Below are positions 1 through 64,000 of a stretch of 64,000 nucleotides of DNA, piece after piece (the first letter of the stretch is position 1; the number at the start of each line of letters is the position of its first letter). Source of the stretch: Planctomycetota bacterium (GTDB taxonomy: Bacteria > Planctomycetota > MHYJ01 > JACQXL01 > JACRIJ01). The notes under the pieces are model-generated. The model did no database searches. It saw only the letters and a list, made by a program, of their open reading frames with translations, and had not been told where the DNA came from. The translations under genes were made by a program, and so were the position numbers. The stretch spans positions 4,191-68,190 of the forward strand of contig JACRIJ010000044.1 of the NCBI GenBank assembly GCA_016220095.1, in the 5' to 3' direction.

Positions 1-1979
1 ACCCCCATCCCGAAAAAGTATCCGCATCCCTGTGAAAAATCGCCTGCTTCATATTTGTCTTTGCCGCTCGTGTCTAAAAGCATTCCTATGCCCCCCGAAG
101 CGTATCCCCTGAATCCTATGCCTATACCCTGCGACATGCCCGAATAAATCCCCGGGTCTCCGTAACCGCTCGGATATTTGCCCGTCGCATAGTATCTGTC
201 ATCACCTGCAATATCATAGCATAATCCAAATCCCTTGCTCAATCCAAACCCCTGGGCGTAAAGCGGCGAATAATAGTAATCACTGCCTTTAATGTCCATA
301 AGCATGCCTATTCCCCACAACGCCGCGCCCTGGGCGTATTCCTGGCTTAAATACCTGTCGTCGCCCGCGTTATCTATCAACATTCCGACTCCCAAAAGGC
401 CGCATCCGCACGACCATTTCAAACCCGTATAACAATCATTGCCTGCCAAATCCATCAGTATCCCGACGCCTAAAATGCCCGTGCCAAGCGCCCCATTCGC
501 GGTCGTTGAATACGTATCATTCCCTTCAAAATCCATGATAAACGAAAACGGATTATCCACCGACCATGAAGCGCCGCAGTTATTCGCGTAGAAATCGTCG
601 CCGCCTAAATCTATAATCACCGCGGCCGGAGAATTGTACCTGTTCGGCCCCTTGCCGCCTATTACTATCGGCCCGAAATCGGTCTTCTTGTAAAACAATA
701 CGGTTCCTGTTACGCCTTCGGCCGGCGCTGAATCCCTCAAGCCCGCGCCATCCCCCAATTGCGACGCCGGTATGACCAAATACTCCAACGCCAATCCCAT
801 GGCAAACAATTCATCGTAATTAATCTTCTGCGAAAGTTTCAATATCTTCATGTTGTTCTGAAGCAATTCCTTCGGCGTGTCTTCGTCTATATAGATGTTA
901 TCCATGAATTTATCCGTCAGTCCGAATATATTTTCATAAAGAAATTTTATTTCGTCCGCTGTCAGCGCCGCAAATGCCTTCTGCCTATACGCCTGCGCGG
1001 AAACAAGGATTGCCTCTATCTTTCCAATATTGCCTTCAATATCCAATATACCTTTCGGCGGCGTTAAATCAACCTGCTGGTCCAGCCTGCGCACGATATC
1101 CCCGTACAAATCATTGAATTGGACAGTGTTCTGCGCGTACATGCCCGCAATTTTCGCGGACATGTCTTCGACAACCTTGCGCAATTTTTCCGGCGACCTG
1201 TGAGTATAGCGCACGATATCAAGCCGGAACGGAAAATCAAGCATCTCATCTTTGCTTAATCTGTCAATTAAATCTTCATATTTATTCCGGATGCCGTACG
1301 CATCAATGAGTTTGTTCTGCAATTCAATATACTTATCCGAGTAATTTTCCAAAGCAGGCATTATTTCGCTGTTGGGTTTGGGCGATTTCTGAAGCGGTTT
1401 GGCGCCTATGGTTATAGGCACGTCAATCTTCTCCACTTTCACGGAGCTCTTCAATTCAAACTGTTCGTTTATCTTCAAGGCCTGGATAAATTCGTTCAAA
1501 CGGGCCATCTTACCTTCGGTATCCTGCAGTTCCTTGCCGTCAAGAATATATTGAACGGACGCGGTTTTTCTCAACACGGTAAAAGTGACGACCTCCCCTA
1601 TTTTATGCGCGCGGATCTTCTGCACCATCTGGTTAATTATATCATTGTCAGGCGCCTGGGCAATGGATACGCCGTCCACAGCGACAGCCACATCGCCGTC
1701 TTTAAGACCGGCGGCCTGGGCAGGCGAACCTTCAACCACGTGTTCTATGATAATACCATTGCTGTCCTTGCTATCGCCGTAATCCGCAAGGCCCTTCACG
1801 GCGCCCATGTTTATACCCACCCAAGGCGGTGCTTCCTGCTGGGCGTACAGAACCGGAACGCTTGTAAATATGCACAGCATAAGAAATAAAATAACGCGAA
1901 TGCCAGCCACGAAGGCGCGAAGACACGAAGATTTATAAGGATTAGAAATAGGTACGAAAACATGTGATGTCCTATGCAT
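1..1979 (-). CDS. Secreted PDZ-domain protein with C-terminal Gly/Asp/Tyr-rich repeats. It is partial: the C-terminus runs off the window start. Not in the ORF track because there is no stop codon in the window.
   Basis: Manual translation of the minus strand from ATG at 1979..1977 gives MHRTSHVFVPISNPYKSSCLRAFVAGIRVILFLMLCIFTSVPVLYAQQ (signal peptide). A PDZ-like segment follows (GLKDGDVAVAVDGVSIAQAPDNDIINQMVQKIRAHKIGEVVTFTVLR). Repeated G-x-D-x-Y units follow (GNDTYS, GNDCYTG, GDDRYLS, GSDYYYS, GDDRYYATG). The frame was checked open at 1200-1260 (LSKDEMLDFPFRLDIVRYTH). Confidence 0.6.
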   Translation of the reverse strand, partial: MHRTSHVFVPISNPYKSSCLRAFVAGIRVILFLMLCIFTSVPVLYAQQEAPPWVGINMGAVKGLADYGDSKDSNGIIIEHVVEGSPAQAAGLKDGDVAVAVDGVSIAQAPDNDIINQMVQKIRAHKIGEVVTFTVLRKTASVQYILDGKELQDTEGKMARLNEFIQALKINEQFELKSSVKVEKIDVPITIGAKPLQKSPKPNSEIMPALENYSDKYIELQNKLIDAYGIRNKYEDLIDRLSKDEMLDFPFRLDIVRYTHRSPEKLRKVVEDMSAKIAGMYAQNTVQFNDLYGDIVRRLDQQVDLTPPKGILDIEGNIGKIEAILVSAQAYRQKAFAALTADEIKFLYENIFGLTDKFMDNIYIDEDTPKELLQNNMKILKLSQKINYDELFAMGLALEYLVIPASQLGDGAGLRDSAPAEGVTGTVLFYKKTDFGPIVIGGKGPNRYNSPAAVIIDLGGDDFYANNCGASWSVDNPFSFIMDFEGNDTYSTTANGALGTGILGVGILMDLAGNDCYTGLKWSCGCGLLGVGMLIDNAGDDRYLSQEYAQGAALWGIGMLMDIKGSDYYYSPLYAQGFGLSKGFGLCYDIAGDDRYYATGKYPSGYGDPGIYSGMSQGIGIGFRGYASGGIGMLLDTSGKDKYEAGDFSQGCGYFFGMG

Positions 1980-2146
1980 GATTATTTCTCCAAAAACGAT
2001 TGCCACAGAACGCACAGAGATGGATAATGATTTTAGCAAAATCTTCCGTGACGTCCGCTCTTCATTATTCATTTTTCATACTTCATCCTTGCGTTACATC
2101 CTGTCCATCCATGTTCATTCGGAGCTAACTATCCGTCTTCGTGCCT

Positions 2147-3349
2147 TCATGTCCTCGTGGCAAAAGAAATTACCGCAAGGATGCCTGCTGTGAGAAAAAG
2201 CCATATCCCGTACAAAACCTCCGCTGGCCCTGACAGCCTGTTGACAAAGCAATATTGCCTGATTTCCGGTTTAACAACCTCTGCGGGAGGCGGCGTTGGC
2301 GGGGAAATAGTCACTGTATTGCCGCTCACCGGAGGCCCTACTACCTGGATAAACTGATTTGAATATGCCCCCTTGGCGGAAATATGCGTTGATGACGCGA
2401 TTTTTGCATTTAAGGTCTCGCCGTCAAGCCCGTAACCCGACAGGTCATATACCACCATAAGGTACACCGTGGAATTTGCCGGTATTTCCGTAAAAGGCCC
2501 AAGAAAAGTCACGGCCGCGTCATCGCCTGAAAACCCCATGCCGTATGGATTTGCGGATTGGTCATTAACGCTGAAGGCGCCGTCATAGTCGCTGTCGTAA
2601 TAGAGCCGCACGCCGGAAACAAGGACCGAAACGGATTCGTCCGCGGTGCCGTCCGTGGAAACGGTTATGGATTGAATCTGAACAGGCTCGCAGGAACTCG
2701 GCGTAAGCGTCAACTCAAGCATGATAAAGCCATCAACATCATTCAATGCCTGTTGGTCGCCGGGCGACTTCCTGCTCTTAGTGGCCGACAAAGTTCCGAC
2801 AGTGGAAATTGTCTTGGCATTGCTGTTTATGGGAAACGTGCCGTCTATTACCGCGCTCGTTGACGTGCCGCCCTGCACCGCGGTTATGCTTAAATAATCC
2901 TCAATGGAAAAAATAACATTTTCGCCAACGGTCGCGGTTCCGGTAAAATCAGCCGCTAAAATCAGATTTACCGGATAAAACGCAGGAACAGTCAGGTAAA
3001 AACCGGAAAATACCGCGGTACTGTTATCAGATGAAAAATATACGGAAGAAGCCGCCTGTTGTTCGGCAACGTCTAAAAGCCCGTTGCCGTTAATGTCTTC
3101 ATATAAATATACGGCATATACGTCAATTGATTCGTCAATACTGCCGGAAGCCCTGAACGAAAGCGAGGTAACAGTAAAAGAGGCCTGACTTGCCGTGAAT
3201 TCTATCTGCAATAGCGGCACCTTTTGAGCGCCCGTAAGTTCGTTGGAAATCAAAGGATTGTAGTCGCCCGCCTGTACGGTAAGCGACTGCGCCCGGGCCG
3301 TCAATCCCGCAACAACCATGAAAAAAAACAAGAGAAAAATCTTTTTCAT
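2147..3349 (-). CDS. Secreted protein of unknown function with two repeated domains, a Pro-rich stalk (PPTPPP) and a C-terminal TM anchor.
   Basis: The ORF track gives 2147..3388. The start is better placed at MKKIFLLFFFMVVAGLTARAQ (signal peptide) at 3349. The C-terminus is ...PPTPPPAEVVKPEIRQ...GIWLFLTAGILAVISFATRT. The internal domain GTLSATKSRKSPGDQQALNDVDGFIMLELTLTPSSCEPVQIQSITV resembles the C-terminal domain of the 4229..8056 protein. Confidence 0.6.
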   Translation of the reverse strand: MKKIFLLFFFMVVAGLTARAQSLTVQAGDYNPLISNELTGAQKVPLLQIEFTASQASFTVTSLSFRASGSIDESIDVYAVYLYEDINGNGLLDVAEQQAASSVYFSSDNSTAVFSGFYLTVPAFYPVNLILAADFTGTATVGENVIFSIEDYLSITAVQGGTSTSAVIDGTFPINSNAKTISTVGTLSATKSRKSPGDQQALNDVDGFIMLELTLTPSSCEPVQIQSITVSTDGTADESVSVLVSGVRLYYDSDYDGAFSVNDQSANPYGMGFSGDDAAVTFLGPFTEIPANSTVYLMVVYDLSGYGLDGETLNAKIASSTHISAKGAYSNQFIQVVGPPVSGNTVTISPPTPPPAEVVKPEIRQYCFVNRLSGPAEVLYGIWLFLTAGILAVISFATRT

Positions 3350-3409
3350 AACATTAAATATACTAAAAAAACCGCATAAGTCAAACAAAAACTGAACAGC
3401 TTTGAAAGG

Positions 3410-3870
3410 CCTGGTAACCGGTCAGTGAACGACGACAAACTAACAGGGACTTGACGAGACCTTAAGAGACCGGCGACGGTTAAGATATGGCCTGAACGAG
3501 CCGCCGTCGGGTCTCGTAAAGGTCTCATAAAGTCCCTGTAAAAAAGTCGTCGTCGTGTCTCTATGAAGTCTCGTAGAGTCCCTGTTTACCCGCTCACTGA
3601 CGGGCTACAAGGCCTGGTAAGGCCTCAGTCAAGGTGGCATTTTAACATAGTAGTTATAAACGAAAAAATAAAAGCGTATTGTAGCCCAGCCATTTATGGC
3701 TGGGTTTGTATGTTAAAAGCCTAATATTTACGCCATTCATGGCGTTTTGTTAAGGGCATGAAGGCCCTCCATAGTTCTCGATTTTCCAGAACCCAGCCAT
3801 AAATGGCTGGGCTACTAATGTCCTTTAATGCCACCTCGACTGAGGCGGTTCAAGGCCTGTCACTTTTTTC
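3410..3870. mobile_element. Nested MITE-like palindromic element(s). Copy 1 of family A is about 3410-3636. A second hairpin element at about 3618-3860 has 24-bp perfect inverted repeats.
   Basis: cctggtaaccggtcagtgaacgacgac...aacagggacttgacgagacc pairs with ggtctcataaagtccctgt...cccgctcactgacggg. gtagcccagccatttatggctggg at about 3693 is the exact reverse complement of cccagccataaatggctgggctac at about 3793. The outer arms ggcctcagtcaaggtggcatttta and taatgccacctcgactgaggcgg also pair. No ORF is present. Confidence 0.5.
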
Positions 3871-3956
3871 TTGACAAACGGCTTTTTTGTAGTACAATGA
3901 TTCCTGCCGGCATGAAATAGTTTTTCAAATCATAGAACACCTCATTGGAAACGATC

Positions 3957-4094
3957 GTGACCCGTGACCCGGTTCCCTTGGCCCGTTTAAACTGGAACCG
4001 ATATCAGAGGTCCGGGACCCGAGATTCGGGATCCGAGAGCCGACGGCCGAGCCCCGCCGTCCGGGACCCGGATCCCGGAACTCGGATAACGTCC
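3957..4094. repeat. CCGAG-periodic repeat element (family C), copy 1.
   Basis: The sequence is gtgacccgtgacccggttcccttggcccgtttaaac...ccgggacccgagattcgggatccgagagccgacggccgag...ccgggacccggatcccggaactcggataacgtcc. ccgag/ctcgg recurs about every 13 bp. Related copies are at 9420-9487 and 28226-28325. Confidence 0.55.
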
Positions 4095-4228
4095 TTCCTT
4101 CTCATCCATTAGTAAATAATGGTTTTTAAGTTCCACCGCGGTATTTGGCAGAGACTTGCCACGACCGAAGGGAGTCCCGATCATAATATCGGTATGGCAA
4201 GTCTCTGCATGACTATTATGGAGTTTCT

Positions 4229-7200
4229 ATGATTTTGCTTGCTTTGATGAAGTCTCTTTTTGTTGCGATGGCCTGTGTTGTTCTGTTTTTCGCACTGCCG
4301 CTCTATGCGCATGGCGCTGTTATTTACGTTGACGTTGTCAACGGATTGGAATCTAATACCGGCTCTTCACCGGATTCACCGCTCAGCTCCATCCAGGACG
4401 GCATCAATAAGGCGGATGATTTTGACGCGCTGTGGGTCGCTTCCGGAGATTACGATGAAACCATTGTCATGAAAAACAGCGTTAACCTATACGGCGGATA
4501 TAAAAACGATTCCGGCTCCTGGACCAGGAACGTTGCGCTTTTCCAAACCGTAATCCAATCTGCCGGCCAAACAGTGCTCTTCAACCCGAATATTAACTGC
4601 ACCATTGACGGATTTGTAATTCACGGCGGCACGTCAGGAATCGCCGCCTATAACGCCGCCCCAATCATCAATAATTGCACCGTTAAATCCGCCCAGGATT
4701 ACGGCATTTACGTCAATTACACCGATTTTGACGATGGATCCGCCATTATCAGCAACAACAATGTCATTGAGAACGGCAACAACGGCGCCGATGACGCCGG
4801 CATCTGCTTCATACATACGGAAAAATGGGACTGGGACGGCGTTGCAAGGGATTCAACCATAATCATAGAAGGCAATACCATATCCCAAAACAACGGCAAC
4901 GGCATCTATATCCTGTCCAAATACTACGACGCCAATACCGGTTCCACTACCGTCAATTCCTTTATCAGAAATAATGAAATCGCCGGCAATTCGTCAAAAG
5001 GCATTTTCCTGGACGTTTACGGTTTCAGCAAAAACCGATACGCCGAACTCAGCGTCCAATTGGATAATAACAGCATCCTGAACCACGCAAATGACGCGGG
5101 TATTTACGCCTATTCAAATTATTCCAGCCCCAAGAGCCTCCTCAACCTGACCGGCATGGAAAATATAATAAGCGATAATCTTGCCGGCATCCTGAATGAA
5201 TCTTCTTTTGAAAATTTCACGGTATCCGGCTCGGATTTGACGGGCAATTCCACCTACGCAATTCAAAATACCATATCCGATAAATCAATCAACGCGAAAG
5301 ACTGCTGGTGGGGTTCCGCGGACGGTCCGGGCGCCCTGAAAAATACTGTCAGCGCCATGGTTGACTACGCGCCGCAACTCGCATCTTCCATCCAACATCC
5401 GGCCTATCTTGATTTTGACATGCAGAACGAGGTCATCTCCGCCGGCGAACCCGTTCTTATGACAGCGCGCCTTAAGAATGCCCTTTTGAGGCCACTGCCT
5501 TTTGATTCGCATATTACGATTTCATTGCGGACCGATTCGGTTAAGGGCATGTTCGGCAAAACGCATTACGGCCCGTGGCAGATAAATGAAACTTCCATGG
5601 AAATCCCGGTCGTAAAAAGCAATATTGAGTTCTTTTACCGGAACACCCTGCCGGGCGCGCATATCGTGGACATTTCCACTGAAGACAGCAACGGAACCGG
5701 CGTTGATGCGAGCCGGATTGTTACCACCCAGGCAGGGCCGGCGAAACGGTTTTCATTCACAGCAATGTCCCTATCGGCCTCGGCAGGCGAAACCGCGGGG
5801 CCATTCGTTATTCAGGCGTACGATGACTATGATAATCCGAGCTCGCCCGCCCAATCCCTGCAAATGCTCATGAATACGGATTCCTCGTCAGGGGTTTTCA
5901 GCACCAGCCCGGAAACGTTTTCATGGGACGCCGAATACATCCAGTTTGATAAAAGCGCTTCGTCAATGGCTTTTTATTATAAAGACACGAGCTCCGGCAT
6001 ACATGAGATAGGTTTCACAAATACCGCCTATGGCATAAATGAAACCATGCCGATTCTTATACTGCCCTGCAATCCGGAAAAAATTTCGTTCATTTCTCCG
6101 CCGCAGAATGCCGGTGAGGAATTGATTTCCCTGCCGCTGATAATCGCGGTTACGGACAAATTTTCCAATCCGCCCTACCTGCCGGCAAACGCGCTGATTA
6201 CGCTGTCCACATCCTCTGCTTCCGGCATGTTCTGCGATAAACAGGGAAACGCATTGGAGTCAAACGAGGCTCCGATTTCATCCACAGCAACGGCTGAATT
6301 CTTTTATAAAGACCCGGAACCCGGCATCCACAGGCTTACCGCGGCATATAAACCTGTTGGCCAGGCTTTTTCAGCATCGCAGGATATCACAATTTATCCC
6401 CGCAAAATATCTAAAATTGTTCTGGAAACCTCTGATAATGAAATCACTGCCGGAGAGGTATCGGAGAAAATATTTGTCCGGCTTCTTCACAAAAATGGGA
6501 ATGCCATCGCGGCCGAAACTAAGGTAAAATTGCCCCTTCTGTCAACGTCAGGCACGGGTTTATTCGTTGATTCTAACGGCTTAACGGCAGATTCCATAAT
6601 AATTCCGCAGGGCGAAGCATCCGCTTATTTCCGCTATACGGACACGAAATCCGGCGCCTGCCAGGTAAGTACAACTGCGGATACAGGCCAATTGCCGGCT
6701 TCATCCTTATACATATACGCACAGGCCGCGAAACCGGTAAAGTTTTTGTTTGACGATGTTTTTTATGAGGCCCGTGCCGGAGAACCAACAAGGCTTATCA
6801 GCCTGAACAGCTATGATAAATACGGCAATCCCGCCGTACCCGTAGAAAACATAAATATCGTAATAACATCTTCTTCGGAAACCGGATTGTTTTCCCTGTC
6901 CAAGGAAAACGAATGGAGCCATGCCCTGTCAATTCCTTTTGACGGTTCCGCAAGTTTCTATTATAAAGATCCGCACTCCGGAGAATATACGATTACCGCA
7001 TCCGAATTGACCGGCGCAAAATGGGAAAATGCGCAGGCAACGGCATATATAAACGCATCCGCGAGCGTCTCTCCTGGCCCCATGAATCCATATTCAACTA
7101 CCGAAAGCGCCTTTGCGCAGGATATCGTTATGATCCAATTCCAGATAAACAATAACGGCAATGAAGACATGTTTTTAGATTCGACAGTAATCTCATCCTA

Positions 7201-8056
7201 CGGCACGGGAAACGAACCTATTAATGTCAGTTCAGTAAAATTGGCGCAAGATACTGATGCCGACGGGATATTATCGGAAACGGACATTATGCTCGGCAAC
7301 CCGCAGATATTTTCCGAAGACGACGGGCAGATAATGTTCAACGAATTGCATTGGGAATTACCCCGGCAAACGGTAACGCAAATACTGGTCGTTTACAGCC
7401 TGACTGGCACTGCAAAGGAAAATTCAACTTTTTCGTGCAACATGGCAAAAAGAGAAGATATCCTGATAATAACGGACACTGACAACCCTGTAGATATTGG
7501 TGAGGACAATTTCCCCGTAAAAGGCAATACCAAAACAATCTCAGGCATAGGCACGTTATCCGCGTACAAATCGTACTATGAACCGGACGCTGAAGACGGT
7601 TACGCGGGATTATTAAATTTATCGCTGTCGGCAAGCAGTGCGGAACCGATACAATTAGAACTCCTGCGAATCCGGATTGTTCCGGAGAATTCCGTACCGC
7701 AAGATTTCCTCCTGTCAATCGGCGATAAGTTATTTTACTCTATCGGCATTGATGCCGGCAGTTTGAATTTTTTGCTGAATAAACGCATAGAATACGGCAA
7801 ACCGCTGACAATGCGCCTGTCATTCAAACCCGGCGGAACTGCAACAGACTACTTACTGCAAGCCGGCATAACGGCAGAAATGGGGATTGAGGCATTCGGA
7901 ATAAACAGCGGAAAGCAGGTTGAAATAAAAGGCCTGCCCGTGTGGGGACAGCAGATACGAATTCCCCGCGACAACGCGGACGTACAGGATACGAAACCGG
8001 AACAAGGCAAGGGATGTTTTATAAAAATACTTTTCCACAAGCGAAAAAACGGTTGA
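4229..8056 (+). CDS. Large secreted protein (1275 aa). It has an N-terminal right-handed parallel beta-helix (NosD/pectate-lyase-like repeats) followed by at least five Ig-like repeats of about 100 aa.
   Basis: The ORF track gives 4229..8056. The signal peptide is MILLALMKSLFVAMACVVLFFALPLYAHG. The beta-helix repeats include NNNVIENGNNGADDAGI and GNTISQNNGNGIYI. The recurring module is FFYKDTSSGIHEIGF, FFYKDPEPGIHRLTA, AYFRYTDTKSGACQV and SFYYKDPHSGEYTIT. The 3' end overlaps a tandem repeat. Confidence 0.8.
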   Translation: MILLALMKSLFVAMACVVLFFALPLYAHGAVIYVDVVNGLESNTGSSPDSPLSSIQDGINKADDFDALWVASGDYDETIVMKNSVNLYGGYKNDSGSWTRNVALFQTVIQSAGQTVLFNPNINCTIDGFVIHGGTSGIAAYNAAPIINNCTVKSAQDYGIYVNYTDFDDGSAIISNNNVIENGNNGADDAGICFIHTEKWDWDGVARDSTIIIEGNTISQNNGNGIYILSKYYDANTGSTTVNSFIRNNEIAGNSSKGIFLDVYGFSKNRYAELSVQLDNNSILNHANDAGIYAYSNYSSPKSLLNLTGMENIISDNLAGILNESSFENFTVSGSDLTGNSTYAIQNTISDKSINAKDCWWGSADGPGALKNTVSAMVDYAPQLASSIQHPAYLDFDMQNEVISAGEPVLMTARLKNALLRPLPFDSHITISLRTDSVKGMFGKTHYGPWQINETSMEIPVVKSNIEFFYRNTLPGAHIVDISTEDSNGTGVDASRIVTTQAGPAKRFSFTAMSLSASAGETAGPFVIQAYDDYDNPSSPAQSLQMLMNTDSSSGVFSTSPETFSWDAEYIQFDKSASSMAFYYKDTSSGIHEIGFTNTAYGINETMPILILPCNPEKISFISPPQNAGEELISLPLIIAVTDKFSNPPYLPANALITLSTSSASGMFCDKQGNALESNEAPISSTATAEFFYKDPEPGIHRLTAAYKPVGQAFSASQDITIYPRKISKIVLETSDNEITAGEVSEKIFVRLLHKNGNAIAAETKVKLPLLSTSGTGLFVDSNGLTADSIIIPQGEASAYFRYTDTKSGACQVSTTADTGQLPASSLYIYAQAAKPVKFLFDDVFYEARAGEPTRLISLNSYDKYGNPAVPVENINIVITSSSETGLFSLSKENEWSHALSIPFDGSASFYYKDPHSGEYTITASELTGAKWENAQATAYINASASVSPGPMNPYSTTESAFAQDIVMIQFQINNNGNEDMFLDSTVISSYGTGNEPINVSSVKLAQDTDADGILSETDIMLGNPQIFSEDDGQIMFNELHWELPRQTVTQILVVYSLTGTAKENSTFSCNMAKREDILIITDTDNPVDIGEDNFPVKGNTKTISGIGTLSAYKSYYEPDAEDGYAGLLNLSLSASSAEPIQLELLRIRIVPENSVPQDFLLSIGDKLFYSIGIDAGSLNFLLNKRIEYGKPLTMRLSFKPGGTATDYLLQAGITAEMGIEAFGINSGKQVEIKGLPVWGQQIRIPRDNADVQDTKPEQGKGCFIKILFHKRKNG

Positions 8057-8250
8057 TTAACCGGAGGCTCAGGCAATGCGTACAGGGCAACTCCGAAGGA
8101 GTGAGGAGCGTTTAGGCGGGGGTGTCAAATGTAAGCGGGAAGGATAGTTTATCAAGGCGCTTTCCCACAAGCGAAAAGCAATTTGATTAACCGAAGGCCC
8201 CGGCAATGCGCGCAGGCTAACTCCGAAGGAGTGAGGAGCGTTTAGGCGGG
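8031..8250 (+). repeat. Tandem direct repeat. Two copies of about 90 bp are separated by a 40-bp spacer (period about 130 bp). Copy 1 overlaps the last 26 nt of the 4229..8056 CDS.
   Basis: 8031-8120 is ttttccacaagcgaaaaaacggttgattaaccggaggctcaggcaatgcgtacagggcaactccgaaggagtgaggagcgtttaggcggg. 8161-8250 is tttcccacaagcgaaaagcaatttgattaaccgaaggccccggcaatgcgcgcaggctaactccgaaggagtgaggagcgtttaggcggg. Confidence 0.85.
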
Positions 8251-8292
8251 CCTGCCTCCGCCGAAGCGAAGCATCGGCTTCGCGCAGGCAGG
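8251..8292. repeat. 42-bp GC-rich hairpin element (REP-like). An identical reverse-complement copy is at 61353-61394.
   Basis: cctgcctccgccgaagcgaagcatcggcttcgcgcaggcagg. Its reverse complement cctgcctgcgcgaagccgatgcttcgcttcggcggaggcagg occurs exactly at 61353-61394. Confidence 0.85.
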
Positions 8293-8313
8293 GGTGTAAA
8301 CCCCCGCTAACCA

Positions 8314-8345
8314 GAAAAAAAAATTCAAACCCCGAAAGGGGGTGA
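8314..8345 (-). terminator. Rho-independent terminator for the 8393..9358 gene (minus strand).
   Basis: The minus strand reads cacccccttt cggggtttgaattttttttt. This is a stem ccccc/ggggg with loop ttt followed by a T-run, 48 bp downstream of the stop at 8393. Confidence 0.6.
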
Positions 8346-8392
8346 CAGAATATTAAGGAGATATGACAATGGCTGGTTCTTTAATCCATGTC

Positions 8393-9358
8393 CTACTTTA
8401 CTGCGGACTTGATTTTTTCCATCCGTTTTTTCATCCAATCCGCCTCTTTGTCCAGCTTATTATCCCTGCAGAATTTTTCTAGCTGTTCATAGCGTTTATT
8501 GGCATCAAAACCGGTATTCCACTGCAACTTCCTCAGGCACACGGGGCATTCGTGCAAAGGCCTGCGGTCCGCCTCATCCATGCTGTTACTGCCGGCCATT
8601 ACGCATTCGTAATATATGCAATGAAGCATATTGAACATGTGCCCTGTTTCATGCACGAGCGTTTCACAACTCCTGCGCAATGACAGAATGCGGCTCTCAT
8701 CGGTATCCTTTTGGCCCCAGAATTCAGGAAAATACCGGGCAAGCGAATAAACACCGACGCGCTCCTTCAGGCTGGCCTGGCCGAAGACATAATTCCATTC
8801 ATCATCCGGATAAAGATCTTTCATGGTGATGCCGAGATAACAGAACGCGTCATCGGGTAAAGCGGGCTGAAGTACTTTTTCCAGAAAAAAATCCGTGCGG
8901 TATTGCACCCATTTTTTATTGCCCGAAGTGCGCGTACGTTTGTACTCTTCGGCATCGGGAAGCGCAACCGCGGTTTTAAGAACCACCGGCATCTGGAAGA
9001 AAATCTTTGTGAATTCCTCTAATTTGGAAAGCAATTCCTTCTCTTCATCCGTAAAAAGCCCTATAGGCTGGAGGTAAATCGTGGTATGTTTCTTATCGGG
9101 TTTATTAGGATTGGAATTTGAATATTGGCTGAAACTCTGGCCGGGTTCATCATACGCATCAAGCCAATCGCCGGGTTTCGGCGTCTTCATTTTTTCAAAA
9201 TCCGAATCATCCGCGAATGCGAAATTCCTGCCGTCCTTGTCCAATGCCGGCAGGTCCGAGACCCGCGGCGAATCCTGCGCCGGACATGTGCCGAACATAT
9301 ACGCGCCTGTACACACGACAGCGGCGGATAATAACGCGAAGAAAAGACATCTTGCCAT
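8393..9358 (-). CDS. Archaemetzincin-like zinc metallopeptidase (peptidase M54 family) with an N-terminal signal/lipoprotein-like peptide.
   Basis: The ORF track gives 321 aa. The sequence HETGHMFNMLHCIYYECVMAGSNSMDEADRRPLHECPVC fits the archaemetzincin signature HExxHxxxxxHC-x4-C-xM-x16-CxxC. The N-terminus is MARCLFFALLSAAVVCTG. Confidence 0.75.
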   Translation of the reverse strand: MARCLFFALLSAAVVCTGAYMFGTCPAQDSPRVSDLPALDKDGRNFAFADDSDFEKMKTPKPGDWLDAYDEPGQSFSQYSNSNPNKPDKKHTTIYLQPIGLFTDEEKELLSKLEEFTKIFFQMPVVLKTAVALPDAEEYKRTRTSGNKKWVQYRTDFFLEKVLQPALPDDAFCYLGITMKDLYPDDEWNYVFGQASLKERVGVYSLARYFPEFWGQKDTDESRILSLRRSCETLVHETGHMFNMLHCIYYECVMAGSNSMDEADRRPLHECPVCLRKLQWNTGFDANKRYEQLEKFCRDNKLDKEADWMKKRMEKIKSAVK

Positions 9359-9419
9359 AAAATACTCCCTCCAAACAGCGGATTCAACGAACGTTTTTTA
9401 CAACAGATTGAACAGAGGG

Positions 9420-9487
9420 CCGGGACCCGAGACCCGGCGTCCGGGCTCCGACCACGGACCTCGGCACCCGGCTCCCGGATAACGTCC
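9420..9487. repeat. CCGAG-periodic repeat element (family C), copy 2.
   Basis: cgggacccgagacccggcgtccgggctccgaccacggacctcggcacccggctcccggataacgtcc. It shares ccgggacccgag and cccggataacgtcc with 3957-4094. Confidence 0.55.
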
Positions 9488-9518
9488 TAAATTCTTCATT
9501 TTTCCTTTTTCCAGGATA

Positions 9519-9673
9519 TTGAAGCTCCCTGCAACAAGTCTTCGGCGAGCTCAGCCGAGCCGCTACAGGGAATCTTCGCTCCGTCGCTGAAGCTCTGGAG
9601 CGTAAGCGACTCGTCTAAGGAAAACGAATATTGTATTGTGTCCCGACAAGTCGGGACAGTGACGATTAAACGC
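9519..9673. repeat. Composite hairpin repeat element (family D), copy a.
   Basis: It contains tgaagctccctgcaacaag...ctacagggaatcttc, then the 29-bp block cgtctaaggaaaacgaatattgtattgtg that is identical at 51205-51233, then the hairpin tgtcccgacaagtcgggaca, then agtgacgattaaa. Confidence 0.7.
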
Positions 9674-9793
9674 AAAATAATTGAAAAAAGCCTGAAAATA
9701 AAATTAAAAATCAGTCAAATCCGTTTAATCTGTTGTGAAAACAAACCGTCGGCTTAATCAGCTGTCAAAAAATCAATCTGTTCCAATCCCGCG

Positions 9794-10975
9794 CTATTTC
9801 GTAATATATTTTCCTATATCAATTTTTACATATTCGCATTTTGTCGCGGGAATGGAACCGGCCGCAAGGTACAGTATTTTACCTTTTGGAAGGATAACCA
9901 TTGACTGAAGGTTTATCATTGACATGGGAACGGCCTTAAGAATATTCATCGTTTCCGCAACGCCGATGTTTCCGTACGCTTGTTCCGCGAGATTCCGCAT
10001 GGTTTCATACCTGTCATCGCCTTTACTGACGCGCATCTCGCCGGAGACAAACCAATTCGTACAATACAACAGCCCCTTTTCGGGACGCCGCACCGCAACC
10101 TGATTTTGGGTAAATTCAATTACCGCGGAATTACCGCCTGCGTCGGCAATTGCGAGATTTACAGGCGCGCTTCTTTTCGCGTTTCTTATCAACTGAACCG
10201 CGGAATCCATGTCTGCCGCGTTTTCAAGCACTTCACGCAGAAGCATTACCGAAGGGATGCCGTTTGCAGACGCCGCATTGTCAAGGCTGACGAGCATCGC
10301 AAGGACGAGCCCATCCTCATTTACGCCGGTAAGCACGCCGGCAAATCCGGGCCATGTAACGGACGCGAACGATTTCTTGTCCGCCGGATGATAAACGGTA
10401 ATAAGAGTATATTTATCCGCGATACCAAGGGAAAAAAAATCCAGGTTGCGGCCAAAAATTATTTCCGGTTCTTTAATTGACGGCGGCCCCGCAATAATCG
10501 CACTGCAAAACGGCATACGCGGGATGTCAATGATCGTATGCAATAATTTCAGTTTATCGGGCAAAACGCCTGCCGCAACGGCCATGGATTCCAATTCCGC
10601 AACGTACGCGTCAGGCATAAAAGGTTTCATTTCTTCCAATGCCTTAAGCGCGACTTGATTGTTATTTTCTTTGGAAAGAAAACGCGACAAGTATGTATCA
10701 ACTATCCGGCCTAACTGCGGCTTAAGTAATACACCCTGCTGTGCCCCCATATCCTGCGGAGAGCCGCGCAGGACAAGCACGGGAATGCCGTTATCAAAAA
10801 GCAATTCGCCGTTACCGGATTTGGCCGGCTGAAAATCGGTTCTGGAGTGCTTGGAAACGACGTAAGGCGGGACTTCAATAACTGAACAGCATCTGACGAA
10901 AAGGCAGTAAAATACCGCAAGGAGGAATACCAATATAATGATCCGCTTTACGCCGTTTCTGGTAATGAGTTTCAT
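9794..10975 (-). CDS. Ntn-hydrolase of the peptidase C45 / acyl-CoA:6-aminopenicillanic acid acyltransferase-like family, with an N-terminal TM/signal.
   Basis: The ORF track gives 393 aa. The candidate autoproteolytic nucleophile Cys is in PRMPFCSAIIAGP, which matches the C45 layout of a mature beta-subunit N-terminal Cys. The N-terminus IIILVFLLAVFYCLF is hydrophobic. The family call is from motif memory only. Confidence 0.5.
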   Translation of the reverse strand: MKLITRNGVKRIIILVFLLAVFYCLFVRCCSVIEVPPYVVSKHSRTDFQPAKSGNGELLFDNGIPVLVLRGSPQDMGAQQGVLLKPQLGRIVDTYLSRFLSKENNNQVALKALEEMKPFMPDAYVAELESMAVAAGVLPDKLKLLHTIIDIPRMPFCSAIIAGPPSIKEPEIIFGRNLDFFSLGIADKYTLITVYHPADKKSFASVTWPGFAGVLTGVNEDGLVLAMLVSLDNAASANGIPSVMLLREVLENAADMDSAVQLIRNAKRSAPVNLAIADAGGNSAVIEFTQNQVAVRRPEKGLLYCTNWFVSGEMRVSKGDDRYETMRNLAEQAYGNIGVAETMNILKAVPMSMINLQSMVILPKGKILYLAAGSIPATKCEYVKIDIGKYITK

Positions 10976-11451
10976 GACGGCATTCTATCATATTGATGCC
11001 ATATAAGTCAAATGGAAAAATCTTAAAATGTTTAGAGTGCTCAGCCGTTATTTCGTCGTATCGTTTTGCGTCGTTTTCGCGTCCTTAACGTTCTTTGCGG
11101 TTAAAATTCGTCGTCGTTTTGTCCGTGTCTATTACAAGTCTCATCAAGTCCCTGCTAATTTTCATCGTCGTTGCCGTTTTGTTTTCAGTTCTTAAGTCGT
11201 TTAGTTATTTGGTTGTTCAGCCGTTTAGTTGTTTAATCGTAAAGCCGTAAATCAGTTTTATATCTTATTCATAAAAAATCTTTCCCCCCTTGCGGGATTT
11301 GAAATTCTACCCTTCTTGTTCAGAGAGAGTTTATACCCCCTCCTATACTAGCTTAACGACGACGAAGCACCGTCCGATACAGCCGATTATTATACATTTC
11401 CCTTGCACAGACCATAGACGCGCCCTTTCCGCTGTATTCTTTTCCATTGTT

Positions 11452-12405
11452 TTAAAGTGTACACAGCCACTTTGAAACAGAAGTAACATGTTCTTCATCA
11501 GTAAGGTTTGCGGCATTCTCCAGTTTGCCATACTTAAGCATCTTCCATATCTCCTTGGCCATCTTGGTTTCAATAGCCGCTCCTATGAAAAAAGTATGCG
11601 GTTTGAGTTTCCGTTTTGAAAATGCCTCATAAATCCGATTTAGAGCCGTCCTGGCAGTTTTCCAATGTTCATCCGCTCCTGCCGGATCAATACCGCCTTT
11701 CAATTCGCCAAGAGCAATATAGGCTGAAGGAGTTTTGATGACTTCACGCGTCAGATTTTCAGCAAAACAATTGAATAACGATAAATCCACATTATTTCGG
11801 AATAATGGAACCGTGATGTTATAGAGTAGCGTTCGTGGTCCCTTTCCAGTATCCCAACATAAACCACGTAGCGATAATTCCACATCGGCGTCATCCTCCG
11901 GTAATTCAATCCAAGTATTCGTTTCACCTTGAAGCCAATAACACTTGTATCCGGCAAGTTTCAAATAAGCAATGATAGCTCGCGTGAGCTTCTTCTGCGC
12001 CATAAAGCCACCGATATTCCTCATAGAACCGCCAAGTGTATCACCGCGCGTCAGCAAAAACCGAAAGACAAGCTCCTCCACAAAATTGACGCCTGCGGGT
12101 TCAAGAAAATTTCTGATAAGACCGTTGACGGCCTCGTGTTTGTCAGAGTCTTGCAAATAGTTTGTTGCCTTATCTGATACTCCAGAGGCCGTCAGCAAAG
12201 CAGATTGTATATCTGGGAATTTAAGCAAATCTCTGGGTAATATGGCCTTACTTGCCGCAGTTTTCAATGCGCGTGCCTGAGCGACAAACGGTGTTGCAAG
12301 CCGATTCTTTTCCAGCGCAAGAGCAACAAAACCCGCACGAACAGCCTCATAGGTTGTCTCAAGACTCTTACAAGATTCAAGGTGTTGTAGATACGGTTTC
12401 GCCAT
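11452..12405 (-). CDS. Putative type II restriction endonuclease (partner of the adjacent MTase). The ORF track start at 12495 would overlap the MTase by 86 bp; an alternative start MAKPYLQ at 12405 sits 4 bp after the MTase stop.
   Basis: It is co-directional and abuts the DNA methyltransferase 12410..13870, with no recognisable domain of another function. ATGGCGAAACCG (MAKP) at 12405..12394 was checked by hand. The whole segment is AT-rich relative to its neighbours, judged by eye. Confidence 0.4.
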
Positions 12406-12409
12406 TTTG

Positions 12410-13870
12410 TTATTCCTTTCGCCAAACATACACGCATTTACGTAGTGATTCTCTCCCATGTACGCCCATTTGCTGGCTACTGTTCCCTTTTTCATTTGGC
12501 AATACCAAAATCCGCTCTGCCTTGAAACCTAATTGCTCGGCAAGCTCCGAAAGAATAATGTCTACCGATATACTTGCACCTGCATACCGCACGTTATCGT
12601 TCACCATGATAAGCGGCGCTCCCTGTTTCAGCACACGAGCTGACTCAAAGATAACGCAAGCCATTTCGTAAAAGTAACCACGCACCATACGGGGAATACC
12701 ATTATTATTAAGCAAGTCTAGTTCCTTTTGTGAATTTAAGTAGGCGAGGATACTTTGCAACAGTGGGTGTTGGTCAGCGGCGGCGATGGCAATTTCCCAT
12801 TTCGGATTTATTGCCAACAGGTTTTTTGCCCGGTTTTCGACTGTACAACTCAACATCTCCTGCCTGAGCATAGACAATCCTTCTTCATTAACACCAAGAA
12901 TCGCAAGTTCCAACGCATAGGTACGCGTATAATCGTAGCGATTACAGTATGGCGGAGATGTGATTAATCCATCATAGGACTCGGCCCTAAGCTTTGGCAA
13001 AAGATTTAAACATGAGCCTCTAAATAACTTGATCTCTGCCTTAGAATGAGGTTTAGCGAACAAATCTTCGGGTACATTAGCAAAATGCAAATCCGTAACT
13101 ATCTCGTGAAGCTTGTTTGTGATAGCCTTATTGAAATTCAAAATTATACCTTTGTCAAAAACCTTTTTCCCTTGTCGCCGGCCTGAGCGATGATCCCATC
13201 TTAAATACTGTCCATCCTTTCTCGTGAAACTGATACTCTCCAAAATACACAGTAAAGCAAATAGCAAAACAGCTTTTATTCGGTGTTCCTCTTGTTCCAT
13301 CACATATAGAAATCGCCCCATTGCCTCAAGCGTTTCTGCCGGATACGCACCACGTGTAATCCTGAGTTCATTTATAGGTTTAGCGGTCTTGCTCTTCTGC
13401 CAAGGGCGCTCATCTCTCCAGAAAACAAGACGTTTTATGTCCGTATCCTTCAATTTCCAATCAATCAGTTGCTTTGTCTCAATAACAATTTGACCTAAAG
13501 GAAGCAATTCTATGCCTTCGGCCTTCAGCCCTAAACCGCCTGCCGCAAACAGAGCTGTCCCGCTTCCTGCAAATGGATCAAGCACAACCCCCTTACTAAT
13601 ATTATACCTGCTCAACAAATTCTCAATAAGACCGGCAGAAAAAGCCTCTTTATACTTAAACCAACGATAGACAGCCTTGCTCTTATTTGCTTGAAAACTC
13701 ACCATTGAGCGGGTAAGCGAATCATCAATGCGAAGTTTATCTGCCCATCGTGCTTGAGCATCACCATTTAACTCCTCAACTTGATCTATTGTACCAGATA
13801 CAATAGATAACATAGTGCCATTATTTGAACATTTCGTTCTATCTTCGGATATTATTGTACGTTGTGTCAT
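12410..13870 (-). CDS. Site-specific DNA methyltransferase (N6-adenine or N4-cytosine, alpha-type motif order).
   Basis: The ORF track gives 486 aa. Motif I is [13 protein letters not shown] at about aa 95. Motif IV is [12 protein letters not shown] at about aa 305. The stop TAA is at 12410-12412. Confidence 0.85.
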
Positions 13871-14057
13871 TTTTGTACCTAATGTATTTATCTGGCAATC
13901 TTCTCTGCCTAACGTCTGAACTCAACGACGATGAAACTCCATCCGCTATAGTGGAACCGTAAAATCTTTTATTGCTGATATTATACCTTATCTTCATCCT
14001 AAAATGCAAGATTTTTTATCTTTGGCCTTTCTTGCTAACTTTAATTTGTCTTTTTTT

Positions 14058-14819
14058 CTACCTTCTCCGTTTTTCATTCGATTTATCACAACCCTGTCTG
14101 CCGAACGCGTATCTGATCACTTTTTTCGGGCAGTTATCAACGCATTCGCCGCAGAGTATGCATTCTAAATCGGCCATGGAACCTTTCTGCACCATCCCGT
14201 AAACGTCAAGGCTCATACGGCAATTCTTCGCGCATAATTTGCATTGAACACATTTTTCTTTATCAGCGGACAAATGAAGCGACGGCGATCTTGTGAGACG
14301 CCCCACAATATTGCCCGTAACCATAAACGGCGCCATCCAACAGCCGTAATGGCAAAACGCGCGCCTGCCCGCCGTAAACGCAAGTATTGTTATCAATCCT
14401 GTAACGAAGAAATAAATAATATAGGCATTCGGCTCGGCAACTAATATGCCGGACTTTGTCATGTAAAACACGTCAATAGACTTAAAGCCGCCCGCGGATA
14501 CTGCGGCAATTGCTATCACGGCGAGCCACGGCACCCAGATAAAGTATTTTATCCAATTGCATCTGCCGCCCCTTGCGTTCTTGTTGGAAACCGCCTGACA
14601 GCATTCCTGCAGGCCCGCGCCCGGGCACACCCATCCGCAAAACCCCCTGCCGAGAAACAACGCCGAAACAAACAAAGACGCGAACAGGACAAAACTCCCC
14701 GTCATTATCCCCTCCGCCGCACCCTGTATAATCAGCGCCGGCGAAAGATAATAAAGAGTCGCCGGAAACAGGATAAATGAAATTAGAATCAACATTCTTC
14801 TAAGACTCTGCCTTTTCAT
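14058..14819 (-). CDS. Membrane polyferredoxin-type 4Fe-4S binding protein (COG0348 / NapH-like).
   Basis: The N-terminal TM helices contain GRGFCGWVCPGAG. The C-terminus has two ferredoxin motifs: CVQCKLCAKNCRM and CILCGECVDNCP. Confidence 0.8.
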   Translation of the reverse strand: MKRQSLRRMLILISFILFPATLYYLSPALIIQGAAEGIMTGSFVLFASLFVSALFLGRGFCGWVCPGAGLQECCQAVSNKNARGGRCNWIKYFIWVPWLAVIAIAAVSAGGFKSIDVFYMTKSGILVAEPNAYIIYFFVTGLITILAFTAGRRAFCHYGCWMAPFMVTGNIVGRLTRSPSLHLSADKEKCVQCKLCAKNCRMSLDVYGMVQKGSMADLECILCGECVDNCPKKVIRYAFGRQGCDKSNEKRRR

Positions 14820-14876
14820 TGTTTTTTCGCTCTCACTTTTACGCTCGCGACCGAATGCCCGATACCGTTCATTTCT

Positions 14877-15008
14877 TCAGGGGCAATCCTCACATCCTTC
14901 AAAATGACTTTTGCAGCATGATTTTACCGGCGGACAGCAGGATTTTTTTTGCCTTGCTATCTCGGCGTAACCCTCGCGCACAACTTTTCTGATTTCTTTC
15001 ATAACCAT
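14877..15008 (-). CDS. Six-cysteine micro-protein (43 aa) of unknown function.
   Basis: The protein is MVMKEIRKVVREGYAEIARQKKSCCPPVKSCCKSHFEGCEDCP. The ATG at 15008 lies 9 nt after GGAGG (reverse complement of 15013-15017). It begins 7 bp before the stop of the upstream 204-aa gene and ends 58 bp before the polyferredoxin gene, on the same strand. Confidence 0.35.
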   Translation of the reverse strand: MVMKEIRKVVREGYAEIARQKKSCCPPVKSCCKSHFEGCEDCP

Positions 15009-15613
15009 GTTATATAACCTCCTATTGCAAAACCCGGATCGCCTTCGGATGCCGATCCCATAAGGCAAAGCTGATTCAATACCTCCCCGAACAATTCGTA
15101 AAGTTTTTTCAAACGATGAACATCCCTTATAACGCCTATTGAACGGAAGTACAAGACATCAACCTTGTCAGGCGCCGCTCCCAGGAACTCTTCATCGTCC
15201 CTGACCTTCAAATAAACATACGGTTGAATATCAATCAACCGGCGAATTTCGGTATTTGCGAACAATGTGCGAACTTTGGCTTCATCGTTTCCTTTAATGA
15301 TAAAATTCCTGTCAAATTCAGGATAACCGACTTCAATATCCCGCATTCCAAATAATTCCCCCAATCCGCTGAATAGTCCCTTTCTATATATTGCAAATTG
15401 AAAACCGTCTTTAATTAAGAATGACGACCTTACTCTTGTACAAGAAGGGTTAGTAAATGTCACATCAAATACTATTGTCCATTCCCCTGATTTAACACGA
15501 ACTTCCGGATACCCTGACAAAAACCCGGAAGTAGTATATTTGCCGCCGATTTCTTCGCTGAATTGCTTGTAGCTTTTGTTCACACCCGGATGTACTATTC
15601 TAAAAACACCCAT
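14999..15613 (-). CDS. Hypothetical protein (204 aa), first gene of the putative operon 15613->14058.
   Basis: The ORF track gives MGVFRIVHPGVNKSYKQF... No recognisable motifs. The next two ORFs are tightly packed and co-directional. Confidence 0.5.
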   Translation of the reverse strand: MGVFRIVHPGVNKSYKQFSEEIGGKYTTSGFLSGYPEVRVKSGEWTIVFDVTFTNPSCTRVRSSFLIKDGFQFAIYRKGLFSGLGELFGMRDIEVGYPEFDRNFIIKGNDEAKVRTLFANTEIRRLIDIQPYVYLKVRDDEEFLGAAPDKVDVLYFRSIGVIRDVHRLKKLYELFGEVLNQLCLMGSASEGDPGFAIGGYITWL

Positions 15614-16019
15614 GATACTGCTATTCCTTTAACATCTTATTAATGAAAAATCTTTCACCCATTTCGGGGTTTGAATTCTACCCTTCTTGTTCAGCGAGGG
15701 TTTACACCCCTGCCTATACGCTATCGCCCCTATCGGGGCTGTGCGTCGTACTACGCGCTTTTCCTTAGTATAATATCAATGTAAGGGATCCCGCGCAGGG
15801 AGGTGGCAAAAACCGGTAAAAGTTGTCGTTTTCCGTGTGTTCAGTGTCTTCTGTGATAAAAATCGTCTTGTCATTTCGTCGTGTCTCTTTAAAGTCTCGT
15901 CAAGTCCCTGTAAAAAATCGTCGTCGTTTCGTCGTCTATGTTGTTTAGTTATTCAGTCGTTTCGTCGTTCTCCGCGGTCTCTGTGCTCTCGGTGGCAAAA
16001 TTCGTATCGTCAGTTCGAA

Positions 16020-16934
16020 TCACCGGGTAATATTCAGGAACTGTTTCTTTTCAAAGCGCAGACACAGCGTCCGCGGCAGATTCAAAATATTCCACCAATA
16101 CGCGTACGCCTGCGCCCGAAGCTTGCCGAAAAATAGCGGGCCGCCTTCTATCAAAAACCTGCGCGGGTTGAAAAACGGCGCGAAATCATAGGCCGGCGCC
16201 AGCGGTATCTGTTCCCATCCGCAGTTAAGCAGGACAAACCTCAGCCGGTTCCTCTGCAGAAGCCGCCTGTAGGCGTTGCTCGGAGGCCGCTTCTCATCCG
16301 ACCTGAAATGCCTTACGCCGAATTCGCGGTCTACGACTATTTTATATCCTGACTTTTTTATCTTAAAACACAAATCCTTATCTTCCGCGAGGTAGATATA
16401 ATATGAATCAAATCCGCCTATGCCATAAACAATATCGCGGCGCGCAAGCAGGTTGAGCGTATCAAAATAATCGCATTCGCAAACGCCTTCGCAGGAGTGT
16501 ATCTTCATCACGGCCTCGCCGTTCGGCCTTATGTCAAATCCCTTCACGCCGATGCAATTGCCGTTGCCGTCATAACGCAGTTCACCGCCGGCACAGCCGG
16601 CATCGGGATGCCCTTCCAGATAATCAACCATCCTCTGCAGAACCCCGTTGTCTTCGCATAAACTGTCATTGTCAAGGAACCACAGGTACGCGCCTTTGCT
16701 CAAACGAATGCCCTGATTGCGCGCCTCGGCGGCGCCAATATTGGTTTTGTTTTCAATCAGTTGCACTTGAGGAAATTTTGACCTGACCATTTCAGGGGCG
16801 CCGTCCGTGCTGGCGTTATCAATGACGATAACCTCTACAGGCTTGTAAGACTGCCAGAAAACGCCGTCAAGGCATTTTTCAAGCAAACCGCAGCGGTTTA
16901 TGTTTGGGATTATGACGGATACGAGTTTAGGCAT
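16020..16934 (-). CDS. Family 2 glycosyltransferase.
   Basis: MPKLVSVIIPNINRCGLLEKCLDGVFWQSYKPVEVIVIDNASTDG is a typical GT2 N-terminus, with the DxD-type motif in FLDNDS. Confidence 0.8.
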   Translation of the reverse strand: MPKLVSVIIPNINRCGLLEKCLDGVFWQSYKPVEVIVIDNASTDGAPEMVRSKFPQVQLIENKTNIGAAEARNQGIRLSKGAYLWFLDNDSLCEDNGVLQRMVDYLEGHPDAGCAGGELRYDGNGNCIGVKGFDIRPNGEAVMKIHSCEGVCECDYFDTLNLLARRDIVYGIGGFDSYYIYLAEDKDLCFKIKKSGYKIVVDREFGVRHFRSDEKRPPSNAYRRLLQRNRLRFVLLNCGWEQIPLAPAYDFAPFFNPRRFLIEGGPLFFGKLRAQAYAYWWNILNLPRTLCLRFEKKQFLNITR

Positions 16935-17231
16935 TGTAATTTGTTAAACAATTTTAGCCACAGCCCTTCGGTTCCCTCAGGATAAAAGCGCACAGAGGAC
17001 TCAGAGAGCGACGACAACTTTGTCAAGTTGGCCGTCCCGTCAAAGCCAAAGACGAGCATTTGGTGGCAGTTTACAGGCAATACAGCCATTGACGTTTATG
17101 CGCGCTAAAAATTGTCATTAATCTCAGTGTACTCTGTGTTCTCTGTGGCAAATTAGCGCAGTCACGCGCCGGGACGATATTTATTGTTGTGGCTCAGTAC
17201 GTTCTGTGATTTCTTTGTAAAGAATCAGGCG

Positions 17232-18059
17232 CTAATGCAAAAGGGCCGACAGGTTTTCAGCGAGCACCATCCTTTTTTGTTCTTCACTGATATTCAGGGT
17301 TAAGATTGATTCTAAAGCCGCCTTCTGGGTTACCACCGGCGCGTCGGAACCGAAAAGCACCTTTTCAGGAACGGCTTTTATTGCCTTCTCAAGATAATGC
17401 TGGAATATCACGCACGCGGTGCCGAGATAGATATTTTTGTACGCCCTCGCAAGTCCTATAGAAGCGTCATAAAGCGACCGCCTAAGGGGATATCCGCCGA
17501 AATGCGCCAGTATCACCGGAAAATCATACCGTGAAATCACGGTTTCCATCAGCTCATTATAATCAATGCCTTCGCCGGCATGCAGGAGCACCGGCAGTTT
17601 TTTGTCGTTTATCATGCCCCAGATTTCATCCGAAGGCATTCCGTCCTGGGGCAGGTTTATCTTTACGCCTTTGTATTGCGTCAGATAACGCGCCATGTCT
17701 TCCTTTGCCGTATATTCAGGCGCAAAACCGAATGTCTCAGGCCTGCCCGCGTTGAACCACGATAACAATTTTTTTCGCTTTGTAAAAGGATGCGGCTTAG
17801 GAGATTTAATCCTCATAAATGGAATGAATTTGCCGGGGAATTCCGCGATAATTTTCAGGATTTCATCGTTTGCCTTCTTATACCCGCTCGGATAATACGT
17901 AGGGAAAATAACAGATTGGTCAATGCCGGTCTTGTCCATCTGCGCCGCTATGGCGCAGTGGTCAATGTCGGACATGATGGGGTCGTCTTTCAACTCGCCC
18001 TGTCCGGCGTTCACGTGCCCGTCTATTACCTTAAAACCCGATACTGTCATAATGGACAA
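17232..18059 (-). CDS. Metal-dependent amidohydrolase (amidohydrolase-2 / TIM-barrel hydrolase family).
   Basis: The pattern KVIDGHVN ... HAGEG ... AHFGG ... FGSDAP matches the amidohydrolase-2 metal-ligand arrangement. Confidence 0.7.
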   Translation of the reverse strand: MSIMTVSGFKVIDGHVNAGQGELKDDPIMSDIDHCAIAAQMDKTGIDQSVIFPTYYPSGYKKANDEILKIIAEFPGKFIPFMRIKSPKPHPFTKRKKLLSWFNAGRPETFGFAPEYTAKEDMARYLTQYKGVKINLPQDGMPSDEIWGMINDKKLPVLLHAGEGIDYNELMETVISRYDFPVILAHFGGYPLRRSLYDASIGLARAYKNIYLGTACVIFQHYLEKAIKAVPEKVLFGSDAPVVTQKAALESILTLNISEEQKRMVLAENLSALLH

Positions 18060-18081
18060 ATAATATCATAATTCAGGGCAA

Positions 18082-19236
18082 ATGTCAAAAAAATCATTGC
18101 AAACATACAATAAATTTGATAACCTGCCTGTCATGCATATTGACAAGATAGAATTATTACACCTGCGCCTGCCGCTGGTGCACCATTTTGAGACCAGCTT
18201 CGGCAGGGTTTACCAGCAGGAACCCCTGATTATCAGGGCATACGCCGAGGGTTTCATCGGCTACGGCGAATCCGCGGCCTCGGCTAACCCCTATTACAGC
18301 CCGGAAACCGTGCATACCTGCGGCCATATCATCAAGGACTTCCTATGGCCACGGCTAAAAAACACCAACATTATTTCGCCTGCGGAATTGCCGGGGATAT
18401 TCGGACAAATCCGCGGAAATAGCATTGCCAAGGCCGGCGTTGAAATGGCGCTCTGGGACATATACGCGCAAATGAACAGAAAACCGTTATGCGAGATATA
18501 CGGCGGCACGGACAGGGCCATCCCCGCCGGAGTCAGCCTCGGTATTACTGACACGCCGGATGAATTAATTGCCATGATTGGAAAATTCGTTAATAAAAAA
18601 TACAAACGGATTAAAATCAAAATCAAGCCCGGCTGGGACGTCAGGATTGTCGCGCAGATACGGGACAGGTACCCCGAACTGCCGCTTACCGCGGACGCCA
18701 ACGCGGCTTACACGCCGAAAGACATCAAGATATTCCATGAATTGGACAAGTTCAATCTGATGATGATAGAACAGCCATTGGATGAAAACGACCTGATTTA
18801 CCACGCCCGCATGCAGAAAGAGATTAAAACGCCCATCTGCCTTGACGAGAGCATAAAGAGCGTGCAGGACGCGGCGCAGGCCATAGAACTCGGCAGTTGC
18901 AGAATAATCAACATAAAGCAGGCGCGCGTAGGCGGATATACGAACGCAAAAACAATCCATGATATCTGCATGGACAATAATATACCGGTATGGTGCGGCG
19001 GACTTCTGGAAAGCGGGATAGGAAGATTGCATAATATCGCGCTTGCCACACTGCCGAATTTCCGCCTGCCGAACGATATCTCGGAAAGCGGGAGGTATTA
19101 TAAAGAAGACATCATAGAGCCGGCAGTAACGGTTACTGAAAATGGGGAAATAGAAGCCTCCAATTCCGCCGGGCTTGGGGCAGAGATATTAACGGAGAGA
19201 TTAAAACGATATACGATATCAGAAACGGAATGTTAA
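18082..19236 (+). CDS. Enolase-superfamily enzyme, o-succinylbenzoate synthase / N-succinylamino-acid racemase-like.
   Basis: The N-terminus IDKIELLHLRLPLVHHFETSFG is typical of OSBS/NSAR. It is followed by KIKIKPGWDVRIV, MMIEQPLDENDL and CLDESIKS, which are Mg-ligand regions of the MR/MLE family. It is divergent from the amidohydrolase gene. Confidence 0.75.
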   Translation: MSKKSLQTYNKFDNLPVMHIDKIELLHLRLPLVHHFETSFGRVYQQEPLIIRAYAEGFIGYGESAASANPYYSPETVHTCGHIIKDFLWPRLKNTNIISPAELPGIFGQIRGNSIAKAGVEMALWDIYAQMNRKPLCEIYGGTDRAIPAGVSLGITDTPDELIAMIGKFVNKKYKRIKIKIKPGWDVRIVAQIRDRYPELPLTADANAAYTPKDIKIFHELDKFNLMMIEQPLDENDLIYHARMQKEIKTPICLDESIKSVQDAAQAIELGSCRIINIKQARVGGYTNAKTIHDICMDNNIPVWCGGLLESGIGRLHNIALATLPNFRLPNDISESGRYYKEDIIEPAVTVTENGEIEASNSAGLGAEILTERLKRYTISETEC

Positions 19237-19304
19237 CGTATAACGCGGAAGATGAGAATATGTACGTGAGATTCCCACTCTATCTGAATCTTTTATGCAA
19301 AAAA

Positions 19305-19904
19305 CTACGAAATAACCGACAGCAGGAATTCCCTTAATTTACCCAATGCCATGCCCCTGTGGCTGATCCTGTTTTTATCTTCAAGCGGTATCTGCGCGAA
19401 GGTCTTTCCAAAAGGTTCGTAATAAAATACAGGGTCATATCCGAATCCCGATTCCCCCTGCGGCGTTTCAAGCATCCTGCCTTCGCAAACGCCGTCAAAT
19501 GTAAATATCTCGCCTTCCGGACCGCACAGCGCTATAACGCACTTGAATCTCGCCGTACGCCTTTCCTGCGGCACGCCTTTTAATTCGTCTAACAGCTTTT
19601 CTATGTTCTTTTGGGAATTGCCGTCTTCTCCGGCGTAACGCGCCGAATGCACGCCCGGCCTGCCCCCAAGGGCGTCCACTTCCAGCCCCGAATCATCGGC
19701 CATCGTCCAATGCCCCGTTGCCTTCATGTAATGCCTGGCTTTTTTCACGGCGTTCTCATAAAAATCCTCGCCGTCTTCAACCACATCGGAAATGTCCTTG
19801 AATTGTTCAAGAGATTTGGTTTTGACCGGAATATCCTTCAGGACATCCTCAATTTCAATTATCTTGCCTTTATTTTTTGTAGCGATTAACAATATCTTTG
19901 GCAT
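19305..19904 (-). CDS. rdgB: Non-canonical purine NTP pyrophosphatase (dITP/XTP pyrophosphatase, Ham1/RdgB family).
   Basis: MPKILLIATKNKGKIIEIEDVL...ADDSGLEVDALGGRPGVHSARYAG...FGYDPVFY. The start was moved to MPKILL at 19904; the ORF track gives 19964. Confidence 0.85.
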   Translation of the reverse strand: MPKILLIATKNKGKIIEIEDVLKDIPVKTKSLEQFKDISDVVEDGEDFYENAVKKARHYMKATGHWTMADDSGLEVDALGGRPGVHSARYAGEDGNSQKNIEKLLDELKGVPQERRTARFKCVIALCGPEGEIFTFDGVCEGRMLETPQGESGFGYDPVFYYEPFGKTFAQIPLEDKNRISHRGMALGKLREFLLSVIS

Positions 19905-19910
19905 AATACT

Positions 19911-20006
19911 AATTCTAAGATTAGAAGATTCTAAGATTGAAAGATTACAGATTACGACGCGCAAAAACCGATAATTTTCTAATCTTAGAATCTTTTCAAT
20001 CTTTAA
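19911..20006. repeat. Palindromic array of roughly 10-bp AGATTnnAAG units filling the whole dapL-rdgB spacer.
   Basis: aattctaagattagaagattctaagattgaaagattacagattacg...ctaatcttagaatcttttcaatcttt. Confidence 0.8.
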
Positions 20007-21159
20007 ATTTCAGGATCCTTTCAGCCGCCTTAAGCAGTATCGTTTCATCGCTGGTCAGTGATATTCTTACAAAGCCTTCTCCGCTCGGGCCGAAACCATT
20101 TCCGGGCGTTACGACGACATTCGCCTTTTCAAGAAGCGCATTGGCAAACGTAACCGACGTAAAGCCCTGCGGCACCCTGAACCACACGTAAAAAGTCGCC
20201 GGCTGGGGCTGGATATCAAGGTTCAGTTTTTTTAAGGCGTTTATAAAAACATTCCGGCGCCTCTCGTACATGGCGCGCAATTTTTTCACTTCCTCATCGC
20301 CGTTATCCAAAGCGTACGCGGCGGTCTCCTGAATGGCCATAAACTGGCCCGAATCAAGATTAGTCTTAAGTTCGCCCATAAGCTTTACCACGGCGGCATT
20401 GCCCGCAATCCAGCCCATCCTCCAGCCGCACATACTGAAGGTCTTGGAAAGCGAATGGAATTCCACGGCAACGTCCCTGCCGCCGCCCAATTGCAATACT
20501 GATACGGGCCTGTTCCCGAAGTACATCTCTGAATACGCGGCATCCTGGCACAAAACGATGTTATGTTCCGCGCAGAAATCTATTGCTATCCTGTAAAAAC
20601 TTTCGTCAGCCAACGCGCCTGTGGGGTTATTGGGATAATTCAGGTACATCAATTTTGTTTTTTTCGCTACTTCCGAAGGAATCTTTGAAAAATCCGGCAG
20701 GAAGCCGTTTTCGCTTTTCAACGGCATAAAATAAGGAATGCCTCCGGCGAAAATCGTACCAGACCTGTAAGGCGGATATCCGGGCTCGGGCACAAGAGTA
20801 TAGTCGCCGGGATTCACGAGAGCCAGTGGTATATGCGCGATGCCTTCTTTGGAACCGATAAGAGGATATATTTCCGTATTTGGATCAAGGGTTACGCCGG
20901 TATTGCGTTTATGCCAACGCGCTATGGCGGCGCGGAAATTAGGCGAGCCGTTATCAAACGGATATTTCTGCACATCCTGCAGGTGCAGGTTTTTCTTCAT
21001 TTCTTCCACGATAAATGACGGGGTAGGACTATCCGGATCGCCTACGCCGAGGTTAAGGACATCCTTGCCTTCGGCGATAAGCTGTTTTTTCTTTTTGTCA
21101 ATCTCCGCGAAAAGGTATGGCGGAAGCTGTTTTAACCGGCCGGATTTTTCTATTTGCAT
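19996..21159 (-). CDS. Class I/II PLP-dependent aminotransferase, LL-diaminopimelate aminotransferase-like.
   Basis: The PLP-lysine motif is SLSKTFSMCGWRMGW. The N-terminus is MQIEKSGRLKQLPPYLFAEIDKKK. The likely start is MQIEK at 21159; the ORF track gives 21195. Confidence 0.6.
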   Translation of the reverse strand: MQIEKSGRLKQLPPYLFAEIDKKKKQLIAEGKDVLNLGVGDPDSPTPSFIVEEMKKNLHLQDVQKYPFDNGSPNFRAAIARWHKRNTGVTLDPNTEIYPLIGSKEGIAHIPLALVNPGDYTLVPEPGYPPYRSGTIFAGGIPYFMPLKSENGFLPDFSKIPSEVAKKTKLMYLNYPNNPTGALADESFYRIAIDFCAEHNIVLCQDAAYSEMYFGNRPVSVLQLGGGRDVAVEFHSLSKTFSMCGWRMGWIAGNAAVVKLMGELKTNLDSGQFMAIQETAAYALDNGDEEVKKLRAMYERRRNVFINALKKLNLDIQPQPATFYVWFRVPQGFTSVTFANALLEKANVVVTPGNGFGPSGEGFVRISLTSDETILLKAAERILKFKD

Positions 21160-21180
21160 AAAAATTGCCTCCATAAACGA

Positions 21181-21208
21181 GTAGAGACACGCCATGGCGT
21201 GTCTCTAC
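21181..21208 (-). terminator. Perfect 12-bp-stem hairpin downstream of rpsI. The same stem recurs at 49022-49049.
   Basis: gtagagacacgccatggcgtgtctctac. On the minus strand an A/T-rich stretch follows (cgtttatggaggcaatttttatg). Confidence 0.5.
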
Positions 21209-21239
21209 GAAAATTTCAATACTATACAGTATCTCAGGA

Positions 21240-21638
21240 TTAACGTTTGGAGAACTGAACTCCCCTGCGTGCGCCGTGGAGCCCGTATTTCTTGCGTTCT
21301 TTCATGCGGGAATCCCTTGTAAGAAAACCGCTTTCACGGAGCTTCGGTTCCCACGTGGGTTCCACATTTTTTAACGCCCTTGATATGCCGAGGGTGATGG
21401 CTCCTGCCTGGCCTGACTTGCCGCCGCCATTTACGTTGCAGAATATGTCATACTTGCTTACAGTCTTGGTCACCTGGAGAGGCGCCAATATGTCGTTGAC
21501 CTGCTGGATGGAATTGAAATACTTGTCGTATTCAAGGCCGTTAACGGTAATTTTACCCGTACCTTTTTTCATCCATACGCGGGCTACGGAAGTTTTACGC
21601 CTGCCTACTCCGCGGATATAAAGAACGTCTTGTAACAT
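21240..21638 (-). CDS. rpsI: 30S ribosomal protein S9.
   Basis: ...GGGKSGQAGAITLGISRALK...KKYGLHGARRGVQFSKR. Confidence 0.95.
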   Translation of the reverse strand: MLQDVLYIRGVGRRKTSVARVWMKKGTGKITVNGLEYDKYFNSIQQVNDILAPLQVTKTVSKYDIFCNVNGGGKSGQAGAITLGISRALKNVEPTWEPKLRESGFLTRDSRMKERKKYGLHGARRGVQFSKR

Positions 21639-21651
21639 GCCTTTTTATCTC

Positions 21652-22080
21652 CTATAGCTTGATTGATTCCAACTGCTGTGCCTGATGAGGATGTTCCATG
21701 CCGGGATAGACTTTCAGTTTCCTGAACATGTACCTGCCGAGCGTATTTTTAGGAAGCATCCTGCGGACAGCTTCATAAACAATTGTTTCCGGCTGGGTTT
21801 TGACATATGTTGAAAATTTGGATTCTTTCCTTCCATGCGGATGGCCTGAATAACGCTGATATACCTTTACATCCGGCTTATTGCCCGTCAATTTAAGATT
21901 GGCGGCATTGATTACGACCACGAAATCGCCGGTATCGGTATTAGGCGTATATGTAGGTTTATGTTTGCCCATCAGGATAGTGGCAATGCGCGTGGCAAGT
22001 CTGCCAAGCGATTTGGTTGATGCGTCAACCAGATACCATTTCTTCTGAACGGACTCTCTTTTCGCCATGAATGTCTTCAT
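21652..22080 (-). CDS. rplM: 50S ribosomal protein L13.
   Basis: MKTFMAKRESVQKKWYLVDASTKSLGRLATRIATILMGKHKPTYTP. Confidence 0.95.
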   Translation of the reverse strand: MKTFMAKRESVQKKWYLVDASTKSLGRLATRIATILMGKHKPTYTPNTDTGDFVVVINAANLKLTGNKPDVKVYQRYSGHPHGRKESKFSTYVKTQPETIVYEAVRRMLPKNTLGRYMFRKLKVYPGMEHPHQAQQLESIKL

Positions 22081-22156
22081 TTGATACTACTCCTTAGTCT
22101 ACAACAAAGAAGCAAAAATTATACAAATTCCCATGGGAAAGTCAAGAAAAATGTTT

Positions 22157-23941
22157 TTACATCTCTTCCAGAGGCGCGATGCCGAGCAGATTAAGGCCGT
22201 TAGCCATCACTGTTTTTGCCGCGAAGGCAAGCAAAATCCTGGCCTTTGTCAATTCATTATCCGACCCGATTATCCTTACATCGTGCCAGTAGCGGCTGAA
22301 TTTTGACGCCAGATCAATAAGGTAATTGCTTATAAGAGACGGTTCAAATTGTTCCGCGGCATCTTCTATTACCTGCGGGAACCTGTACAATTCACGGGAT
22401 ATCTGGAATTCCAGGTCTTCTTTCAAAAGTCCGAAATCCGCCTTGCCATCAATTACCGCGTCGTAATTCCTCAAAAGGCTGGAAAGTCGCGTATGCGTAT
22501 ATTGCAGATACGGGCCGGTTTCGCCCTTGAAAGATTTAGTCTCACTGTCGTAATTAAGCACTGTCTGCCAGTCAAAATCCACGTCCTTGGCGCGCTTATT
22601 TTTCAAATCATTAAAAATAACAGCGCCTATGCCGACCGCCTTGGCGATAACTTCTTTCTTATCCGCGGACATCTCCCTGTCTTTAACTATTTCGCGCGTC
22701 AATTCTATTGCCCTGTCAAGAACATCTTCAAGCATAACGATCTTGCCGCGCCGCGTGGACATCTTTTCGCCCTTGAACCTAATCAAACCAAAGTTAACGT
22801 GATAACAGTTTTTCGCCCAATTTTTACCGGCAAGTTCAAGCACCTTAAAGAATTGCCTGAAATGCAATTTCTGGTCCGAACCGACCACATAAACAAGTTT
22901 ATCAAATCCATATTCATTGTACCGCCACATAGCCGCGGTGATATCGCGGGTAGCATAGAGAGTGGCGCCATCCGCCTTCTTCAGCAGGCACGGCGTCATG
23001 CCGTACGGTTCAAGGTCAACGATGAGCGCGCCCTGGCTTTCTTTAGTCAGGCCAAGCCGCGCCAATTCATCAATAACCGGCCCCATTTTATCGTTGAAAA
23101 AGCTTTCGCCGGCATAGGAATCAAAGGACACGCCAAGCAGGTCGTAAATCCTGCTGAATTCTTTTAAAGACAATTCCTTGAAGTGTTCCCACAACCGCCT
23201 TTCTTCTTTATTTCCCTGTTCAAGCCGCAGGAACCAGGCGCGTGCTTCCTGTTCAAGCGCAGGGTTTTTCTCGGATTCTTCATGGTATTTCACATACAAT
23301 TCATTCAGATATTCAACAGGGCCATCGCCCATCTTAGCCTCATCGCCCCATTTTTGGAAAGCGACGGCAAGTTTCCCGAACTGCGTGCCCCAATCGCCGA
23401 GAAAATTTATGCCGACGGTCTTATAACCGAGGGAATCATATATTCTTTTCAAAGCCGCGCCGATGACCGTGGAACGCAGGTGCCCTATGCCGAACGGCTT
23501 GGCAATATTCGGGGACGAAAAATCCAGGACAACGGTCTTGCCATTACCCGTGCTTGACGAACCGTATTTTTCTTTTTCGGCAAAGGCGGCCTGAAGGGAG
23601 ATTTCAATCACCTTATGGCGGTTAATGCGCGCGTTAACATACCCGCCGACGGCCTCAACTGAACTGATGAATTCATCCTGCTGAAATTTGGAGGATAGCT
23701 CTTCGGCAATTTGTTTAGGATTTTTTTGAGCAGAAGCTGACTCATACGCTTCTGATAATCCCAATAATTTGTCTTTATTCTGATTTGAAATAGCCGTTAA
23801 AGTTAAAAACGGCGCGCTGGACGCGTATTCGCCCATAGCCGCATCTGGCGGGCGGCTGATGGTACGGTTGATTTCCTCTTCGGATTTGCCGGAAAACCCG
23901 GCCAATTTTTTTACAAAATGCTGCCTGAAAACATCCTGCAT
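22157..23941 (-). CDS. argS: Arginine--tRNA ligase.
   Basis: The class I HIGH-type motif is PFGIGHLRSTVIG. The KMSK-type motif is KMSTRRGK. The protein is 594 aa. Confidence 0.95.
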   Translation of the reverse strand: MQDVFRQHFVKKLAGFSGKSEEEINRTISRPPDAAMGEYASSAPFLTLTAISNQNKDKLLGLSEAYESASAQKNPKQIAEELSSKFQQDEFISSVEAVGGYVNARINRHKVIEISLQAAFAEKEKYGSSSTGNGKTVVLDFSSPNIAKPFGIGHLRSTVIGAALKRIYDSLGYKTVGINFLGDWGTQFGKLAVAFQKWGDEAKMGDGPVEYLNELYVKYHEESEKNPALEQEARAWFLRLEQGNKEERRLWEHFKELSLKEFSRIYDLLGVSFDSYAGESFFNDKMGPVIDELARLGLTKESQGALIVDLEPYGMTPCLLKKADGATLYATRDITAAMWRYNEYGFDKLVYVVGSDQKLHFRQFFKVLELAGKNWAKNCYHVNFGLIRFKGEKMSTRRGKIVMLEDVLDRAIELTREIVKDREMSADKKEVIAKAVGIGAVIFNDLKNKRAKDVDFDWQTVLNYDSETKSFKGETGPYLQYTHTRLSSLLRNYDAVIDGKADFGLLKEDLEFQISRELYRFPQVIEDAAEQFEPSLISNYLIDLASKFSRYWHDVRIIGSDNELTKARILLAFAAKTVMANGLNLLGIAPLEEM

Positions 23942-24042
23942 AAATAGAATTCCAAAAAACTTCCTATATGGGTATTTTTACCAAAAACCGGCGTATTAGT
24001 CAAAAGAAATCCGTTTCCCTTTCGGCTCCCTGTTAAAAAGTA

Positions 24043-24070
24043 TTGACAATGTTAATAATAATGTTATTAT
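24043..24070 (+). promoter_or_regulatory. Sigma70-like promoter for csaA-tilS.
   Basis: -35 TTGACA (24043-24048), a 16-bp spacer, then -10 TATTAT (24065-24070). AGGAGG lies 6 nt before the csaA ATG at 24169. Confidence 0.5.
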
Positions 24071-24168
24071 ATTACACGTAACATAAAAATAGAATTGCGA
24101 TTCGTACCATATTTGGTATTATGCATACCGAATACAGCGCAGCGCATTCTGGAAAACCAGGAGGACTT

Positions 24169-24492
24169 ATGATCACCGCAGAAGAATTCAGTAAGATTGA
24201 CCTTCGCATAGCGAGAGTCGTTTCTGTTTCAGACCACCCCAACGCGAACAAATTGTATATCATGCAGATTGACATCGGCGGAGGCAACACAAAACAGGTA
24301 GTTGCCGGGCTGAAGCAATACATGAATCCTGAGAGCCTGCTTAATAAGCTCGTTGTAGTAGTGAACAATCTTGAACCAGCGACATTGCGCGGTGTGGACA
24401 GCCAGGCGATGCTGCTTGCCGCCGAGCATGACAGCGCGGTAATCCTGATTGTCCCTGAAAAAGATTTTCCCCCGGGCACAAGGGTACACTGA
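24169..24492 (+). CDS. csaA: tRNA-binding protein (CsaA/Trbp111 family).
   Basis: MITAEEFSKIDLRIARVVSVSDHPNANKLYIMQIDIGGG...LRGVDSQAMLLAA. The start was moved to MIT at 24169, after an AGGAGG RBS. Confidence 0.8.
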   Translation: MITAEEFSKIDLRIARVVSVSDHPNANKLYIMQIDIGGGNTKQVVAGLKQYMNPESLLNKLVVVVNNLEPATLRGVDSQAMLLAAEHDSAVILIVPEKDFPPGTRVH

Positions 24493-24495
24493 CTT

Positions 24496-25956
24496 ATGCA
24501 GCAATCGATAGAAAAAGACATACTCGCCATGGCCACGCAGACTATTGACGCCTTCAACATGCTTTACAACGGCGACAGCATCGTCGTCTCGGCGTCAGCC
24601 GGACCGGATTCAACCGCGCTTCTTGACATTCTTAACACGCTTTCAAAAGAAAAAAGATGGAAAATACACGTAGCCCACTTGAACCATAAAATCCGCGGCG
24701 CCGAATCCGACGCGGACGCCGAATTCGTAAAAAACCTCGCGTTAAAATACGGCCTGCCTTTTACCATTGAATCCATAGACATACCCTCCCTGGCGGAAAA
24801 AAGCACCGATTCCCTTGAAAATATCGCGCGCGAACAGCGTTATATGTTCCTGAAATACGTCGCTGAAACCGTCGGCGCGAACAAAGTAGCCACAGGCCAT
24901 ACGATTGACGACCAGGCTGAAACCGTTCTTCTGCGGCTTATGCGCGGCACGGGCCTGCGCGGCCTGCAGGGCATTCTCCACGTCAGAAGAATCACCAAGC
25001 GCTCCCCCATACTGGTCATCAGGCCTCTCCTGGAAATTGACAAGGAATTGATACTCGGATACCTCACCCAGAAAAAAATAGATTACCGCATTGACAGCAC
25101 CAACCTGACAAACCACTACCTTCGCAACAAGGTGCGCAATACGCTCATACCAAAACTGCAGGAAGAATATAATCTGGAAATATCCACATTGCTTGCCCAG
25201 CTCGCGAACCAATCCGCGGAGATGTTCAGCTATTTTGAAGCCGAGGTATCGGGCGCGCTGAGGCGGATAATCGTAGAAGAGGAAGACAACCGGATCACCC
25301 TTGACGCAAAGCACCTTGCAAGGGAACATATTTTCCTGCAGACCAATATCATCACCAGCGCCATCACCCTTCTGAAAGGCAATACTACGGGAATCACTTA
25401 CAAGCATTACAGAAGCATCCTGAACCTGCTTGAGAAAAACGGCTCCTGCGCTGAAGCGCAACTGCCTGGCAAGATATCCATACTAAAGGAATACGACCGC
25501 CTTATAATACATTACGGCCCCCTGAATGAAAGCAAGCTTGAGGAGGCATTCATCAGCAACCTCAGGATACCGGGCATTACCCTCATACCTGAGCTTTCGC
25601 TTGAAATAAAAACCGAAATCATAAACGCGTCCTCGTTTGATTTTGAAAATTTCAAGAAACACAAGACCGAAATGGAAGAAGTAATTGACCATGACAAGCT
25701 TTTTCAACAGCTTGCGGTGCGACTGCGCCGCAAAGGCGACACATTCCAACCGCTCGGAAGCACCGGAAGCAAGAAGCTGAAAAAACTCTTCATAGATAAA
25801 AAAATCCCCGCATCAAAAAGGCATGAAACCCCCATAATATCCTGCGGCAACGATATCATCTGGGTCGTAGGATGCCAGCTGGATAGAAGATTCTGCATTA
25901 CCAAATCAACTAATAACATACTGAAGCTGACCGCAAATTACCTGAAGTTAGTGTAG
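24496..25956 (+). CDS. tilS: tRNA(Ile)-lysidine synthetase.
   Basis: The PP-loop is SIVVSASAGPDSTALL. The ORF track gives 486 aa. It sits 4 bp after csaA. Confidence 0.9.
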   Translation: MQQSIEKDILAMATQTIDAFNMLYNGDSIVVSASAGPDSTALLDILNTLSKEKRWKIHVAHLNHKIRGAESDADAEFVKNLALKYGLPFTIESIDIPSLAEKSTDSLENIAREQRYMFLKYVAETVGANKVATGHTIDDQAETVLLRLMRGTGLRGLQGILHVRRITKRSPILVIRPLLEIDKELILGYLTQKKIDYRIDSTNLTNHYLRNKVRNTLIPKLQEEYNLEISTLLAQLANQSAEMFSYFEAEVSGALRRIIVEEEDNRITLDAKHLAREHIFLQTNIITSAITLLKGNTTGITYKHYRSILNLLEKNGSCAEAQLPGKISILKEYDRLIIHYGPLNESKLEEAFISNLRIPGITLIPELSLEIKTEIINASSFDFENFKKHKTEMEEVIDHDKLFQQLAVRLRRKGDTFQPLGSTGSKKLKKLFIDKKIPASKRHETPIISCGNDIIWVVGCQLDRRFCITKSTNNILKLTANYLKLV

Positions 25957-25970
25957 CGGCAATAGGCGCC

Positions 25971-26054
25971 GTTGAAGCTCCCTGCCGCAGCCTGTTGCGC
26001 CGAAACGGCCGCTTCGGCTGCGAAGGCTGGAAACTGCGGGGAATTCGCGCCTAA
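25971..26054. repeat. Family D hairpin element, copy c.
   Basis: ttgaagctccctgccgcagcc...gctggaaactgcggggaattcgc. Confidence 0.6.
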
Positions 26055-26088
26055 TAAAAACAAACGTTCCATCACACTTAGCCATTTA

Positions 26089-26335
26089 ACACTGGTAACC
26101 GGACAGTGAACGACGACGAATTAACAGGGACTTGACGAGACTTTCAAGGGACTGACGACGCCCGCTAAACAATGTATTAACAATAAAACGACGTAACCGT
26201 TAACCTGTGACGCCTTAACGCTTGTAATCTTATTGCAACATAGTCGTCGTGTCCCGTTTAAGGTCTCGTAGAGTCCCTGTTTAAAAACGTCCGTAGTCCG
26301 TGTTTACCCGTGCACAGACGGGTTACTAACACTGT
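26089..26335. mobile_element. MITE-like palindromic element, family A copy 2.
   Basis: cactggtaaccggacagtgaacgacgacgaattaacagggacttgacgagac ... gtctcgtagagtccctgtttaaaaacgtccgtagtccgtgtttacccgtgcacagacgggttactaacactg. It is homologous to 3410-3636. Confidence 0.6.
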
Positions 26336-26345
26336 CATTTAACAC

Positions 26346-26373
26346 TTGACTTTTTTGGTAATATTCGTATATT
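26346..26373 (+). promoter_or_regulatory. Sigma70-like promoter for the ferredoxin/ACAD genes.
   Basis: -35 TTGACT (26346-26351), a 16-bp spacer, then -10 TATATT (26368-26373). GGAGG precedes the ATG at 26439. Confidence 0.5.
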
Positions 26374-26438
26374 ATTCAGGTATAAACATAGAAGATTTTA
26401 ATTCACTTAATACTTTTTTATGGAGGCGATGAATATTT

Positions 26439-26645
26439 ATGCCGAAGAAAAAAATGCCCAAAATCATAGCCGATAGCTGCGTAGGCTGCGAATCCTGCGT
26501 TACCGCCTGCCCGGAAAGCTGTCTTGAAATGAACAACGACAATATCGCATCAATGACAAAACCTGACAAATGCACAAGCTGTGAATCATGCTTCCAAGCG
26601 TGCCCGTCCGAAGCCATTAAGATGGAAGAACAGGAATATAAATAG
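26439..26645 (+). CDS. 2x[4Fe-4S] ferredoxin.
   Basis: CVGCESCVTACP and CTSCESCFQACP. Confidence 0.85.
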   Translation: MPKKKMPKIIADSCVGCESCVTACPESCLEMNNDNIASMTKPDKCTSCESCFQACPSEAIKMEEQEYK

Positions 26646-26741
26646 AAGATAAAATATAAAAAACAGGAAGCAGGTATATATTATTATAGGAATGAGGATT
26701 TTGGCCTGAAAAGATGTGCGGTGGAGAAATAAGGATAGAAA

Positions 26742-27893
26742 ATGCTTAATTTTGAATTGACTGAAGAGCAAAATATGTTGCGCGAAACGGTTAGGGACTT
26801 TGCGTGTAAAGAAGTTGAACCGAAAGCAAAACAGATTGACGAAACCCAGGAATTCCCTGTTGATACGCTGAAAAAGATGGCGGAACTGGGCCTGTTTGGC
26901 ATCCCCGTACCCGAGGAATACGGCGGCGCGGGAAGCGATAATCTCAGCTATATTATTACCGTGGAAGAACTCGCGCGCGTATGCGGCTCAACGGCAATCA
27001 CGCTTGCGGCGCACATGTCACTGGGCACATATCCTATACTCGCCCACGGCTCGGAAGCGCAAAAAAAGAAATACCTGCCCGCGCTTGCTTCAGGCGAAAA
27101 ACTCGGTTCCTTCGGACTGACCGAACCCGACGCAGGTTCCGACGCCTCAGGCACTAAAACAACCGCAACAAGAAACGGCAATCATTACATAATCAACGGA
27201 AATAAAATATTCATAACCAACGCCGGTTACGCGGGCACTTTTACCATAACCGCGGTTACTGACAAGGCCGCCAAAGGCGCAAAAGGTATAAGCGCGTTCA
27301 TCCTTGAAAAAGGAACTCCGGGATTTTCAGTAGGCAAAAAGGAAGACAAACTCGGACTGCGCGGCTCTGATACAAGGGAATTGATTTTTGAAGACTGCAA
27401 AGTCCCCGCGGAAAACCTGCTCGGAAAAGAAAACGACGGTTTTAAAGTCTTCATGGATACCCTTGACGGCGGCAGGATAAGCATAGGCGCGCTCGCACTC
27501 GGCATAGCTCAGGGCGCGATGGACAAATCCGTCGCCTATTCAAAAGAACGAAAGCAATTCGGCCAATTCATAGGAAGCTTCCAGGCGATACAGAACATGA
27601 TCGCGGATATGGCTGTCGAAATAGAGGCCGCGAGGCATCTTGTTTACAACGCGGCACGCCTGAAAGACGCGCATCTGCCTTATTCCAAAGAATCCGCGAT
27701 AGCAAAACTATACGCCTCTGAAACCGCAATGCGTACAACAAAAAATGCCATTCAGATATTCGGCGGATACGGATATACAAAAGATTATCCGGTTGAAAGA
27801 TACTACAGGGATGCAAAATTGTGTGAAATAGGCGAAGGCACTTCGGAAATACAACGAATGGTAATCGCAAGACAAGTCATAGGGCGGTTATAG
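26742..27893 (+). CDS. Acyl-CoA dehydrogenase (short/butyryl-CoA type).
   Basis: [34 protein letters not shown]...; ...[25 protein letters not shown]. Confidence 0.9.
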
Positions 27894-28225
27894 ATTACAA
27901 GATTGCGAAGATTGGAAGATTACGGGCCACTGATTGTAACTGCACTGTCTTATGAAATCCTGGCAAACACTCTGCACCTGAAAGTGCGCTGAGAAGGCGT
28001 TTTACCGCAGGCAAGGGCATTCTTTTCGTATATGACTTCTGAAGCCACGGATGGCTTTTGATATGCCTTTTTTGACTTTCCCTGCCCCGCTCCCGGCAAA
28101 TCACCGTTTATGCGATTCTCTTTGTTTTTCATATCATTATTATACCACAGCCATTGCCAAAAAGTCAAGAAAAACACCGTACATTATACGAAGAAGGAAG
28201 AATGAAAAATGAAGCATGAAGGACG

Positions 28226-28325
28226 TCATCCGAGTTCCGAGCGTCGGGTCCCGGACGCCGGATCTCGGACCTCGGATCCCGGGTTCCGTTTAAACGGGCC
28301 ACGGGAAACGGGAAACGGGTCACGA
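28226..28325. repeat. CCGAG-periodic repeat element (family C), copy 3, in reverse orientation.
   Basis: ccgagttccgagcgtcgggtcccggacgccggatctcggacctcggatcccgggttccgtttaaacgggccacgggaaacgggaaacgggtcac. Confidence 0.55.
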
Positions 28326-28367
28326 ATCTTCGTTGTTCAGTCGTTTAGTTGTTGAGTCATTGCAGAT

Positions 28368-29039
28368 TTACTTCTTCAAAACTCTTATCGCATTTTCGGC
28401 TGAAAACTTGACGTCGTTTGAAAGGTCAGTCCTTAGCAATTCCTCTATGGCCGGCAGGGCTTTTTCGCTTTTTATCTTCGTCAACGCATTGATGCTCGTC
28501 GCGCGTACGTACGGATTGTCATCTTTAAGCATTTCAATAAATCTATCCTCAAACTCCCGCCTCTTCATCAGCCCCAGCACATAAATGCCCATCTTGCGCA
28601 CGTTCGGCTCCGGGTCTCCCATCATTTCCTCCAAATACGGCACCGCGGCATCGCCCTGACGTGAAACCATCAAAGTATATTTCTCCATTCCCGCACGATT
28701 GCCCGCGATAGCGGATTTTTTCAGGCCTTCTATGGCGTCCGCCGTTGTAACCTTGGCCTGGCCTGCCGGATTTACGGCAGTATTCCCGGATTCGCCGGAA
28801 GCCGAAGATGAATCCGCATTGCTTCCTGCCGGACTAACCGGCAAATCTGTCATCTTGCCCGGTTCTTTAGAGCTGTCCTTAACTGTCTTCTCCCCAGGAA
28901 CCAAAGAATCCGCACCATTATGGCCGGCGTTCTCAGTTCCATTATGTCCGTTATTGCCCGCAAAAAAAGTAAAGTAACCGATTGAAACTGCGCCGCATAA
29001 GACGGCTGTTATGCTTATTATAAATGCTGTTTTGCTCAT
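28368..29039 (-). CDS. Membrane-anchored HEAT-repeat (PBS-lyase-like) protein.
   Basis: The N-terminal TM is FIISITAVLCGAVSIGYFTFF. The HEAT-like repeats are DPEPNVRKMGIYVLGLMK, DDNPYVRATSINALTKI and LSNDVKFSAENAIRVL. It overlaps the upstream gene by 4 bp (ATGA). Confidence 0.6.
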   Translation of the reverse strand: MSKTAFIISITAVLCGAVSIGYFTFFAGNNGHNGTENAGHNGADSLVPGEKTVKDSSKEPGKMTDLPVSPAGSNADSSSASGESGNTAVNPAGQAKVTTADAIEGLKKSAIAGNRAGMEKYTLMVSRQGDAAVPYLEEMMGDPEPNVRKMGIYVLGLMKRREFEDRFIEMLKDDNPYVRATSINALTKIKSEKALPAIEELLRTDLSNDVKFSAENAIRVLKK

Positions 29040-31885
29040 AGACTCCGTCCCGCCCTTTTTCCTTTTTCATTCTTTATTCTTCGTATAAACCTTGCCGCGA
29101 AAATCAATCCAGCCGCAAGCAGAAGCAACATTGCGGGCAGGCGGGAAAAGCCGCTCATTTCTTCAATCATGCACCTGCCGCCGCTGTCTTTTTTCCCGGC
29201 TTCTTCAAGCGGCGCATCAGTCAAACCGTCATCCGCGGGCGGATTGTACACTAAGCCGCCGTCATCAACGGGCGGCTGGTCGGCTGGAGGTTGCTCTGCG
29301 GGCGGCTGGTCCGCAGGGGGCTGGTCGGCCGGGGGTTGGTCAGCAGGCGGTTCATCCGGAGGAGGCGTCGGCTCCTCAACAACAGGCGAAACCGCCGCAA
29401 GGGGCGTATTCCCAAACGCTCCCATATTTATCCTGCCGCCGTTAGGTTCGGTCTCATTCGCGTACGCATCCAGGGGATCGCCGGCATCTATGGTAGGCTG
29501 GCCGGCAGTTTCCCTGAAATCATCGCCTGATTCGTCAATAAAAACAACGTCCTGTGAAATATCGGTCGTTGCCGGCGTTGTATTTGAATAGTCGCTGACA
29601 AGATTGCCGTACACATCATTATAAGAACTGTTAACAACAGCGGAACTCATCGCGAAAACGCCGTAGCCGTAATTCCGGATGAAAATATTGTTTTTAATAT
29701 TCGCCGTGGCATTGGCTTCCACCATTACCGCATAGGTGCATCTGCTGATTGTATTATTGATAATATCCGCGGCGGAATCGGTACGCACAAGAATTGCGGT
29801 GGACTGGCCGACAAAAATGCAGTTTTTTACCGCGACATCAAGCTGATTCGTATCGATGCCGGTATCGCCTCCCTTGAATGTAATGCCGGAAATCGTGCCC
29901 GGCGCTCCGGTGCCGGATATTATCTGAAACATCGGCGATGAACTCAAAAGAGAACCGTTTAATATTGTATTGCCGTTTGCCGCGCCCGTAACGGAGACGC
30001 CGGCCTTCAAAGACACCGTGTCCTGGAAATAATAAATACCCTCGCTTAGCTGTATGGTTTCACCGCTCTGTGAAGCTGTTACGGCTTCGGAAATATTATT
30101 ATAAACGGTATTCAAAATTGAAACCGACATATTTGACGGCGTGGTTGACGCCCCCACGCCCGCGCTCTGCAGGCCGTCGTAATCCTCGGCAACAAGATAA
30201 AATTCATAAGTCATCCCGCCTGTGAGATTCTCTACTGTAGCCGAAGTTGCGTCCGTGATTTCAGTGTAAGGCCCGTAAACGCCGCCTGTTGCCCTGTAGG
30301 TCAACAAATATGTATCCATATCCGTGCTTGCGCTTGCCGTCCAGGACAATTCCACGGATGTTGAACCCGGCACCGCTGTAAAATCAGACGGCGGCAGAGG
30401 CGCTTCAACTATCCAGAAGTCCTGTATTTCAGTCCATGCGGAATACGCGCCGCTGGGATCCTTGCTTCTTACCGCGTAATAGATATGCGTATTATCCGGA
30501 TACGACTGCGGCAATTGCGTGCTCAATGCCGTTGTCAACGGATATTCGTAATATGTGCTCAGGACTTCACCGTCAACATCGTACCTGACTAAATACGACA
30601 GCGCATCGCTATCCGGGTCACTGCCGGCGCCCCATGAAAAAACCGGCTGGCCGGAAAGCGCCAGCTGGGAATCCGCGGGATTAAAACCTGACGCAGGCGC
30701 CGAAGGCGGCTCATTCTGACCTTCAAAGGCATATAACGTGCCTGCCGTAGTCACAACATATATCCTACCATTCGCTATTACCGGAGCCGCATACACGTCT
30801 CCGTCAAGGTCCTCGGAATCCGCTACAGCGCCGTCCGAGGTATTAAGCACGTATAATTTATTGTCTGCCTGCGAACCTGCAAATACATACTGGTCGGTCA
30901 CGGCAGGCGCACCGGCGTAAACCGTATTGGACGCGTCGCCTATCGCGGCCGCGCCCGCCCATGCGGGAGAAAGCGTCACGGCATCAAAGGCAAATACCGC
31001 CATGTTCGGATACCCCGCAATGACATAAAGATTGCCGGAACTCAACGCTGGCGAACACGGCACCGACTGAGTCCATGCAGGAACGATGTCCGGATTGCTT
31101 AACGGCTGTTCCAACTGTGCCGTCATGGTAGTATCAAGCGCGTAAACTTTAAGGTTAAATGTGCCGGGGACAATATATATCTGATTATTATAAACGAGGG
31201 GCGAAGACAGATTCGGCGTGCCATCGCTCAGGAAGCTGTAGAGCACTGCCCCGTTGTCCGCGATATCCAATGCGTAGAACATGCCGCTATTGCATCCTAT
31301 ATACAATACGCCATCAGCTATAACCGGCGAAGAATACACAGTTTGTTCCAATACCGTTTCCCATTGAGATTCGCCCGAATAGGCGCTTAATGCCATAACC
31401 TTATTATTCGGGAATCCGGAACCGATATAAACGATGCCGTCTTCAATGACAGGAGAAGACATCTCGGTAGACCCTGTATAATATGTCCACAACTCAATGC
31501 CTGTAACGCTGTCAAGGCATATTATGTAACCGTCAATCGCAGAAACGTACAACCTGCCCAGAACTACCGCGGGACTGCTGTAAAAACCGGCGTATTTCCT
31601 GGACCATACCGCCGACTGGTCGGATTCCTTGTAAGCCTTGACATAACCGTCCTGGGTGCACACGTAAATCATACCGTCCGCAACCGCGGGAGTTGAATAT
31701 ATGGGACTGCCTACGGAAACAGACCATTTCTGGGCAATCGGCAGTGTTATAGTCTCCGCGGAACGCCGCGTGCCCGCCGAATCCCCGCTGTATGAAACCC
31801 AGTCAGCCGTGAACAACTGCCTTATATCAAATAACTGGGTTGCAAGCAGGCAAATAAATAAACACAGCAGAATCTTAAATCGCAT
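29036..31885 (-). CDS. 949-aa surface protein. It has a signal peptide, a PQQ-like beta-propeller, two FN3-like domains, a right-handed beta-helix, a (PPADQ)x6 stalk and a C-terminal TM anchor.
   Basis: The N-terminus is MRFKILLCLFICLLATQLF. The propeller blades include GMIYVCTQDGYVKAY, GRLYVSAIDGYIICLD and GVLYIGCNSGMFYALD. The beta-helix includes NNTISRCTYAVMVEANATANIKNNIFIRNYGYGVF. The stalk is PPADQPPADQPPADQPPAEQPPADQPPVDDGG. The C-terminus is LPAMLLLLAAGLIFAARFIRRIKNEKGKRAGRSL. Confidence 0.75.
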   Translation of the reverse strand: MRFKILLCLFICLLATQLFDIRQLFTADWVSYSGDSAGTRRSAETITLPIAQKWSVSVGSPIYSTPAVADGMIYVCTQDGYVKAYKESDQSAVWSRKYAGFYSSPAVVLGRLYVSAIDGYIICLDSVTGIELWTYYTGSTEMSSPVIEDGIVYIGSGFPNNKVMALSAYSGESQWETVLEQTVYSSPVIADGVLYIGCNSGMFYALDIADNGAVLYSFLSDGTPNLSSPLVYNNQIYIVPGTFNLKVYALDTTMTAQLEQPLSNPDIVPAWTQSVPCSPALSSGNLYVIAGYPNMAVFAFDAVTLSPAWAGAAAIGDASNTVYAGAPAVTDQYVFAGSQADNKLYVLNTSDGAVADSEDLDGDVYAAPVIANGRIYVVTTAGTLYAFEGQNEPPSAPASGFNPADSQLALSGQPVFSWGAGSDPDSDALSYLVRYDVDGEVLSTYYEYPLTTALSTQLPQSYPDNTHIYYAVRSKDPSGAYSAWTEIQDFWIVEAPLPPSDFTAVPGSTSVELSWTASASTDMDTYLLTYRATGGVYGPYTEITDATSATVENLTGGMTYEFYLVAEDYDGLQSAGVGASTTPSNMSVSILNTVYNNISEAVTASQSGETIQLSEGIYYFQDTVSLKAGVSVTGAANGNTILNGSLLSSSPMFQIISGTGAPGTISGITFKGGDTGIDTNQLDVAVKNCIFVGQSTAILVRTDSAADIINNTISRCTYAVMVEANATANIKNNIFIRNYGYGVFAMSSAVVNSSYNDVYGNLVSDYSNTTPATTDISQDVVFIDESGDDFRETAGQPTIDAGDPLDAYANETEPNGGRINMGAFGNTPLAAVSPVVEEPTPPPDEPPADQPPADQPPADQPPAEQPPADQPPVDDGGLVYNPPADDGLTDAPLEEAGKKDSGGRCMIEEMSGFSRLPAMLLLLAAGLIFAARFIRRIKNEKGKRAGRSL
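29271..29360. repeat. 15-bp tandem repeat x6 encoding PPADQ.
   Basis: ggcggctggtcggct ggaggttgctctgcg ggcggctggtccgca gggggctggtcggcc gggggttggtcagca ggcggttcatccgga. Confidence 0.8.
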
Positions 31886-31928
31886 ACTAAACTCCTTTAT
31901 TTTTCTTAAATCTAAAATCTTAAATATC

Positions 31929-34900
31929 TTACGGCGTCGGGTCTATCAGCGGTTCAATATAAAATATCTTGCCCTGACTCGTGCCTATCATATATTTATC
32001 GGCGTCAATATCGTACGAAACCGAAGTAATGTCATGGTTCTGTCCAAAGTAATAATAATAACTTGTGCCGCTGTCGGGATTGCTTACAACCGCGCCGGCT
32101 GAAATATCAATGCCATATATCTTGCCGTTGTTATTGCCTATATATACGAGGCCGTCGCCGATGGTCAAAGGCGTACAGGAAATCTGCACGGCTTCAAGCT
32201 GGATGACAAACGAAGATGCGTCAAATGCCGCATCGGTCTTCGGGGTATTATTCGTTGGTATGGCGTAGAACTTGCCGCCGCTGTCGCCGAAGAACAACAT
32301 GCCCGAATCATCCCACGGAGCGGCCGTAATGCCCGCAGGCACCCTATTGCCTGTCAGTGTATGAGCGGCTCCGGGCCACGGATAACTGGCCACCTCGGCC
32401 GCAAATCCGCCGTAAGGCGATACCGCGTGCACCCATCCTTTATTGGCATTCTGCGAACCGTCATCGGTGACATACAGGTAACTTGACAGCATGGTAGGCG
32501 ACTTGAAGCTCCCGTTCGTATTGCTTATTGAGGCATTAACGACTCCGCCGTCAACATTAATTCTTTCAATCAACGCGCTTCCCGCAACAAAATCAGTTCC
32601 GAGAAACAACCATGTCGTACCGGCATCAACCACAGAAGAAGGCACCGTGTAAATGGCCTTGTCAATAAGTATGTGGCTCACGGGGAAAGACGCCACGCGC
32701 ACCTTGGTGGCTTTATTATAACCAAACAAATATGCCTTGGCATCATCACCGGTGCCTCCGCAATAAATGTTATTATCGTCGGTAATCACCGGCGCTGTAG
32801 CCGGGCTGTCCGTGGCAGGGCTAATGTCAAGGCCGCCAACCCACGGTCCTGCGGCAATATTCAGCGCGGCGCCTGTATCAATCAATTTGACTATCTTGCC
32901 TTTCGTAGTGCCGAAATATATCGTGTGCAGGATTTCCACAACATTAGCGTCACCATCGCAATCGCTTGTATCAACTTCATTATCCCACCATGGCGTACCG
33001 ACGATGTCGCCGCTCGCATCCGGAAGGTCGTAGTAATACACGGGGCTCTTAAGTTTCCCGTCATTGGCAAGCACATAGATGCGGTCAACGGTATTCGCGC
33101 CGTTTATATTACGCGATGCCACATAAGTGGAATACCATCCGGGCACGCCCAGGAATCCAAAGGCATTGGTCGGGAATCCCTGCACAGCCCCCTTAATATC
33201 CGGGTTTGCCGTATAAGTCCAGTTAACTGCCGCACTTGTAACTGTTTCAGTTGCGCTTCCTGCGCCGTTGCCGTTTGTAGCGGCATCCCTGTATTCAAAT
33301 GTCACGCAGACCGACTGGCCGTCCGCAGGCGCGGTATCAATCACTGCAACGCTGTATCCGCCCGGCAGATATGTATCGTCAAAATATACATCAGCCACTG
33401 CCAGTGAAATCGGTCCGTTTTGTTCTATCGTAAGGTGCCTGCCTCCGACAGTGGCATTATAGAATGCCACGGCAGTTAGGGAGGTTATTGCCGCGGTATT
33501 GGTAATATAAAATCCTTTGCCGCCGGTATTAGTATTATATACATCCAAAGCAGTAATGTTGACAGTGCCGTTCAATGTAATATCATAGTATGCCGTCGCG
33601 GGAATTGAACTCAATATGGTGCCGCCGGACGCGGTAAACGCCGCCGCAGAAGCAACCGTAATTACCGAACCGTTGGTCAGGGTAATTGAAGAGCCGGTAT
33701 TCATCGAAAGAGTGCCGCCCGAAACGGTCAAGGTGCCGGAAGCCGGCGCGACCGTATCGCCTATGGTCAAAGCGAGGCCGTTAAGGCTGAAAGTGCCGGA
33801 CTGCAGGGTCAGCAGATTCTTCACGACAACGTTACCGGTCAATTGAGTTGTTATAGCATTTGTATTTATTTTCAGGTTATAAAAAGTTCCCGCGGGAATA
33901 TTAGGCGACACCAACTGGTTGTCCACCGTAACAGTGCCTTTATCGGTACTGATAGTACCCCAGGCGGTGGTATTGCCGGTAACTTTAAGTTCATCGGCAG
34001 TATCGCCGAAAGTAACCGTACCCAGATTATTAAATGTCCCTGATATCTTAATGGTACCGCCGTTAGCATCGTTGGTATCTGAATCCGGCATCTGTATATT
34101 GGAACCGACCTGATTAGTAAAATTCCCGGTCACATTAAGAGTCCTGAAATCCTGCACCGTAATAGTGCCGGAATTATCAACGTTTCCGGAAATCGTCGCA
34201 GAACCTGTAAGGGTATTAATAGCCCCAAAAGTAATAGAGGCGTTTACGCCGAGAGTAGCGTTGCCGCTTATTGTAGTTGTAAGAGAACCCGCTGTTGCGC
34301 CGACCGCAATACTCGCGGTACCGCTCATTGTTACATTACCGTCTATAAGAAAAACCTTCGGACTGGCGCCGCCGGTGGAATATGAAAATGTTGCCGATGT
34401 CATATCAAAACTGCCATGTATTGTAAAACTTATATCATTGCCGCTTATGGACAATGTCCTGCCGTTCTCCATTGTCAAACTGCCTATCTCCACTGAACTT
34501 GAAATAGACGGGTTATTCGTAACTCCAGCTGTAGGTATTACAACCTTGCTGTAGTTCCCAGGAATGGTTAAATTATCTTCCCAATTCAACGGGTCCGTCC
34601 ACACAGCGCTGGTATCGCCTACCCAGGTCTTCTTAGGCCATCTGATAGAACCTGACGTATCCGGGTCAGCGCCGTTCTGCGGGTCTATTTCGTAAGTGCC
34701 GCCGCTGTTCGCGCCGCCGTACGCGGTAAAAGAAATAGCCGGGTTCTGGGCGCCACCGGCCGCCTGGACGTTATTGGTGCAATACGCGTCAAAAGTGCAT
34801 CCGCTGAAGGTCATTCCAGACATGGTTGTATCATTCAATACAAGGTAAACGCCGGACGCAGAGCCGGTTGTCTTACTGAATACGACTCTGTCTAAGGCAA

Positions 34901-37900
34901 ATGAAGGGTCGGCACCTACATTAGCCATGACCATTCCAGTATCCGCGGGATCAATCACATTCAATCCGTTTATATCCACGGTACCTGAAGTACTGAATGT
35001 CATTGAATACCTGTTGCCATTATTAACGGCATTGATTGCCGGTTTTGCTAAAGTATCCGTAGTGCTGAAATCGCCGTTAAATGTCAGCGTACCAGCGGCT
35101 ATTGCCGTTCCGAGGCGCAGGTTACAGCTGTTCTGCATGTCAAGCTTGCCGCTCGCGTTTACGGCAAGGGTTGACTGAACGGTCACATCATCGCCGGCAT
35201 CAAGGGTTAATTTGCCCGTTCCTGTAATTGTAATCTTAAAGAAAGACATGGTACCCGATGTAGCGCCGCCCAGCCCCGTAAATCTTACTTCGGAATCGCC
35301 GCACGTGAACGCGCCACTGTTGATAAGCGAGAATGTGCCCTTAAGATCTATGAAATTCGTGGTAACGCTTTCCACGAGAGTACCGCCATCCACGGTAATG
35401 TTGTTGAATTCCGTGGTTGCGGAGCCGTTTATAACGCCTGAAGCGGTCGTGAACGTTACCGTACTGGAACCGGAATTAAACGTGCCGCCGTTATTTGTCC
35501 AGGCGGCCGCAATCTTGATGGTTGATACGCCGCTTAGAGACAACGACTTTGTATTGGGAATAGTTATATTCGCAAACTGGGTAATATTGTTCCCTGCCAC
35601 GGTTGACGGCGTTCCACTAAATATAACCGTAGAACCGTTTGCCGTAAACGAACCGTCATTAGTCCAGATATTGTTTACGGTTATGGTTTTACCGTTGCCA
35701 TCAAGGACCGCGTTATTGTTTATGGTTATGTTATTCGTGGTAAAGTTGCCGCCGGCGCTTACGGTTGCCGAGGTATTGCTGATGGTTATACTATTGTATG
35801 TCGTAAACGCCGTGACATTCTGTATAGCCGTACCATTATATTCAATTGTTCCGTTGGTATTATCAAACGTAGTTGTAACCGACAATGAAGATTTTATCTT
35901 CAACATACCATTGACGGTCAGGATATTGGAAACGCTTAAAGCGTCGTTAGCCGTAAAAGTATACGTAGTAGGAATTGTAAGGTTATAGAACGCGTCGCCG
36001 CCGGAATCAATTGTACCGTTTGAAGACCGTAAAGTTACGGTAGTGGTATTCGGCGTAAACACCGCAGAGCCGCCGTTATTCCAGTCAGCATTAACCGTAA
36101 TGTTCGCGTTTAACACAAGCGTGCCGCTATTGGTAACTTTACCGTTAATGGTGGAAGATGCTGAACCTATGGTAAGCGAACCGCTATTGGTTACATCGCC
36201 GTTTGCCGTGAAAGCAGGAGACGAAATTGAAATAGAACTGCCAGAACCTGTCGTAAAGGTGCCGTTTATTGTCAAAGAACCGAGGCCGCCGGAGCTGAAC
36301 GTAAAGGTAGGCACGCCTGCGGCGCCGCCGTCCGCATCAAGCGTAAGGTTGCCGTTTAAGGTCAGTTGTTTGTCGGCCGCCGCGGCAGAAACCGAAGCGC
36401 CATCCTGAATCTGTATGCCCGCAACGGTTGAATTAATATCAATGCTTACAGGATAATTGGAAGCGCCTGTCGGGAACACAACTTTATCCCCTGCCTGAGG
36501 TTTGCCGATAGGATTCCAGTTATTATCAACGCTCCATAAATTGCTTACAGTGCCGACCCATTGTTTCGCGGGCCATCTGATTGAACCGGTATTATCAGGA
36601 TTGTTGGCAGGCGGCGCCGGAAGCTGGGAACCGTTATTGTCGTCATTCTCATAGGTCCCGCCGGCCTTAGAACCGCTGGCGCCGAGGAGGTTGACCACAA
36701 GGCCGCCGGCTATCGCGCCCGACGGGGTAAAAACGTTATATTGGCAATTCGCGTCAAACGAACAACCAGCGAACGAATAACTGCCCGCTGTAAAGTTTAT
36801 TTTTATATACGTCCTGCCGGCAAGATACGCACTACTCGTAAATGACGCGTAATCTATGTCAAAACCGGTATTTGCCGTATTCGATATGCTAAGACCGTTC
36901 GCATCAGGATTATTGAAAGTAACATTGTTTATCAACACCTTTCCGGAAGCACCGGACACGGTAAATGAAAAATACGCGCCTTTGTCTGTTACCGTAGGGG
37001 TCAAACCGCTCGTCTGGAACAACCCCTGTATAGCGGCAGAACCAGCCGTAGAAGGCGTTCCCAAACGAAGCACAGAACTTCCGTTCATGGATAATGTACC
37101 GGCACTTGTCACGGTCAACGCATTTGACACCGTTATATCACTGCCGGCATTCAATGCAAGCGTTCCGGTGACCTGAACATTATAGAACGTAGAAGCATTC
37201 GCGCCTTTTACTTCCGCGGTCGTGCCCGTAAAATATACTGTAGAACTGTTCGCGGTAAACGTCCCGTCGTTCTGGAAAACGTTCTTGACCTTAGCCTGGG
37301 CTATGCCGGCGTCAATGCTCATCGTAACGCCGGTATCAACGGTAAGGTTATAGAATTCCGTAACCGCACTGCCCGCAATGGACGAAGCAATGCCGGTAAA
37401 TATTACAGTTGAAGATCCGGTCGTAAACGCGTTGTTATTCGTCCATACGCCATAAACCTTTGCCGTACCTATAGCTCCTATCTGCAGGGTTTTTGTCGCG
37501 CTTATCGTGACATTATTAAATTCCGTTATGGAAGTGCCGCCGATAGTTGAAGGCGCGCCGCTAAATGTTATCGTTGAAGTGCCCTTCTGGAACGTACCGT
37601 TATTGGTAAAATCGCCGCTGACCACGATCGTATAAGCGCCCGCATTAACGACGGCATTCGTTGCAATAGTCAGCGTGCCGTTAAGCGTCACGACGGCGCC
37701 GAATGATACTGTTGCGGATGTATTTGAAACCGTTATATTATTATAAGAAGACGGCGCAGTAGGTATGGACTGGACCACGGTACCGTTGAATTCCAAAGTG
37801 CCGCCGGTTGAATCAAATGCCGCTCCGAACGTTATACCGGATTTCAATTTCAGGGTTCCGGGCAGTGTCAAAGTTCCGCCGGCATTCATGCTTATGCTAT

Positions 37901-40900
37901 CGTTAGCGGTATAAGCGCATCCCGAATTTACTTTCAAACTGTAGAATGACTGGCCGCCGCTTGCTATGGTGCCTGCAACGCCGTTAAAAGTAACCGTGCC
38001 TGAAGGAGTCGTTATGATATTGGTATTTGACCATGAACCCGTAACAGTCATATTGCCGGGTGTTAGCGTGCCGGAATTAGTCAATGAGCCTTTTAATGTA
38101 AAAGCGGTGGCATTGGTAAATGTACCGCTGTTCGTAAAATTACTTTCCATGGTAAAAGTAACCGCATTGGATACGCTCATCGTACCGCCGCTGGTTACGG
38201 CGCCTTTTAACAAAAGAGACGAAGTGGCGCCGGCGCATGAGTAATTAAACTGCCCCACGCCCTCGCCGAGGTTTGATTGTATAACGAGTGTGCCGTTAAC
38301 GGTAAGCTTGATATCATTCGCAGAGGCCGTAAGTACAGCGCCGTCCTGGATTTCAAGGGACGCAAGAGTCGTGGTTATATTCAGGGTAGGCTGTGCTAAC
38401 GCGCCTGTAAATTCGCTTGGACTTGGAATAATAACGCGTTCCGCAGTGGAAGGCACGCCGGACGGCGTCCAATTGTTTGCAGTGCTCCATGAAGTACTTA
38501 CGGAACCGTTCCATTTCTTCGCGGGCCACTGGATGGAACCCGTATTGTCCGGGTCGCCCGGATTCTGCTGGCCGGCCGCGTTGTCATTTTCATAAGCGCC
38601 GCCGGATTTCGCGCCGCTGTAGCCCTGGATTTTCACGACCATGCTTGCGGCAATACTGCCGTTGGCGGTCTGGACGTTATATTGGCAACCGCTGTCAAAA
38701 GAACAACCGGTAAACGCGTAAGTAGAACTGGCAACAATTTTATCTATCTTAAGAAACACACCGACTCCGGAGGAATCCCCGGGGTCAGTAAAGCTGACGT
38801 TGTCAACATCAAATCCTGTCCCTGCGTTCGTCGTAATATTCAAACCGTTGTCCCCAGGATTCTGGAAATTCAATCCGTTAAGCACCACTATGCCGGCGCC
38901 GCTGACCGTCCCCACAGTAAAGGCGTATTTGGAACCGGTATCGGTAACCGTAGGAGTCGTGCCTGAAGATGTAAACGTTCCCTCAATAGTCGCGCCGGTA
39001 ACGCCTAAGCGCAATATTGAATTGCCTGTAAGATTGAACGTGCCGCCTGAAAGCACTGTCAACCCGGTTGAAACGGTAATGTCATCACTGCCGTCCATCG
39101 TCAGAGTACCGGCTATTTTCAGCTGATAGAATGTTGTAGCATTCCCTTCAATCGTACCCGTACTGCCCGTGAACCTTATAACCGTGGAGCCCGGAGTAAA
39201 AGTACCGATATTATTCCAGATGTTTTTCACCCTGACATCGTTAGTAACATCCGACAATGTCGCGCCTGTATTTATTTTCAGGTTATTGAAAACCGTACCC
39301 GCGTTACCCGCAATCTGAGACGAACCGCTGTTGAACGTTACTGTTGAATTGGACGCGGTAAATGTGCCGGTATTGCTGAAAGTCCCGTTCACTTTAATTT
39401 CACTTACGTTTACCGTAAGGGTATTTGTAACGGACAAGTTATTGAATGTGGTAACCGCCGTACCTTCTATAGTTGAAGCGGCGCCTGCGAATGTAACATT
39501 AGAAGTCTGCGACGTAAATGTACCGTTATTTGTCCACTTGCCGTTAATTGTAATGGTATTGCCGCCGCCAATGAACACGGATGAATTGTTTACAGTCAGG
39601 TCCACTGCCGCGATGGCGCCGCCGGCGGTAACGCCGCCCGCGGAAGTATTGCTTACGATAATAACATTATACGTCTCCGCAGGCATGGTCTGCGCGGAAG
39701 TTCCATTAAAATCAACGGTACCGCCCGCCTCGGTAAAGGTTGTTCCGAACGTGATGCCTGTCTTAACCTTAAGATAACCTGAGAGGGTAAACGTTGATGA
39801 TAGAGCAAACGTATCCAAAGCGGTATATACGGAACCCGTAGGTATTGTAACGCTGTTGAACAATGCGCTCCCCATGGTCACGTTACCGGTGGTACCGTTT
39901 AAGGTTACCGTACCAGCGCCTGGTGTAAACGTACCGCTGTTTGTAAAACTGCCGGTAATTATCATATTGCCGGTTGTAAAATTACCGGTATTATTCAGAT
40001 CTCCTGTAACTGCGAATGACGGCGAAGTTGACGTAAAAAAACCCGCGTTCGTCAGCGTGCCTGAAACGTTGAATATCTCAGCGGCCGAACTTACAGTTCC
40101 CTCGTTCTGAATAGTACCGGCATTAAACAAAGAACCCACGCCTGATGATGTAAAATTCAGGTTAGCAGCGGAACCGTATCCCTGGTTGGATTCTATAAAA
40201 AGCTGGTTATTAACTCTGAGAGTTCTATTAGTGCCGCTTGTGGAAAACACCGTACCGTCATATATCATAAGGCTGCCTACGGTGGCATTAATATCCAATA
40301 CGGGGTCATTTGCCGCGCCGACTCTGTCGTCAGGGCTCGGTATAATAACCTTGTCTGAAGCCGTTGGAATGGTACCCGTATTCCAATTGCCCGCGGAACT
40401 CCAGAATTGATTGACATCGCCTTCCCATCTGATGACGCGCCATACGATTGAGCCGCCGCCCGCGACAACGCCTCCCCCCTTATCATTTTCGTAAGTCTCG
40501 CCGGTCCTTAATCCGCTGTCGCCGCTCATAGTAACCGCATTATTCACCACGCCGACATTATTCGTAGTTGACACGTTATACTGGCATCCGTCATTGAACG
40601 TGCATCCCTGGAAGCTGTAAGTATATGCGGCTATTGACGTATAACCGAGGGTAATGTATGTACCCTGGAACAAACCGTCGCTATCGGAAAAAGTTACGTT
40701 ATCTATGTCTATGCTGGTATTAGCATTAGCGGCAATATTTAAACCGTTATCGTTGGGATTCTGGAAAAACAAACCGTTGAGTAAAACTTTTCCTGAATTA
40801 TTCACAGTAAATGAATACTTCGCACCGGTATTGGTAACCACCGGCGTACTGCCTGAAGTGCTGAAAGTCCCGCCCTGAATCGTACATGACACCCCTACGC

Positions 40901-43900
40901 GCAGATAGCATGTATCGGCCATATTCAGAACGCCTGTAACGAGAACCGCGTTATTAGCCTTCAGGTCGTCGCCGCTGTTAAGATTCAATGTGCCGCTCAC
41001 CGTAGTATTGTAAGTTATAAGCGGATTCGTTCCCGCAAGACTGCTGTTACCGCCGTTGAACTCAAGAGTATCATCACCGGCTGTAAATGACCCGTTATTT
41101 GTAAAGATATTCTGTATCTTCAAAGTGCCTGTCGCAGTTGAAATGCCCAGCACGGTGCCGTTAGAGATTTCCATATTATAAAAATTCGTAACCGTAGTAC
41201 CCGAAATATCGCAGGATACTCCCGTAAAATAAACCGTGCTGAAAATCTGCGTAAAAGCGCCGTTATTTACCCAGTTCCCCTTGACTTTCAACTGGTTTAT
41301 CGCGCCTATAGTAAGCGTTTTGACGGTAAATATTTCGATGTTATTGAATTCTGTAACTGAAATGCCGCTTACGGAAGACGGCACGCCCTTGAATACCACT
41401 TTTGATGTTGACGGGGTAAACGTACCGTCATTAGTCCAGTTACCGGTAAGATTGACCGTATATGCCTGGGCATTGAAATTAGCCGATATGCCTATTACAA
41501 TATCTCCGGAAACGGTTACATCGCCGCCGAGTGAAACCGCGGCGCTTGTATTCTCTATATGAAGGTCGTGGTATGACGCGCCACCGGGCGGCTGGGGCAC
41601 TGTCTGGACCGCGGTGCCTGAAAATTCCATTACACCGGCTGTTGACGAAAAAGTGCCGCTCATCGTAATTCCATTTTTTATCTTTAAGGTGCCTTCCACG
41701 CTTAAAGCGCCGCTGACGGTCAACGAATCCGCCGCACTGTAAACCGCGGAAGATATTATCGTAAGATTATTAAAACTTGAACCGCCGCTTGTAAGTGATG
41801 AATTTGCGCCTTTCAACGTAATGGTTCCGGCTCCGGCTGTAAATGTGGCCGAATTGGTGAATGAACCTGATATGCTTACTGTTACCGGCGAAAAAACGCC
41901 CGAATTCGTCACACTGCCGCCGATGGTAAAACTGGCGGAAGATGCGGCATTTGTAAAAGAACCGGTATTGGTAAGATTGCCGTTTATTGTAAACGTTATC
42001 GCATTGCTGACGGAAATGGCGCCGCCGTTGGAGACGTCGCGCTGGATTTCAAGTTTTGAAGTAGTGCCGCCGGAAGTAAAATTCAACTGCCCCGCGCTTC
42101 CTTCGCCCAGGTCGGATTCAATAGTTAATCCGCCCGTTATAACCAACTGCCGGTTATTTCCGGTAGTATCAAGCCGCGAACCGTCTTCCAATATCAAACT
42201 GCCTATGGTGGCATTGGTATTTAGAATGGGATACTCCGTCGTACCGTTATAAACTGGGGCGGTGCTCGGACTGCCGATCTTAACCTTTTCACCCTGTACG
42301 GGAACTCCGTCCGGGGCCCAATTCGCGGCCTCGCTCCAGTTTTGCGTGGAGCCGCCGCCGTCCCATTGCCGTATCGGCCAAACCATATCGCCACCGGCTA
42401 CGTAACCACTGCCGCTCTCGTATTCGTATAGTTCATCGCCTTTCTCGCCGCTTGCCGCAATCATGCTTAAGGCGCTTGCCGCCGCGCTGGCAGGGATGTA
42501 TACGTTGTACTGGCAATACCTGTCAAAACTGCATCCGGAAAAGACATATTTATTGGCGGTAATGCCGGCCATTTCAAGACGCAGGTAATAACCTGTCTGC
42601 AATGTATCGCTATTTGTAAAATTAACGTTATCTATGTTCAGACTGGCCGCGCTGACGATCCGCATGCCGTTATCGTCCGGGTTGGCAAAATTGAGCCCGT
42701 TTATGTTAAGAATGGCAACCGCATTGTTCACCGTAAAAGAAAATTTCGTGCCCGTATCGGTAAGCGTCGGGGTATCCGTAGTTTGAAAAGTTCCGTTTAC
42801 GGTTACTGCCGGTGTGCGTATAGTGCCGTCATTGCTCATGTATAACGTACCCGTGGTTGAAACGGTCAACTGATTCGTTACCGTAACCACATCGCCCGTA
42901 TTAACAACAAGTTTTCCGTCACATTGCAGATTGTAAAAACCAAGATTGGCCCCGGCAACGCCGCCATTCGTGCCGTTAAAAATAACCATTGAAGTCCCGG
43001 CTGAAAACGTGCCGCTGTTTGTGAACGTACCCCTGAGTTTGACCTGCCCTATCGCGCCTATGGAAAGCGTACAGGTATTCTCAAGCGAAATATTATTGAA
43101 CGTGTCCGCAACGACGCCGTTTATCACGGATGAAGCGCCGGTGAAAATGATCGTTGAATTGCCTGAAACAAAACCGGCTGTTGCCGCGTTATTGTCCTGC
43201 CAATTGCCGGAAACCTTTATGGTTTCGCCGGTATTGGTTATAGTCAATGTCGCATTATTGCTTATGGTGACATTATTGAACGTAGGCATGCTTATGCCCT
43301 GGACTTCGGAATTTGCGCCCGCGAATACAACGGTGGAAGAACTGCCGTTGAAAGTGCCGTTATTGATAAAGTTGCCGTTAATGGTAATCTGGGAATTGCC
43401 GCCGGATAACGTTGCGCCCTGGTTGATTGTCAGGTTGCCGTTCACAACAATATTACCCTGCAAGGTTACAGTACTGGAAAGATTGTTGATTACGAGATTA
43501 TTGTAGGTCTTAGCAGGAATACTCTGCGAAATTGAGCCGTTTAATTCCAGCGTACCGCCTGCGGGCGTAAACGTCGCAGGAATGGATATCGCCTTCTGTA
43601 CCTTTAAATAGCCCGCGAGAACCAACGTATCGGTAATAGTAAAATCGTCCGTAGCAGTATAGGAAGACGTTGAAGGGAAATTAACCTTAAAATAACTCCC
43701 GAGGCCTGATGCGATAGTCCTGTTTACGCCCTTGAAATAAACCGTACCCGCGCCGGGAGTAACCATACCCGTGTTATCCCAGTTGCCGAATATATTTATG
43801 GAAACCGGCGTTAGCGCGCCTGAATTTACCATATCGCCGCGCACGGTAAAAAACGCATTCGCCGCGGCAATATTGTTTGTTACAGTGCCGGTATTGAACA

Positions 43901-45248
43901 AATTGCCTTGGATGTCAATGGAGCCTGTCGTGATATTCTGTATGGTAAAATCGCCGTAATTATTGAAATCGCCGCCCACGTCCAGGTAAACGTTCGTACC
44001 TGCCGCGACGCCCCATACGACTGAACCGGCCGCACCCGCTCCGGTATCCGCTTCAATGGTAAAATCACCGGCAACGTTTAACGTCCTGCTGCTGTTAGAG
44101 GTCAGGTTGCCCCCGTCTTCGATAAGAAGAGAAGCTACATTTGCGTCCGTATTTAAGTTTGGCGCGAACTGGTTTGCAAGCGTTGATTCATCGGGAATAA
44201 TTATACGATCGGCGCCTGTAGGAGTTGCATTAGGATTCCAGTTATTGGATGAGCTCCATTGGGTAGTGCCGTTGCCGGCGTCCCATTTCTTTTCCACCCA
44301 GACGATGCTCCCGGGAGTTATTATGCCGCCGCTTGTCTTATCGTCTTCCCATGTCACACCGCCTTTTGTCCCGCCGTATCCGACCATGGATACGGAACTG
44401 TTCGGCGTACCCGCGGTAGTCCTTATGTTATACTGGCAATAGGTATCAAACGTGCAATAGCTTACGCTGTAAGGCGCCTGCGACCAGTCGTTCAGCAGAA
44501 ATTGCAGATAAACGCCGGCTTCAAGCCCGTCGCTATCCGTAAAGTTTATGCCGCCGATGGTCTGCGTCAGTGACGCGGTATTGACAATCTTGAGGCCTTC
44601 GTTATCGGGATTCGTTATGTTCAAATCGGAAACATCGAGAGAACCGCCGTTCTGAACTATGAAAGAAAGCTTTGAACCCGTATCGGCAATGCTCGGAACG
44701 GAACCGCTTGAATTAAACGTGCCTTCAACAACAACTGCCTTGACATTCATCTGGCAGGAGTTTACCATGTAAAAAGACGCACCGTTGTTAACCTTAAACT
44801 GGTTCAACACGGTAATCGTATCGCCGGCATCCATGGTAAGCTTGCTTGAAACCGTAACGTTATAAAAAGTAGGCGCCACGAGGCACGTGCCAATGGTGGA
44901 ATTACTGCCGTTGAATTCCACGGTTGACGTACCGTAATTGAAAGTGCCGTTGTCAATGAATTCGCCGCCTATCCTCAGGGTCGTTACACCGGCTCCCAAA
45001 GAAAGCGTTTTCATGTCGTCTATCTTCAAATTACTAAATGACTGCGTGGCACTGCCGTTGACGGAAGAACTCGTGCCCGTGAATATGACGGTGGAACCGG
45101 TGCTGGTAAAAGTGCCGTTATTCGTCCACGCATTGACAATTTTTACCGGCATGGCAAGTGTAAATGATTTGGCATTGATGATTTCCAGGTCATAGAATTC
45201 CGTCGTGCTTGTGCCGATAACGTACACGGGAGAACCGTTACAACTCAA
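31929..45248 (-). CDS. Giant secreted repeat protein, downstream part (4439 aa): six super-repeats plus a C-terminal beta-propeller. It is almost certainly continuous with 45311..48106 through a -1 frameshift.
   Basis: The ORF track gives 4439 aa. The modules recur with (G)SI(R/Q)WP(A/K)K(K/Q/T)W(N/V)G...W(S/T)xxxNWxPxG(V/K)PxxxxKV(I/V)IP, (G)C(S/T)FDxxCQYN(V/I), L(N/V)G(L/V)NF(Q/A)NP(D/G)DNG(L/M) and ITINGN(F/W)xNNGTFT. The last 550 aa or so are propeller-like (IYCGGTGDDAKAYLFGYN, GLVYIGNNNGKIYGID). Confidence 0.85.
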   Translation of the reverse strand: MSCNGSPVYVIGTSTTEFYDLEIINAKSFTLAMPVKIVNAWTNNGTFTSTGSTVIFTGTSSSVNGSATQSFSNLKIDDMKTLSLGAGVTTLRIGGEFIDNGTFNYGTSTVEFNGSNSTIGTCLVAPTFYNVTVSSKLTMDAGDTITVLNQFKVNNGASFYMVNSCQMNVKAVVVEGTFNSSGSVPSIADTGSKLSFIVQNGGSLDVSDLNITNPDNEGLKIVNTASLTQTIGGINFTDSDGLEAGVYLQFLLNDWSQAPYSVSYCTFDTYCQYNIRTTAGTPNSSVSMVGYGGTKGGVTWEDDKTSGGIITPGSIVWVEKKWDAGNGTTQWSSSNNWNPNATPTGADRIIIPDESTLANQFAPNLNTDANVASLLIEDGGNLTSNSSRTLNVAGDFTIEADTGAGAAGSVVWGVAAGTNVYLDVGGDFNNYGDFTIQNITTGSIDIQGNLFNTGTVTNNIAAANAFFTVRGDMVNSGALTPVSINIFGNWDNTGMVTPGAGTVYFKGVNRTIASGLGSYFKVNFPSTSSYTATDDFTITDTLVLAGYLKVQKAISIPATFTPAGGTLELNGSISQSIPAKTYNNLVINNLSSTVTLQGNIVVNGNLTINQGATLSGGNSQITINGNFINNGTFNGSSSTVVFAGANSEVQGISMPTFNNVTISNNATLTITNTGETIKVSGNWQDNNAATAGFVSGNSTIIFTGASSVINGVVADTFNNISLENTCTLSIGAIGQVKLRGTFTNSGTFSAGTSMVIFNGTNGGVAGANLGFYNLQCDGKLVVNTGDVVTVTNQLTVSTTGTLYMSNDGTIRTPAVTVNGTFQTTDTPTLTDTGTKFSFTVNNAVAILNINGLNFANPDDNGMRIVSAASLNIDNVNFTNSDTLQTGYYLRLEMAGITANKYVFSGCSFDRYCQYNVYIPASAAASALSMIAASGEKGDELYEYESGSGYVAGGDMVWPIRQWDGGGSTQNWSEAANWAPDGVPVQGEKVKIGSPSTAPVYNGTTEYPILNTNATIGSLILEDGSRLDTTGNNRQLVITGGLTIESDLGEGSAGQLNFTSGGTTSKLEIQRDVSNGGAISVSNAITFTINGNLTNTGSFTNAASSASFTIGGSVTNSGVFSPVTVSISGSFTNSATFTAGAGTITLKGANSSLTSGGSSFNNLTIISSAVYSAADSLTVSGALSVEGTLKIKNGITMSGTFSSTAGVMEFSGTAVQTVPQPPGGASYHDLHIENTSAAVSLGGDVTVSGDIVIGISANFNAQAYTVNLTGNWTNDGTFTPSTSKVVFKGVPSSVSGISVTEFNNIEIFTVKTLTIGAINQLKVKGNWVNNGAFTQIFSTVYFTGVSCDISGTTVTNFYNMEISNGTVLGISTATGTLKIQNIFTNNGSFTAGDDTLEFNGGNSSLAGTNPLITYNTTVSGTLNLNSGDDLKANNAVLVTGVLNMADTCYLRVGVSCTIQGGTFSTSGSTPVVTNTGAKYSFTVNNSGKVLLNGLFFQNPNDNGLNIAANANTSIDIDNVTFSDSDGLFQGTYITLGYTSIAAYTYSFQGCTFNDGCQYNVSTTNNVGVVNNAVTMSGDSGLRTGETYENDKGGGVVAGGGSIVWRVIRWEGDVNQFWSSAGNWNTGTIPTASDKVIIPSPDDRVGAANDPVLDINATVGSLMIYDGTVFSTSGTNRTLRVNNQLFIESNQGYGSAANLNFTSSGVGSLFNAGTIQNEGTVSSAAEIFNVSGTLTNAGFFTSTSPSFAVTGDLNNTGNFTTGNMIITGSFTNSGTFTPGAGTVTLNGTTGNVTMGSALFNSVTIPTGSVYTALDTFALSSTFTLSGYLKVKTGITFGTTFTEAGGTVDFNGTSAQTMPAETYNVIIVSNTSAGGVTAGGAIAAVDLTVNNSSVFIGGGNTITINGKWTNNGTFTSQTSNVTFAGAASTIEGTAVTTFNNLSVTNTLTVNVSEIKVNGTFSNTGTFTASNSTVTFNSGSSQIAGNAGTVFNNLKINTGATLSDVTNDVRVKNIWNNIGTFTPGSTVIRFTGSTGTIEGNATTFYQLKIAGTLTMDGSDDITVSTGLTVLSGGTFNLTGNSILRLGVTGATIEGTFTSSGTTPTVTDTGSKYAFTVGTVSGAGIVVLNGLNFQNPGDNGLNITTNAGTGFDVDNVSFTDPGDSSGVGVFLKIDKIVASSTYAFTGCSFDSGCQYNVQTANGSIAASMVVKIQGYSGAKSGGAYENDNAAGQQNPGDPDNTGSIQWPAKKWNGSVSTSWSTANNWTPSGVPSTAERVIIPSPSEFTGALAQPTLNITTTLASLEIQDGAVLTASANDIKLTVNGTLVIQSNLGEGVGQFNYSCAGATSSLLLKGAVTSGGTMSVSNAVTFTMESNFTNSGTFTNATAFTLKGSLTNSGTLTPGNMTVTGSWSNTNIITTPSGTVTFNGVAGTIASGGQSFYSLKVNSGCAYTANDSISMNAGGTLTLPGTLKLKSGITFGAAFDSTGGTLEFNGTVVQSIPTAPSSYNNITVSNTSATVSFGAVVTLNGTLTIATNAVVNAGAYTIVVSGDFTNNGTFQKGTSTITFSGAPSTIGGTSITEFNNVTISATKTLQIGAIGTAKVYGVWTNNNAFTTGSSTVIFTGIASSIAGSAVTEFYNLTVDTGVTMSIDAGIAQAKVKNVFQNDGTFTANSSTVYFTGTTAEVKGANASTFYNVQVTGTLALNAGSDITVSNALTVTSAGTLSMNGSSVLRLGTPSTAGSAAIQGLFQTSGLTPTVTDKGAYFSFTVSGASGKVLINNVTFNNPDANGLSISNTANTGFDIDYASFTSSAYLAGRTYIKINFTAGSYSFAGCSFDANCQYNVFTPSGAIAGGLVVNLLGASGSKAGGTYENDDNNGSQLPAPPANNPDNTGSIRWPAKQWVGTVSNLWSVDNNWNPIGKPQAGDKVVFPTGASNYPVSIDINSTVAGIQIQDGASVSAAAADKQLTLNGNLTLDADGGAAGVPTFTFSSGGLGSLTINGTFTTGSGSSISISSPAFTANGDVTNSGSLTIGSASSTINGKVTNSGTLVLNANITVNADWNNGGSAVFTPNTTTVTLRSSNGTIDSGGDAFYNLTIPTTYTFTANDALSVSNILTVNGMLKIKSSLSVTTTFDNTNGTIEYNGTAIQNVTAFTTYNSITISNTSATVSAGGNFTTNNITINNNAVLDGNGKTITVNNIWTNDGSFTANGSTVIFSGTPSTVAGNNITQFANITIPNTKSLSLSGVSTIKIAAAWTNNGGTFNSGSSTVTFTTASGVINGSATTEFNNITVDGGTLVESVTTNFIDLKGTFSLINSGAFTCGDSEVRFTGLGGATSGTMSFFKITITGTGKLTLDAGDDVTVQSTLAVNASGKLDMQNSCNLRLGTAIAAGTLTFNGDFSTTDTLAKPAINAVNNGNRYSMTFSTSGTVDINGLNVIDPADTGMVMANVGADPSFALDRVVFSKTTGSASGVYLVLNDTTMSGMTFSGCTFDAYCTNNVQAAGGAQNPAISFTAYGGANSGGTYEIDPQNGADPDTSGSIRWPKKTWVGDTSAVWTDPLNWEDNLTIPGNYSKVVIPTAGVTNNPSISSSVEIGSLTMENGRTLSISGNDISFTIHGSFDMTSATFSYSTGGASPKVFLIDGNVTMSGTASIAVGATAGSLTTTISGNATLGVNASITFGAINTLTGSATISGNVDNSGTITVQDFRTLNVTGNFTNQVGSNIQMPDSDTNDANGGTIKISGTFNNLGTVTFGDTADELKVTGNTTAWGTISTDKGTVTVDNQLVSPNIPAGTFYNLKINTNAITTQLTGNVVVKNLLTLQSGTFSLNGLALTIGDTVAPASGTLTVSGGTLSMNTGSSITLTNGSVITVASAAAFTASGGTILSSIPATAYYDITLNGTVNITALDVYNTNTGGKGFYITNTAAITSLTAVAFYNATVGGRHLTIEQNGPISLAVADVYFDDTYLPGGYSVAVIDTAPADGQSVCVTFEYRDAATNGNGAGSATETVTSAAVNWTYTANPDIKGAVQGFPTNAFGFLGVPGWYSTYVASRNINGANTVDRIYVLANDGKLKSPVYYYDLPDASGDIVGTPWWDNEVDTSDCDGDANVVEILHTIYFGTTKGKIVKLIDTGAALNIAAGPWVGGLDISPATDSPATAPVITDDNNIYCGGTGDDAKAYLFGYNKATKVRVASFPVSHILIDKAIYTVPSSVVDAGTTWLFLGTDFVAGSALIERINVDGGVVNASISNTNGSFKSPTMLSSYLYVTDDGSQNANKGWVHAVSPYGGFAAEVASYPWPGAAHTLTGNRVPAGITAAPWDDSGMLFFGDSGGKFYAIPTNNTPKTDAAFDASSFVIQLEAVQISCTPLTIGDGLVYIGNNNGKIYGIDISAGAVVSNPDSGTSYYYYFGQNHDITSVSYDIDADKYMIGTSQGKIFYIEPLIDPTP

Positions 45249-45310
45249 CTTTGAAGTGCCGTAGTTAAAAGTTCCGTTATTTGTTAACGTGCTGTTATTG
45301 GCGTTTAATG

Positions 45311-48106
45311 TTATGTATAGGTGCCGGCGCTGAGCGTCGCCAGGGAATTTATCGTCAGCGTACCGTTCACCAATGTATTGCCCGCGAGGGAAACCGCCGC
45401 GGAGGTATTGCTTATCTTGAGGTTATTGTACGTCCACGCCGGCACTGTCTGGGCCGCTGTGCCGTTGAATTCCACCGTGCCCGTGGTGGACGAAAACGCG
45501 CCGCTTACGGATATCGTACTCGTTACCTTGATCGTGCCGGGCAAGGTTAAATTGCGGTCAATTACCAAACTGTCAAGGGCCGTATATACCTTGCCGTTAT
45601 TAATATCCACATCGTAGAAACTTGAAGCGCCTCTGGTGATATTGCCCATGGAACCATTAAAAATGACCTTTTTGTTATTGTGCGTATAGGAAGCGGAATT
45701 GGTCCAACTGCCGCCTACGGTCACGTTGCCGGGGTTAAATGAACTGGTATTAACGACGTTTCCGCTGATAGTAAAAGTACCGCTGACACTTGCGGTAAAA
45801 CCGGCGTTATTTTCAACGTTCCCGCTGATGGTGCAATTCAGCGCCGTTATGCTTATCGTGCCCGAAGATACGACGTTTCCCGATATGGTAAGCTGTGAAC
45901 CGACCACGGACTCGTTATAAGTAAATGCCGCAACGCCGTTTCCGTCATCAGGATATAATACCAGGGCGCCGCTTATGGTCAACGTCCTGCCGACGCCGTC
46001 AGTCGTTAACTGCGCGCCGCTTTCAATTTCAATTGACGCCGCAACGCCGTTGGCATTAAGGACGGGATTATAGGTGACTTTGGGAATCCGCACCCTTTCC
46101 GTCGCCAACGGAACTGAAGCAGGGCTCCAGTTGCCATTGGTATTCCACGAAGTAAGATTGCCCACAGTGCCGCCAACCCATGTCTTTTTCGGCCATCTTA
46201 TGGAACCGTTATCGTCAGGAGCGCCTGCGGTAACCTTGCCGAGGGACTGGTCGTCTTCATACTGACCGCCGCCTTTGCCGCCGGTATAACCCTGCATGGT
46301 AACAGTCTCAGTATTCCATGTCCCTGCGGATAACGTACGCACGTTAAATTGGCAGGCAAGGTCAAATGTGCAGTTTGAAAAAGTATATGAAGTGCCTGTA
46401 GGGTCAAAAGAAAAGTTCAGATAAACGCCGGATGCCTGGCCGTCGGTATTCGTAAAATTAATGCTGGCAAGGCTGAGAGCCGCGGGTTTTGTGGTAAATT
46501 TCATGCCTTCGTTGTCCGGGTTCTTGAAATCAAGCCTGGAAATACTGATATTGTTGGCGGAACTGAAAGTCCACGTAAAATACGCGCCCCTGTCAATAAC
46601 GGTCGGTGACAATGTGCCGTTAGCCGTAAAGTTTCCGCTTATTGTCGCGGACGTACCTACTCGCAAAGTACAATTATCCGTCAGGGTCAAAGTTCTGCCC
46701 GCGGCTACTGTTATAGTATTAACGGCAAGATCGTCGCCGGCGTCAAGAGTTAACGCGCCTGTAGCCGAAATAGTGCACGTGTATAATGTCAACGGCGCCG
46801 TACCGAGCAATGCACAGGAGCCGCCGTTATAAGTCACTATCCTTGTCCCTGGGACAAACGTTGATTGGTTGTTCGTCCAATTGCCGTTGACCGTATAGTC
46901 GGCAAGCGCAGTTGCGGACACTGTAGCGCTTATGATTATATTATTAAATGTCTCCGCGGCATCTGGCAGAATGGGATTGCTTCCTGAAAATACCACCGTA
47001 GAAGTACCTTCTGCAAATGCCACATCTCCGATGTTATTATCCCACGTACCGCCGTTGATGGTTATGGTATTGGCATTGGCATTTACGGCTGTCGCGCTTT
47101 GCATAAAAAATGTGCCGAGAACTGAAAAAGACCTGCTGATAGTAAACGTAGCGCCGGCCTTGTTCAACGTAAGATTATTGAAAGACGAATCCGCGGCGCC
47201 GCCAAGGGTAGCAGTATTGTCCGCGGCAGTCATGGTTACGGTATAGTTGCCGGGATTAAATGTGCCGTCGCATGTCCAGTTGTCCGTTACAATAATATTT
47301 GTATTGGCTGTCATGACACAGCTTGCGTTGATCTTTAATCTGTAAAATTGCGTGGGATTTGAACCCGCTGTAACAGTCCCGGCGGTCCCGTTGAATTCCA
47401 CCGAACATGTATTGCCTTCAATAAATGAGCCGGTTTCAATAAAATCGCCTTTCACGCGCAAAGTGCAGGTTGCCGTACTCGCGTCAAGGGTCATGCCTGT
47501 GGGAATAACCATGGAAGGCACTTCAAGAATGGAATTAGCTACAAAGATCTCAAAAACGCCGCTGTTCGTCCATGTAAAATTATTGTTTACAACCAGTTTA
47601 GTCGCCGTGGCATTACCCAGGAAAACGAGGTTATTTGAGCCGTCAAGGTCGGCAAACTCCAGGTTATCCACGGATAAGGTATCCGTAGCATTATCAGCTT
47701 CTATATAAACATCCGAACCTGAAGACATCTTCAACTTAAGAAAACCCGTTCCGGTCAGATAAGCGGTCGCATTGCCGCTGGAAAGAAGCTGGACATCATC
47801 CCGGACGAGCAGGTTATTGTCCATAATAAGCGTTGCGCCGGCCCTTATCTGAAAATCATTCACCTCGGACGGCTGATTCAATATGACGTAATCGCCGGCA
47901 TTATTAATAATCGCCAGATCGCCTTCCCTGGGCACGCTGTTGGAACTCCAGTTCGCAGGATCGCTCCATGAAATGCCGTCTCCGCCGCCGTCCCATGTCC
48001 TGGTCGCGGCAACCGCTCCGCCTGCAAAAAGGCATAAAAACACAAGACAAATCATTGCGCGTAAAAACAGACGCCTGAATCTGACAGGTTTAAAAATCCC
48101 TATCAT
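45311..48106 (-). CDS. Giant secreted repeat protein, upstream part (931 aa, signal peptide plus two super-repeats).
   Basis: The N-terminus is MIGIFKPVRFRRLFLRAMICLVFLCLFAGGAVAATRTWDGGGDGISWSDPANWSSNSVP. AGGAGG lies 4 nt upstream of the ATG at 48106. The internal module start GSIRWPKKTWVGGTVGNLTSWNTNGNWSPASVP is the same as in 31929..45248. It ends ...LTINSLATLSAGTYT*. Confidence 0.85.
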   Translation of the reverse strand: MIGIFKPVRFRRLFLRAMICLVFLCLFAGGAVAATRTWDGGGDGISWSDPANWSSNSVPREGDLAIINNAGDYVILNQPSEVNDFQIRAGATLIMDNNLLVRDDVQLLSSGNATAYLTGTGFLKLKMSSGSDVYIEADNATDTLSVDNLEFADLDGSNNLVFLGNATATKLVVNNNFTWTNSGVFEIFVANSILEVPSMVIPTGMTLDASTATCTLRVKGDFIETGSFIEGNTCSVEFNGTAGTVTAGSNPTQFYRLKINASCVMTANTNIIVTDNWTCDGTFNPGNYTVTMTAADNTATLGGAADSSFNNLTLNKAGATFTISRSFSVLGTFFMQSATAVNANANTITINGGTWDNNIGDVAFAEGTSTVVFSGSNPILPDAAETFNNIIISATVSATALADYTVNGNWTNNQSTFVPGTRIVTYNGGSCALLGTAPLTLYTCTISATGALTLDAGDDLAVNTITVAAGRTLTLTDNCTLRVGTSATISGNFTANGTLSPTVIDRGAYFTWTFSSANNISISRLDFKNPDNEGMKFTTKPAALSLASINFTNTDGQASGVYLNFSFDPTGTSYTFSNCTFDLACQFNVRTLSAGTWNTETVTMQGYTGGKGGGQYEDDQSLGKVTAGAPDDNGSIRWPKKTWVGGTVGNLTSWNTNGNWSPASVPLATERVRIPKVTYNPVLNANGVAASIEIESGAQLTTDGVGRTLTISGALVLYPDDGNGVAAFTYNESVVGSQLTISGNVVSSGTISITALNCTISGNVENNAGFTASVSGTFTISGNVVNTSSFNPGNVTVGGSWTNSASYTHNNKKVIFNGSMGNITRGASSFYDVDINNGKVYTALDSLVIDRNLTLPGTIKVTSTISVSGAFSSTTGTVEFNGTAAQTVPAWTYNNLKISNTSAAVSLAGNTLVNGTLTINSLATLSAGTYT

Positions 48107-48231
48107 ACATCCTCCTATATATATTTATTCCATTACCAAACCGCTAAAGGCGGTTCCGGAGATTGAATCGTCACTGCCTGCCACAGTCCTGTCGCAATCC
48201 TGAGCGGAGCGAAGGGAGTAAAACGAAGGGC

Positions 48232-48300
48232 AAATTCCCTGCAGCTTACTGCAGGGAGCTTCAATCCCGCCCCGCATGATTTGTTCATGCGGGTTATTTT
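48232..48300 (+). repeat. Family D hairpin element copy d (reverse orientation), immediately followed by a terminator-like stem-loop with a T-tract on the plus strand.
   Basis: aaattccctgcagcttactgcagggagcttcaa, then cccgccccgcatgatttgttcatgcgggttatttt (stem ccgcatga/tcatgcgg followed by TTATTTT). Confidence 0.5.
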
Positions 48301-49423
48301 GATTGCTGATCTGATATGTCCTTCTCCGACTGCTTAATTTCATTTCCGTCGCCGCATTCAGGATTGAACGACCGCTCATCCTTGTGCCTGCTCATTCAGG
48401 TGTGTATCCCGAGTTTCGGAAATACAATCACAGAAAGCAGTATCCATACGCCGACAACGGCAATCATTATCAATAATGACGAAATATCCATACGCGTAGT
48501 CCCATTAGTGTCTTACGTTTCAACTTCTGCACAAAAAGCACAAAAATTTAAATGTTCCGAAAACTCCAAACACGAACCCCTAAACTATAAAGCAACATAG
48601 CCGCAACCAAACAGTTGTTCGCCTTATGAAATTCTAAGCACTAAGCTCTAAATCCTAAACAAATTCTAAATCCAAATTCTCCAAACCCGGCGGACGACCA
48701 TGTTTCGGTCATTTGAGTTTAGATATTGTTTAGGCTTTCGGACTCGTCCTACGAAGCCTTGGCGCAGTAGGATTTAGGGATTAGAGTTTTATCATCCGTC
48801 AGAATGTTTGGCATTTTTCTGTAAATATTCGCGACTTCGTGTCTTCGCGGCAAAAATCGCCGCAGTTCTCAGTGTTCTCTGAGGTTGACGTCTTGTTGCG
48901 ACTGTCTATTTTCTACATATATTATACCACAAAACACGGGATTTTGTCAAGGCGGAAAAGATAATTTTTGTATCGCCTCCGTGAAAGTCGTAATTTCATA
49001 AAAAACCAAAAACAGGATTTTGTAGAGACACGCGATCGCGTGTCTCTACAGAGTTTGATTATATTTTAACTCTTGAAAGCGACCTTCACTGAGTCCTTAC
49101 TAAATTTTGCAACCCGTCAGTAAACGGGTAAACACGAACTACGGACGTTCTTTAACAGGGACTCTACAAGACCTTAAACGGGATACAACGACCTAACGAA
49201 GAATAAATAATGGGAATCCGATATCCAAGATCCGGCGCTCGGTACCCAACGCCCGGAACCTGAAATTCTAAACCCGGATATCAACCTGTTTCCTATTATA
49301 TAAGTATAGTATTATCAATACATTACACCTTAAAATCAACCTATTCGTTATTTAACATGAATTTTTCATGCTTTTTGTAAAAGACTATAAAGATTTTATT
49401 ACAAAAAAGCCGATAATAGGAGT

Positions 49424-49486
49424 GGATTAGACGATTGAAAGATTAGAAGATTACAAGATTAGAGGGTTACAAGATTTAGAAGATTT
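49424..49486. repeat. Decamer AGATTnnAAG array.
   Basis: gattagacgattgaaagattagaagattacaagattagagggttacaagatttagaagatt. Confidence 0.8.
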
Positions 49487-49519
49487 TGGACGTTCGTCCT
49501 TGATTTTTCATATTTTCGT

Positions 49520-49948
49520 ATGGAGGCGGTTATGGAGAACCTGAAACAACGGTTATTTCAAGGCAAGCGTGACTCCGCGGCCCAGGGCAGGCATCAGGGC
49601 GGCGCCCTTGCGTATGGATACACAAAGGCCTATAATCCTGAGCTGAAGGCCGTTACCCTTAAAGTGGAACCCTTTGAAGCAAGCGTAGTCATGAAGATGT
49701 ACAGGGAATATCTGAAATTCCGCAGTCTGTCGCGGGTGGTTGATTCCCTGAATTCCTGCAACATCCCTACGCGCAACGGCAAGTCATGGTCGCGGCCTGC
49801 CGTAGGCTTTATCTTATCCAACGAACTCTATCTCGGCAAGGTCAAATACGGAACCGTAAAGGCAAAAGGACTTCACTGCCCTATTATCTCGCCAATAGTA
49901 TTCAATAAAGTCCAGCAATTAAAACAACAGAACCTGAAAAAGAAATAA
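49520..49948 (+). pseudogene. Remnant of a large serine recombinase. Only the 'recombinase' domain is present; the N-terminal resolvase catalytic domain and the C-terminal zinc ribbon are missing.
   Basis: The 142-aa ORF reads QGRHQGGALAYGYTKAYNPELKAVTLKVEPFEASVVMKMYREYLKFRSLSRVVDSLNSCNIPTRNGKSWSRPAVGFILSNELYLGKVKYG. This matches the recombinase-domain pattern G..PYGY...E..VV..IF..Y..G.S...IA..LN..GI.T..GK.W....V..IL.N..Y.G. Upstream of it there are only repeats, so the catalytic domain is absent. Confidence 0.55.
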
Positions 49949-49972
49949 GAACCCGTCTTGGGGGATAAAAAA

Positions 49973-51130
49973 ATGAAGACAAAATTGAGATTCAAACGCA
50001 AACTCGCCAAATATAAATGGCTCGCGCTCGCGGCATTTGCCGCGTTCATCTTCATAGAAACTCAGGTATGGCTGATTTACCGGAATACGCAGAATAACAG
50101 ACAGGGGATTCATGAAAACACCAAATCCGTTGCCGAACTGCGCGAAGACGCGGACAACGCCAATAACGCGATAGCCGCGGTCAACGGACGGATTGACGAA
50201 TCTGAAACCGCATCCAGGACAAACATCCAAAATCTCCGGGGACAGCTTAACAGCGCATCTTCGGATACATGGGAACGTCTTGCGGCCATTGAAAAGGAAA
50301 ACAAATCCAATCTGCTTTTCACAATGGAAGGCATGGCAAAATTGGATAAGATGGCGCATGACACCGCTCTAAATACGGATGAACTCAACAATGCCATGCT
50401 TTATCCGTCCGTACAAATTTCCGTAGGCACAGGTATCGGTGCCGGCATAATCGTATACAGCAAACCTGAAACCGGCGGAAACAACTTCCATACCTACGCC
50501 CTCACCGCGCACCACGTCATTTCGCGCGCCATAAAACGCATCGGCGCCATAGAAATCCGCGACAAGGTGTCCGTCACGGCCTTTTTCCCCGACGGCAGTT
50601 CCACGATATTCCAGGCCGATATAGTCAGTTACAATGAATCAAAAGACATGGCAATCCTGAAAATCTGCTCCACCGACAAATTCAACAATACGGCTGTATT
50701 TATGCCCAGGGCTGAGCTTAAAAACATTAAACCATTTACCGGCCTATACGCCATAGGATGCCCTCTCGGCAACTGCCCTATGCCGAGTTCCGGCGAGCTC
50801 ATGTCTAAATCCAAATTTATCAACGGGGAAAATTTCTGGATGATGAATGCGCCTACGATTTACGGAAACTCCGGCGGCGGAATTTTCATCGCAGACACTG
50901 GAAAACTTATCGGCATCTCGTCAATGATTTGCGTATATGACAATTTCATTTCCATACCCGTCGCGCACCTGGGCATTATGGTGCCACCGGATATGATTTA
51001 TGACTGGCTGGATTCGCAGTATTACAGATTCCTCTATGACAATGCAATTTCAAAAGAAACCTGCGAAACCGAAAGGAAAGAGGCGCGTAAGACTACGCCG
51101 GAAATAGTGAGAGTGACGTGGGAATACTAA
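49973..51130 (+). CDS. Membrane-anchored trypsin-like (chymotrypsin fold, S1) serine protease with an N-terminal TM and a coiled-coil segment.
   Basis: The TM helix is YKWLALAAFAAFIFIETQVWLIY. A coiled coil of about 100 aa follows. The catalytic-triad candidates are His in LTAHHV, Asp in KDMAILK and Ser in GNSGGGIF. The start was moved to MKTKLRF at 49973 (after GGGGATAAAAAA); the ORF track gives 49958. Confidence 0.7.
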   Translation: MKTKLRFKRKLAKYKWLALAAFAAFIFIETQVWLIYRNTQNNRQGIHENTKSVAELREDADNANNAIAAVNGRIDESETASRTNIQNLRGQLNSASSDTWERLAAIEKENKSNLLFTMEGMAKLDKMAHDTALNTDELNNAMLYPSVQISVGTGIGAGIIVYSKPETGGNNFHTYALTAHHVISRAIKRIGAIEIRDKVSVTAFFPDGSSTIFQADIVSYNESKDMAILKICSTDKFNNTAVFMPRAELKNIKPFTGLYAIGCPLGNCPMPSSGELMSKSKFINGENFWMMNAPTIYGNSGGGIFIADTGKLIGISSMICVYDNFISIPVAHLGIMVPPDMIYDWLDSQYYRFLYDNAISKETCETERKEARKTTPEIVRVTWEY

Positions 51131-51167
51131 CGAAGTGGCGAGTAACCAGCAGCGAAGTGTGTCTCGT

Positions 51168-51295
51168 TGAAGCTCCCTGTAGCAAGCTACAGGGAATCTT
51201 CTCGTCTAAGGAAAACGAATATTGTATTGTGCCTGCTTACCCTGCAGCAAGCTGCAGGGAATTCGCAGGCAGTGACGATTAAAGTCTCGTCCAGT
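51168..51295. repeat. Composite hairpin repeat element (family D), copy b.
   Basis: tgaagctccctgtagcaagctacagggaatcttctcgtctaaggaaaacgaatattgtattgtgcctgcttaccctgcagcaagctgcagggaattcgcaggcagtgacgattaaa. Confidence 0.7.
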
Positions 51296-51784
51296 CCCTG
51301 TTATAACGCAAGGAGGAAGAGGGAAAAATGAAGGAGGAAGGATGAACGATAGGTGAAAGGTTATAGGTGATAGGTGATAGAATGATAGTCAGTTCAATCC
51401 GTTTAATCTGTTGTAAAAACGTTTCCTGTTTCTCGATTCAATCCTGCTTATTCTTATAGGAATGGAATAATTCCGGAAACAGCATAAAACCTATTACTAT
51501 CCCTGCCACGGCAGGGAAAAACGGATTGCCCGTGAACATTCAGGTCGTCGGCCTGCAAGAGGCCAGGTAATAAATACCGTAACCGGCTGTTCCCCCCAAA
51601 AGCCCGCCCGCTATTCTGTAAAACCAGATTTTCATAAAGCCGTAATCCTGATAGTTGAAAGGTGAACAGGTGACCGCAGTTGAAAAGGGGTTAGACAAAC
51701 ATTGAAACGACGTCGTTCGTTCAACTATCAACTCTCTACTTTCAACTGCTCTGCATTTTTTAGCGGCTTTGCCGCTAAAAAATG

Positions 51785-51856
51785 CTACCCGGGGGGGACT
51801 CGAACCTCCAAAAAGAGAACCAAAACCTCTTGTGTTACCAATTACACTACCGGGTA
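51785..51856 (-). tRNA. tRNA-Gln (anticodon UUG).
   Basis: The minus strand folds by hand as TACCCGG-TA-GTGT-AATTGGTA-ACAC-A-AGAGG-TTTTGGT-TCTCT-TTTT-GGAGG-TTCGAGT-CCCCC-CCGGGTA-G. It has a 7-bp acceptor stem with U1-A72 and discriminator G73, both GlnRS identity elements in E. coli. The D-loop carries GG, the anticodon loop has U33-UUG-G37, and the T-loop is TTCGAGT. There is one A-C mismatch in the T-stem and no encoded CCA. Confidence 0.65.
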
Positions 51857-51935
51857 CTATGTGAAATTAAGATTTAAGATTTTTATTAAATTATTCCTAC
51901 AGTGTAAGCTGAAATGCCCGAATTTATCAACTGTC

Positions 51936-52055
51936 AAATCTGCAATCTTTAATCGTAATCTGAAATCTGCAATCTTCTAATCCTGCAATCTTCTAATCCT
52001 GCAATCTTCTAATCCTGCAATCTTCTAATCTTGTAATCTTCTAATCTTGTAATCC
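51936..52055. repeat. Tandem 16-bp (2x8) array tgcaatcttctaatcc x about 5.5, directly downstream of the hup stop.
   Basis: tgcaatctttaatcgtaatctgaaatctgcaatcttctaatcctgcaatcttctaatcctgcaatcttctaatcctgcaatcttctaatcttgtaatcttctaatcttgtaatcc. Confidence 0.85.
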
Positions 52056-52059
52056 ATAC

Positions 52060-52338
52060 TCACAGCTCTTTCATACGGAGCTTAAACATCTTACCGGGCT
52101 TGAATTTCACCACCTTACGCTCGGGAATAGGAACTGCTTCACGTGTTTTAGGGTTCCTTCCTATGCGCGGTTTACGGGTTTTAACCTCAAATACCCCGAA
52201 ATTCCTGAGTTCAAGCCGTTTATCTTTTATAAGTATCTCAATGACATAATCCAACACACCCTGGACTACCTTTAAGGTCACGCCCTTAGGCACGCCGTAT
52301 TTATCGCTGAGCAAATATGCCAATTCCTTTTTTGTCAC
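52060..52338 (-). CDS. hup: HU/IHF-family DNA-binding protein.
   Basis: MTKKELAYLLSDKYGVPKGVTLKVVQGVLDYVIEIL...GRNPKTREAVPIPERKVVKFKPGKMFK. Confidence 0.9.
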   Translation of the reverse strand: MTKKELAYLLSDKYGVPKGVTLKVVQGVLDYVIEILIKDKRLELRNFGVFEVKTRKPRIGRNPKTREAVPIPERKVVKFKPGKMFKLRMKEL

Positions 52339-52410
52339 CGCTTAAAACCTCCATTAATCCGTATCTCTTATCTGTAATCTCAAAACCCGTGATCGTAATA
52401 CTACGTCGCA

Positions 52411-52590
52411 TTTCATCGTCATCCGTCGTCATCCGTCGTCATTCGTCATCATTCGTCATCATTCGTCGTTATTCGTCGTATCGTCGTTATTCGTCGTAAT
52501 TCGTCGTAATCGTCGTATTCGTCGTATTCGTCGTATTCGTCGTAATCTTGCAATCCGTAATCTTCTAATCTTAGAATCTACAATATATAT
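52411..52590. repeat. 9-mer tandem array (tcgtcgtat/tcatccgtcg units, about 15 copies) followed by a decamer motif, directly upstream of hup.
   Basis: tcatccgtcgtcatccgtcgtcattcgtcatcattcgtcatcattcgtcgttattcgtcgtatcgtcgttattcgtcgtaattcgtcgtaatcgtcgtattcgtcgtattcgtcgtattcgtcgtaatcttgcaatccgtaatcttctaatcttagaatc. The ORF-track entry 52317..52499 (+) is a translation artefact of this array. Confidence 0.85.
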
Positions 52591-52615
52591 GTGGTTCTGT
52601 CAAGCAAAATTATAA

Positions 52616-53785
52616 TCATTGCTGTGCGGTTTCAAAATTGAAATCGTACACGCTCGCCGTTATAGTCACGAGCACCGGCGCCGGCAGGTAGTATTCGCTC
52701 GGCCTGTACTTACCGCCTTCAAGGTCCTCCTTAGATATGGTTTCAGTCCTGTTATCCGGCAGATTACCCAACTTGCGTATCTTGATGCCTGTAACCTGAA
52801 GGTACGGCGTATACTGGTCGTCCACCTTCAAAAGACTGCTTATCAAAAGAGGAATATCCTCATATCTTATCCTGACCGCGACCCCGAAATTAATCAACGA
52901 GCCATCCGCAAAATTCGGCTTACCCGGCTGTGATATCTTATCGGCCTTGCCCCAGTAGTTGCTTATGAGTTTTTCGTAATCGGTCTTATTGGTCTCAAAC
53001 GCCATCTTCTCAAACTGCGTAACAATCGCGTCTTCCGTTCCGTCCGGTTTCGTAACGAACATCGCGTTAACGACCTTTTCAAGCACATTAAACTGCTTCT
53101 GAAATACCTTAAGGTTTTCTCTCTTAGAAAACGCATTTACGTCAGGCTTCGGCAGTACCGAAGAAGCCGCCGCGCCGGTTATCATTGACGATTCCATCTG
53201 CACCCTGGCTTTAATGAACCTGCTTTCAAGATTGTTCATTTCGTCCTTATAACGCGTCTGAAAATACGTCAAATCCGGCAAGCCGTCATTGGCGAGTTTC
53301 ATATCCTCAAACCACCTCTCAAGGATTTCATCGCCCTTCTTGTAATTTTCAATTATTTTCGCTTTTTCAGCATTAAGCGCCTCGACATATTTCGTGGTTT
53401 CATCTATGTATGTCTTGGCCGGATCTTCCTTGACCAGCACAGTACCGCATATCTGGCAATTTCCGGGCTTTTCCTGTGCGGGCTCGTCCTTGTGCACAGG
53501 GCAGATGTACTTGTCTTTAATCTTGTAATCAGCCACAGGATCTTTCATTATCAGCGGTTTCTGGCATTCGGGACACTCGCCGGCCTGATAATACGTCGCA
53601 TCCGGATGGTCACTGCACAAATAATTGGGCAATGTATCGCGAAGAAAAGTCTCCTTGGCTTCGTCAAACTCCGTCTTCCGGCCATTTATATAAAAAGCAT
53701 AAACCAGGACAAGCGCAATGATAATGCACATCATGATAAGCCAAATCGGGTTCTTGCGTATTTCACTTATAATATTGTCAAGCAT
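52616..53785 (-). CDS. PilO-like pilus assembly membrane protein (assigned by position after pilMN) carrying two tandem CxxC heavy-metal-binding-domain-like motifs.
   Basis: The N-terminal TM is PIWLIMMCIIIALVLVYAFYI. It is followed by YLCSDHPDATYYQAGECPECQKPLIMKD and YICPVHKDEPAQEKPGNCQICGTVLVKED. These resemble the HMBD found in CusB/CopA-type proteins (YxCPMHPxxxxxxPGxCPxCGMxL). A coiled-coil-rich periplasmic region follows. Confidence 0.45.
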   Translation of the reverse strand: MLDNIISEIRKNPIWLIMMCIIIALVLVYAFYINGRKTEFDEAKETFLRDTLPNYLCSDHPDATYYQAGECPECQKPLIMKDPVADYKIKDKYICPVHKDEPAQEKPGNCQICGTVLVKEDPAKTYIDETTKYVEALNAEKAKIIENYKKGDEILERWFEDMKLANDGLPDLTYFQTRYKDEMNNLESRFIKARVQMESSMITGAAASSVLPKPDVNAFSKRENLKVFQKQFNVLEKVVNAMFVTKPDGTEDAIVTQFEKMAFETNKTDYEKLISNYWGKADKISQPGKPNFADGSLINFGVAVRIRYEDIPLLISSLLKVDDQYTPYLQVTGIKIRKLGNLPDNRTETISKEDLEGGKYRPSEYYLPAPVLVTITASVYDFNFETAQQ

Positions 53786-53787
53786 CT

Positions 53788-55803
53788 TTAGATTCCTCCG
53801 TTACCATTCATGGGAATTTCATAAATCACATCGTATTTATTATAGCGCGTCTTTTCCGCGCCGGCATCTTCGGGTTCCAACGGCTCCAGCCCCTTAAGAT
53901 AATTCGCCAGGCCTAGGTCTTTTATATCGGGTTCATGAGCCAATTTCATGCCGCAGGCCTCTTCAATCCTGCCCGCAAGCCGTGTCGTGAAAATCTTCTT
54001 GAGGCTGTCCAGTGTATCAGTGCCTTTACTGCGCGCCTCAATAGCGCATGTTACAGTCAGCCTGAACACGTCCGGCTGATTTGCCTGTCCTGAACTTGAA
54101 TACGCGCGGACGTCAAGCACCCATACGGGTGTAAGATTGCCCAGCAATGCCCACAAACGGCCGGTGCTCTTCCATCTGGAATAAGCATCTTTCTGCGTTG
54201 CGTCCAGCAAAGCGGCAATTTCATCATCCGCGGCCTTTTCAAGCCCGTTCAACGTATTATTAAAAGCCGCAAAGGCCTCAGGGCTCTTATCAGCGGATTT
54301 GGAAAAGTTCCTGCTCTCTGAAGCCACTTTGTCAAAATGCTTCCGCAATGCCTGCGTGATTTTCGCCTTTTGCGCGTCATCTTTCAGCGTGATGCCCGCG
54401 GATGCTATCTTGTCCAGCACGGATTCATCGCTTATTTCCGCAACAACGGCGTTCACCGAATTCAGCGTCTTTAACGGCAGGTCCCTGTGTTCGCCTATCT
54501 TTGACAGCGTATTCAATTCCTGCAATACCGGCTGGATTTTATTGATGACTTCCTTCAGGCTCTCGCGGTTCCTGCCTATCTTCTGCTGAATACTATCCTT
54601 GTCCGCCCTGTTTATATCAAGGCCTGCCAGATTTTCACTGACATTGCTGTAAGACGCGTAAACCGTCAATCCGAGCAAAGCGGCGGCCGCGGCGACAAAC
54701 GGCACTTTTTTCATTATCTTGCGGTGATTAATAATCTCCTGCGGCATCAAATTGACTTTATTTTCCGAGATGCCGAGCCCCTGCAACGCGAGCCCCAAAG
54801 CTACGCCCAGGGAAGGCATGTATTTTTTCAGCATAGCCGAATCCACTTTTTCCGTCACTGCAATATGCTCAATGGCCTCTAATTTCAACGGTTTCAACTG
54901 CAGGCTCTGGTGCATGAAATTAGCGAAACCGTGCACCTGCGACGAACTGCCTGTAAGGACGATGCTTTCAAATTGCGCCGTCTTATGCACCGATTTATAC
55001 CATCCTATGGAACGGTTTATCTCCACGGACAGGGTCTTCATTAAAGGCATGAGGAGCTTATAAACTTCCTTCATTTTTTCCGGCTGGCTCGTGAGTTTCA
55101 ACTTCTCGGCCTCGGCAAAATTCAGATGGATCTTGCCCTGGAGTTCCTTGGTAAAATCGTTGCCTGCCACGGGAAGGTTCCTCAGCCAGACGCGTTTATC
55201 ATTTTTCTGGTTTTCAATGATTATAAGGTCGGTATTGCTTGAGCCCAGGTCAAGTACTATGCTGTTCGTATCCGCAAACTGATAGATAACGAAATTATAC
55301 AGCGCTATCGGAGCGAACTGCAGGACATCCACGCGCAGTTTAGCGACGTTGACGTGTTCAAGGAACTGGTTAACGATGTCATTTTTTATTGCGAACAGAA
55401 TATATTCGCGTTCCTCATCGGGTTTGTATTCCCTGTCAAAAAACTGATAACCCCAGATGACCTCGTTCAAAGGCAGAGGTATATTGCCCTCGGCCTGGAC
55501 GCGTATATTGCTTTCAAGGTCTTCAGGTTTGACGTCGGGATTGATTTTAATAAGCCGTGTAAATGACGAACGGCTGGGAAGCGAACAAGCGACCGTGCTG
55601 CCGGCCGGTTTATTCCTTGACCTGAATTCAGCCATAGCAGTCCTGATTTGAGCCGCTACCTGGTCGGCATCCTGAATGTCCGGCAGGAGCGGATATTCAA
55701 TGACATCCAGGCCGGCCAATTCAACACCCTCAGCCCCAAGCTGTAGTTTTACCGCCTTTATTGAGGAGTGACTTACGTCAATCCCCCAGGAACTAATAGC
55801 CAT
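53788..55803 (-). CDS. pilMN: Type IV pilus assembly PilM-PilN fusion protein.
   Basis: The PilM actin-like N-terminus is MAISSWGIDVSHSSIKAVKL. The PilN segment VNLMPQEIINHRKIMKKVPFVAAAAALLGLTVYASY (the 'NLLP' motif plus a TM helix) lies mid-protein. The ORF-track start at 55818 is TTG; the ATG at 55803 sits 8 nt after GGAGG. Confidence 0.7.
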   Translation of the reverse strand: MAISSWGIDVSHSSIKAVKLQLGAEGVELAGLDVIEYPLLPDIQDADQVAAQIRTAMAEFRSRNKPAGSTVACSLPSRSSFTRLIKINPDVKPEDLESNIRVQAEGNIPLPLNEVIWGYQFFDREYKPDEEREYILFAIKNDIVNQFLEHVNVAKLRVDVLQFAPIALYNFVIYQFADTNSIVLDLGSSNTDLIIIENQKNDKRVWLRNLPVAGNDFTKELQGKIHLNFAEAEKLKLTSQPEKMKEVYKLLMPLMKTLSVEINRSIGWYKSVHKTAQFESIVLTGSSSQVHGFANFMHQSLQLKPLKLEAIEHIAVTEKVDSAMLKKYMPSLGVALGLALQGLGISENKVNLMPQEIINHRKIMKKVPFVAAAAALLGLTVYASYSNVSENLAGLDINRADKDSIQQKIGRNRESLKEVINKIQPVLQELNTLSKIGEHRDLPLKTLNSVNAVVAEISDESVLDKIASAGITLKDDAQKAKITQALRKHFDKVASESRNFSKSADKSPEAFAAFNNTLNGLEKAADDEIAALLDATQKDAYSRWKSTGRLWALLGNLTPVWVLDVRAYSSSGQANQPDVFRLTVTCAIEARSKGTDTLDSLKKIFTTRLAGRIEEACGMKLAHEPDIKDLGLANYLKGLEPLEPEDAGAEKTRYNKYDVIYEIPMNGNGGI

Positions 55804-55900
55804 CAAAACTGCCTCCAATAATTACATCAAAAACGTAACTATTATTATTATCAACAAATTATATTCAAGTCAATAAAAAAACACCTGTTCAAGCGCCGTT

Positions 55901-56530
55901 CTACTTATTCGCCGGAGCGAGGACTTTTTTCATTATGCCGTCCTTCAGCATCGCGGCTTCGCTGGTAAGGTTGTCCACTTCCTTGCGCACCTGTAAAATA
56001 AGGTTATCCTCTTTTATCAGGCCGAGGTTGACAAGGACGTTCATCTTGCATCCGTTCAGCGCGGCCTCGGTCAAAAGCGCGCCTGTGCCGATATCGCTTA
56101 TTAGATTGGGATTGGATATCCCGATAAGTTCATGATGGAGTTTCAACACGTCCAGACATATGCGCATGCCGCGCAGGGGAACTTCCATTGCGTACTTGAG
56201 GGCCTTCTGGAGTTCAGCCCTGCGGTGTTCCTTCTGGCCGGCTTCGTTCTTAGGAAGCGTCCACGCCTTGGTAACGGCCTCATACGCGCGAATGTCTTCT
56301 TCCACAAGACTGAACAGCCGCTCCGTGCGCTCCGAAAGCTGTTTAGCCGCTTCTTTAAGCCTGTGTTCATGATCCTTAAGTTCGGGCTTGCCTACTGAAA
56401 AACTTACCGTCATACTGCCGAGCGCGGCGCCGAGCGCGGCTACATACGCCGAAACGCTCCCGCCTCCGGGAGTAGGTGTAGGCGCGGCAGTGATTTCAAG
56501 GAATTTTTTCAGGGTTTCGTTCTCAAACAT
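55901..56530 (-). CDS. Cyclodeaminase/cyclohydrolase family protein (FtcD C-terminal domain-like; formimidoyl- or methenyl-tetrahydrofolate).
   Basis: MFENETLKKFLEITAAPTPTPGGGSVSAYVAALGAALGSMTV is characteristic of the FTCD_C family. Confidence 0.7.
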   Translation of the reverse strand: MFENETLKKFLEITAAPTPTPGGGSVSAYVAALGAALGSMTVSFSVGKPELKDHEHRLKEAAKQLSERTERLFSLVEEDIRAYEAVTKAWTLPKNEAGQKEHRRAELQKALKYAMEVPLRGMRICLDVLKLHHELIGISNPNLISDIGTGALLTEAALNGCKMNVLVNLGLIKEDNLILQVRKEVDNLTSEAAMLKDGIMKKVLAPANK

Positions 56531-56634
56531 CATAATAATATTCCTCCAGTTAAACTGATTTATTGCCACTAAGACACGAGGTCACGAAGCACGCTTCTAT
56601 AAAAAACGTCCTTCGTGTCTTCGCGCCTTCGTGG

Positions 56635-57441
56635 CTAATAAACGTTCATTTTATTATAAAAAATTCTTTCGGCATTTGCAAGGATTACATCCGCTATACG
56701 GCGCTTGGAAACGTTGTTTAATTTCATTGCCGAATCCTTGCACCCTGACATCCTATCTCCTTTCGTCTCGTCCTTCATTTTCCATTTTTCATTTTTCATT
56801 TTCCCCTCTTCGCCGGCCGTCCTTCCTTCTTCATTTTTCATTTTTCCTCCTTCGTCAACCGCCCGTCGTCCGTTTAACCTGTCACCTTTAACCTTTAACC
56901 TATCACCTGTTATAATCCACGCACTGCTCTTATCCGCTCCTATCGCCTTCACCGTATTCAATACGACCATATCAAGTTTTTTCTTATTAAGCTTATCCAC
57001 GGCGTAATCCATATTAAAATCCGCCTCAAGCGCGAAACCTATGACGACCTGGTATTTTTTCTTAGTTCTTGCAACCTCCGCCAGAATATCCGGCGTCTTG
57101 ACCAATCTTAGCGCCATTGCCGTTTTTCCTTTTTTCATCTTGCCTTTTATTTTCAGGGCCGGCATATAATCGCTTACCGCGGCGGCCATAATAAGACAAT
57201 CGCAATTTTTGAAATGTTTCAGGGTTTGTTTCAGCATATCGCGCGCGGAAATGACATTAACGTTTTTTACGCCGCGCGGCGGCTTGACATCAACCGGACC
57301 GGAAATGAATGTAACCTTATGCCCCCTGCGCCTTGCGGCCTCAGCCAAACAACAGCCCATCCTGCCGCTGGAGGCATTACTGATGTATCGCACGTCGTCT
57401 ATGTGTTCCCGGGTGGGACCCGAGGTAACTAATATCCTCAT
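56635..57441 (-). CDS. coaB: Phosphopantothenate--cysteine ligase (CoaB domain only), with an in-frame Lys/Glu-rich insertion of about 50 aa encoded by an intergenic-type repeat.
   Basis: MRILVTSGPTREHIDDVRYISNASSGRMG matches the CoaB N-terminus. The conserved C-terminal helix SKRRIADVILANAERIFYNK is present. Between them, DRLNGRRAVDEGGKMKNEEGRTAGEEGKMKNEKWKMKDETKGDRMSGC is encoded by 56760-56905. The same tcatttttcat/aatgaaaaatgaagga repeat occurs in spacers at 28185-28225, 51305-51345 and 57445-57490. Confidence 0.85.
   Translation of the reverse strand: MRILVTSGPTREHIDDVRYISNASSGRMGCCLAEAARRRGHKVTFISGPVDVKPPRGVKNVNVISARDMLKQTLKHFKNCDCLIMAAAVSDYMPALKIKGKMKKGKTAMALRLVKTPDILAEVARTKKKYQVVIGFALEADFNMDYAVDKLNKKKLDMVVLNTVKAIGADKSSAWIITGDRLKVKGDRLNGRRAVDEGGKMKNEEGRTAGEEGKMKNEKWKMKDETKGDRMSGCKDSAMKLNNVSKRRIADVILANAERIFYNKMNVY
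56760..56905. repeat. Dispersed tcatttttcat / ttaacc repeat lying inside the coaB reading frame.
   Basis: tccttcattttccatttttcatttttcattttcccctcttcgccggccgtccttccttcttcatttttcatttttcctccttcgtcaaccgcccgtcgtccgtttaacctgtcacctttaacctttaacctatcacctg. Confidence 0.7.
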
Positions 57442-57707
57442 GCGCGCAAATCCTCTCTACGAACGAAAATGAAAAAGGAAAAATGAATAATGAAGGACGA
57501 GACGGCGAAATCTATGGGGCAGAGGTCCTTGCCGATTTAATGATTTGATGACTGGAAGACTTGATGATTTGACGATTACGCGTCCGTCGTCAATCATTAA
57601 ATCACCAGCTCATCCAGTCATTAAATCACAGCAGTCCTTCATTCTCCATTTTTCATTATTCATTATTCGTATGAACCGCAGCGATATTGCAACGTTATTT
57701 TCAATTC

Positions 57708-58256
57708 TCAATTTTTAATTCTTACTTTATCAATCCGGTCCATTATAACTTCAACGGACGCCAACCGCCCCTTGCCTTCGGTGCCGCAGGCAAGCCGGCC
57801 TTTTTCGGGTTCAATAAAATCATATCCGATGGATTTAAGCGCCTTGATGTTTTTCTGCAATACAGGATTGTTGTACATAACGTCATTCATTGCCGGAGCT
57901 ATGACTACCGGGGCTTTTGACGCCATCACCGCGGTAGTCAGGTAATCATCCGCGATGCCGTTTGCTAATTTGCCTATGATGTTCGCCGTTGCAGGCGCTA
58001 TCAATATGAGCCGACAGAGACGCGCCAGCGGTATGTGCCCTTCCTCAACTTCATAATCCTGCGGAAACATCTCCGTAATAACCTTGCGGCATGTAATGGT
58101 CTGAAACGTAAGTGGCGCGATAAACTTCTGCGCCGCGGCTGTCATGACCACGTGCACTGAATACCCGTTCTGGACGAGCTTTGAAGCGAGGTCCGCCGCC
58201 TTGTAACAGGCAATACTGCCCGTCACGCCCAGCAGTATTTCCGTGGAATTCTTCAT
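57708..58256 (-). CDS. coaC: Phosphopantothenoylcysteine decarboxylase (CoaC flavoprotein domain, stand-alone).
   Basis: ILLGVTGSIACYKAADLASKLVQNGYSVHVVMTAAAQKFIAPLTFQ...PAMNDVMYNNPVLQKNIKAL. Confidence 0.85.
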   Translation of the reverse strand: MKNSTEILLGVTGSIACYKAADLASKLVQNGYSVHVVMTAAAQKFIAPLTFQTITCRKVITEMFPQDYEVEEGHIPLARLCRLILIAPATANIIGKLANGIADDYLTTAVMASKAPVVIAPAMNDVMYNNPVLQKNIKALKSIGYDFIEPEKGRLACGTEGKGRLASVEVIMDRIDKVRIKN

Positions 58257-58277
58257 GCCTTCCTCCTGATAGCCGGG

Positions 58278-58472
58278 TTACTTTTTGACCAGTTTAACCT
58301 TTTCGCCGATAATCTCATCAAGAACGATTTCAATGGGATTAACCGCCTGGGTATCCACGAGCTTCTGCGCGCCCCTGATCAATTCCACAATCCTCTTCTG
58401 CATAAGGACGGTCAGCGTGAATTTGCCGCCGACCTTTGCAGTCGCCAATTCAATTTTCTTCATCAACATCAT
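58278..58472 (-). CDS. rpoZ: DNA-directed RNA polymerase subunit omega.
   Basis: MKKIELATAKVGGKFTLTVLMQKRIVELIRGAQKLVD is the RpoZ-like N-terminus. The conserved position between gmk and coaBC supports the call. Confidence 0.7.
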   Translation of the reverse strand: MMLMKKIELATAKVGGKFTLTVLMQKRIVELIRGAQKLVDTQAVNPIEIVLDEIIGEKVKLVKK

Positions 58473-58546
58473 AAACTAAACTCCTTATGGAAATTTAAGA
58501 TTTTCGTGTTAACGTAAATACTAACTCTTAAATCCTACATCTTAAA

Positions 58547-59137
58547 TCAATACTTCGTTTCCCGCAGCGCAATTTCAAGTATCTTAGCAACCGCTTTATC
58601 TATATCGTTATTTACTACCCTATAGTCATAAATGCTCTTATATTCCATTTCCGATTCGGCGAGCTTGATGCGTTTTTCCATTTCAACGGCGGTTTCCGTA
58701 CTGCGTTTCTGCAGGCGCTCCTTCAGGGCACTCTTCCGGGGCGGCAGGAGGAAGATATAAACCGCGTCCACTTTCTTTCTTTTCAATTGCAGAACGCCCT
58801 GCGGGTCAAGCGTAAGGAGCGGCACACTGCCGTAATCCGAGATTCTTTTCAATTCCGATTTCAACGTGCCGTAGCGCGCGCCGGCGATATCAGCGTGTTC
58901 AAGAAACCTGCGCTGTTTAAGCCATCCGCCGAATTTTTTTTCCGCTATGAAATAATAATCAACGCCTTCTTTTTCATTCCGACGCATTTTGCGGGTAGTC
59001 GCGGAAACCGAACGTTCAAACTTTATGCCGCAACTGCCGGGCAGTTTCAAAAGCCGCCCGCACACGGTGGACTTGCCCACGCCCGAAGGCCCTGAAATAA
59101 CCACTGCTTTTTTCTGCAAACAGCTGTTCCTATTCAA
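58547..59137 (-). CDS. gmk: Guanylate kinase.
   Basis: The P-loop is VVISGPSGVGKSTV. It overlaps yicC by 8 bp. Confidence 0.95.
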   Translation of the reverse strand: MNRNSCLQKKAVVISGPSGVGKSTVCGRLLKLPGSCGIKFERSVSATTRKMRRNEKEGVDYYFIAEKKFGGWLKQRRFLEHADIAGARYGTLKSELKRISDYGSVPLLTLDPQGVLQLKRKKVDAVYIFLLPPRKSALKERLQKRSTETAVEMEKRIKLAESEMEYKSIYDYRVVNNDIDKAVAKILEIALRETKY

Positions 59138-60011
59138 TATTTTGGACCTGTTCTTTTATCTTTTCAAGGTTATTTTTTATTCCGACCGCCACGCTGACAA
59201 TCTTATTGTCATTAGCCTTGGAAGCGATGGTATTGGCTTCCCTGAACAGTTCCTGGACTATAAACTCAAGGTTCTTTCCTATATTTTCAGAACGTTTCAG
59301 GATATCGGTAAATTCGGTCAGATGCGAACTTATGCGCTGGGTTTCCTCGGATATATCGCATTTATCCGCGAAAAGCGCGATTTCCCTCGCAAGCTCGTTC
59401 GCCTGCAAGTTATGACTGCGCGTATCAACGAGTTTCTTGAGGCGCTGTTCGAGTTTGAATTTATATTCCTTTATTGTCTGGGGGGCGAATTTTTCTATTT
59501 TTTTAAGCTGTTCCGCTATTTCGGCGGCGACTGAAACGATATGTTTCTGTATTTTTGCGCCTTCGCGCATCCGTGCCGAATCAAACCTGACAAGCGCCGC
59601 GGTTACGGCCCTGCGCACCCTCGGCCAAAGACGCCTTGTGCGTTCCCTGTCAAGTTTTTCATTACGGTCCAGCACGCCTGGGAGGAGAAGTATCGTATCC
59701 AGCGAAAGTTCCGGCTTTATGCACAACTCATCTTTCAATCCCCTTAACTGCTTCATGTAAAGCCGTATGGCTTCCCTGTTGATGGATATATGCTCAGGCA
59801 TTTCCTGCTGAAGGCTTATGAATATTTCAAGCGTACCGCGCGAAACGGCGTTTTTCGCGAGCAATTCCACATCCTGCTGGAAAATCCTCAACGCATCCGG
59901 CAAAGTCGTATTTATTTTCAGGTAACGGCCGTTGTAGGAACGCACTTCTACTTCTATGCAAAAACCGCTTTCCTTCTCCTGCGCGTACCCGAAACCTGTC
60001 ATGCTTTTCAT
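59130..60011 (-). CDS. yicC: YicC-family stress-induced protein.
   Basis: MKSMTGFGYAQEKESGFCIEVEVRSYNGRYLKI is the YicC N-terminal signature. Confidence 0.85.
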   Translation of the reverse strand: MKSMTGFGYAQEKESGFCIEVEVRSYNGRYLKINTTLPDALRIFQQDVELLAKNAVSRGTLEIFISLQQEMPEHISINREAIRLYMKQLRGLKDELCIKPELSLDTILLLPGVLDRNEKLDRERTRRLWPRVRRAVTAALVRFDSARMREGAKIQKHIVSVAAEIAEQLKKIEKFAPQTIKEYKFKLEQRLKKLVDTRSHNLQANELAREIALFADKCDISEETQRISSHLTEFTDILKRSENIGKNLEFIVQELFREANTIASKANDNKIVSVAVGIKNNLEKIKEQVQNIE

Positions 60012-60030
60012 AAAAAAACCAATCCGTATG

Positions 60031-60342
60031 TTATTTGTCTGCCGGCGCTTTTTCGGGTGAAGACGCCGCCGGTTTTGAAAGTTCTATGCCTTCATGTTTC
60101 ACAGGCAGTTTATTTATGATGACCGCCAGAGCGAAATAAATGACTACAAGCACGATTGTAAATTTCCACGCGTAGGAAATAGCCTTGGTACCGAAGAAAG
60201 AATCGCTGACGCCGCCGCCGAAAGCGCTCGCAAGCCCGCCGCCTTCATGAGGCTGTATTAATACCACTGCTATCATCAATATACATACCAATATAAAAAC
60301 CACGGTCAATAAAACAAACAAAAATCCCATATAGAACCTCAA
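60031..60342 (-). CDS. secG: Preprotein translocase subunit SecG.
   Basis: Two TM helices plus LIQPHEGGGLASAFGGGVSDSFFG. Confidence 0.85.
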   Translation of the reverse strand: MRFYMGFLFVLLTVVFILVCILMIAVVLIQPHEGGGLASAFGGGVSDSFFGTKAISYAWKFTIVLVVIYFALAVIINKLPVKHEGIELSKPAASSPEKAPADK

Positions 60343-60347
60343 AAATA

Positions 60348-61106
60348 TTAATAATATTTTACAATCTTCTCAAAAGAATCAGCCTTAAGACTGGCGCCTC
60401 CCACGAGAGCGCCGTCAATGTCCGGCGCACTCATAAGTTCTTTTATGTTCTCGGGTTTTACACTGCCGCCGTAGAGAATAAGCATTTCGCCTGCTACGGC
60501 CGGCCCTGCGATACCCGAAATAAGCCCTCTAATCATATTATGCACTTCCTGGGCCTGGGCCTGCGTAGCGGTCTTGCCGGTGCCGATGGCCCATACGGGT
60601 TCGTAGGCAACGACCATCCGCCTGATATCGTCCGCGGAAAAACCTTTAAGCCCGTTGCGCACCTGGCTTGTGATGACACTGCCGGTCTGCCCGGATTCAC
60701 GCTGATTCAGAAGTTCGCCTACGCATAAAACCGGCGTAAGCCCTTCCTTCAGGCATGCCCTCAGCTTTTTATTTATAATTTCGTCAGTCTCTCCCATTAT
60801 ATGCCTGCGTTCGGAATGGCCGATGATTGCATAATCACAACCGACATCCTTAAGCATGCCTGCGGAAATTCCGCCGGTAAACGCGCCTGACGCCTCGTAA
60901 AACGCGTCCTGCGCGCCAAGCTTTATGTCACTGCCTTCAAGAACGTCTTTCACGTCAAGCAAATACACGAACGGCGGACATATTGCAACGGAAACCTTCT
61001 CAAAGACATCTTCCTTTAGAAGTCTTTTTATGCCTGAAGCGAGCTCAACAGCCTCCTTAAGGCAGGTATTCATCTTCCAATTACCCATCATTAATTTCTT
61101 GCGCAT
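60348..61106 (-). CDS. tpiA: Triosephosphate isomerase.
   Basis: MRKKLMMGNWKMN...AIIGHSERR...AYEPVWAIGTG... Confidence 0.95.
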   Translation of the reverse strand: MRKKLMMGNWKMNTCLKEAVELASGIKRLLKEDVFEKVSVAICPPFVYLLDVKDVLEGSDIKLGAQDAFYEASGAFTGGISAGMLKDVGCDYAIIGHSERRHIMGETDEIINKKLRACLKEGLTPVLCVGELLNQRESGQTGSVITSQVRNGLKGFSADDIRRMVVAYEPVWAIGTGKTATQAQAQEVHNMIRGLISGIAGPAVAGEMLILYGGSVKPENIKELMSAPDIDGALVGGASLKADSFEKIVKYY

Positions 61107-61111
61107 AAATA

Positions 61112-61184
61112 CGATTCCAAGATTACAAGATTCTAAGATTAGAATCCTTTAATCTTAGAATCTTGTAATCTTAGAATCTTCCAA
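61112..61184. repeat. Palindromic decamer AGATTnnAAG array immediately upstream of the tpiA start.
   Basis: cgattccaagattacaagattctaagattagaatcctttaatcttagaatcttgtaatcttagaatcttccaatc. Confidence 0.8.
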
Positions 61185-61244
61185 TCAATAAAACATATTA
61201 GTATACTAAAAACGGTCTTTTTGTCAAGAAAAATCAAAAATTTG

Positions 61245-61272
61245 TTGCATATTTGCCTTAAAGTTGTATAAT
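61245..61272 (+). promoter_or_regulatory. Sigma70-like promoter for tatA, with a leader of about 180 nt.
   Basis: -35 TTGCAT (61245-61250), a 16-bp spacer, then -10 TATAAT (61267-61272). Confidence 0.5.
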
Positions 61273-61352
61273 CAGAGGGCAAGAGGTTTGTAATTTGCAC
61301 GGCTGAAATTCAAAAAAGGACTTTTTGCCGGTAAGATCTTCTGCGCAAAAAA

Positions 61353-61394
61353 CCTGCCTGCGCGAAGCCGATGCTTCGCTTCGGCGGAGGCAGG
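61353..61394. repeat. 42-bp hairpin element, the exact reverse-complement copy of 8251-8292, inside the tatA leader.
   Basis: cctgcctgcgcgaagccgatgcttcgcttcggcggaggcagg. Confidence 0.85.
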
Positions 61395-61451
61395 CGCGGA
61401 AGTTGAGACGTAAGAAACTAAACCCCGTAACCCTAAACACCGTATCTATTT

Positions 61452-61784
61452 ATGTTTGCATTCTTAGGAAATATCGGTTTTGGCGAAATAGTCGTCATCG
61501 CCATCGTAGGGCTCATCCTTTTCGGAGAACGCCTGCCTGAAGTGGCCAAAAGCCTCGGAAAAAACGTCTCTGACCTCAATAAATCCCTGAAAGAAACCAA
61601 AGACAGCATCTTGAATCCGGATTTGAACGAACCTATAAACGACGCGGTGAATACCCTGAAAAAAGAAGCGGGGGACATTAACAAAATCCTCATTGAAACA
61701 AAGGACGCCGTCGCAGACGAATCGCCCATAGATAAAGCCCCTGATATGGAAAACCGCACGGAAAACACCGGCGACAAAACGTAG
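61452..61784 (+). CDS. tatA: Twin-arginine translocase subunit TatA/E family.
   Basis: MFAFLGNIGFGEIVVIAIVGLILFGERLPEVAKSLGKNVSDLNKSLKE. Confidence 0.85.
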   Translation: MFAFLGNIGFGEIVVIAIVGLILFGERLPEVAKSLGKNVSDLNKSLKETKDSILNPDLNEPINDAVNTLKKEAGDINKILIETKDAVADESPIDKAPDMENRTENTGDKT

Positions 61785-61844
61785 AATGACAAAAGGAAAG
61801 GTTGTGAAATCAGGCATTATTAACAGTAATACGTATATTGAATT

Positions 61845-64000
61845 ATGTTAAGCAAGGTTGCAGAACTCGTTCTAAAGAAATGCCTCGGGCATAAAGACAA
61901 TGAATCACTGCTCATAGTAACGGACATGGAATACAGTTCGTTCTCTATGGCATTCCATGAGTCCGCCTGCAAACTCGGCATATCAAGCGTTATTTCCTGC
62001 AAGGAATCCTCCAAATTCCCGGACCAGGAGCCGCCCGATGCCATTACCGCCGCAATGCAAAACACCGGCATTGCCCTTATGATAACAAAGGCTTCCATGA
62101 TTAATACCAGCGCAAGACTGCTTGCGAACCGCAAAGGTAAAACGCGCATCGCAGGCATATCCGGCATACCTAAAGAACGCCTGCCTCTGCTTCTGAATGT
62201 TGATTATGACAGCATGCGGAAATACGCCCTGAATATATCAGGCGCACTCGCAAAGGCATCCGTTGTCCGTGTAACTTCCCCGTCCGGAACCGACCTTACC
62301 TTCAAAATCAAAGAAGACGGCATTTCACATAATGCCGGCATTATCGCCAAAAAAGGCGAATTCTGCACACTGCCTGCAGGCACCTTAAACATCCTGCCGC
62401 TGGAAAAAACCGTCCACGGCACCATTGTCGCGGATGCCAGCATAGAAGGCATCGGCCTGCTGAAAAAACCCGTCACCATTAAAGTGGAAAAAGGCCATGC
62501 TTATGAAATAAATTCGCTGCAACTCAAAAAAATCATAGCCCCGCACGGCGCGCCCGCGCTGTGCATAGCCTCGCTGGGCATGGGCATCAATCCCTGCGCG
62601 TCAGTTTCCGGGTGTCCTCATGAAGACATAATTGCGCTCGGCACGATGTTCATAGCCCTCGGCGATAACACGCATATAGGCGGCTCCAACAGAGTGCCCT
62701 GCCGCGTAAACTGCGTAATCAAAAACCCCAGCATTTATATTGACAATTACAAACTGCCCGGCATAGCGGCGCTGAATGAAAAAAACTGCGATGCCTCCGA
62801 GGCGGTGACTGAAGGCATTTTTGAATCAGCCTCTGAAATTGCGTTTTCGCTCGGAAATGAACTGTATAAGATACTGTTTAACAGCGTAAATATGCCTTAT
62901 TATATATTGGATATAGATTCGCAAAGATTCCTGGAAGTGAACCAGAAATTCGCCGACTTCACGGGCTATGCCAGGGAAGAACTCCTCTCCGGCAGTATAA
63001 CCGCGAAAGACCTCGTTTCCGACGAAGATATGGCGCTGTTTGAATCAAAACTGTCCAAACGCAAGACCATAACAACGGAACAATACACATTGAACCTGAA
63101 AAATAAAAAAGGCGAAAAGACCTTCGCGCAGCTACACGTGCAATACCTGAAATTGAAAGGCCGAAATACCGTAATCGTCGTCGTATATGACCTCAGCGAC
63201 ATGGTCAGAATGGCCAAAAACCTGCGCGAAAAAATGCTCGTGCTCGCCGATTCCAACGCGCGCATCCACGCGCTTACGGAAAAAATAAAGAACGTGCCTT
63301 ATATGACGCAATTACTGCTTAACGCCGAAAGCGAAATGGAAATACTGGAAAAGGCGTCGGCAATGCTGTGCGACAGGCAGGGCCTTGCATATAAGAGCGC
63401 GTCATTCTACTTCGCAAAGGAAAACAAACTGCGCCTGTTCTATTCGTCACAACCCATGCCCGGCAACGACCTGGCTGTAAATACAAACGCATCCGCTGAA
63501 AAAGAAATATCCATTGATTCGCCCCATCCGTACGCCAGATTGTTTAAAAATGAAATTCCTTCCGTTGAAAATGAACTGCAGATAGCCCTTGCAATGAAAG
63601 GCCGCCAGGAAACCGTCGGCATCATAGAAGTGTCCCTTCACCATAAGGAAAAACAGCTTATGGATGAAAATGAACAGGCTAAAAGGGGCTATTACGATGT
63701 GCTTAAAACGCTGACAAACATGATCGGGCTTATCATAGAAAACAGGCGCCTCTATGAAAGGGTGCAGAAACAGGCTATTACGGACAGGCTTACGAAAGTA
63801 TTCAACAGGCGCTACTTTGATAACCGCTTCAAGGACGAAGTCCGCCGCGCAATAAGATACTCAAGGGACCTTTCCATATTGTTCCTTGACGTTGATAACC
63901 TTAAAACCATTAACGATACCTACGGCCATACGCAGGGCGACCTCGTATTGGCCACCATCGGCTCACTCCTGAAAAAAAACAGCAGGGACGTTGACGTGGT
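61845..64000 (+). CDS. Multidomain signalling protein with an M29-like aminopeptidase domain, PAS, GAF-like and GGDEF domains. It is partial: it runs off the window end, so it is not in the ORF track.
   Basis: Manual translation from ATG 61845 gives MLSKVAELVLKKCLGHKDNESLLIVTDMEY... (M29/aminopeptidase-T-like N-terminus). Then ...MPYYILDIDSQRFLEVNQKFADFTGYAREELLSGS (PAS). Then ...RLTKVFNRRYFDNRF...LSILFLDVDNLKTINDTYGHTQGDLVL (GGDEF; the GGDEF signature itself lies beyond the window). Confidence 0.75.
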   Translation, partial: MLSKVAELVLKKCLGHKDNESLLIVTDMEYSSFSMAFHESACKLGISSVISCKESSKFPDQEPPDAITAAMQNTGIALMITKASMINTSARLLANRKGKTRIAGISGIPKERLPLLLNVDYDSMRKYALNISGALAKASVVRVTSPSGTDLTFKIKEDGISHNAGIIAKKGEFCTLPAGTLNILPLEKTVHGTIVADASIEGIGLLKKPVTIKVEKGHAYEINSLQLKKIIAPHGAPALCIASLGMGINPCASVSGCPHEDIIALGTMFIALGDNTHIGGSNRVPCRVNCVIKNPSIYIDNYKLPGIAALNEKNCDASEAVTEGIFESASEIAFSLGNELYKILFNSVNMPYYILDIDSQRFLEVNQKFADFTGYAREELLSGSITAKDLVSDEDMALFESKLSKRKTITTEQYTLNLKNKKGEKTFAQLHVQYLKLKGRNTVIVVVYDLSDMVRMAKNLREKMLVLADSNARIHALTEKIKNVPYMTQLLLNAESEMEILEKASAMLCDRQGLAYKSASFYFAKENKLRLFYSSQPMPGNDLAVNTNASAEKEISIDSPHPYARLFKNEIPSVENELQIALAMKGRQETVGIIEVSLHHKEKQLMDENEQAKRGYYDVLKTLTNMIGLIIENRRLYERVQKQAITDRLTKVFNRRYFDNRFKDEVRRAIRYSRDLSILFLDVDNLKTINDTYGHTQGDLVLATIGSLLKKNSRDVDV

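Follow-up and report, generated by a model that had tools for sequence, protein, structure and literature searches.

Giant surface proteins of 5-10 thousand residues, which are repetitive, secreted and predicted to have an adhesion or surface role, are described as common in Planctomycetes (Reva & Tummler 2008, via PMC5177795; West-Roberts et al., bioRxiv 10.1101/2023.11.21.568195). An enlarged periplasm has also been described for these bacteria (PMC7716846). Two other types of system are relevant. Cys-type tripartite C-terminal signals cut by CPBP 'myxosortases' provide a precedent for protein sorting (Haft 2023, bioRxiv 10.1101/2023.06.07.544157; PMC11980579), and RiPP systems that combine radical-SAM/SPASM proteins with PqqD are covered by an overview (PMC10114670).

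The locus described here lies in a window of 64,000 nucleotides, the whole stretch of DNA that was analysed. The window's proteins are NCBI entries MBI5359728-37 of a 'Planctomycetes bacterium' MAG, and the flanks encode an acyl-CoA dehydrogenase, an enolase-superfamily enzyme, an aminotransferase, a restriction-modification (R-M) system and PilM. An earlier sequence-only reading had considered a reduced-genome episymbiont, which the Planctomycetes MAG and the ordinary metabolism encoded in the flanks do not bear out. Four ORFs with a combined span of 19,739 nt (30.8% of the window) encode a giant protein, a partner protein and a HEAT-repeat protein; a small peptide gene lies beyond them. The best explanation, given roughly an even chance, is a conserved cell-envelope cassette of Planctomycetota and related bacteria, most likely building a long surface fibre or adhesin. 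The features are the following.

48921..48950, minus strand: candidate operon promoter, predicted from sequence; sigma-70-like consensus TTGACA-18-TATAAT with TG extension, 12/12
45311..48106, minus strand: giant gene, 5' part, 931 codons; encodes the signal peptide (residues 1-35), super-repeat 1 and 289 residues from the start of super-repeat 2
46181-47995, minus strand: super-repeat 1
45311..45316, minus strand: 1-nt frame change (-1) splitting the giant gene; adjoins TAA, without slippery heptamer
31929-45248, minus strand: giant gene, 3' part, ORF of 4439 aa; frame open from 45314 (31929..45314)
44286-45314, minus strand: remainder of super-repeat 2
42366-44285, 40428-42365, 38514-40427, 36561-38513 and 34626-36560, minus strand: super-repeats 3-7
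31932-34625, minus strand: divergent eighth unit and C-terminal region of the giant
31932..33320, minus strand: C-terminal eight-bladed PQQ-like beta-propeller of the giant, about residues 4930-5392
29036..31885, minus strand: partner, 949 aa; signal peptide, propeller, Ig/FN3-like segment, fn3, beta-helix, stalk, C-terminal tail
30716-31732, minus strand: partner PQQ-like propeller (Pfam Beta-prop_ACSF4 1.8e-51, PQQ_2 7e-32)
30182-30394, minus strand: partner fn3, residues 498-568 (Pfam)
29570-30001, minus strand: partner right-handed beta-helix, residues 629-772 (Pfam Beta_helix)
about 29237-29365, minus strand: partner Pro-rich PPADQ stalk
29039-29188, minus strand: partner tail SGGRC(905)...TM(913-934)...RRIKNEKGKR
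28368..29039, minus strand: HEAT-repeat protein, 223 aa; N-terminal TM helix at residues 5-23
28386-28640, minus strand: HEAT_2 (PF13646) at residues 134-218 of the HEAT protein; 62.8 bits against a threshold of 27.7, E 3.8e-17
28139..28168, minus strand: predicted peptide promoter, sigma-70-like, TTGACT-18-TATAAT with TG, 11/12
27950..28132, minus strand: small basic two-Cys peptide, 60 aa, ...KKAYQKPSVASEVIYEKNALACGKTPSQRTFRCRVFARIS*; HMM E 9e-21

The three large genes form the tightly spaced, operon-like trio described earlier. The giant gene has the strong ribosome-binding site (AGGAGG, 5 nt ahead of the ATG at 48106) and, in its N-terminal hydrophobic segment, the signal peptide previously claimed. 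It is separated by 43 nt from the partner gene, with AAGGAG 7 nt ahead of the partner ATG at 31885, and the partner stop overlaps the HEAT ATG as ATGA at 29039-29036. About 815 nt separate the candidate operon promoter from the giant ATG downstream of it. The predicted peptide promoter ends 6 nt ahead of the peptide ATG, and the peptide gene and the acyl-CoA dehydrogenase gene are convergent.

The upstream frame of the giant gene terminates as ...LSAGTYT-TAA at 45313-45311, and the downstream frame is already open at the junction, reading ITLNANNSTLTNNGTF... from 45314. A -1 join of both ORFs yields 5,392 aa and is in register within a block also present in the paralogous repeats (AYTVNLTGNWTNDGTF, AYTIVVSGDFTNNGTF). 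In a relative with 90% identity, the giant product is a single uninterrupted protein of 5,388 aa, encoded in an independent assembly that is collinear with the window. Downstream of the break, 3,315 codons aligned with this relative give a dN/dS of 0.074 (dS 0.79), with only 5 gap columns in the alignment. For these reasons, and because a sequence scan found no X XXY YYZ slippery heptamer at the break, the two large ORFs are read as one gene with a predicted product of about 5,390 aa, and the earlier proposal of a single gene split by a -1 shift stands. The break itself is probably a consensus or assembly error or a very recent mutation. As far as the sequence shows, the frameshift is not a programmed one, in view of the missing heptamer and the relative's single product.

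It is very improbable that the giant is a pseudogene in this strain or that the contig is mis-assembled. A genuine stop codon does interrupt the frame, the downstream ORF lacks both an RBS and a signal peptide, and a homologue in a second MAG is broken at a G6 run. However, the low dN/dS over the 3' part and the intact, collinear gene in the independent assembly argue against this reading. Moreover, the super-repeats are only 30-42% identical to one another at the protein level, and DNA repeats within the gene reach a maximum of 93% over 27 nt, which is too diverged for collapse. The divergence of the repeats thus speaks against an assembly collapse, a danger that the sequence-only reading had itself raised.

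Both sequence and predicted models show the giant as a Sec-exported repeat protein consisting of a signal peptide, seven right-handed beta-helix super-repeats of about 640 aa and an eight-bladed C-terminal propeller. Its composition (T 14.0, G 11.6, S 10.2, N 9.9%), its single, N-terminal hydrophobic segment and the AlphaFold model of one super-repeat unit (a beta-helix, pLDDT 84.7) agree with the earlier picture of a secreted Thr/Asn/Gly/Ser-rich beta-solenoid. Each module opens with a G8-like cap, W..GG..W...NW..P..D.V.I, and closes with a conserved C.FD..C pair. The G8 domain (PF10162) scores 18.2 bits on residues 52-98 against a gathering threshold of 22.9, and in relatives 27.5-27.9 bits at repeat starts, with no stretch above threshold alone; what the modules have in common with G8 is limited to the W..W..P..D.V.I cap motif at the N-terminus. 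Sequence searches matched the super-repeats to nothing in Pfam, NCBIfam or the PDB, and neither Pfam nor NCBIfam listed PATR (PF12951 / TIGR02601) for the giant at E <= 0.01. The earlier statement that none of the three proteins is assignable to a named family therefore holds for the giant, but the partner and the HEAT protein carry named domains. Among the giant's remote homologues, one has a T9SS tail domain and one is named 'fibronectin-binding autotransporter adhesin' by JGI. The window's MAG also holds a giant paralogue of 4,207 aa.

The terminal propeller is the most conserved part of the giant (94-95% identical to the 90% relative) and has no Pfam match. In the AlphaFold model of the C-terminal region, which is of moderate confidence (pLDDT 63.7), the last 420-460 residues or so match eight-bladed propellers (Tako8, E 1e-11, target-normalised TM-score 0.75; BamB; YxaL). 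Structure prediction for the giant and Pfam for the partner thus support the view that one protein ends in a propeller and the next begins with one. The similarity between the two propellers is weak (pairwise E 2e-4).

The partner, named 'PQQ-binding-like beta-propeller repeat protein' by NCBI, has both N-terminal and C-terminal hydrophobic segments. Of the two FN3 domains claimed for it, the one at residues 498-568 was found by Pfam, but segment 390-500 has no fn3 match. The Pro-rich stalk is also present, but as five PPA[DE]Q units plus PPVDD instead of six PPADQ units. The tail, in full SGGRC905 ... LPAMLLLLAAGLIFAARFI ... RRIKNEKGKR, had been described as a TM anchor; it is better read as a candidate Cys-type tripartite C-terminal sorting signal. 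It combines an extreme C-terminal position, a Cys signature, a transmembrane helix and a basic cluster, and orthologue tails have the form ...GACGLTGLEVLILLALLRRRR and similar. It looks like a cleaved signal rather than a plain anchor because Cys905 is nearly invariant across 11 partner orthologues, a Gly-rich signature precedes the helix, an Arg/Lys cluster follows it, and some orthologues carry a CTERM-type domain. Orthologues P0192, P0194 and P0197 match CFI-box-CTERM (NF041770, cut-off 40 bits) at 96-102 bits (1e-27 to 1e-29), and the window's own tail gives no match to this model. Among curated NCBIfam CTERM models at E <= 10, the tail finds only PID-CTERM (E 1.4, not significant). No CPBP-like protease gene was found among the scanned ORFs of the 64-kb window, and in one relative an Rce1-like gene is located about 9 kb from the cassette. 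The window also encodes a beta-helix protein of 1275 aa whose C-terminus reads ...GKGCFIKILFHKRKNG, a hint of a tail type shared with the partner.

The HEAT protein ('HEAT repeat domain-containing protein' in NCBI) matches its earlier description as TM-anchored: a low-complexity linker of about 100 residues joins its N-terminal TM helix to the HEAT_2 domain. An extracytoplasmic site for the cassette is supported by the N-terminal hydrophobic segments of all three proteins, the Cys pair in each giant module and the two remote homologues of the giant named above. A search for outer-membrane translocation devices (autotransporter barrel, TpsB, T1SS, T9SS tail, PEP-CTERM) came up empty in both the giant and the window; consequently, surface exposure of the giant is assumed. 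This result also bears on a possible, though rather unlikely, alternative, in which the giant would be a rod in an enlarged periplasm and the partner helix a permanent inner-membrane anchor, so that the role would be structural and not adhesive; that the N-terminally anchored HEAT protein would also hold the rod forms part of the same rather unlikely proposal. Such a scaffold is consistent with the lack of a detected outer-membrane export signal or machinery in the giant or window, with the single hydrophobic helices of the partner and the HEAT protein, each compatible with inner-membrane anchoring, with the absence of any sorting-signal model matching the window's tail, and with the enlarged periplasm described for planctomycetes (PMC7716846). 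A permanent anchor does not, however, fit well with the tail's nearly invariant Cys, Gly-rich signature and Arg/Lys cluster, or with the three orthologues in which a CTERM-type domain is recognised. In addition, the tail is the fastest-evolving region of the partner (51% identity, omega 0.6).

The beta-helices also allow for a role in polysaccharide processing, in which the giant modules and the partner's NosD/pectate-lyase-like beta-helix would bind or cleave glycans. Their targets would be either the cell's own exopolysaccharide or algal or particle glycans. This proposal, targets included, is improbable: the structural matches, at 7-15% identity, go no further than the fold, neither a catalytic motif nor a match to a CAZy-type family turned up, and no EPS genes adjoin the cassette in the window. 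Furthermore, seven tandem modules under purifying selection suit a rod better than an enzyme.

The gene order of the cassette is kept in relatives at about 30-37% identity. With L009 and L010 taken as one locus, a protein ending in a giant-type propeller lies directly upstream of the partner gene in 10/11 relatives with upstream DNA. The homologue of the giant C-terminus is directly upstream in L006, L007, L008, L009, L010, L011, L012, L014, L015 and L017, lies within about 130 nt of the partner gene in L020 and is absent only in L019. Directly downstream of the partner gene, the HEAT protein follows in 8/11 relatives (L007, L008, L012-L015, L017 and one further locus); its gene is missing in L009/L010, L011 and L091. 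Locus L091 is a paralogous giant-partner pair with the peptide, located on a second contig from the same sequencing run as L006; a 90% cluster lists its giant together with HZA48_10860 of the window's MAG. In this repeat family, giants with a Peptidase_C25 terminus lack a partner gene. As shown by sequence comparison and predicted models, the giant-partner pairing is kept across about 30% identity and is repeated at the paralogous locus of a close relative; most loci, but not every one, also have the HEAT protein and the peptide. Because this arrangement is conserved in distant relatives, the giant-partner-HEAT linkage is stronger than the sequence-only reading could know.

The fourth conserved gene (27950-28132) was absent from the earlier description. 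Its product looks like a RiPP precursor. No NCBIfam model recognises the peptide family (…YE.x.LACGK…C…S*). The peptide recurs in ten loci, with homologues in L007, L008, L013-L018 and L091, and is missing from the loci of several relatives. In L091, its gene is placed between giant and partner. In L007 and L008, PqqD and radical-SAM/SPASM genes follow the first peptide gene at a distance of 1.7-4 kb, beyond some intervening genes, and methyltransferase genes also lie downstream. A further JGI locus, in which a 43-aa ORF is followed by methyltransferase, PqqD and SPASM genes, is apparently a third such layout.

Quinohemoprotein amine dehydrogenase has a small cross-linked subunit. By analogy, a SPASM-cross-linked peptide might be a subunit, ligand or cofactor of a PQQ-like propeller, with a redox or sensing role besides the fibre. 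The recurrence of the peptide with the cassette, including the giant-partner interval in L091, the maturase and methyltransferase genes in L007 and L008, the similar layout in the JGI locus and the PQQ-like propellers of both neighbouring large proteins are consistent with such a complex. It is nevertheless decidedly improbable, since no export signal was found in the peptide, the maturase genes (PqqD, radical-SAM/SPASM) are absent from the 64-kb window, no named RiPP system scores above cut-off and several loci have no peptide. Gene adjacency alone is also no proof of a physical complex.

In the preferred reading, that of a surface fibre or adhesin, the giant, rising about 4.8 Angstrom per coil, would extend to a rod roughly 100 nm long. 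The partner would be directed to the cell surface and retained there by its Cys-containing C-terminal signal, like MYXO-CTERM proteins via CPBP-type proteases. It may be conjectured, purely by inference, that the partner docks the giant's terminal propeller through its own; the fibre would therefore be held non-covalently. The HEAT protein may act as a periplasmic adaptor or chaperone, and the peptide may be matured by a radical-SAM/SPASM and PqqD system encoded elsewhere in the genome and have an accessory role. The frame break would be an assembly error or very recent mutation. Attachment to a host or to particles, as suggested earlier, is a plausible candidate function.

The giant shares a Sec signal peptide and a right-handed beta-helix passenger with type Va autotransporters. 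However, neither of its ORFs matches the autotransporter barrel (PF03797) in Pfam or NCBIfam, and its C-terminus is an eight-bladed propeller. Searches for two-partner secretion gave no Haemagg_act or TPS match, and the genes next to the giant encode the propeller partner, the HEAT protein and housekeeping functions; for T1SS RTX proteins, the giant has no HemolysinCabind match and the scanned window ORFs include no T1SS genes. Compared with known type V and two-partner adhesins (Vag8, Hap, Pet, Ag43, TibA, EtpA, FHA), the giant is 8-14% identical and has no C-terminal beta-barrel, N-terminal TPS domain or TpsB partner; its cassette partner is instead a propeller/FN3/beta-helix protein.

Both cassette propellers are of the PQQ-like eight-bladed type known from BamB and from archaeal or bacterial 'cell surface proteins' (PDB 3hxj; the Cake and Tako designs derive from these), but here they occur as fusions, one with a giant beta-helix and the other with FN3 and a beta-helix. 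The partner reaches 113 and 95 bits against BamB cut-offs of 285 and 423 (TIGR03300 / NF008351) and 54 bits against 480 for PQQ-dependent dehydrogenase (TIGR03075), and its 949 aa include extra FN3, beta-helix and tail regions relative to the BamB lipoprotein of about 390 aa. Its tail resembles the MYXO-, JDVT-, Synerg- and CGP-CTERM class in its Gly-rich signature with a nearly invariant Cys, hydrophobic helix and basic cluster, but has about 8 residues from Cys to helix, matches no model and has no CPBP protease gene in the window; the likeness to CFI-box-CTERM (NF041770) lies in three orthologues and not in the window's own tail. In relatives, one or two genes for short Cys-containing peptides have PqqD-like chaperone, SPASM maturase and methyltransferase genes within 1-4 kb on their downstream side, a layout that resembles SPASM/PqqD RiPP systems. 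These maturases fall below the SynChlorMet cut-offs (TIGR04248-04251; ScmC 28.8 versus 125 bits, ScmE 103 versus 400), and the window's peptide differs in having no adjoining maturases.

The closest likeness in kind is to the giant genes of Planctomycetes and other PVC bacteria: the cassette giant is of the same size class, repetitive and secreted, and such genes occur several per genome. The cited papers handle giant genes as a size class, and searches of published texts for related terms and of the wider literature did not reveal the 640-aa super-repeat, the propeller terminus or the partner/HEAT/peptide cassette. Giant proteins are ordinary in Planctomycetota; what is new is the cassette.

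Four open reading frames on the minus strand, 19,739 nt combined or 30.8% of the window, are bordered on either side by plus-strand genes. Their positions and their share of about 30% agree with an earlier sequence-only reading. A fourth gene, small and missed by that reading, was located by following up short ORFs downstream of the HEAT gene in relatives. The giant, its partner, the HEAT protein and this small peptide are referred to below as the cassette.

45311-48106, minus strand: 5' ORF of the giant gene (ORF call)
31929-45248, minus strand: 3' ORF of the giant gene (ORF call)
29036-31885, minus strand: partner gene, 949 aa (ORF call)
28368-29039, minus strand: HEAT protein gene, 223 aa (ORF call)
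27950-28132, minus strand: gene for a 60-aa basic two-Cys peptide, homologous to short ORFs of relatives
26742-27893, plus strand: acyl-CoA dehydrogenase gene, convergent with the four-ORF block
49520-51130, plus strand: recombinase fragment and trypsin-like protease gene, divergent from the four-ORF block

The translation signals noted earlier (strong RBS, 43-bp spacer, ATGA overlap) can all be found in the sequence. AGGAGG lies 5 nt ahead of the giant ATG at 48106, AAGGAG precedes the partner ATG at 31885 after a giant-to-partner spacer of 43 nt, and ATGA joins the 949-aa and 223-aa genes. No terminator-like site was found in the giant/partner and partner/HEAT junctions, and matches within coding sequence are near chance level. 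The G+C content of the cassette (0.47-0.51) is slightly higher than that of its flanks (0.43-0.48).

Taken as a whole, the earlier reading was borne out as an observation, including the giant gene, the gene trio and the propellers, and partly supported as an interpretation; its framing as a reduced-genome episymbiont is not supported. The window proteins correspond to MBI5359728-MBI5359737 of a MAG labelled Planctomycetes/Planctomycetota bacterium by NCBI (locus tags HZA48_, 69-kb contig), and the flanks of the cassette encode ordinary metabolism and housekeeping functions. An episymbiont, CPR or Omnitrophota origin is contradicted by the NCBI source names.

The intergenic region of 1.4 kb located 5' of the giant gene (48107-49520) contains a perfect (12/12) sigma-70-like promoter-type site at 48921-48950 (minus strand), about 815 nt ahead of the giant ATG, small ORFs lacking a Pfam match (e.g. 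48125-48379), and a palindrome with a 19-bp stem at 49015-49056. A riboswitch or other known RNA in this region was rejected, as Rfam was empty at gathering thresholds and gave only chance-level microRNA matches at E <= 1. Short repeats are dispersed in the intergenic DNA of the window, among them a palindrome, an 82-nt element (89% identity), and AATCTT-like and CCCGTTT-like runs; they look REP- or MITE-like.

49021-49050 and about 21181-21212: repeat pair
49111-49192 and 26243-26324: repeat pair
49425-49485 and 51963-52054: repeat pair
28190-28330 with 3955-4097, 9421-9512 and 56769-56855: repeat set

A possible relic of an integrative element occurs immediately upstream of the cassette: a fragment of 142 aa (49520-49948, plus strand) that contains a serine-recombinase 'Recombinase' domain and lies near a tRNA gene (51785-51856, minus strand). 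The window also carries a type II restriction-modification pair, in which the genes for a BsoBI-type restriction endonuclease (Pfam E 4e-145) and an N6/N4 DNA methylase overlap (11452-13870, minus strand).

At the sequence level, the two large ORFs are shown to constitute one functional giant gene. The 5' frame terminates ...LATLSAGTYT-TAA, the 3' frame, open from position 45314 onward, gives ITLNANNSTLTNNGTFNYGTS..., and a -1 re-reading of one base yields a joined product of 5,392 aa that crosses the junction as ...AGTYTITLNANN.... Because the join falls inside a block common to every paralogous repeat (e.g. NAQAYTVNLTGNWTNDGTF and NAGAYTIVVSGDFTNNGTF), the break amounts to a single-nucleotide change no more than a few bases away from 45314. 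The TTG start listed for the 3' ORF has neither an RBS nor a signal peptide. In the Logan assembly SRR22387810, where the partner is listed at 90% identity (locus L006; L-numbers denote loci of relatives), the adjoining upstream gene is called as a single 5,388-aa product. This counterpart and the in-register join uphold the earlier proposal of two ORFs united by a -1 frameshift. The readable 9.9 kb of the relative's giant gene show 89.8% protein identity to residues 2078-5392 of the joined window protein, with 5 gap columns. Over these residues (3,315 codons), dN/dS between the two giants is 0.074 at a dS of 0.79, which indicates that the 3' part of the gene has not drifted as a pseudogene. 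The intact relative, the collinear identity and the low dN/dS together argue for a functional gene, and for the same reasons the frame break is taken to be either an error in the consensus or a mutation that arose very recently. Programmed -1 frameshifting was rejected, since an X XXY YYZ heptamer is missing within about 75 nt and the gene is intact in the close relative.

An assembly collapse or chimera of paralogous repeats, which the earlier reading had named as one condition that would overturn it, was ruled out as well. The super-repeats are 30-42% identical to each other in protein, the DNA repeats are short and degenerate, and the independent assembly is collinear; given this divergence, near-identical units cannot have been collapsed or chimerically joined in the assembly. 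The database record, in which the halves appear as separate hypothetical proteins (MBI5359737.1 and MBI5359736.1), is consequently corrected to one gene. A homologous giant in another Planctomycetes MAG (GCA_016209595.1, HY720_10820/10825; L004) is likewise annotated as two proteins, of 2,323 and 3,191 aa, with the frame change at a G6 homopolymer run at about 9863-9869.

The giant has a modular beta-helix-plus-propeller architecture, consisting of a signal peptide followed by seven super-repeats of about 640 aa and an eighth, partial unit.

Super-repeat starts in the giant: residues 38, 643, 1275, 1915, 2561, 3199 and 3850, with an eighth start at 4495

Each unit opens with W.GG....W...NW..P...D.V.IP, which gives recurrent sub-threshold matches to the N-terminal part of Pfam G8 and to Amnionless, and closes with C.FD..CQYNV ... 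GG.YE.D ... GSIRWP.K. By standard beta-helix geometry, some 4,800 helical residues would extend over roughly 100 nm as a rod. Homologues of 1,139-1,516 aa, some of them in Myxococcota MAGs, match the last ~900 residues at 27-31% identity. In agreement with the terminal propeller recognized earlier, a predicted model of moderate confidence (pLDDT 63.7) assigns the last ~420-460 residues to an eight-bladed propeller, matching Tako8 (E 1e-11, TMt 0.75), BamB and YxaL. Compared with the 90% relative, the propeller is the most conserved part of the giant (94-95% identity, omega 0.04-0.06) and the eighth unit the most variable (78% identity, omega 0.15).

An exhaustive profile search of cluster representatives with the super-repeat alignment returned 9,773 representatives at E <= 1e-3, of which 802 reached E <= 1e-30; a word-indexed homology search with one super-repeat gave weak matches only. 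The whole 640-aa unit is kept five to eight times in merely a handful of profile matches (P-numbers denote proteins of relatives).

P0037 (5,630 aa, one intact ORF), P0038, P0039, P0040 (Lentisphaeria cluster): whole-unit giants
P0042 and P0043: whole-unit giants, adjacent pair in another Planctomycetes MAG

P0037 and P0043 end in a Peptidase_C25 domain in place of the propeller and have no partner gene alongside; the beta-helix stalk therefore carries alternative heads. Methyltransferase/GT2 and PMT_2 genes precede P0037 (L003, 7171-9896), and a TMEM260_N-type GT-C glycosyltransferase gene flanks a paralogous giant/partner locus (L091, 2878-20643). The proximity of such glycosyltransferase-type genes hints that the Thr/Ser-rich giants are O-glycosylated. 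A literature search on crateriform or giant beta-helix proteins yielded nothing specific.

The partner comprises a signal peptide, a PQQ-like propeller (Beta-prop_ACSF4, 1.8e-51), an Ig/FN3-like segment, an fn3 domain, a Beta_helix/NosD-like domain, a PPADQ-type proline stalk, a hydrophobic C-terminal helix and RRIKNEKGKR. The domains proposed earlier were recovered except for one of two FN3 domains: a single fn3 is detectable, and the preceding Ig/FN3-like segment escapes fn3 detection. Among solved structures, its sequence is most similar to designer propellers ('Cake' series), PDB 3hxj and 'Cell surface protein' chains, followed by BamB; an assignment to BamB or PQQ dehydrogenase was rejected because the scores are far under the equivalog cut-offs. 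The 223-aa protein has an N-terminal helix, a low-complexity linker of about 100 residues and a HEAT_2 domain (3.8e-17), as expected for the membrane-anchored HEAT-repeat protein described earlier. The charge distribution around its helix suggests that the HEAT domain faces the periplasm. Extracytoplasmic targeting signals are thus present on all three large proteins of the cassette.

Gene order was compared across the loci of full-architecture partner homologues (30-37% identity) and metagenome loci found with the partner orthologue alignment. A homologue of giant residues ~4770-5392 ends the gene directly upstream of the partner in L006, L007, L008, L009/L010 (counted as one locus owing to an identical partner protein), L011, L012, L014, L015 and L017, and lies within ~130 nt upstream in L020. 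This terminus is found in 10 of the 11 loci with upstream DNA, missing only in L019. The upstream proteins range from 1,541 aa (L017) to 3,890, 4,535 and 5,388 aa, with 1,140 aa in the JGI 3300071358 locus, which is not among these 11; the giant is therefore an expanded version of a shorter core protein. An HMM seeded with three verified HEAT proteins detected an orthologue directly downstream of the partner in L007 (2e-27), L008, L012, L013, L014, L015 and L017, and Pfam detected a HEAT protein there in the JGI 3300071358 locus (8 of 11 relatives with downstream sequence; absent from L009/L010, L011 and L091). L091, a second contig of the run that yielded L006, encodes a giant of 4,207 aa bearing the same propeller type, which shares its 90% cluster listing with HZA48_10860 from the window's MAG, and then a 1,019-aa protein with a propeller, Ig-like domain, fn3 and beta-helix. 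The giant-partner pairing is therefore conserved, and the HEAT protein and peptide usually follow.

The peptide (MKNKENRINGDLPGAGQGKSKKAYQKPSVASEVIYEKNALACGKTPSQRTFRCRVFARIS) is preceded by a sigma-70-like promoter-type site (11/12; 28139-28168) ending 6 nt before its ATG. The pattern common to relatives is KKPY..P.....[YF]E...LAC[GN]K...C......S-stop, and the peptide HMM (E 1e-12 to 1e-24) detects it in L007 and L008 (two copies each), L013 to L018, and L091, where the gene sits between giant and partner. Within 1-4 kb downstream, the peptide genes of L007 and L008 are followed by genes for a SAM methyltransferase, a PqqD-like protein and a radical-SAM/SPASM enzyme; in the JGI 3300071358 locus, a 43-aa ORF (unverified sequence) stands ahead of methyltransferase, PqqD-like and SPASM genes.

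L007 13494-18782, L008 13341-18925, and the JGI 3300071358 locus: unnamed RiPP-like cluster continuing from the cassette

The L007 cluster also includes a ScmC-like protein with a signal-peptidase-like region, and NTP_transf_5 genes recur in L004, L007, L011 and the JGI 3300071358 locus. Among named RiPP systems, none reached its cut-off for the peptide and maturases; the maturase-type proteins resemble SynChlorMet weakly, below cut-off. No PqqD, SPASM or methyltransferase maturase gene was found among the scanned window ORFs, and a literature search on SPASM/PqqD in Planctomycetota yielded nothing specific. The peptide would be matured elsewhere in the genome and play an accessory role; a peptide-bearing propeller complex is a possible alternative.

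In its anatomy, the partner tail follows the three-part plan of C-terminal sorting signals that carry an invariant Cys (window: SGGRC-MIEEMSGFSR-TM-RRIK); C905 is nearly invariant across 11 partner orthologues. Metagenomic orthologues end, among others, ...PPGACGLTGLEVLILLALLRRRR, ...HSGSCGLLGLEALLVLAVLRRRR and ...GGGGGGGCGMVGLEALLFLGLLVRRSR, and three terminate in the NCBIfam CFI-box-CTERM domain (1e-27 to 1e-29), on which a literature search yielded nothing specific. The tail is the fastest-evolving part of the partner relative to the 90% relative. A separate 1,275-aa beta-helix protein with a signal peptide (4229-8056, plus strand) ends ...GKGCFIKILFHKRKNG, and the paralogous partner in L091 (15927-18986) ends ...KSKCFITTIFAGAKTGMKKAEKQIR. 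Short Cys tails of this 'CFI' type may be part of one sorting system together with the tail of the 949-aa protein. No CPBP gene was found among the scanned window ORFs, and an Rce1-like gene occurs ~9 kb from the cassette in one relative (JGI 3300071358 locus).

In the proposed mechanism, the giant would act as a surface fibre or adhesin, the partner would be sorted to the surface by its tail and dock the giant's propeller, and the HEAT protein would serve as a periplasmic adaptor. The main weakness of a surface location is that no outer-membrane export route for the giant is visible, which makes a periplasmic scaffold the strongest rival; an enzymatic, glycan-processing role is also possible. 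A 676-aa PilM_2-domain protein and then a 389-aa protein with a heavy-metal-binding-domain match are encoded at 52616-55818 (minus strand). This is assembly machinery of the type IV pilus or T2SS-like kind, located about 5.7 kb away from the cassette, and could be relevant to export. A surface-fibre system of a new kind in PVC bacteria, combining a propeller-propeller dock, a new Cys-type tail and a radical-SAM-matured peptide bound as subunit, ligand or cofactor of one of the PQQ-like propellers, is considered improbable; if true, this three-feature reading would connect a giant extracellular structure with RiPP chemistry.

Giant genes are characteristic of the Planctomycetes and of other PVC bacteria. 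To our knowledge, almost no PVC giant gene has a defined architecture, partner or export route. Two reports describe such genes as common in Planctomycetes and throughout the PVC group (PMC5177795; bioRxiv 10.1101/2023.11.21.568195). Here, an anonymous 16-kb gene is resolved into a defined module in which a 640-aa beta-helix super-repeat leads up to a terminal propeller. A terminus of this type is accompanied by a specific partner protein, in most cases also by a HEAT protein and frequently by a small Cys peptide. The association holds across ~30% identity and at two loci of one sequencing run. The claim is modest: current understanding is not overturned, and the functions proposed are predictions from sequence.

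Known type V, T1SS and T9SS signals were not found in the giant or among the scanned window ORFs, and long surface fibres anchored without them become a testable hypothesis. The partner tail resembles the Cys-type sorting class in anatomy and is not filed as a member; it shares the tripartite layout and Cys of MYXO-CTERM-type signals, while the window tail matches no curated sorting-signal model. Such Cys signals have been proposed by Haft to be processed by CPBP/Rce1-like intramembrane proteases, leading to cell-surface display (bioRxiv 10.1101/2023.06.07.544157), as Wall's group showed for MYXO-CTERM (PMC11980579). The cassette also brings to light an unnamed peptide family and a Cys-type sorting tail that may be new. 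Giant beta-helical PVC surface proteins were already known; the novelty and interest lie in the conserved cassette and its previously unnoticed peptide rather than in the giant's size.

Follow-up and report, generated by a model that had tools for sequence, protein, structure and literature searches.

A giant gene from a Planctomycetota genome, divided by a one-nucleotide frameshift and predicted to encode an exported array of beta-solenoid modules with a terminal propeller

Introduction

Giant repetitive surface proteins are common, and are usually constructed either as chains of Ig-like domains of ~100 aa or as one continuous beta-helix. The passengers of type V adhesins (Ag43, HxuA, EspC/EspP/Hbp, EtpA and FHA) are long, Thr/Gly/Asn-rich, non-enzymatic right-handed beta-solenoids that form extended surface structures. 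Comparable features are found in proteins combining G8 and PbH1 domains, among them fibrocystin/PKHD1, with its two G8-beta-helix units, and CEMIP/TMEM2; in these a Trp-rich opening with 'P..GD.V.IP' leads into a beta-helix, as it is predicted to do in the protein described below, and in both cases the unit can be repeated within one chain. A literature search for G8 returned eukaryotic G8 papers and unrelated beta-helix work only. Very large predicted extracellular proteins, with a proposed role in cell-surface contact, have also been described in Omnitrophota; these giants, of the Archaeovorin and Dockerin types, exceed 30,000 aa and contain HEAT, TPR, SecA-like, dockerin and thrombospondin repeats as well as a novel antiparallel beta-helix tubule (bioRxiv 10.1101/2023.11.21.568195).

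Here we describe a giant coding region in a 64,000-nt stretch of a Planctomycetota genome (GenBank assembly GCA_016220095.1, contig JACRIJ010000044.1), referred to below as the window, in whose coordinates all positions are given. The general type of protein is already known; published accounts of giant genes in Omnitrophota and Planctomycetes concern other proteins than this one. In our judgement the region is probably one ancestral gene of ~16.2 kb, encoding a Sec-exported protein, non-enzymatic and fibre-like and located at the surface or outside the cell, that consists of a module array and a propeller and that arose by old internal duplication.

Results

A one-nucleotide frameshift divides the reading frame

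The region is annotated in GenBank as two genes on the reverse strand, the products of which are both named "hypothetical proteins" of a Planctomycetes MAG. ORF-A (45311..48106; MBI5359737.1, HZA48_04050) has 931 aa, takes in a signal peptide, all of module 1 and module 2 up to its 300th residue, and ends with TAA; ORF-B as annotated (31929..45248; MBI5359736.1, HZA48_04045) has 4439 aa and starts from a TTG. A preliminary description had treated 31929-48106 as coding for one giant protein. As deposited this is not the case: ORF-A is closed by its TAA, the remainder lies in the -1 frame, and one base has to be added near 45317 for the register to be maintained. The frame of ORF-B is already open from 45422 and comprises 4497 open codons. 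The frameshift site was located within module 2, at 45311..45320 of the reverse strand (~45317; acctatac|ataacatt), where frame 0 reads ..AGTYT* and frame -1 reads ITLNANN... When one base is put back, the product reads ..AGTYTITLNANNSTLTNNGTF.., in register with the other modules, and the frame-restored gene has 5,392 codons. On sequence grounds, MBI5359736.1 and MBI5359737.1 are one ancestral gene that was split by a 1-nt deletion in module 2.

The annotation may also be taken at face value, as two separate genes for a secreted 931-aa protein and a 4,439-aa protein initiated at TTG 45248, or, in a variant of this reading, as a gene in which the break is bypassed by programmed frameshifting or serves as a phase switch. 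The deposited MAG does carry both ORFs, and in one member of the family described below (MBI4614091.1+MBI4614092.1, HY720_10820/10825) a break likewise occurs, at a G6 run, a type of tract able to phase-vary. This is countered by the position of the break in mid-module, with the repeat register exactly continuous across it, and by the properties of ORF-B, which has no signal peptide and whose TTG start lies mid-module with no Shine-Dalgarno site. Direct reading of the sequence places an AGGAGG (48111..48116, reverse strand) 4 nt upstream of the ORF-A ATG. The frameshift site contains no homopolymer, slippery heptamer (X XXY YYZ), stop-stimulated slippery sequence or other programmed-frameshift signal; moreover, a third split relative (P0072, an incomplete product of 3,357 aa) is cut by a mere scaffold gap, while three others, P0069 (5,630 aa), P0070 (4,867 aa) and P0071 (5,770 aa), are intact single ORFs. 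We therefore consider this reading, in either form, unlikely.

Since 4,497 codons have remained open past the shift in the single ancestral gene, any inactivation would be recent or artefactual; the deletion would be due either to an assembly error or to a very recent inactivating mutation. A genuine frameshift could mean that the organism has no functional copy of this gene. Exact-pattern searches of metagenome contigs for an intact-frame copy of the site yielded none, a protein-based scan yielded distant relatives only, and neither ORF-A nor the downstream gene had an exact match in the contig index. Two gene pairs of the window were considered as further indel-broken genes and rejected: coaC/coaB consists of two complete ORFs with a spacer, and the overlapping pair at 11452-13870 encodes a BsoBI endonuclease and a methylase. 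Both pairs are uninformative on the assembly error rate.

Organization of the module array

The frame-restored protein begins with a Sec-type signal peptide (48005..48106, residues 1-34, MIGIFKPVRFRRLFLRAMICLVFLCLFAGGAVAA; the cleavage site is a predicted one), followed directly by the opening W.GGGDG..W....NW, here ..AVAATRTWDGGGDGISWSDPANW. The signal peptide is the sole transmembrane-like segment, as Kyte-Doolittle values exceed 1.6 only in 19-residue windows starting at residues 8-19 (spanning ~8-37); the same scan of the protein revealed no signal-peptide relics between modules. Eight modules follow on the reverse strand. Module 1 (M1; 46214..48004, 597 aa) is divergent, lacks ~80 aa (HMM positions 222-303) and has no GSIxWP junction. 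M2 (44319..46213), which holds the frameshift, has 632 aa when frame-corrected, and is followed by M3 (42399..44318, 640 aa), M4 (40461..42398, 646 aa), M5 (38547..40460, 638 aa), M6 (36594..38546, 651 aa; the module used for structure modelling) and M7 (34659..36593, 645 aa). M8 (33132..34658) is a divergent, shortened last module that has a canonical opening, with homology extending over its first ~180-300 aa (module HMM match limited to positions 1-175; filtered BLAST ~290 aa) and with a degenerate cap (VYFDDTYLPGGYSV ... AAVNW) that lacks the Cys pair. The last domain (31932..33131, ~400 aa) is treated separately below. A module HMM of 641 positions matched the window protein in full six times (695-787 bits), the first match being split and the last confined to positions 1-175. 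Where eight complete modules had been proposed, there are seven, M1 among them being short by ~80 aa, and an eighth, partial one.

Each module ends in a cap with a Cys-x5-Cys pair (GCSFDxxCQYNV). All seven window junctions show, with variants, the order C-x5-C-[YF]NV ... YE[ND]D, a variable Gly/Pro/Asp linker and GSIxW(PxK); the YE[ND]D-linker-GSIxWPxK part is missing from M1 and from the mature N-termini of relatives. The Trp-rich opening W..W.G...W...NW..P would be a G8-like cap, and the array as a whole consists of one divergent, six canonical ~640-aa and one shortened module. The Pfam G8 model (PF10162, gathering score 22.9 bits) matched the openings of M1 (21.8 bits, residues 52-98) and M6 (21.2 bits, residues 26-89) just below its cut-off; in M7 it scored 26.6 bits, above threshold but at mid-module (residues 376-486), and no match was obtained in the other modules. 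Neither Pfam nor NCBIfam covers the module, which might be set up as a family of its own.

Significance of the repeat

The four openings quoted in the preliminary description were all found in the sequence. As a regular expression, W..W.G...W...NW..P occurs at eight sites spaced by 600-651 aa (merged residues 38, 638, 1275, 1910, 2561, 3194, 3850 and 4495), against 0.83 sites on average, and never more than 4, in composition-preserving shuffles. Long-range periodicity was confirmed by BLOSUM autocorrelation, which peaks at 638-642 and 1276-1285 aa with z of 6.6-6.9 (shuffled maximum z 4.0). The motifs that had been said to follow each opening in a fixed order do recur, C[QT][YFN]N[VI] seven times and variants of NPDDNGL in M1-M7. 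The modules align well beyond short low-complexity stretches: in BLAST runs with the SEG low-complexity filter and composition-based statistics, M2-M7 align over the full ~640 aa with 32-44% identity and E values of 1e-54 to 1e-156, and M1 matches the other modules at E 1e-24 to 1e-37.

With T+G+S+N making up 46% of the residues, and with shuffled modules reaching up to 69 bits in unfiltered BLAST, it could be argued that the periodicity is an artefact of low-complexity composition or of assembly. This reading is already refuted, and its probability is negligible: the end-to-end alignments, at the E values given above, persist under SEG and composition correction, and the same architecture is present in independent genomes. 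Codon-aligned nucleotide identity between modules is only 43-54% (29-36% at third positions) with no exact repeat of at least 24 nt, so that an assembler could neither have created nor collapsed the copies, and a repeat-collapse artefact is excluded. The high nucleotide divergence that had been noted thus holds, as does the conclusion that the duplication is not recent; the codon divergence dates the duplications as old. The unit is likewise a whole domain of ~640 aa, as had been proposed; the accompanying claim that no small repeat was expanded overlooked a weak nested sub-repeat of ~55-60 aa inside the module, seen in the BLOSUM autocorrelation, which implies that small-repeat expansion also contributed.

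Predicted fold of the module

An AlphaFold2 model of M6, computed from a 6-sequence alignment, is an all-beta solenoid with 71 short strands (pLDDT 84.6, pTM 0.78). In a Foldseek search of the PDB its top matches were all right-handed beta-helices, none of them significant (best E 0.037); they included HxuA, Ag43, EspC, VacA, tailspikes and PL6 lyases. When PDB sequences were searched with a profile, no match fell below E 0.035. Both the handedness and the precise geometry of the solenoid are predicted from this single model. Each module would be a self-contained, separately capped beta-solenoid of roughly 24 rungs and ~10-12 nm.

One possible reading of this fold is that the modules are catalytic beta-helix domains of the polysaccharide lyase or glycosidase kind, and that the protein is a multi-enzyme array for polymer degradation and not a stalk. 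PL6 lyases, pectin methylesterase, polygalacturonases and tailspike depolymerases share the beta-helix fold (as non-significant Foldseek matches), repeats of the Beta_helix, NosD and pectate-lyase-like kinds occur in the adjacent gene, and Planctomycetes are known polysaccharide degraders. No enzyme family was found in the modules in Pfam or NCBIfam, however (no catalytic family at E <= 0.1), nor was a catalytic-type constellation of residues. The residues invariant across modules are nearly all G, F, N, W, P and C, of structural type, and the only charged ones, D216, R494 and E633, are far apart in sequence; in addition, the separate enzymatic head of several relatives (Peptidase_C25, see below) suggests that the array is a carrier. 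A catalytic role of the modules is accordingly improbable, and we retain the non-enzymatic reading. NCBIfam and PADLOC scans of the modules and the tail gave nothing, and a neighbouring gene showed a marginal HEAT match in the same scans.

The C-terminal domain

The last ~400 aa are predicted, from a low-confidence model (AlphaFold2 pLDDT 58, pTM 0.61), to form an 8-bladed beta-propeller of the PQQ/BamB/YxaL-like type. Foldseek against the PDB returned 942 matches at E <= 1e-3; the best (E 2e-9 to 1e-7, target TM 0.6-0.78) were 8-bladed propellers, with Tako8/Cake8, YxaL and BamB at the top. In Pfam the tail matched Beta-prop_ACSF4 alone (E 0.004, 17 bits against a cut-off of 133), with no PQQ or PQQ_2 match at gathering score and no C25 match. 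A word-index homologue search with the tail alone returned nothing; its homologues were detected only by BLAST against the matches of the exhaustive search described below, where they form the very end of five further giant beta-helix proteins (P0094, P0081, P0121, P0101 and P0079; E 1e-20 to 1e-38).

Relatives and the origin of the array

When 1.84 billion representative proteins were searched exhaustively with an HMM, 9,500 matches were obtained. About seven other giant proteins share the plan of the window protein; they come from PVC-group MAGs where labelled, and all are hypothetical or unannotated. Together with it they make up a PVC family of multi-module beta-helix giants, defined here from P0069-P0075, L001 (a relative of P0070 from Planctomycetota contig JBFWNO010000064) and L002. 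The plan consists of a signal peptide, a divergent first module, 3-6 canonical modules of 640-700 aa, a partial last module and a C-terminal head; the relatives have 3-5 full module-HMM matches, flanked like those of the window protein, which with six has the most canonical modules in the family. They share the GSIxW...W...NW opening and the C-x5-C [YF]NV cap, the YE[ND]D-linker junction is present at 28 of their junctions, and P0069, P0070, P0071 and P0074 start with a signal peptide and W.GGGDG..W....NW. Most relatives carry a C25 peptidase as head (P0070 and P0075, E 2e-40 and 2e-78; also P0069 and P0071), in contrast to the beta-propeller of the window protein and of the fragment P0094. 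Since the head varies in this way, it does not serve to define the stalk. No conserved gene neighbourhood was found among family members, and the neighbouring beta-helix proteins of the window (29036-31885 and 4229-8056) have neither a module-HMM match nor the opening motif.

The preliminary description had explained the array by head-to-tail fusion or duplication of whole surface-protein genes. In the fusion model, several originally independent genes would each have supplied a module together with its mature N-terminus. The observation made there that the internal openings resemble a mature N-terminus is correct: the same W-rich motif closely follows the signal peptide, both in M1 and in many, including shorter, relatives (within the first 75 aa in 17 of 51 and 47 of 105 of those with a signal-peptide-like start), and each module resembles a complete capped domain. 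The fusion itself is not supported. Among the best 150 of the 9,500 matches no stand-alone single-module protein with a full-length match was present, all full-length matches being in multi-module giants. The internal junction (YEND-linker-GSIxWP) is kept across modules and family members and is absent at true N-termini, and the Kyte-Doolittle scan, as mentioned, found no relics of signal peptides between modules. Canonical window modules are also closer to one another (mean identity 39.5%) than to modules of other proteins (34.2%). We regard gene fusion as quite unlikely.

In a phylogeny of the modules and those of relatives, the kind of check that had been suggested, the window modules group loosely together; their exclusive clade has 37% bootstrap, rising to 60% when modules of P0072 and P0070 are included. 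The six canonical window modules have no 1:1 orthologues in other family members. Within the clade of L002, P0069, P0074+75 and P0071, positional orthology is supported by 90-100% bootstrap, which indicates that the arrays are old and are not being homogenised. The loose mutual grouping, together with the lack of a single-module homologue in the best 150 matches, favours internal duplication over fusion, so that a lineage-specific internal duplication of a whole-domain unit is the favoured, sequence-based reading. The array would have arisen long ago by tandem duplication of whole modules inside an already multi-module gene.

Discussion

In the proposed mechanism the module array would be a long spacer, measuring ~75-95 nm in extended form, and would keep the terminal propeller off the cell as a binding head; in relatives the same stalk would carry a C25 cysteine-peptidase head. 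That the chain crosses the outer membrane, that the stalk is rigid and of this length, and that the propeller serves in binding are inferred. If the model is true, the number of modules (4-6 canonical copies in complete proteins) would set the reach of the head from the cell. Among anchoring signals, no C-terminal TM segment, T9SS CTD (PF18962) or autotransporter barrel was found, and there is no dedicated secretion gene nearby.

A different scenario is that of a polyprotein, in which the conserved junctions are processing sites that release about seven capped 640-aa subunits, each beginning like a mature N-terminus, for a surface layer or fibre, the C25 domain of relatives being a built-in processing enzyme. 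The junction linkers are of low model confidence and variable length and often contain Asp-Pro, and C25 heads are common in the family. Nevertheless, at the junctions the opening motif is preceded by a conserved GSIxWP strand that the true mature N-terminus of M1 lacks, and the window protein has no protease head; processing into subunits is, in our opinion, very unlikely.

The predicted propeller has a fold like that of BamB/YxaL-type propellers (in a model of the pLDDT given above), with an identity of only 9-17%; here, it terminates a chain of 5,392 aa. Compared to G8, the window module is about five times longer, and its Cys-pair cap and junction are not G8 features. The type V adhesins and passengers are the best, though non-significant, structural matches (TM ~0.2-0.3), but they form one continuous helix, whereas the window protein is an array of separately capped 640-aa domains. 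Neither the autotransporter barrel (PF03797) nor the TPS domain (PF05860) had a match in the modules (E <= 0.1) or the tail (E <= 10), and a scan of seven segments that took in everything except module 2 gave no PF12951 (PATR) repeats at E <= 0.1. The T9SS sorting domain, absent from the window tail, is present in distant Bacteroidota relatives such as P0023 and P0053. The giants of Omnitrophota are likewise very large, predicted to be extracellular and from uncultured members of a related superphylum; their domain content differs, and there is no evidence of homology.

These results do not overturn current understanding. The module tree is a clean example of a large tandem array that has long been stable without concerted evolution. 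Unlike the usual giant surface proteins, the window protein would be a tandem of complete, separately capped beta-solenoids of ~640 aa, in a small family that swaps C25 protease and beta-propeller heads.

Structure of the giant gene

The interval 31929-48106, which the preliminary description had assigned to a single giant protein, was found to hold two ORFs on the minus strand and not one. ORF-A (48106..45311; 931 aa) begins at an ATG after AGGAGG and ends in TAA; ORF-B, in frame -1 relative to ORF-A, has no stop codon between 45422 and 31932 (4,497 codons); its first start codon is TTG 45248, which gives the listed protein of 4,439 aa. The public gene calls match both ORF lengths exactly (MBI5359737.1/HZA48_04050 and MBI5359736.1/HZA48_04045, both annotated 'hypothetical protein' on a 69-kb contig of a Planctomycetes bacterium MAG). 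Frame 0 ends in ..LATLSAGTYT* at the break, where the other frame gives ITLNANNSTLTNNGTFNYG...; joining them restores the element 'AG.YTI.L.GN..NNGTF', found at the equivalent position in other modules, and the repeat pattern continues unbroken. The gene is split by a one-base frameshift at 45311-45320 (minus strand), and restoring one base after 'acctatac' (~45317) yields a 5,392-aa product, referred to below as the merged protein. Neither a homopolymer nor a slippery heptamer is present at the site. As ORF-B remains open for 13.5 kb past the shift and intact relatives are known, the frameshift stems either from misassembly or from a very recent mutation; no independent copy from the same population was found in metagenome contigs by exact pattern or protein-based scan. 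Two other family members are also split (L081 at ~10690, HY720_10820/10825, and L084 at ~9940); the break falls at a G6 run in one of them and at an N10 scaffold gap in the other.

Periodicity of the merged protein

All four module openings quoted in the preliminary description were located in the sequence. A loose regular expression for this Trp-rich motif (W..W.G...W...NW..P) identified eight sites in the merged protein at intervals of 600-651 aa, whereas shuffled sequences held 0.83 on average and never more than 4; BLOSUM autocorrelation peaked at 638-642 and 1276-1285 aa (z of 6.6-6.9 against a shuffled maximum of 4.0). Modules M1 to M8, numbered from the N-terminus, were delimited by cutting at the openings. 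M2-M7 align with each other end to end at 34-44% identity, and at 32-44% (E 1e-54 to 1e-156) with SEG filtering and composition-based statistics. M1, which lacks ~80 consensus residues, is more distant (26-32% identity to the other modules, E 1e-24 to 1e-37). M8 has a canonical opening, its clear homology is limited to the first ~180-300 residues, and it matches only positions 1-175 of the module HMM, without the Cys pair. Of the eight complete repeats originally proposed, seven are therefore complete and the eighth is partial. Aligned by codon, the modules share 43-54% of their nucleotides (29-36% at third positions), and no exact repeat reaches 24 nt, in agreement with the earlier argument against a recent duplication. 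Taken together, the filtered alignments, the autocorrelation and the nucleotide divergence establish that the periodicity is real and old, and an artefact of neither assembly nor composition.

Predicted fold of the module and of the C-terminus

Pfam scans of the modules gave only marginal matches, to G8 (PF10162): two, slightly below threshold, fall exactly at openings, and one exceeds the threshold but lies mid-module. NCBIfam and PADLOC scans of the modules gave no match, and a sequence profile search of the PDB with the module returned nothing below E 0.035. An AlphaFold2 model of M6, built from the six-module alignment (pLDDT 84.6, pTM 0.78), is all-beta; its 71 short strands span residues 55-600 and would make up about 24 rungs if each holds three strands; confidence drops over the final ~45 residues, the inter-module linker. 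Foldseek comparison of this model with the PDB gave no significant match (best E 0.037); its first 26 matches are all beta-helix proteins (among them HxuA, Ag43, EspC, VacA, Hbp, SepA, an antifreeze protein, PL6 lyases and tailspikes) except for the S-layer protein RsaA at ranks 13 and 18. The columns invariant among modules are almost exclusively Gly, Phe, Asn, Trp, Pro and Cys, which suggests that the domain has a structural, not a catalytic, role. A weak sub-periodicity of ~55-60 aa is seen within modules, and the central element 'F.N..I ... G.W.NNG.F..G.STV.F.G' is the portion common to thousands of other proteins.

The last ~430 residues gave a single Pfam hint, a beta-propeller at 17 bits, and no match in a word-index search; related sequence nevertheless stands at the very C-terminal end of five other giant beta-helix proteins (27-33% identity, E 1e-20 to 1e-38). 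The AlphaFold2 model of these last ~430 residues, whose confidence is low to moderate (pLDDT 58, pTM 0.61), resembles the 8-bladed propellers Tako8/Cake8, YxaL and BamB (Foldseek E about 2e-9, TM up to 0.78).

Relatives and origin of the array

The module HMM, run exhaustively over 1.84 billion representative proteins, produced 9,500 matches at E <= 1e-3 and 624 at E <= 1e-30. Among the best 150 of the 9,500, full-length module matches are confined to a few giants (proteins P0069, P0070, P0071, P0072 and P0074+P0075); the genome loci L001 and L002 encode two more. HMM segmentation revealed the same order in all of these: a signal peptide and opening, a divergent first module, three to six full canonical modules, a partial last module and a head. 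The head is a Peptidase_C25 domain in P0069, P0070, P0071 and P0075, and the predicted propeller in the window protein and in the fragment P0094. Across the family the inter-module junction is kept as C-x5-C-[YF]NV ... YE[ND]D, a Gly/Pro/Asp-rich linker of 5-20 aa, and GSIxW; no shared gene neighbourhood was seen among the members. Two paralogous giants, P0069 and P0071, occur in one genome, GCA_964467555.1 (L082, L083).

A neighbour-joining tree built from 31 full modules groups those of L002, P0069, P0074+75 and P0071 by position (module 1 with module 1, 2 with 2, and so on) at 90-100% bootstrap. From this positional orthology it follows that the array predates the split of these four and is not homogenised by concerted evolution. 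The six canonical modules of the window have no one-to-one partner in the tree; their mean identity is 39.5% among themselves vs 34.2% to outside modules, and they cluster weakly (bootstrap 37% alone, 49% with the P0072 modules, 60% when P0070 modules 2-4 are added).

The preliminary description had proposed that whole surface-protein genes were fused or duplicated head to tail. The repeated unit is indeed a whole domain with a start-like cap: the opening lies within 75 residues of the start in 17/51 and 47/105 signal-peptide-bearing relatives, and at least three internal copies occur in 77 of the top 150. Fusion of separate genes finds no such support, as none of the best 150 of 9,500 was a stand-alone protein with one module matched in full (the lowest score there, 228 bits, is far under the 460-790 bits of true modules), and true N-termini lack the conserved junction. 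Both observations favour tandem duplication of a whole-domain unit within an already multi-module gene. The original observation thus stands in part, and its interpretation holds for duplication and not for fusion.

Genomic surroundings

A 949-aa gene (29036-31885, minus strand) with its own Shine-Dalgarno site follows the giant gene after 43 nt, and its end is overlapped by 4 nt by a HEAT-repeat gene (28368-29039, minus strand); both may share an operon with the giant gene. The 949-aa protein carries a signal peptide, a PQQ beta-propeller, fn3, a right-handed beta-helix, PPADQ proline repeats and an anchor-like C-terminus (a hydrophobic helix followed by basic residues); one could speculate that it is a cell-bound partner of the giant protein. 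The same style of tail is seen in a 413-aa ORF (2147-3388, minus strand), predicted to be exported, which has no Pfam match and whose end consists of PPTPPP and a C-terminal TM-like helix. Neither this ORF nor a 1,275-aa Beta_helix protein (4229-8056, plus strand), also predicted to be exported, matched the module HMM.

Upstream of the giant gene, GC falls as low as 0.425 (48100-50000). This region, which may be a mobile element remnant, contains a perfect sigma-70 consensus, TTGACA-18-TATAAT with TG, ~815 nt upstream of the ATG (48950..48921, minus strand); a hairpin whose stem is 19 bp long (49015-49056); and a 142-aa recombinase fragment (49520-49948). Elsewhere in the window, on the minus strand, are a type II restriction-modification pair (11452-13870; a BsoBI-type endonuclease, Pfam E 4e-145, and an overlapping DNA methylase gene) and separate, complete coaC-like (Flavoprotein) and coaB-like (DFP) ORFs with a 266-nt spacer (56635-58256), an unfused form of the usually fused coaBC. 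At 52616-55818 (minus strand), the gene for a 676-aa PilM/FtsA-like protein precedes one for a 389-aa protein that carries a heavy-metal-binding motif (HMBD); no further pilus or secretion genes were found among the scanned window ORFs.

Possible function and relation to known proteins

The Sec signal peptide is the sole hydrophobic segment of the giant protein, in which no autotransporter barrel, TPS domain, T9SS CTD or C-terminal anchor was found. The predicted parts are separately capped beta-solenoids, variable-length linkers modelled with low confidence, and a terminal propeller. Such an array could form an extended stalk of ~10-12 nm per module, about 75-95 nm in total, presenting the propeller at its end as a putative binding head; on the same stalk, relatives would carry a protease.

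The window protein belongs to an unnamed, uncharacterised family of stalk-and-head giants whose labelled members come from PVC-group MAGs: source labels, where given, are Planctomycetes/Planctomycetota and Lentisphaeria, and the L002 MAG alone is labelled 'uncultured archaeon'. The Trp-rich opening also recurs in giant beta-helix proteins of L003 (a Planctomycetota MAG), L004, P0073 and P0076, with periods of ~360/475, ~840-870 and ~1,100-1,245 aa. Given these differing periods, giants built from capped beta-helix units of varied size seem widespread across the superfamily. Giant beta-helical surface proteins are an already known kind; what is new here is the tandem array of complete, capped 640-aa solenoids with swappable heads.

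Follow-up and report, generated by a model that had tools for sequence, protein, structure and literature searches.

Two adjacent reading frames on the reverse strand of a Planctomycetota contig, ORF A and ORF B, are very probably the two parts of one gene that carries an unprogrammed, net -1 nt lesion (Table 1). The window, meaning the entire 64-kb stretch of DNA that was analyzed, had previously received a first-pass annotation in which the pair was read as a single interrupted gene, and that reading has been borne out by alignment of paralogous repeats, by profile mapping, and by colinearity, in single HSPs, with relatives that consist of a single ORF. The ORF lengths given there (931 aa and 4439 aa) and their coordinates were exact. 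The lesion is judged to be unprogrammed because no slippery heptamer, repeat tract, RNA structure, Shine-Dalgarno (SD) sequence, or credible ORF B start accompanies it. Taken as a whole, the product of the giant gene is best explained as a secreted, β-solenoid, adhesin-like surface protein of ~5,390 aa.

Table 1. Features of the giant gene and its frame break (window coordinates).
Feature	Position	Strand	Description	Basis
Reconstructed single giant gene	31929..48106	-	5,392 aa once both frames are joined	
ORF A	45311..48106	-	931 aa, ATG start, TAA stop; identical in sequence to GenBank MBI5359737.1 (HZA48_04050), "hypothetical protein" of a Planctomycetes bacterium MAG	Exact ORF coordinates
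ORF B	31929..45248	-	4439 aa, annotated TTG start at 45248; GenBank MBI5359736.1 (HZA48_04045)	
AGGAGG, SD-like hexamer	48111..48116	-	4 nt 5' of the ORF A ATG; putative function	Sequence read
ORF A stop TAA	45311..45313	-	Mid super-repeat 2	
Lesion site TAT ACA TA ACA	45309..45319	-	ACA codons on both sides of the stop	Profile scoring and repeat alignment
Both-frames-open window	45311..45422	-	Hybrid gains a stop if the shift is placed at 45425	
22 codons ITLNANNSTLTNNGTFNYGTSK, downstream frame	45249..45314	-	Unannotated at present; match the repeat consensus	
Super-repeat 2	44301..46195	-	About residues 638-1270 of the joined protein; unit cut by the frameshift	

The C-terminal end of ORF A reads ...LTINSLATLSAGTYT-TAA, and the frame one base back, which is open from ~45422, reads ...LYITLNANNSTLTNNGTFNYGTSKLSCNGSPVY. 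Because both frames are open only in the short overlap listed in Table 1, the frame change must fall within it. When the frames are joined after ACA (45316-45314), with ATA starting at 45314, a protein of 5,392 aa results without a stop, and the bridged reading in the -1 frame proposed in the first-pass annotation is thus stop-free. The net change at the lesion is -1 nt, to which an insertion of +2 or +5 is equivalent. Off-frame stops occur in the giant gene at a density of 5-6 per 100 codons, so that a second frame open for ~4,460 codons is far beyond chance.

For mapping of the shift point, an HMM was built from super-repeats 3-7, and the joined repeat was rescored as the shift was moved along the overlap. 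The score peaks at 542.4 bits with the shift right after 45314, the last sense codon, and declines steadily to 481 bits further upstream, and the profile thereby confines the frame change to the final one to four codons of ORF A. Scored with the same HMM, the ORF A part alone reaches 255 bits and the ORF B part alone 258, versus 542 for the joined repeat. The break had earlier been placed at 45298-45300, which is ~15 nt away from the ACA/TAA boundary at 45314/45313.

The joined protein begins with a signal-peptide-like N-terminus, continues through eight tandem super-repeats of ~640 aa (residues 36-638, 638-1270, 1270-1910, 1910-2556, 2569-3179, 3194-3826, 3845-4490, and 4490-4968, the last being partial), and ends in a C-terminal region of ~420 aa. 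The gene itself, at 16.2 kb, is unusually large, and its host is a groundwater-type Planctomycetota genome bin. The frameshift junction corresponds to residue ~294 of about 633 in super-repeat 2, that is, within a unit rather than between units. Once bridged, this super-repeat can be aligned over its full length (1-633) to six paralogous repeats (E = 1e-112 to 1e-134), and the conserved module ITINGNFINNGTFNGSSSTVVF, to which the junction had first been likened, is found at ORF B residues 622-643. The AlphaFold model of the joined super-repeat 2 is a continuous all-β solenoid (pLDDT 86.3, pTM 0.81), in which the 10-residue blocks around residue 294, where the two frames meet, have pLDDT values of 96-98.

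Searches of Pfam and NCBIfam placed the protein in no family; the former returned only sub-threshold matches to G8 and Amnionless, and neither detected an autotransporter β-barrel or TPS domain. With the super-repeat model as a Foldseek query against the PDB, the top matches were the β-helical passengers of autotransporter and two-partner-secretion systems (Hbp, SepA, Ag43, and HxuA), all of them non-significant (best E = 0.03, TM 0.14-0.23). Like these proteins, the giant protein has a signal peptide at its N-terminus, a predicted long all-β solenoid, and repeats arranged as in extracellular adhesins; unlike adhesins of this type, it gave no Pfam or NCBIfam match and no detected barrel or TPS domain.

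Relatives of the protein are uninterrupted. P0044 (5,630 aa), P0045 (4,867 aa), and P0046 (5,770 aa) are each encoded by one continuous ORF, and the homologue at locus L001 is a single open frame of at least 4,675 aa. The same signal peptide and WDGGGDG start were seen in three of the four relatives examined (P0044, P0045, and L001). Residues 22-4239 of the joined protein are colinear with residues 13-4434 of P0044 in one HSP, as are residues 20-3462 with residues 9-3514 of P0045, and the three full-length relatives (4,867-5,770 aa) align straight through the junction stretch. No second copy of this population was found in any collection searched. Specifically, no exact protein match was returned for ORF A, ORF B, or P0001, and each of the two ORF products forms a 90 % cluster of its own in a set of about 15 billion proteins. 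When the JGI metagenomes were scanned for exact DNA matches with anchors on both sides of the junction, 0 were obtained; protein-seeded scans of metagenome and genome contigs recovered only relatives of 30-41 % identity; and a scan of GTDB genomes yielded one relative at 33 % identity, the source genome not being among the matches.

As to how the frame came to be broken, a very recent truncating mutation, carried by the dominant genotype at least, is tentatively preferred over an assembly error, and its probability is put at a little under an even chance. One base would have been lost at ...TAT ACA/(N)ATA ACA... (45314/45313), breaking the frame, and ribosomes would then stop at the TAA at 45313-45311. 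The released product would be a 931-aa fragment with the signal peptide and 1.46 super-repeats, and the other 13.3 kb would be essentially untranslated and not yet decayed. Young bacterial pseudogenes usually carry a single lesion and are strain-specific. Antonov et al. (2013) also remark on the rapid turnover of pseudogenes. The lack of a second lesion across the ~4,460 codons of ORF B fits a gene that is intact in the organism equally well.

Such an intact gene, encoding 5,392 aa, is the essence of the closest competing explanation, in which the missing base is an artefact of assembly, scaffolding, or consensus calling, or else a minority variant; this is almost as plausible, its probability being only slightly lower. 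Every line of evidence for a single gene (the joined frame, repeats, profile, model, and relatives) applies to it equally, and ORF B is wholly intact over 13.3 kb. The source sequence is a metagenome-assembled genome (MAG), and the one related MAG found, which to judge by accession and locus-tag style may belong to the same project, was produced by a pipeline of MEGAHIT plus IDBA-UD scaffolding from 150-bp reads. The accession of that related MAG is given by He et al. (2021), whereas a search there for the locus-tag prefix of the window gave no match. Singleton frameshifts that are validated by homology are expected to be mostly sequencing errors (Antonov et al. 2013), and Illumina-only metagenome assemblies have yielded two adjacent giant genes that became one gene after a local error was corrected (West-Roberts et al. 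2023, bioRxiv 10.1101/2023.11.21.568195).

Several observations weigh against such an error. The site is neither a homopolymer nor a repeat, the usual places for indels and mis-joins. K-mers shared between the junction and the remainder of the window do not exceed 12 nt, and DNA identity among the paralogous repeats reaches ~77-82 % at most, over stretches of a few tens of nucleotides. Repeat-driven mis-joining is therefore unlikely, and repeat-mediated mis-assembly is not supported. Assembly by De Bruijn graph joins k-mers that occur in reads, so that a clean 1-nt deletion in a contig is normally present in at least some molecules. Elsewhere in the 64-kb window, conserved genes show no sign of frameshifting, and 11 of these genes cover their full Pfam profiles, indicating that indels are not widespread in the contig. 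The coaC and coaB genes were considered as a second split gene and rejected, as what lies between them is a spacer of 266 nt, rich in stops, and not a frameshift.

The remaining explanations are all improbable. In the least improbable of them, the frameshift is real and two separate products are made: a secreted, 931-aa protein from ORF A, and a second protein from ORF B, whose translation would begin at TTG 45248 or a start close to it, or follow from re-initiation after the TAA. GenBank does list HZA48_04050 and HZA48_04045 as distinct hypothetical proteins, and this TTG, the first canonical start of ORF B, is available 63 nt past the ORF A stop; yet it sits inside a repeat unit and its confidently modelled β-solenoid. 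An SD-like sequence precedes none of the 14 candidate ORF B starts, in contrast to the AGGAGG of ORF A. Between the two ORFs, promoter and terminator signals did not exceed chance level, and independent expression of ORF B is accordingly not supported. The ORF A stop is likewise free of an ATGA- or TAATG-type motif that would indicate translational coupling. Furthermore, no signal peptide is evident by eye in ORF B, while three of the four relatives examined carry one at the place of the ORF A N-terminus, and the relatives are single ORFs.

Less probable still is recoding at a "shifty stop", in which a fraction of ribosomes, with peptidyl-tRNA-Thr on ACA (45316-45314) and UAA in the A site, would slip by -1 or hop by +5 to the ACA at 45311-45309 and carry on in the ORF B frame, giving short and giant isoforms at a fixed ratio. 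As in synthetic stop-hops, matched ACA codons do lie on either side of the ORF A stop (ACA UA ACA), landing on the second of them gives the ORF B frame, and the hop product scores 540.5 bits, no more than 2 bits below the best model. Threonine, however, makes up 14 % of residues and ACA 2.8 % of codons, so that meeting another ACA within two codons is no surprise, and the arrangement is absent from the relatives examined. Nor were signals of recoding found. The overlap holds no in-frame X XXY YYZ slippery heptamer; the one XXXYYYZ present, TTTCCCT at 45393, does not lie in register, and placing the shift at it lowers the profile score by ~30 bits. A stimulatory RNA structure is also lacking downstream (MFE of -24.9 kcal/mol; mean of shuffled sequences, -26.1; z = +0.39). 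Such hops are generally of low efficiency. According to a 2016 review, their use in nature is rare. It is very unlikely that the stop is real and acts as a low-efficiency shifty stop, yielding mostly the 931-aa secreted fragment and occasionally the ~5,390-aa protein from one mRNA. Were it true, the amount of a giant surface protein would be set by a natural chromosomal stop-hop.

Phase variation, that is, reversible on/off switching of the giant surface protein via slipped-strand mispairing at the site, is equally remote. Phase variation classically affects large surface adhesins. Phase-variation clusters also figure among the frame transitions of Antonov et al. (2013). Against this, the stretch 45430-45240 contains no homopolymer longer than 4 nt (the maximum being TTTT at 45270), and units of 2-6 nt are nowhere repeated in tandem three or more times; a local ACATA/ACATT pair is imperfect and occurs only twice. 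Inspection of the sequence thus agreed with the first-pass annotation that no slippery heptamer or long homopolymer lies at the site. As regards cause, its proposal of a mutation or an assembly error stands, while its phase-variable option falls for want of a simple-sequence tract.

Further candidates are rejected: programmed -1 frameshifting, by the lack of a slippery heptamer and of structure and by its non-conservation, the closest relatives being single ORFs; transcriptional slippage, by the lack of a homopolymer or short tandem repeat; stop-codon readthrough, as the zero frame meets more stops directly after the TAA; and a +1 (prfB-like) shift, as the continuing frame is -1/+2 and not +1.

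The break in the giant gene is, with considerable confidence, that of an ordinary broken or mis-assembled gene and not a programmed signal, and its main value lies in annotation. MBI5359737.1 and MBI5359736.1 are really two halves of one ~5,390-aa secreted β-solenoid protein; in the 4,439-aa entry the start is false and the signal peptide is missing. Left split, these entries would mislead surveys of gene length, predictions of secretion, and the building of families. If the lesion is real, the largest surface protein of a natural, groundwater-type population would have been lost or truncated very recently; should the lesion prove an artefact, it would be another case of giant genes in short-read MAGs that need curation at the level of reads. 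Neither outcome alters the understanding of a mechanism.

Like the programmed -1 frameshifting of dnaX and IS-element transposases, the protein continues in the downstream -1 frame. Unlike these systems and bypassing of the gene 60 type, the site has no heptamer, stimulatory structure, SD-like stimulator, or conservation. A closer likeness is to the singleton fs-genes identified with GeneTack (Antonov et al. 2013), in which adjacent same-strand ORFs in different frames are colinear to one homologue, with no recoding motif, no downstream RBS, and an arrangement that is not kept in relatives; the present case differs in being validated mostly by its own 640-aa repeats and by relatives of 30-33 % identity, rather than by close orthologues. 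In the split giant genes of West-Roberts et al. (2023), the error was shown and corrected with reads, whereas the present site has no repeat or low-complexity feature by which an error could be explained. Both cases concern neighbouring giant ORFs that can be merged and that lie on a single contig of a PVC-superphylum genome derived from a metagenome.

The upstream ORF of 931 aa (ORF A) and the 4439-aa ORF downstream of it (ORF B) are very probably a single gene with an unprogrammed break. ORF A is preceded, four bases 5' of its ATG, by a perfect SD-like AGGAGG, and it ends ...LTINSLATLSAGTYT-TAA. One base back, the -1 frame is open from about 45422 and meets no stop down to 31929, its translation across the break reading ...LYITLNANNSTLTNNGTFNYGTSK LSCNGSPVY... 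Merging the frames after ACA (45316-45314), with ATA from 45314 next, yields a protein of 5,392 aa with zero stops; the deposited DNA at the junction is ...TATACATAACATT..., and the residues spanning it are ...SAGTYT(I)TLNANNSTLTNNGTF... Re-reading of the coordinates and frames upheld the ORF lengths, peptide strings and -1 direction of the first-pass annotation. Its break coordinate, 45298-45300, misses by about 15 nt: ACA meets TAA at 45314|45313.

Features of the giant gene and its surroundings (nucleotide positions in the window; residues of the joined protein for the super-repeats)
Feature	Position	Strand	Description
ORF A	48106->45311	minus	ATG start, 931 aa, stop TAA 45313-45311
ORF B (mechanical ORF list)	TTG 45248 to 31929	minus	4439 aa
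Super-repeats, ~640 aa	residues 36-638, 638-1270, 1270-1910, 1910-2556, 2569-3179, 3194-3826, 3845-4490, 4490-4968 (partial)		eight, in tandem
Last ~456 aa of giant protein	31929-33299	minus	no Pfam match
Next gene downstream	31885-29036		PQQ/BamB-like beta-propeller + fn3 domain + right-handed beta-helix
~100-nt element, inverted copies	48163-48264 and 51167-51283		bound ~2.9-kb block directly upstream of giant gene
Third hairpin copy	51240-51259
142-aa ORF	49520-49948	plus	sole Pfam match 'Recombinase' domain PF07508
Trypsin-like peptidase gene	49958-51130		adjoins 142-aa ORF
coaC (Flavoprotein)	58256-57708	minus	separate ORF
coaB (DFP)	57441-56635	minus	separate ORF
BsoBI-type restriction endonuclease and preceding methylase ORF	11452-13870	minus	endonuclease spans full Pfam profile 1-313

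The internal architecture of the joined protein supports the first-pass claim of one gene interrupted by a frameshift. Its eight tandem super-repeats are followed by a C-terminal region of ~420 aa, and the junction (residues 931/932) falls inside a unit, near residue 294 of the 633 in repeat 2. The joined repeat 2 is aligned over 1-633 by repeats 3, 4, 6 and 7, over 17-623 by repeat 5 and over 4-633 by repeat 1, at 30-38 % identity; E-values run from 1e-112 to 1e-134 across repeats 3-7, with repeat 1 at 1e-55. At the junction itself, AGTYTITLNAN stands in register with AGAYTIVVSGD, AQAYTVNLTGN and GGNSQITINGN, and the invariant NNGTF motif follows. An HMM trained on repeats 3-7 gave 255 bits to the ORF A part of repeat 2 alone, 258 to the ORF B part alone and 542 to the joined repeat. 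When the shift point was stepped codon-wise through the 37-codon window open in both frames, the score peaked right after 45314 and dropped steadily from there to 481 bits, placing the frame change in ORF A's final one to four codons. Finally, AlphaFold modeled the joined repeat as a continuous all-beta solenoid (mean pLDDT 86.3, pTM 0.81) with blocks around residue 294 at pLDDT 96-98, and the TAA would therefore cut the predicted fold mid-way.

Relatives that are single ORFs also align through the junction. Searching 1.84 billion representatives with a profile returned 8,040 relatives at E<=1e-3, of which 618 reach E<=1e-30; the closest are three single proteins: P0044 (5,630 aa), P0045 (4,867 aa) and P0046 (5,770 aa). 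The first two, like ORF A, carry a signal peptide and then WDGGGDG..W.D..NW, and the third has a signal peptide with a divergent motif. Residues 22-4239 of the joined protein match 13-4434 of P0044, and residues 20-3462 match 9-3514 of P0045, each in one HSP through the junction. GTDB genomes yielded one related locus (JACQVV010000436.1, from a Planctomycetota MAG of the groundwater study by He et al. 2021), which has the giant-gene architecture in one open frame of at least 4,675 codons (positions 3816-17840 of the locus).

The same frame break is present in the public record, since ORF A is identical over 931 residues (100 %) to GenBank MBI5359737.1 (HZA48_04050, 'MAG: hypothetical protein', Planctomycetes bacterium; 69,070-bp contig) and ORF B is exactly MBI5359736.1 (HZA48_04045, 'hypothetical protein'), with M in place of the TTG-encoded Leu. 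GenBank annotates two neighboring genes and leaves the frameshift unflagged. When some 15 billion proteins are clustered at 90 % identity, each of the two stands alone as a singleton, and no second copy of the locus was found in any collection searched by exact-protein look-ups and metagenome DNA and protein scans.

At the DNA level, the change would be a 1-nt deletion (e.g., ACA-ATA to ACATA) or an insertion of 2 or 5 nt, which are equivalent modulo 3; ACATA|ACATT at the site forms a near-tandem pair. That this is a genuine, very recent lesion has close to an even chance. In its favor, the site has neither a homopolymer nor a DNA-level repeat, the longest k-mer common with the remaining window being 12 nt, and contigs built from De Bruijn graphs consist of k-mers found in reads. 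A single lesion is, moreover, the normal state of young pseudogenes. The contig is not indel-ridden, as eleven conserved genes in other parts of the window (ArgRS, TIM, aminotransferase, Ham1, YicC, Gmk, TilS, acyl-CoA dehydrogenase, FTCD_C, BsoBI endonuclease and CoaC/CoaB) span their full Pfam profiles. Alternatively, and at odds somewhat short of even, the missing base may be an assembly or consensus artefact, the intact sequence being, for example, TATACAATAACATT, one base longer than that deposited. The source is a MAG, and ORF B shows no second lesion over about 4,460 codons, with off-frame stops at 5-6 per 100 codons. Homology-validated singleton frameshifts are expected to be mostly sequencing errors (Antonov et al. 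2013), and adjacent giant genes have been merged once a local assembly error was fixed (West-Roberts et al. 2023). The remaining probability is divided among separate genes, recoding and phase variation.

The break is very probably not programmed, coupled or phase-variable. As the first-pass annotation had stated, the site has neither a slippery heptamer nor a long homopolymer: the frame overlap holds no in-frame X XXY YYZ heptamer, and the longest homopolymer is <=4. The sole XXXYYYZ string (TTTCCCT, 45393) stands in the wrong register, and a shift there loses about 30 profile bits. In the 140 nt downstream, predicted RNA folding is no stronger than in shuffled controls (z = +0.39). An identical Thr codon stands on either side of the stop (ACA UA ACA), so a +5 'stop-hop' of peptidyl-tRNA-Thr would reach the ORF B frame, its product scoring 540.5 bits with the repeat HMM, practically equal to the -1 model. 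Hops between matched stop-flanking codons are documented in synthetic E. coli constructs, with natural use being rare (Atkins et al. 2016). Thr makes up 14 % of residues and ACA 2.8 % of codons in the giant gene, rendering the pair unremarkable; such recoding is a low-probability reading. As for ORF B being a separate gene, an SD-like sequence precedes 0 of 14 candidate starts in its frame, and the region has no more promoter-like or terminator-like matches than chance would give. The phase-variable option offered in the first-pass annotation finds no homopolymer >4 bases or short tandem repeat within 45430-45240. Stop-codon readthrough is excluded by additional zero-frame stops right past the TAA, and a prfB-like +1 shift by the open frame continuing at -1/+2.

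Several nearby features were also observed. The ~100-nt element carries the hairpin CCCTGCAG-yAAG-CTGCAGGG, which occurs three times against zero expected by chance, one copy having compensating stem changes (TGTAG/CTACA), and its copies have the GCAGGCAGTGACGATT motif in common; it could be REP/MITE-like or mark the termini of a mobile element that has decayed. Within the block that it bounds, the 142-aa ORF looks like a truncated serine-recombinase remnant because none of the frames upstream of it encodes a resolvase catalytic domain; the preceding 1.1 kb (48400-49500) contains no ORFs. Further away, the 266-nt stop-rich spacer between coaC and coaB would encode ...NEKWRMKD..., and the coaB ORF ends in a C-terminal tail made up of a similar repeat, coding for KMKNE/NEKWKMKDE; a small repeat element may have inserted around coaB. 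The BsoBI-type endonuclease is preceded, with 86 nt of overlap, by an N6/N4 DNA methylase ORF, and the two look like a type II restriction-modification pair. Directly downstream of the giant gene, a HEAT-repeat protein gene comes after the beta-propeller gene.

By eye, the N-terminus of the giant protein appears signal-peptide-like, with a basic n-region, hydrophobic AMICLVFLCLFAGGAVA and then AVA|A. Recurring GK(I/F)(Y/V)-type motifs in its last ~456 aa suggest a beta-propeller. No Pfam or NCBIfam family scores above threshold, and tests for membership in any named family assigned it to none. The super-repeat constitutes a large uncurated family with a conserved W..W.GG...W....NW start and NPD(N/D)xG and C.F(D/N)..C(Q)(Y)N motifs, whose members have long C-terminal regions that differ from one another. 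The top PDB fold matches are the passenger beta-helices of autotransporters (Hbp, SepA, Ag43), at non-significant E >= 0.03. The locus is best viewed as an ordinary frameshift-split giant gene overlooked by public annotation, leaving the understanding of mechanism unchanged; its practical use lies in correcting the annotation and in pointing read-level curation to the site. Its product would work like a giant adhesin or surface protein, extracellular and beta-helical, and the gene is akin to the 'giant genes' described in Planctomycetota and other PVC bacteria.
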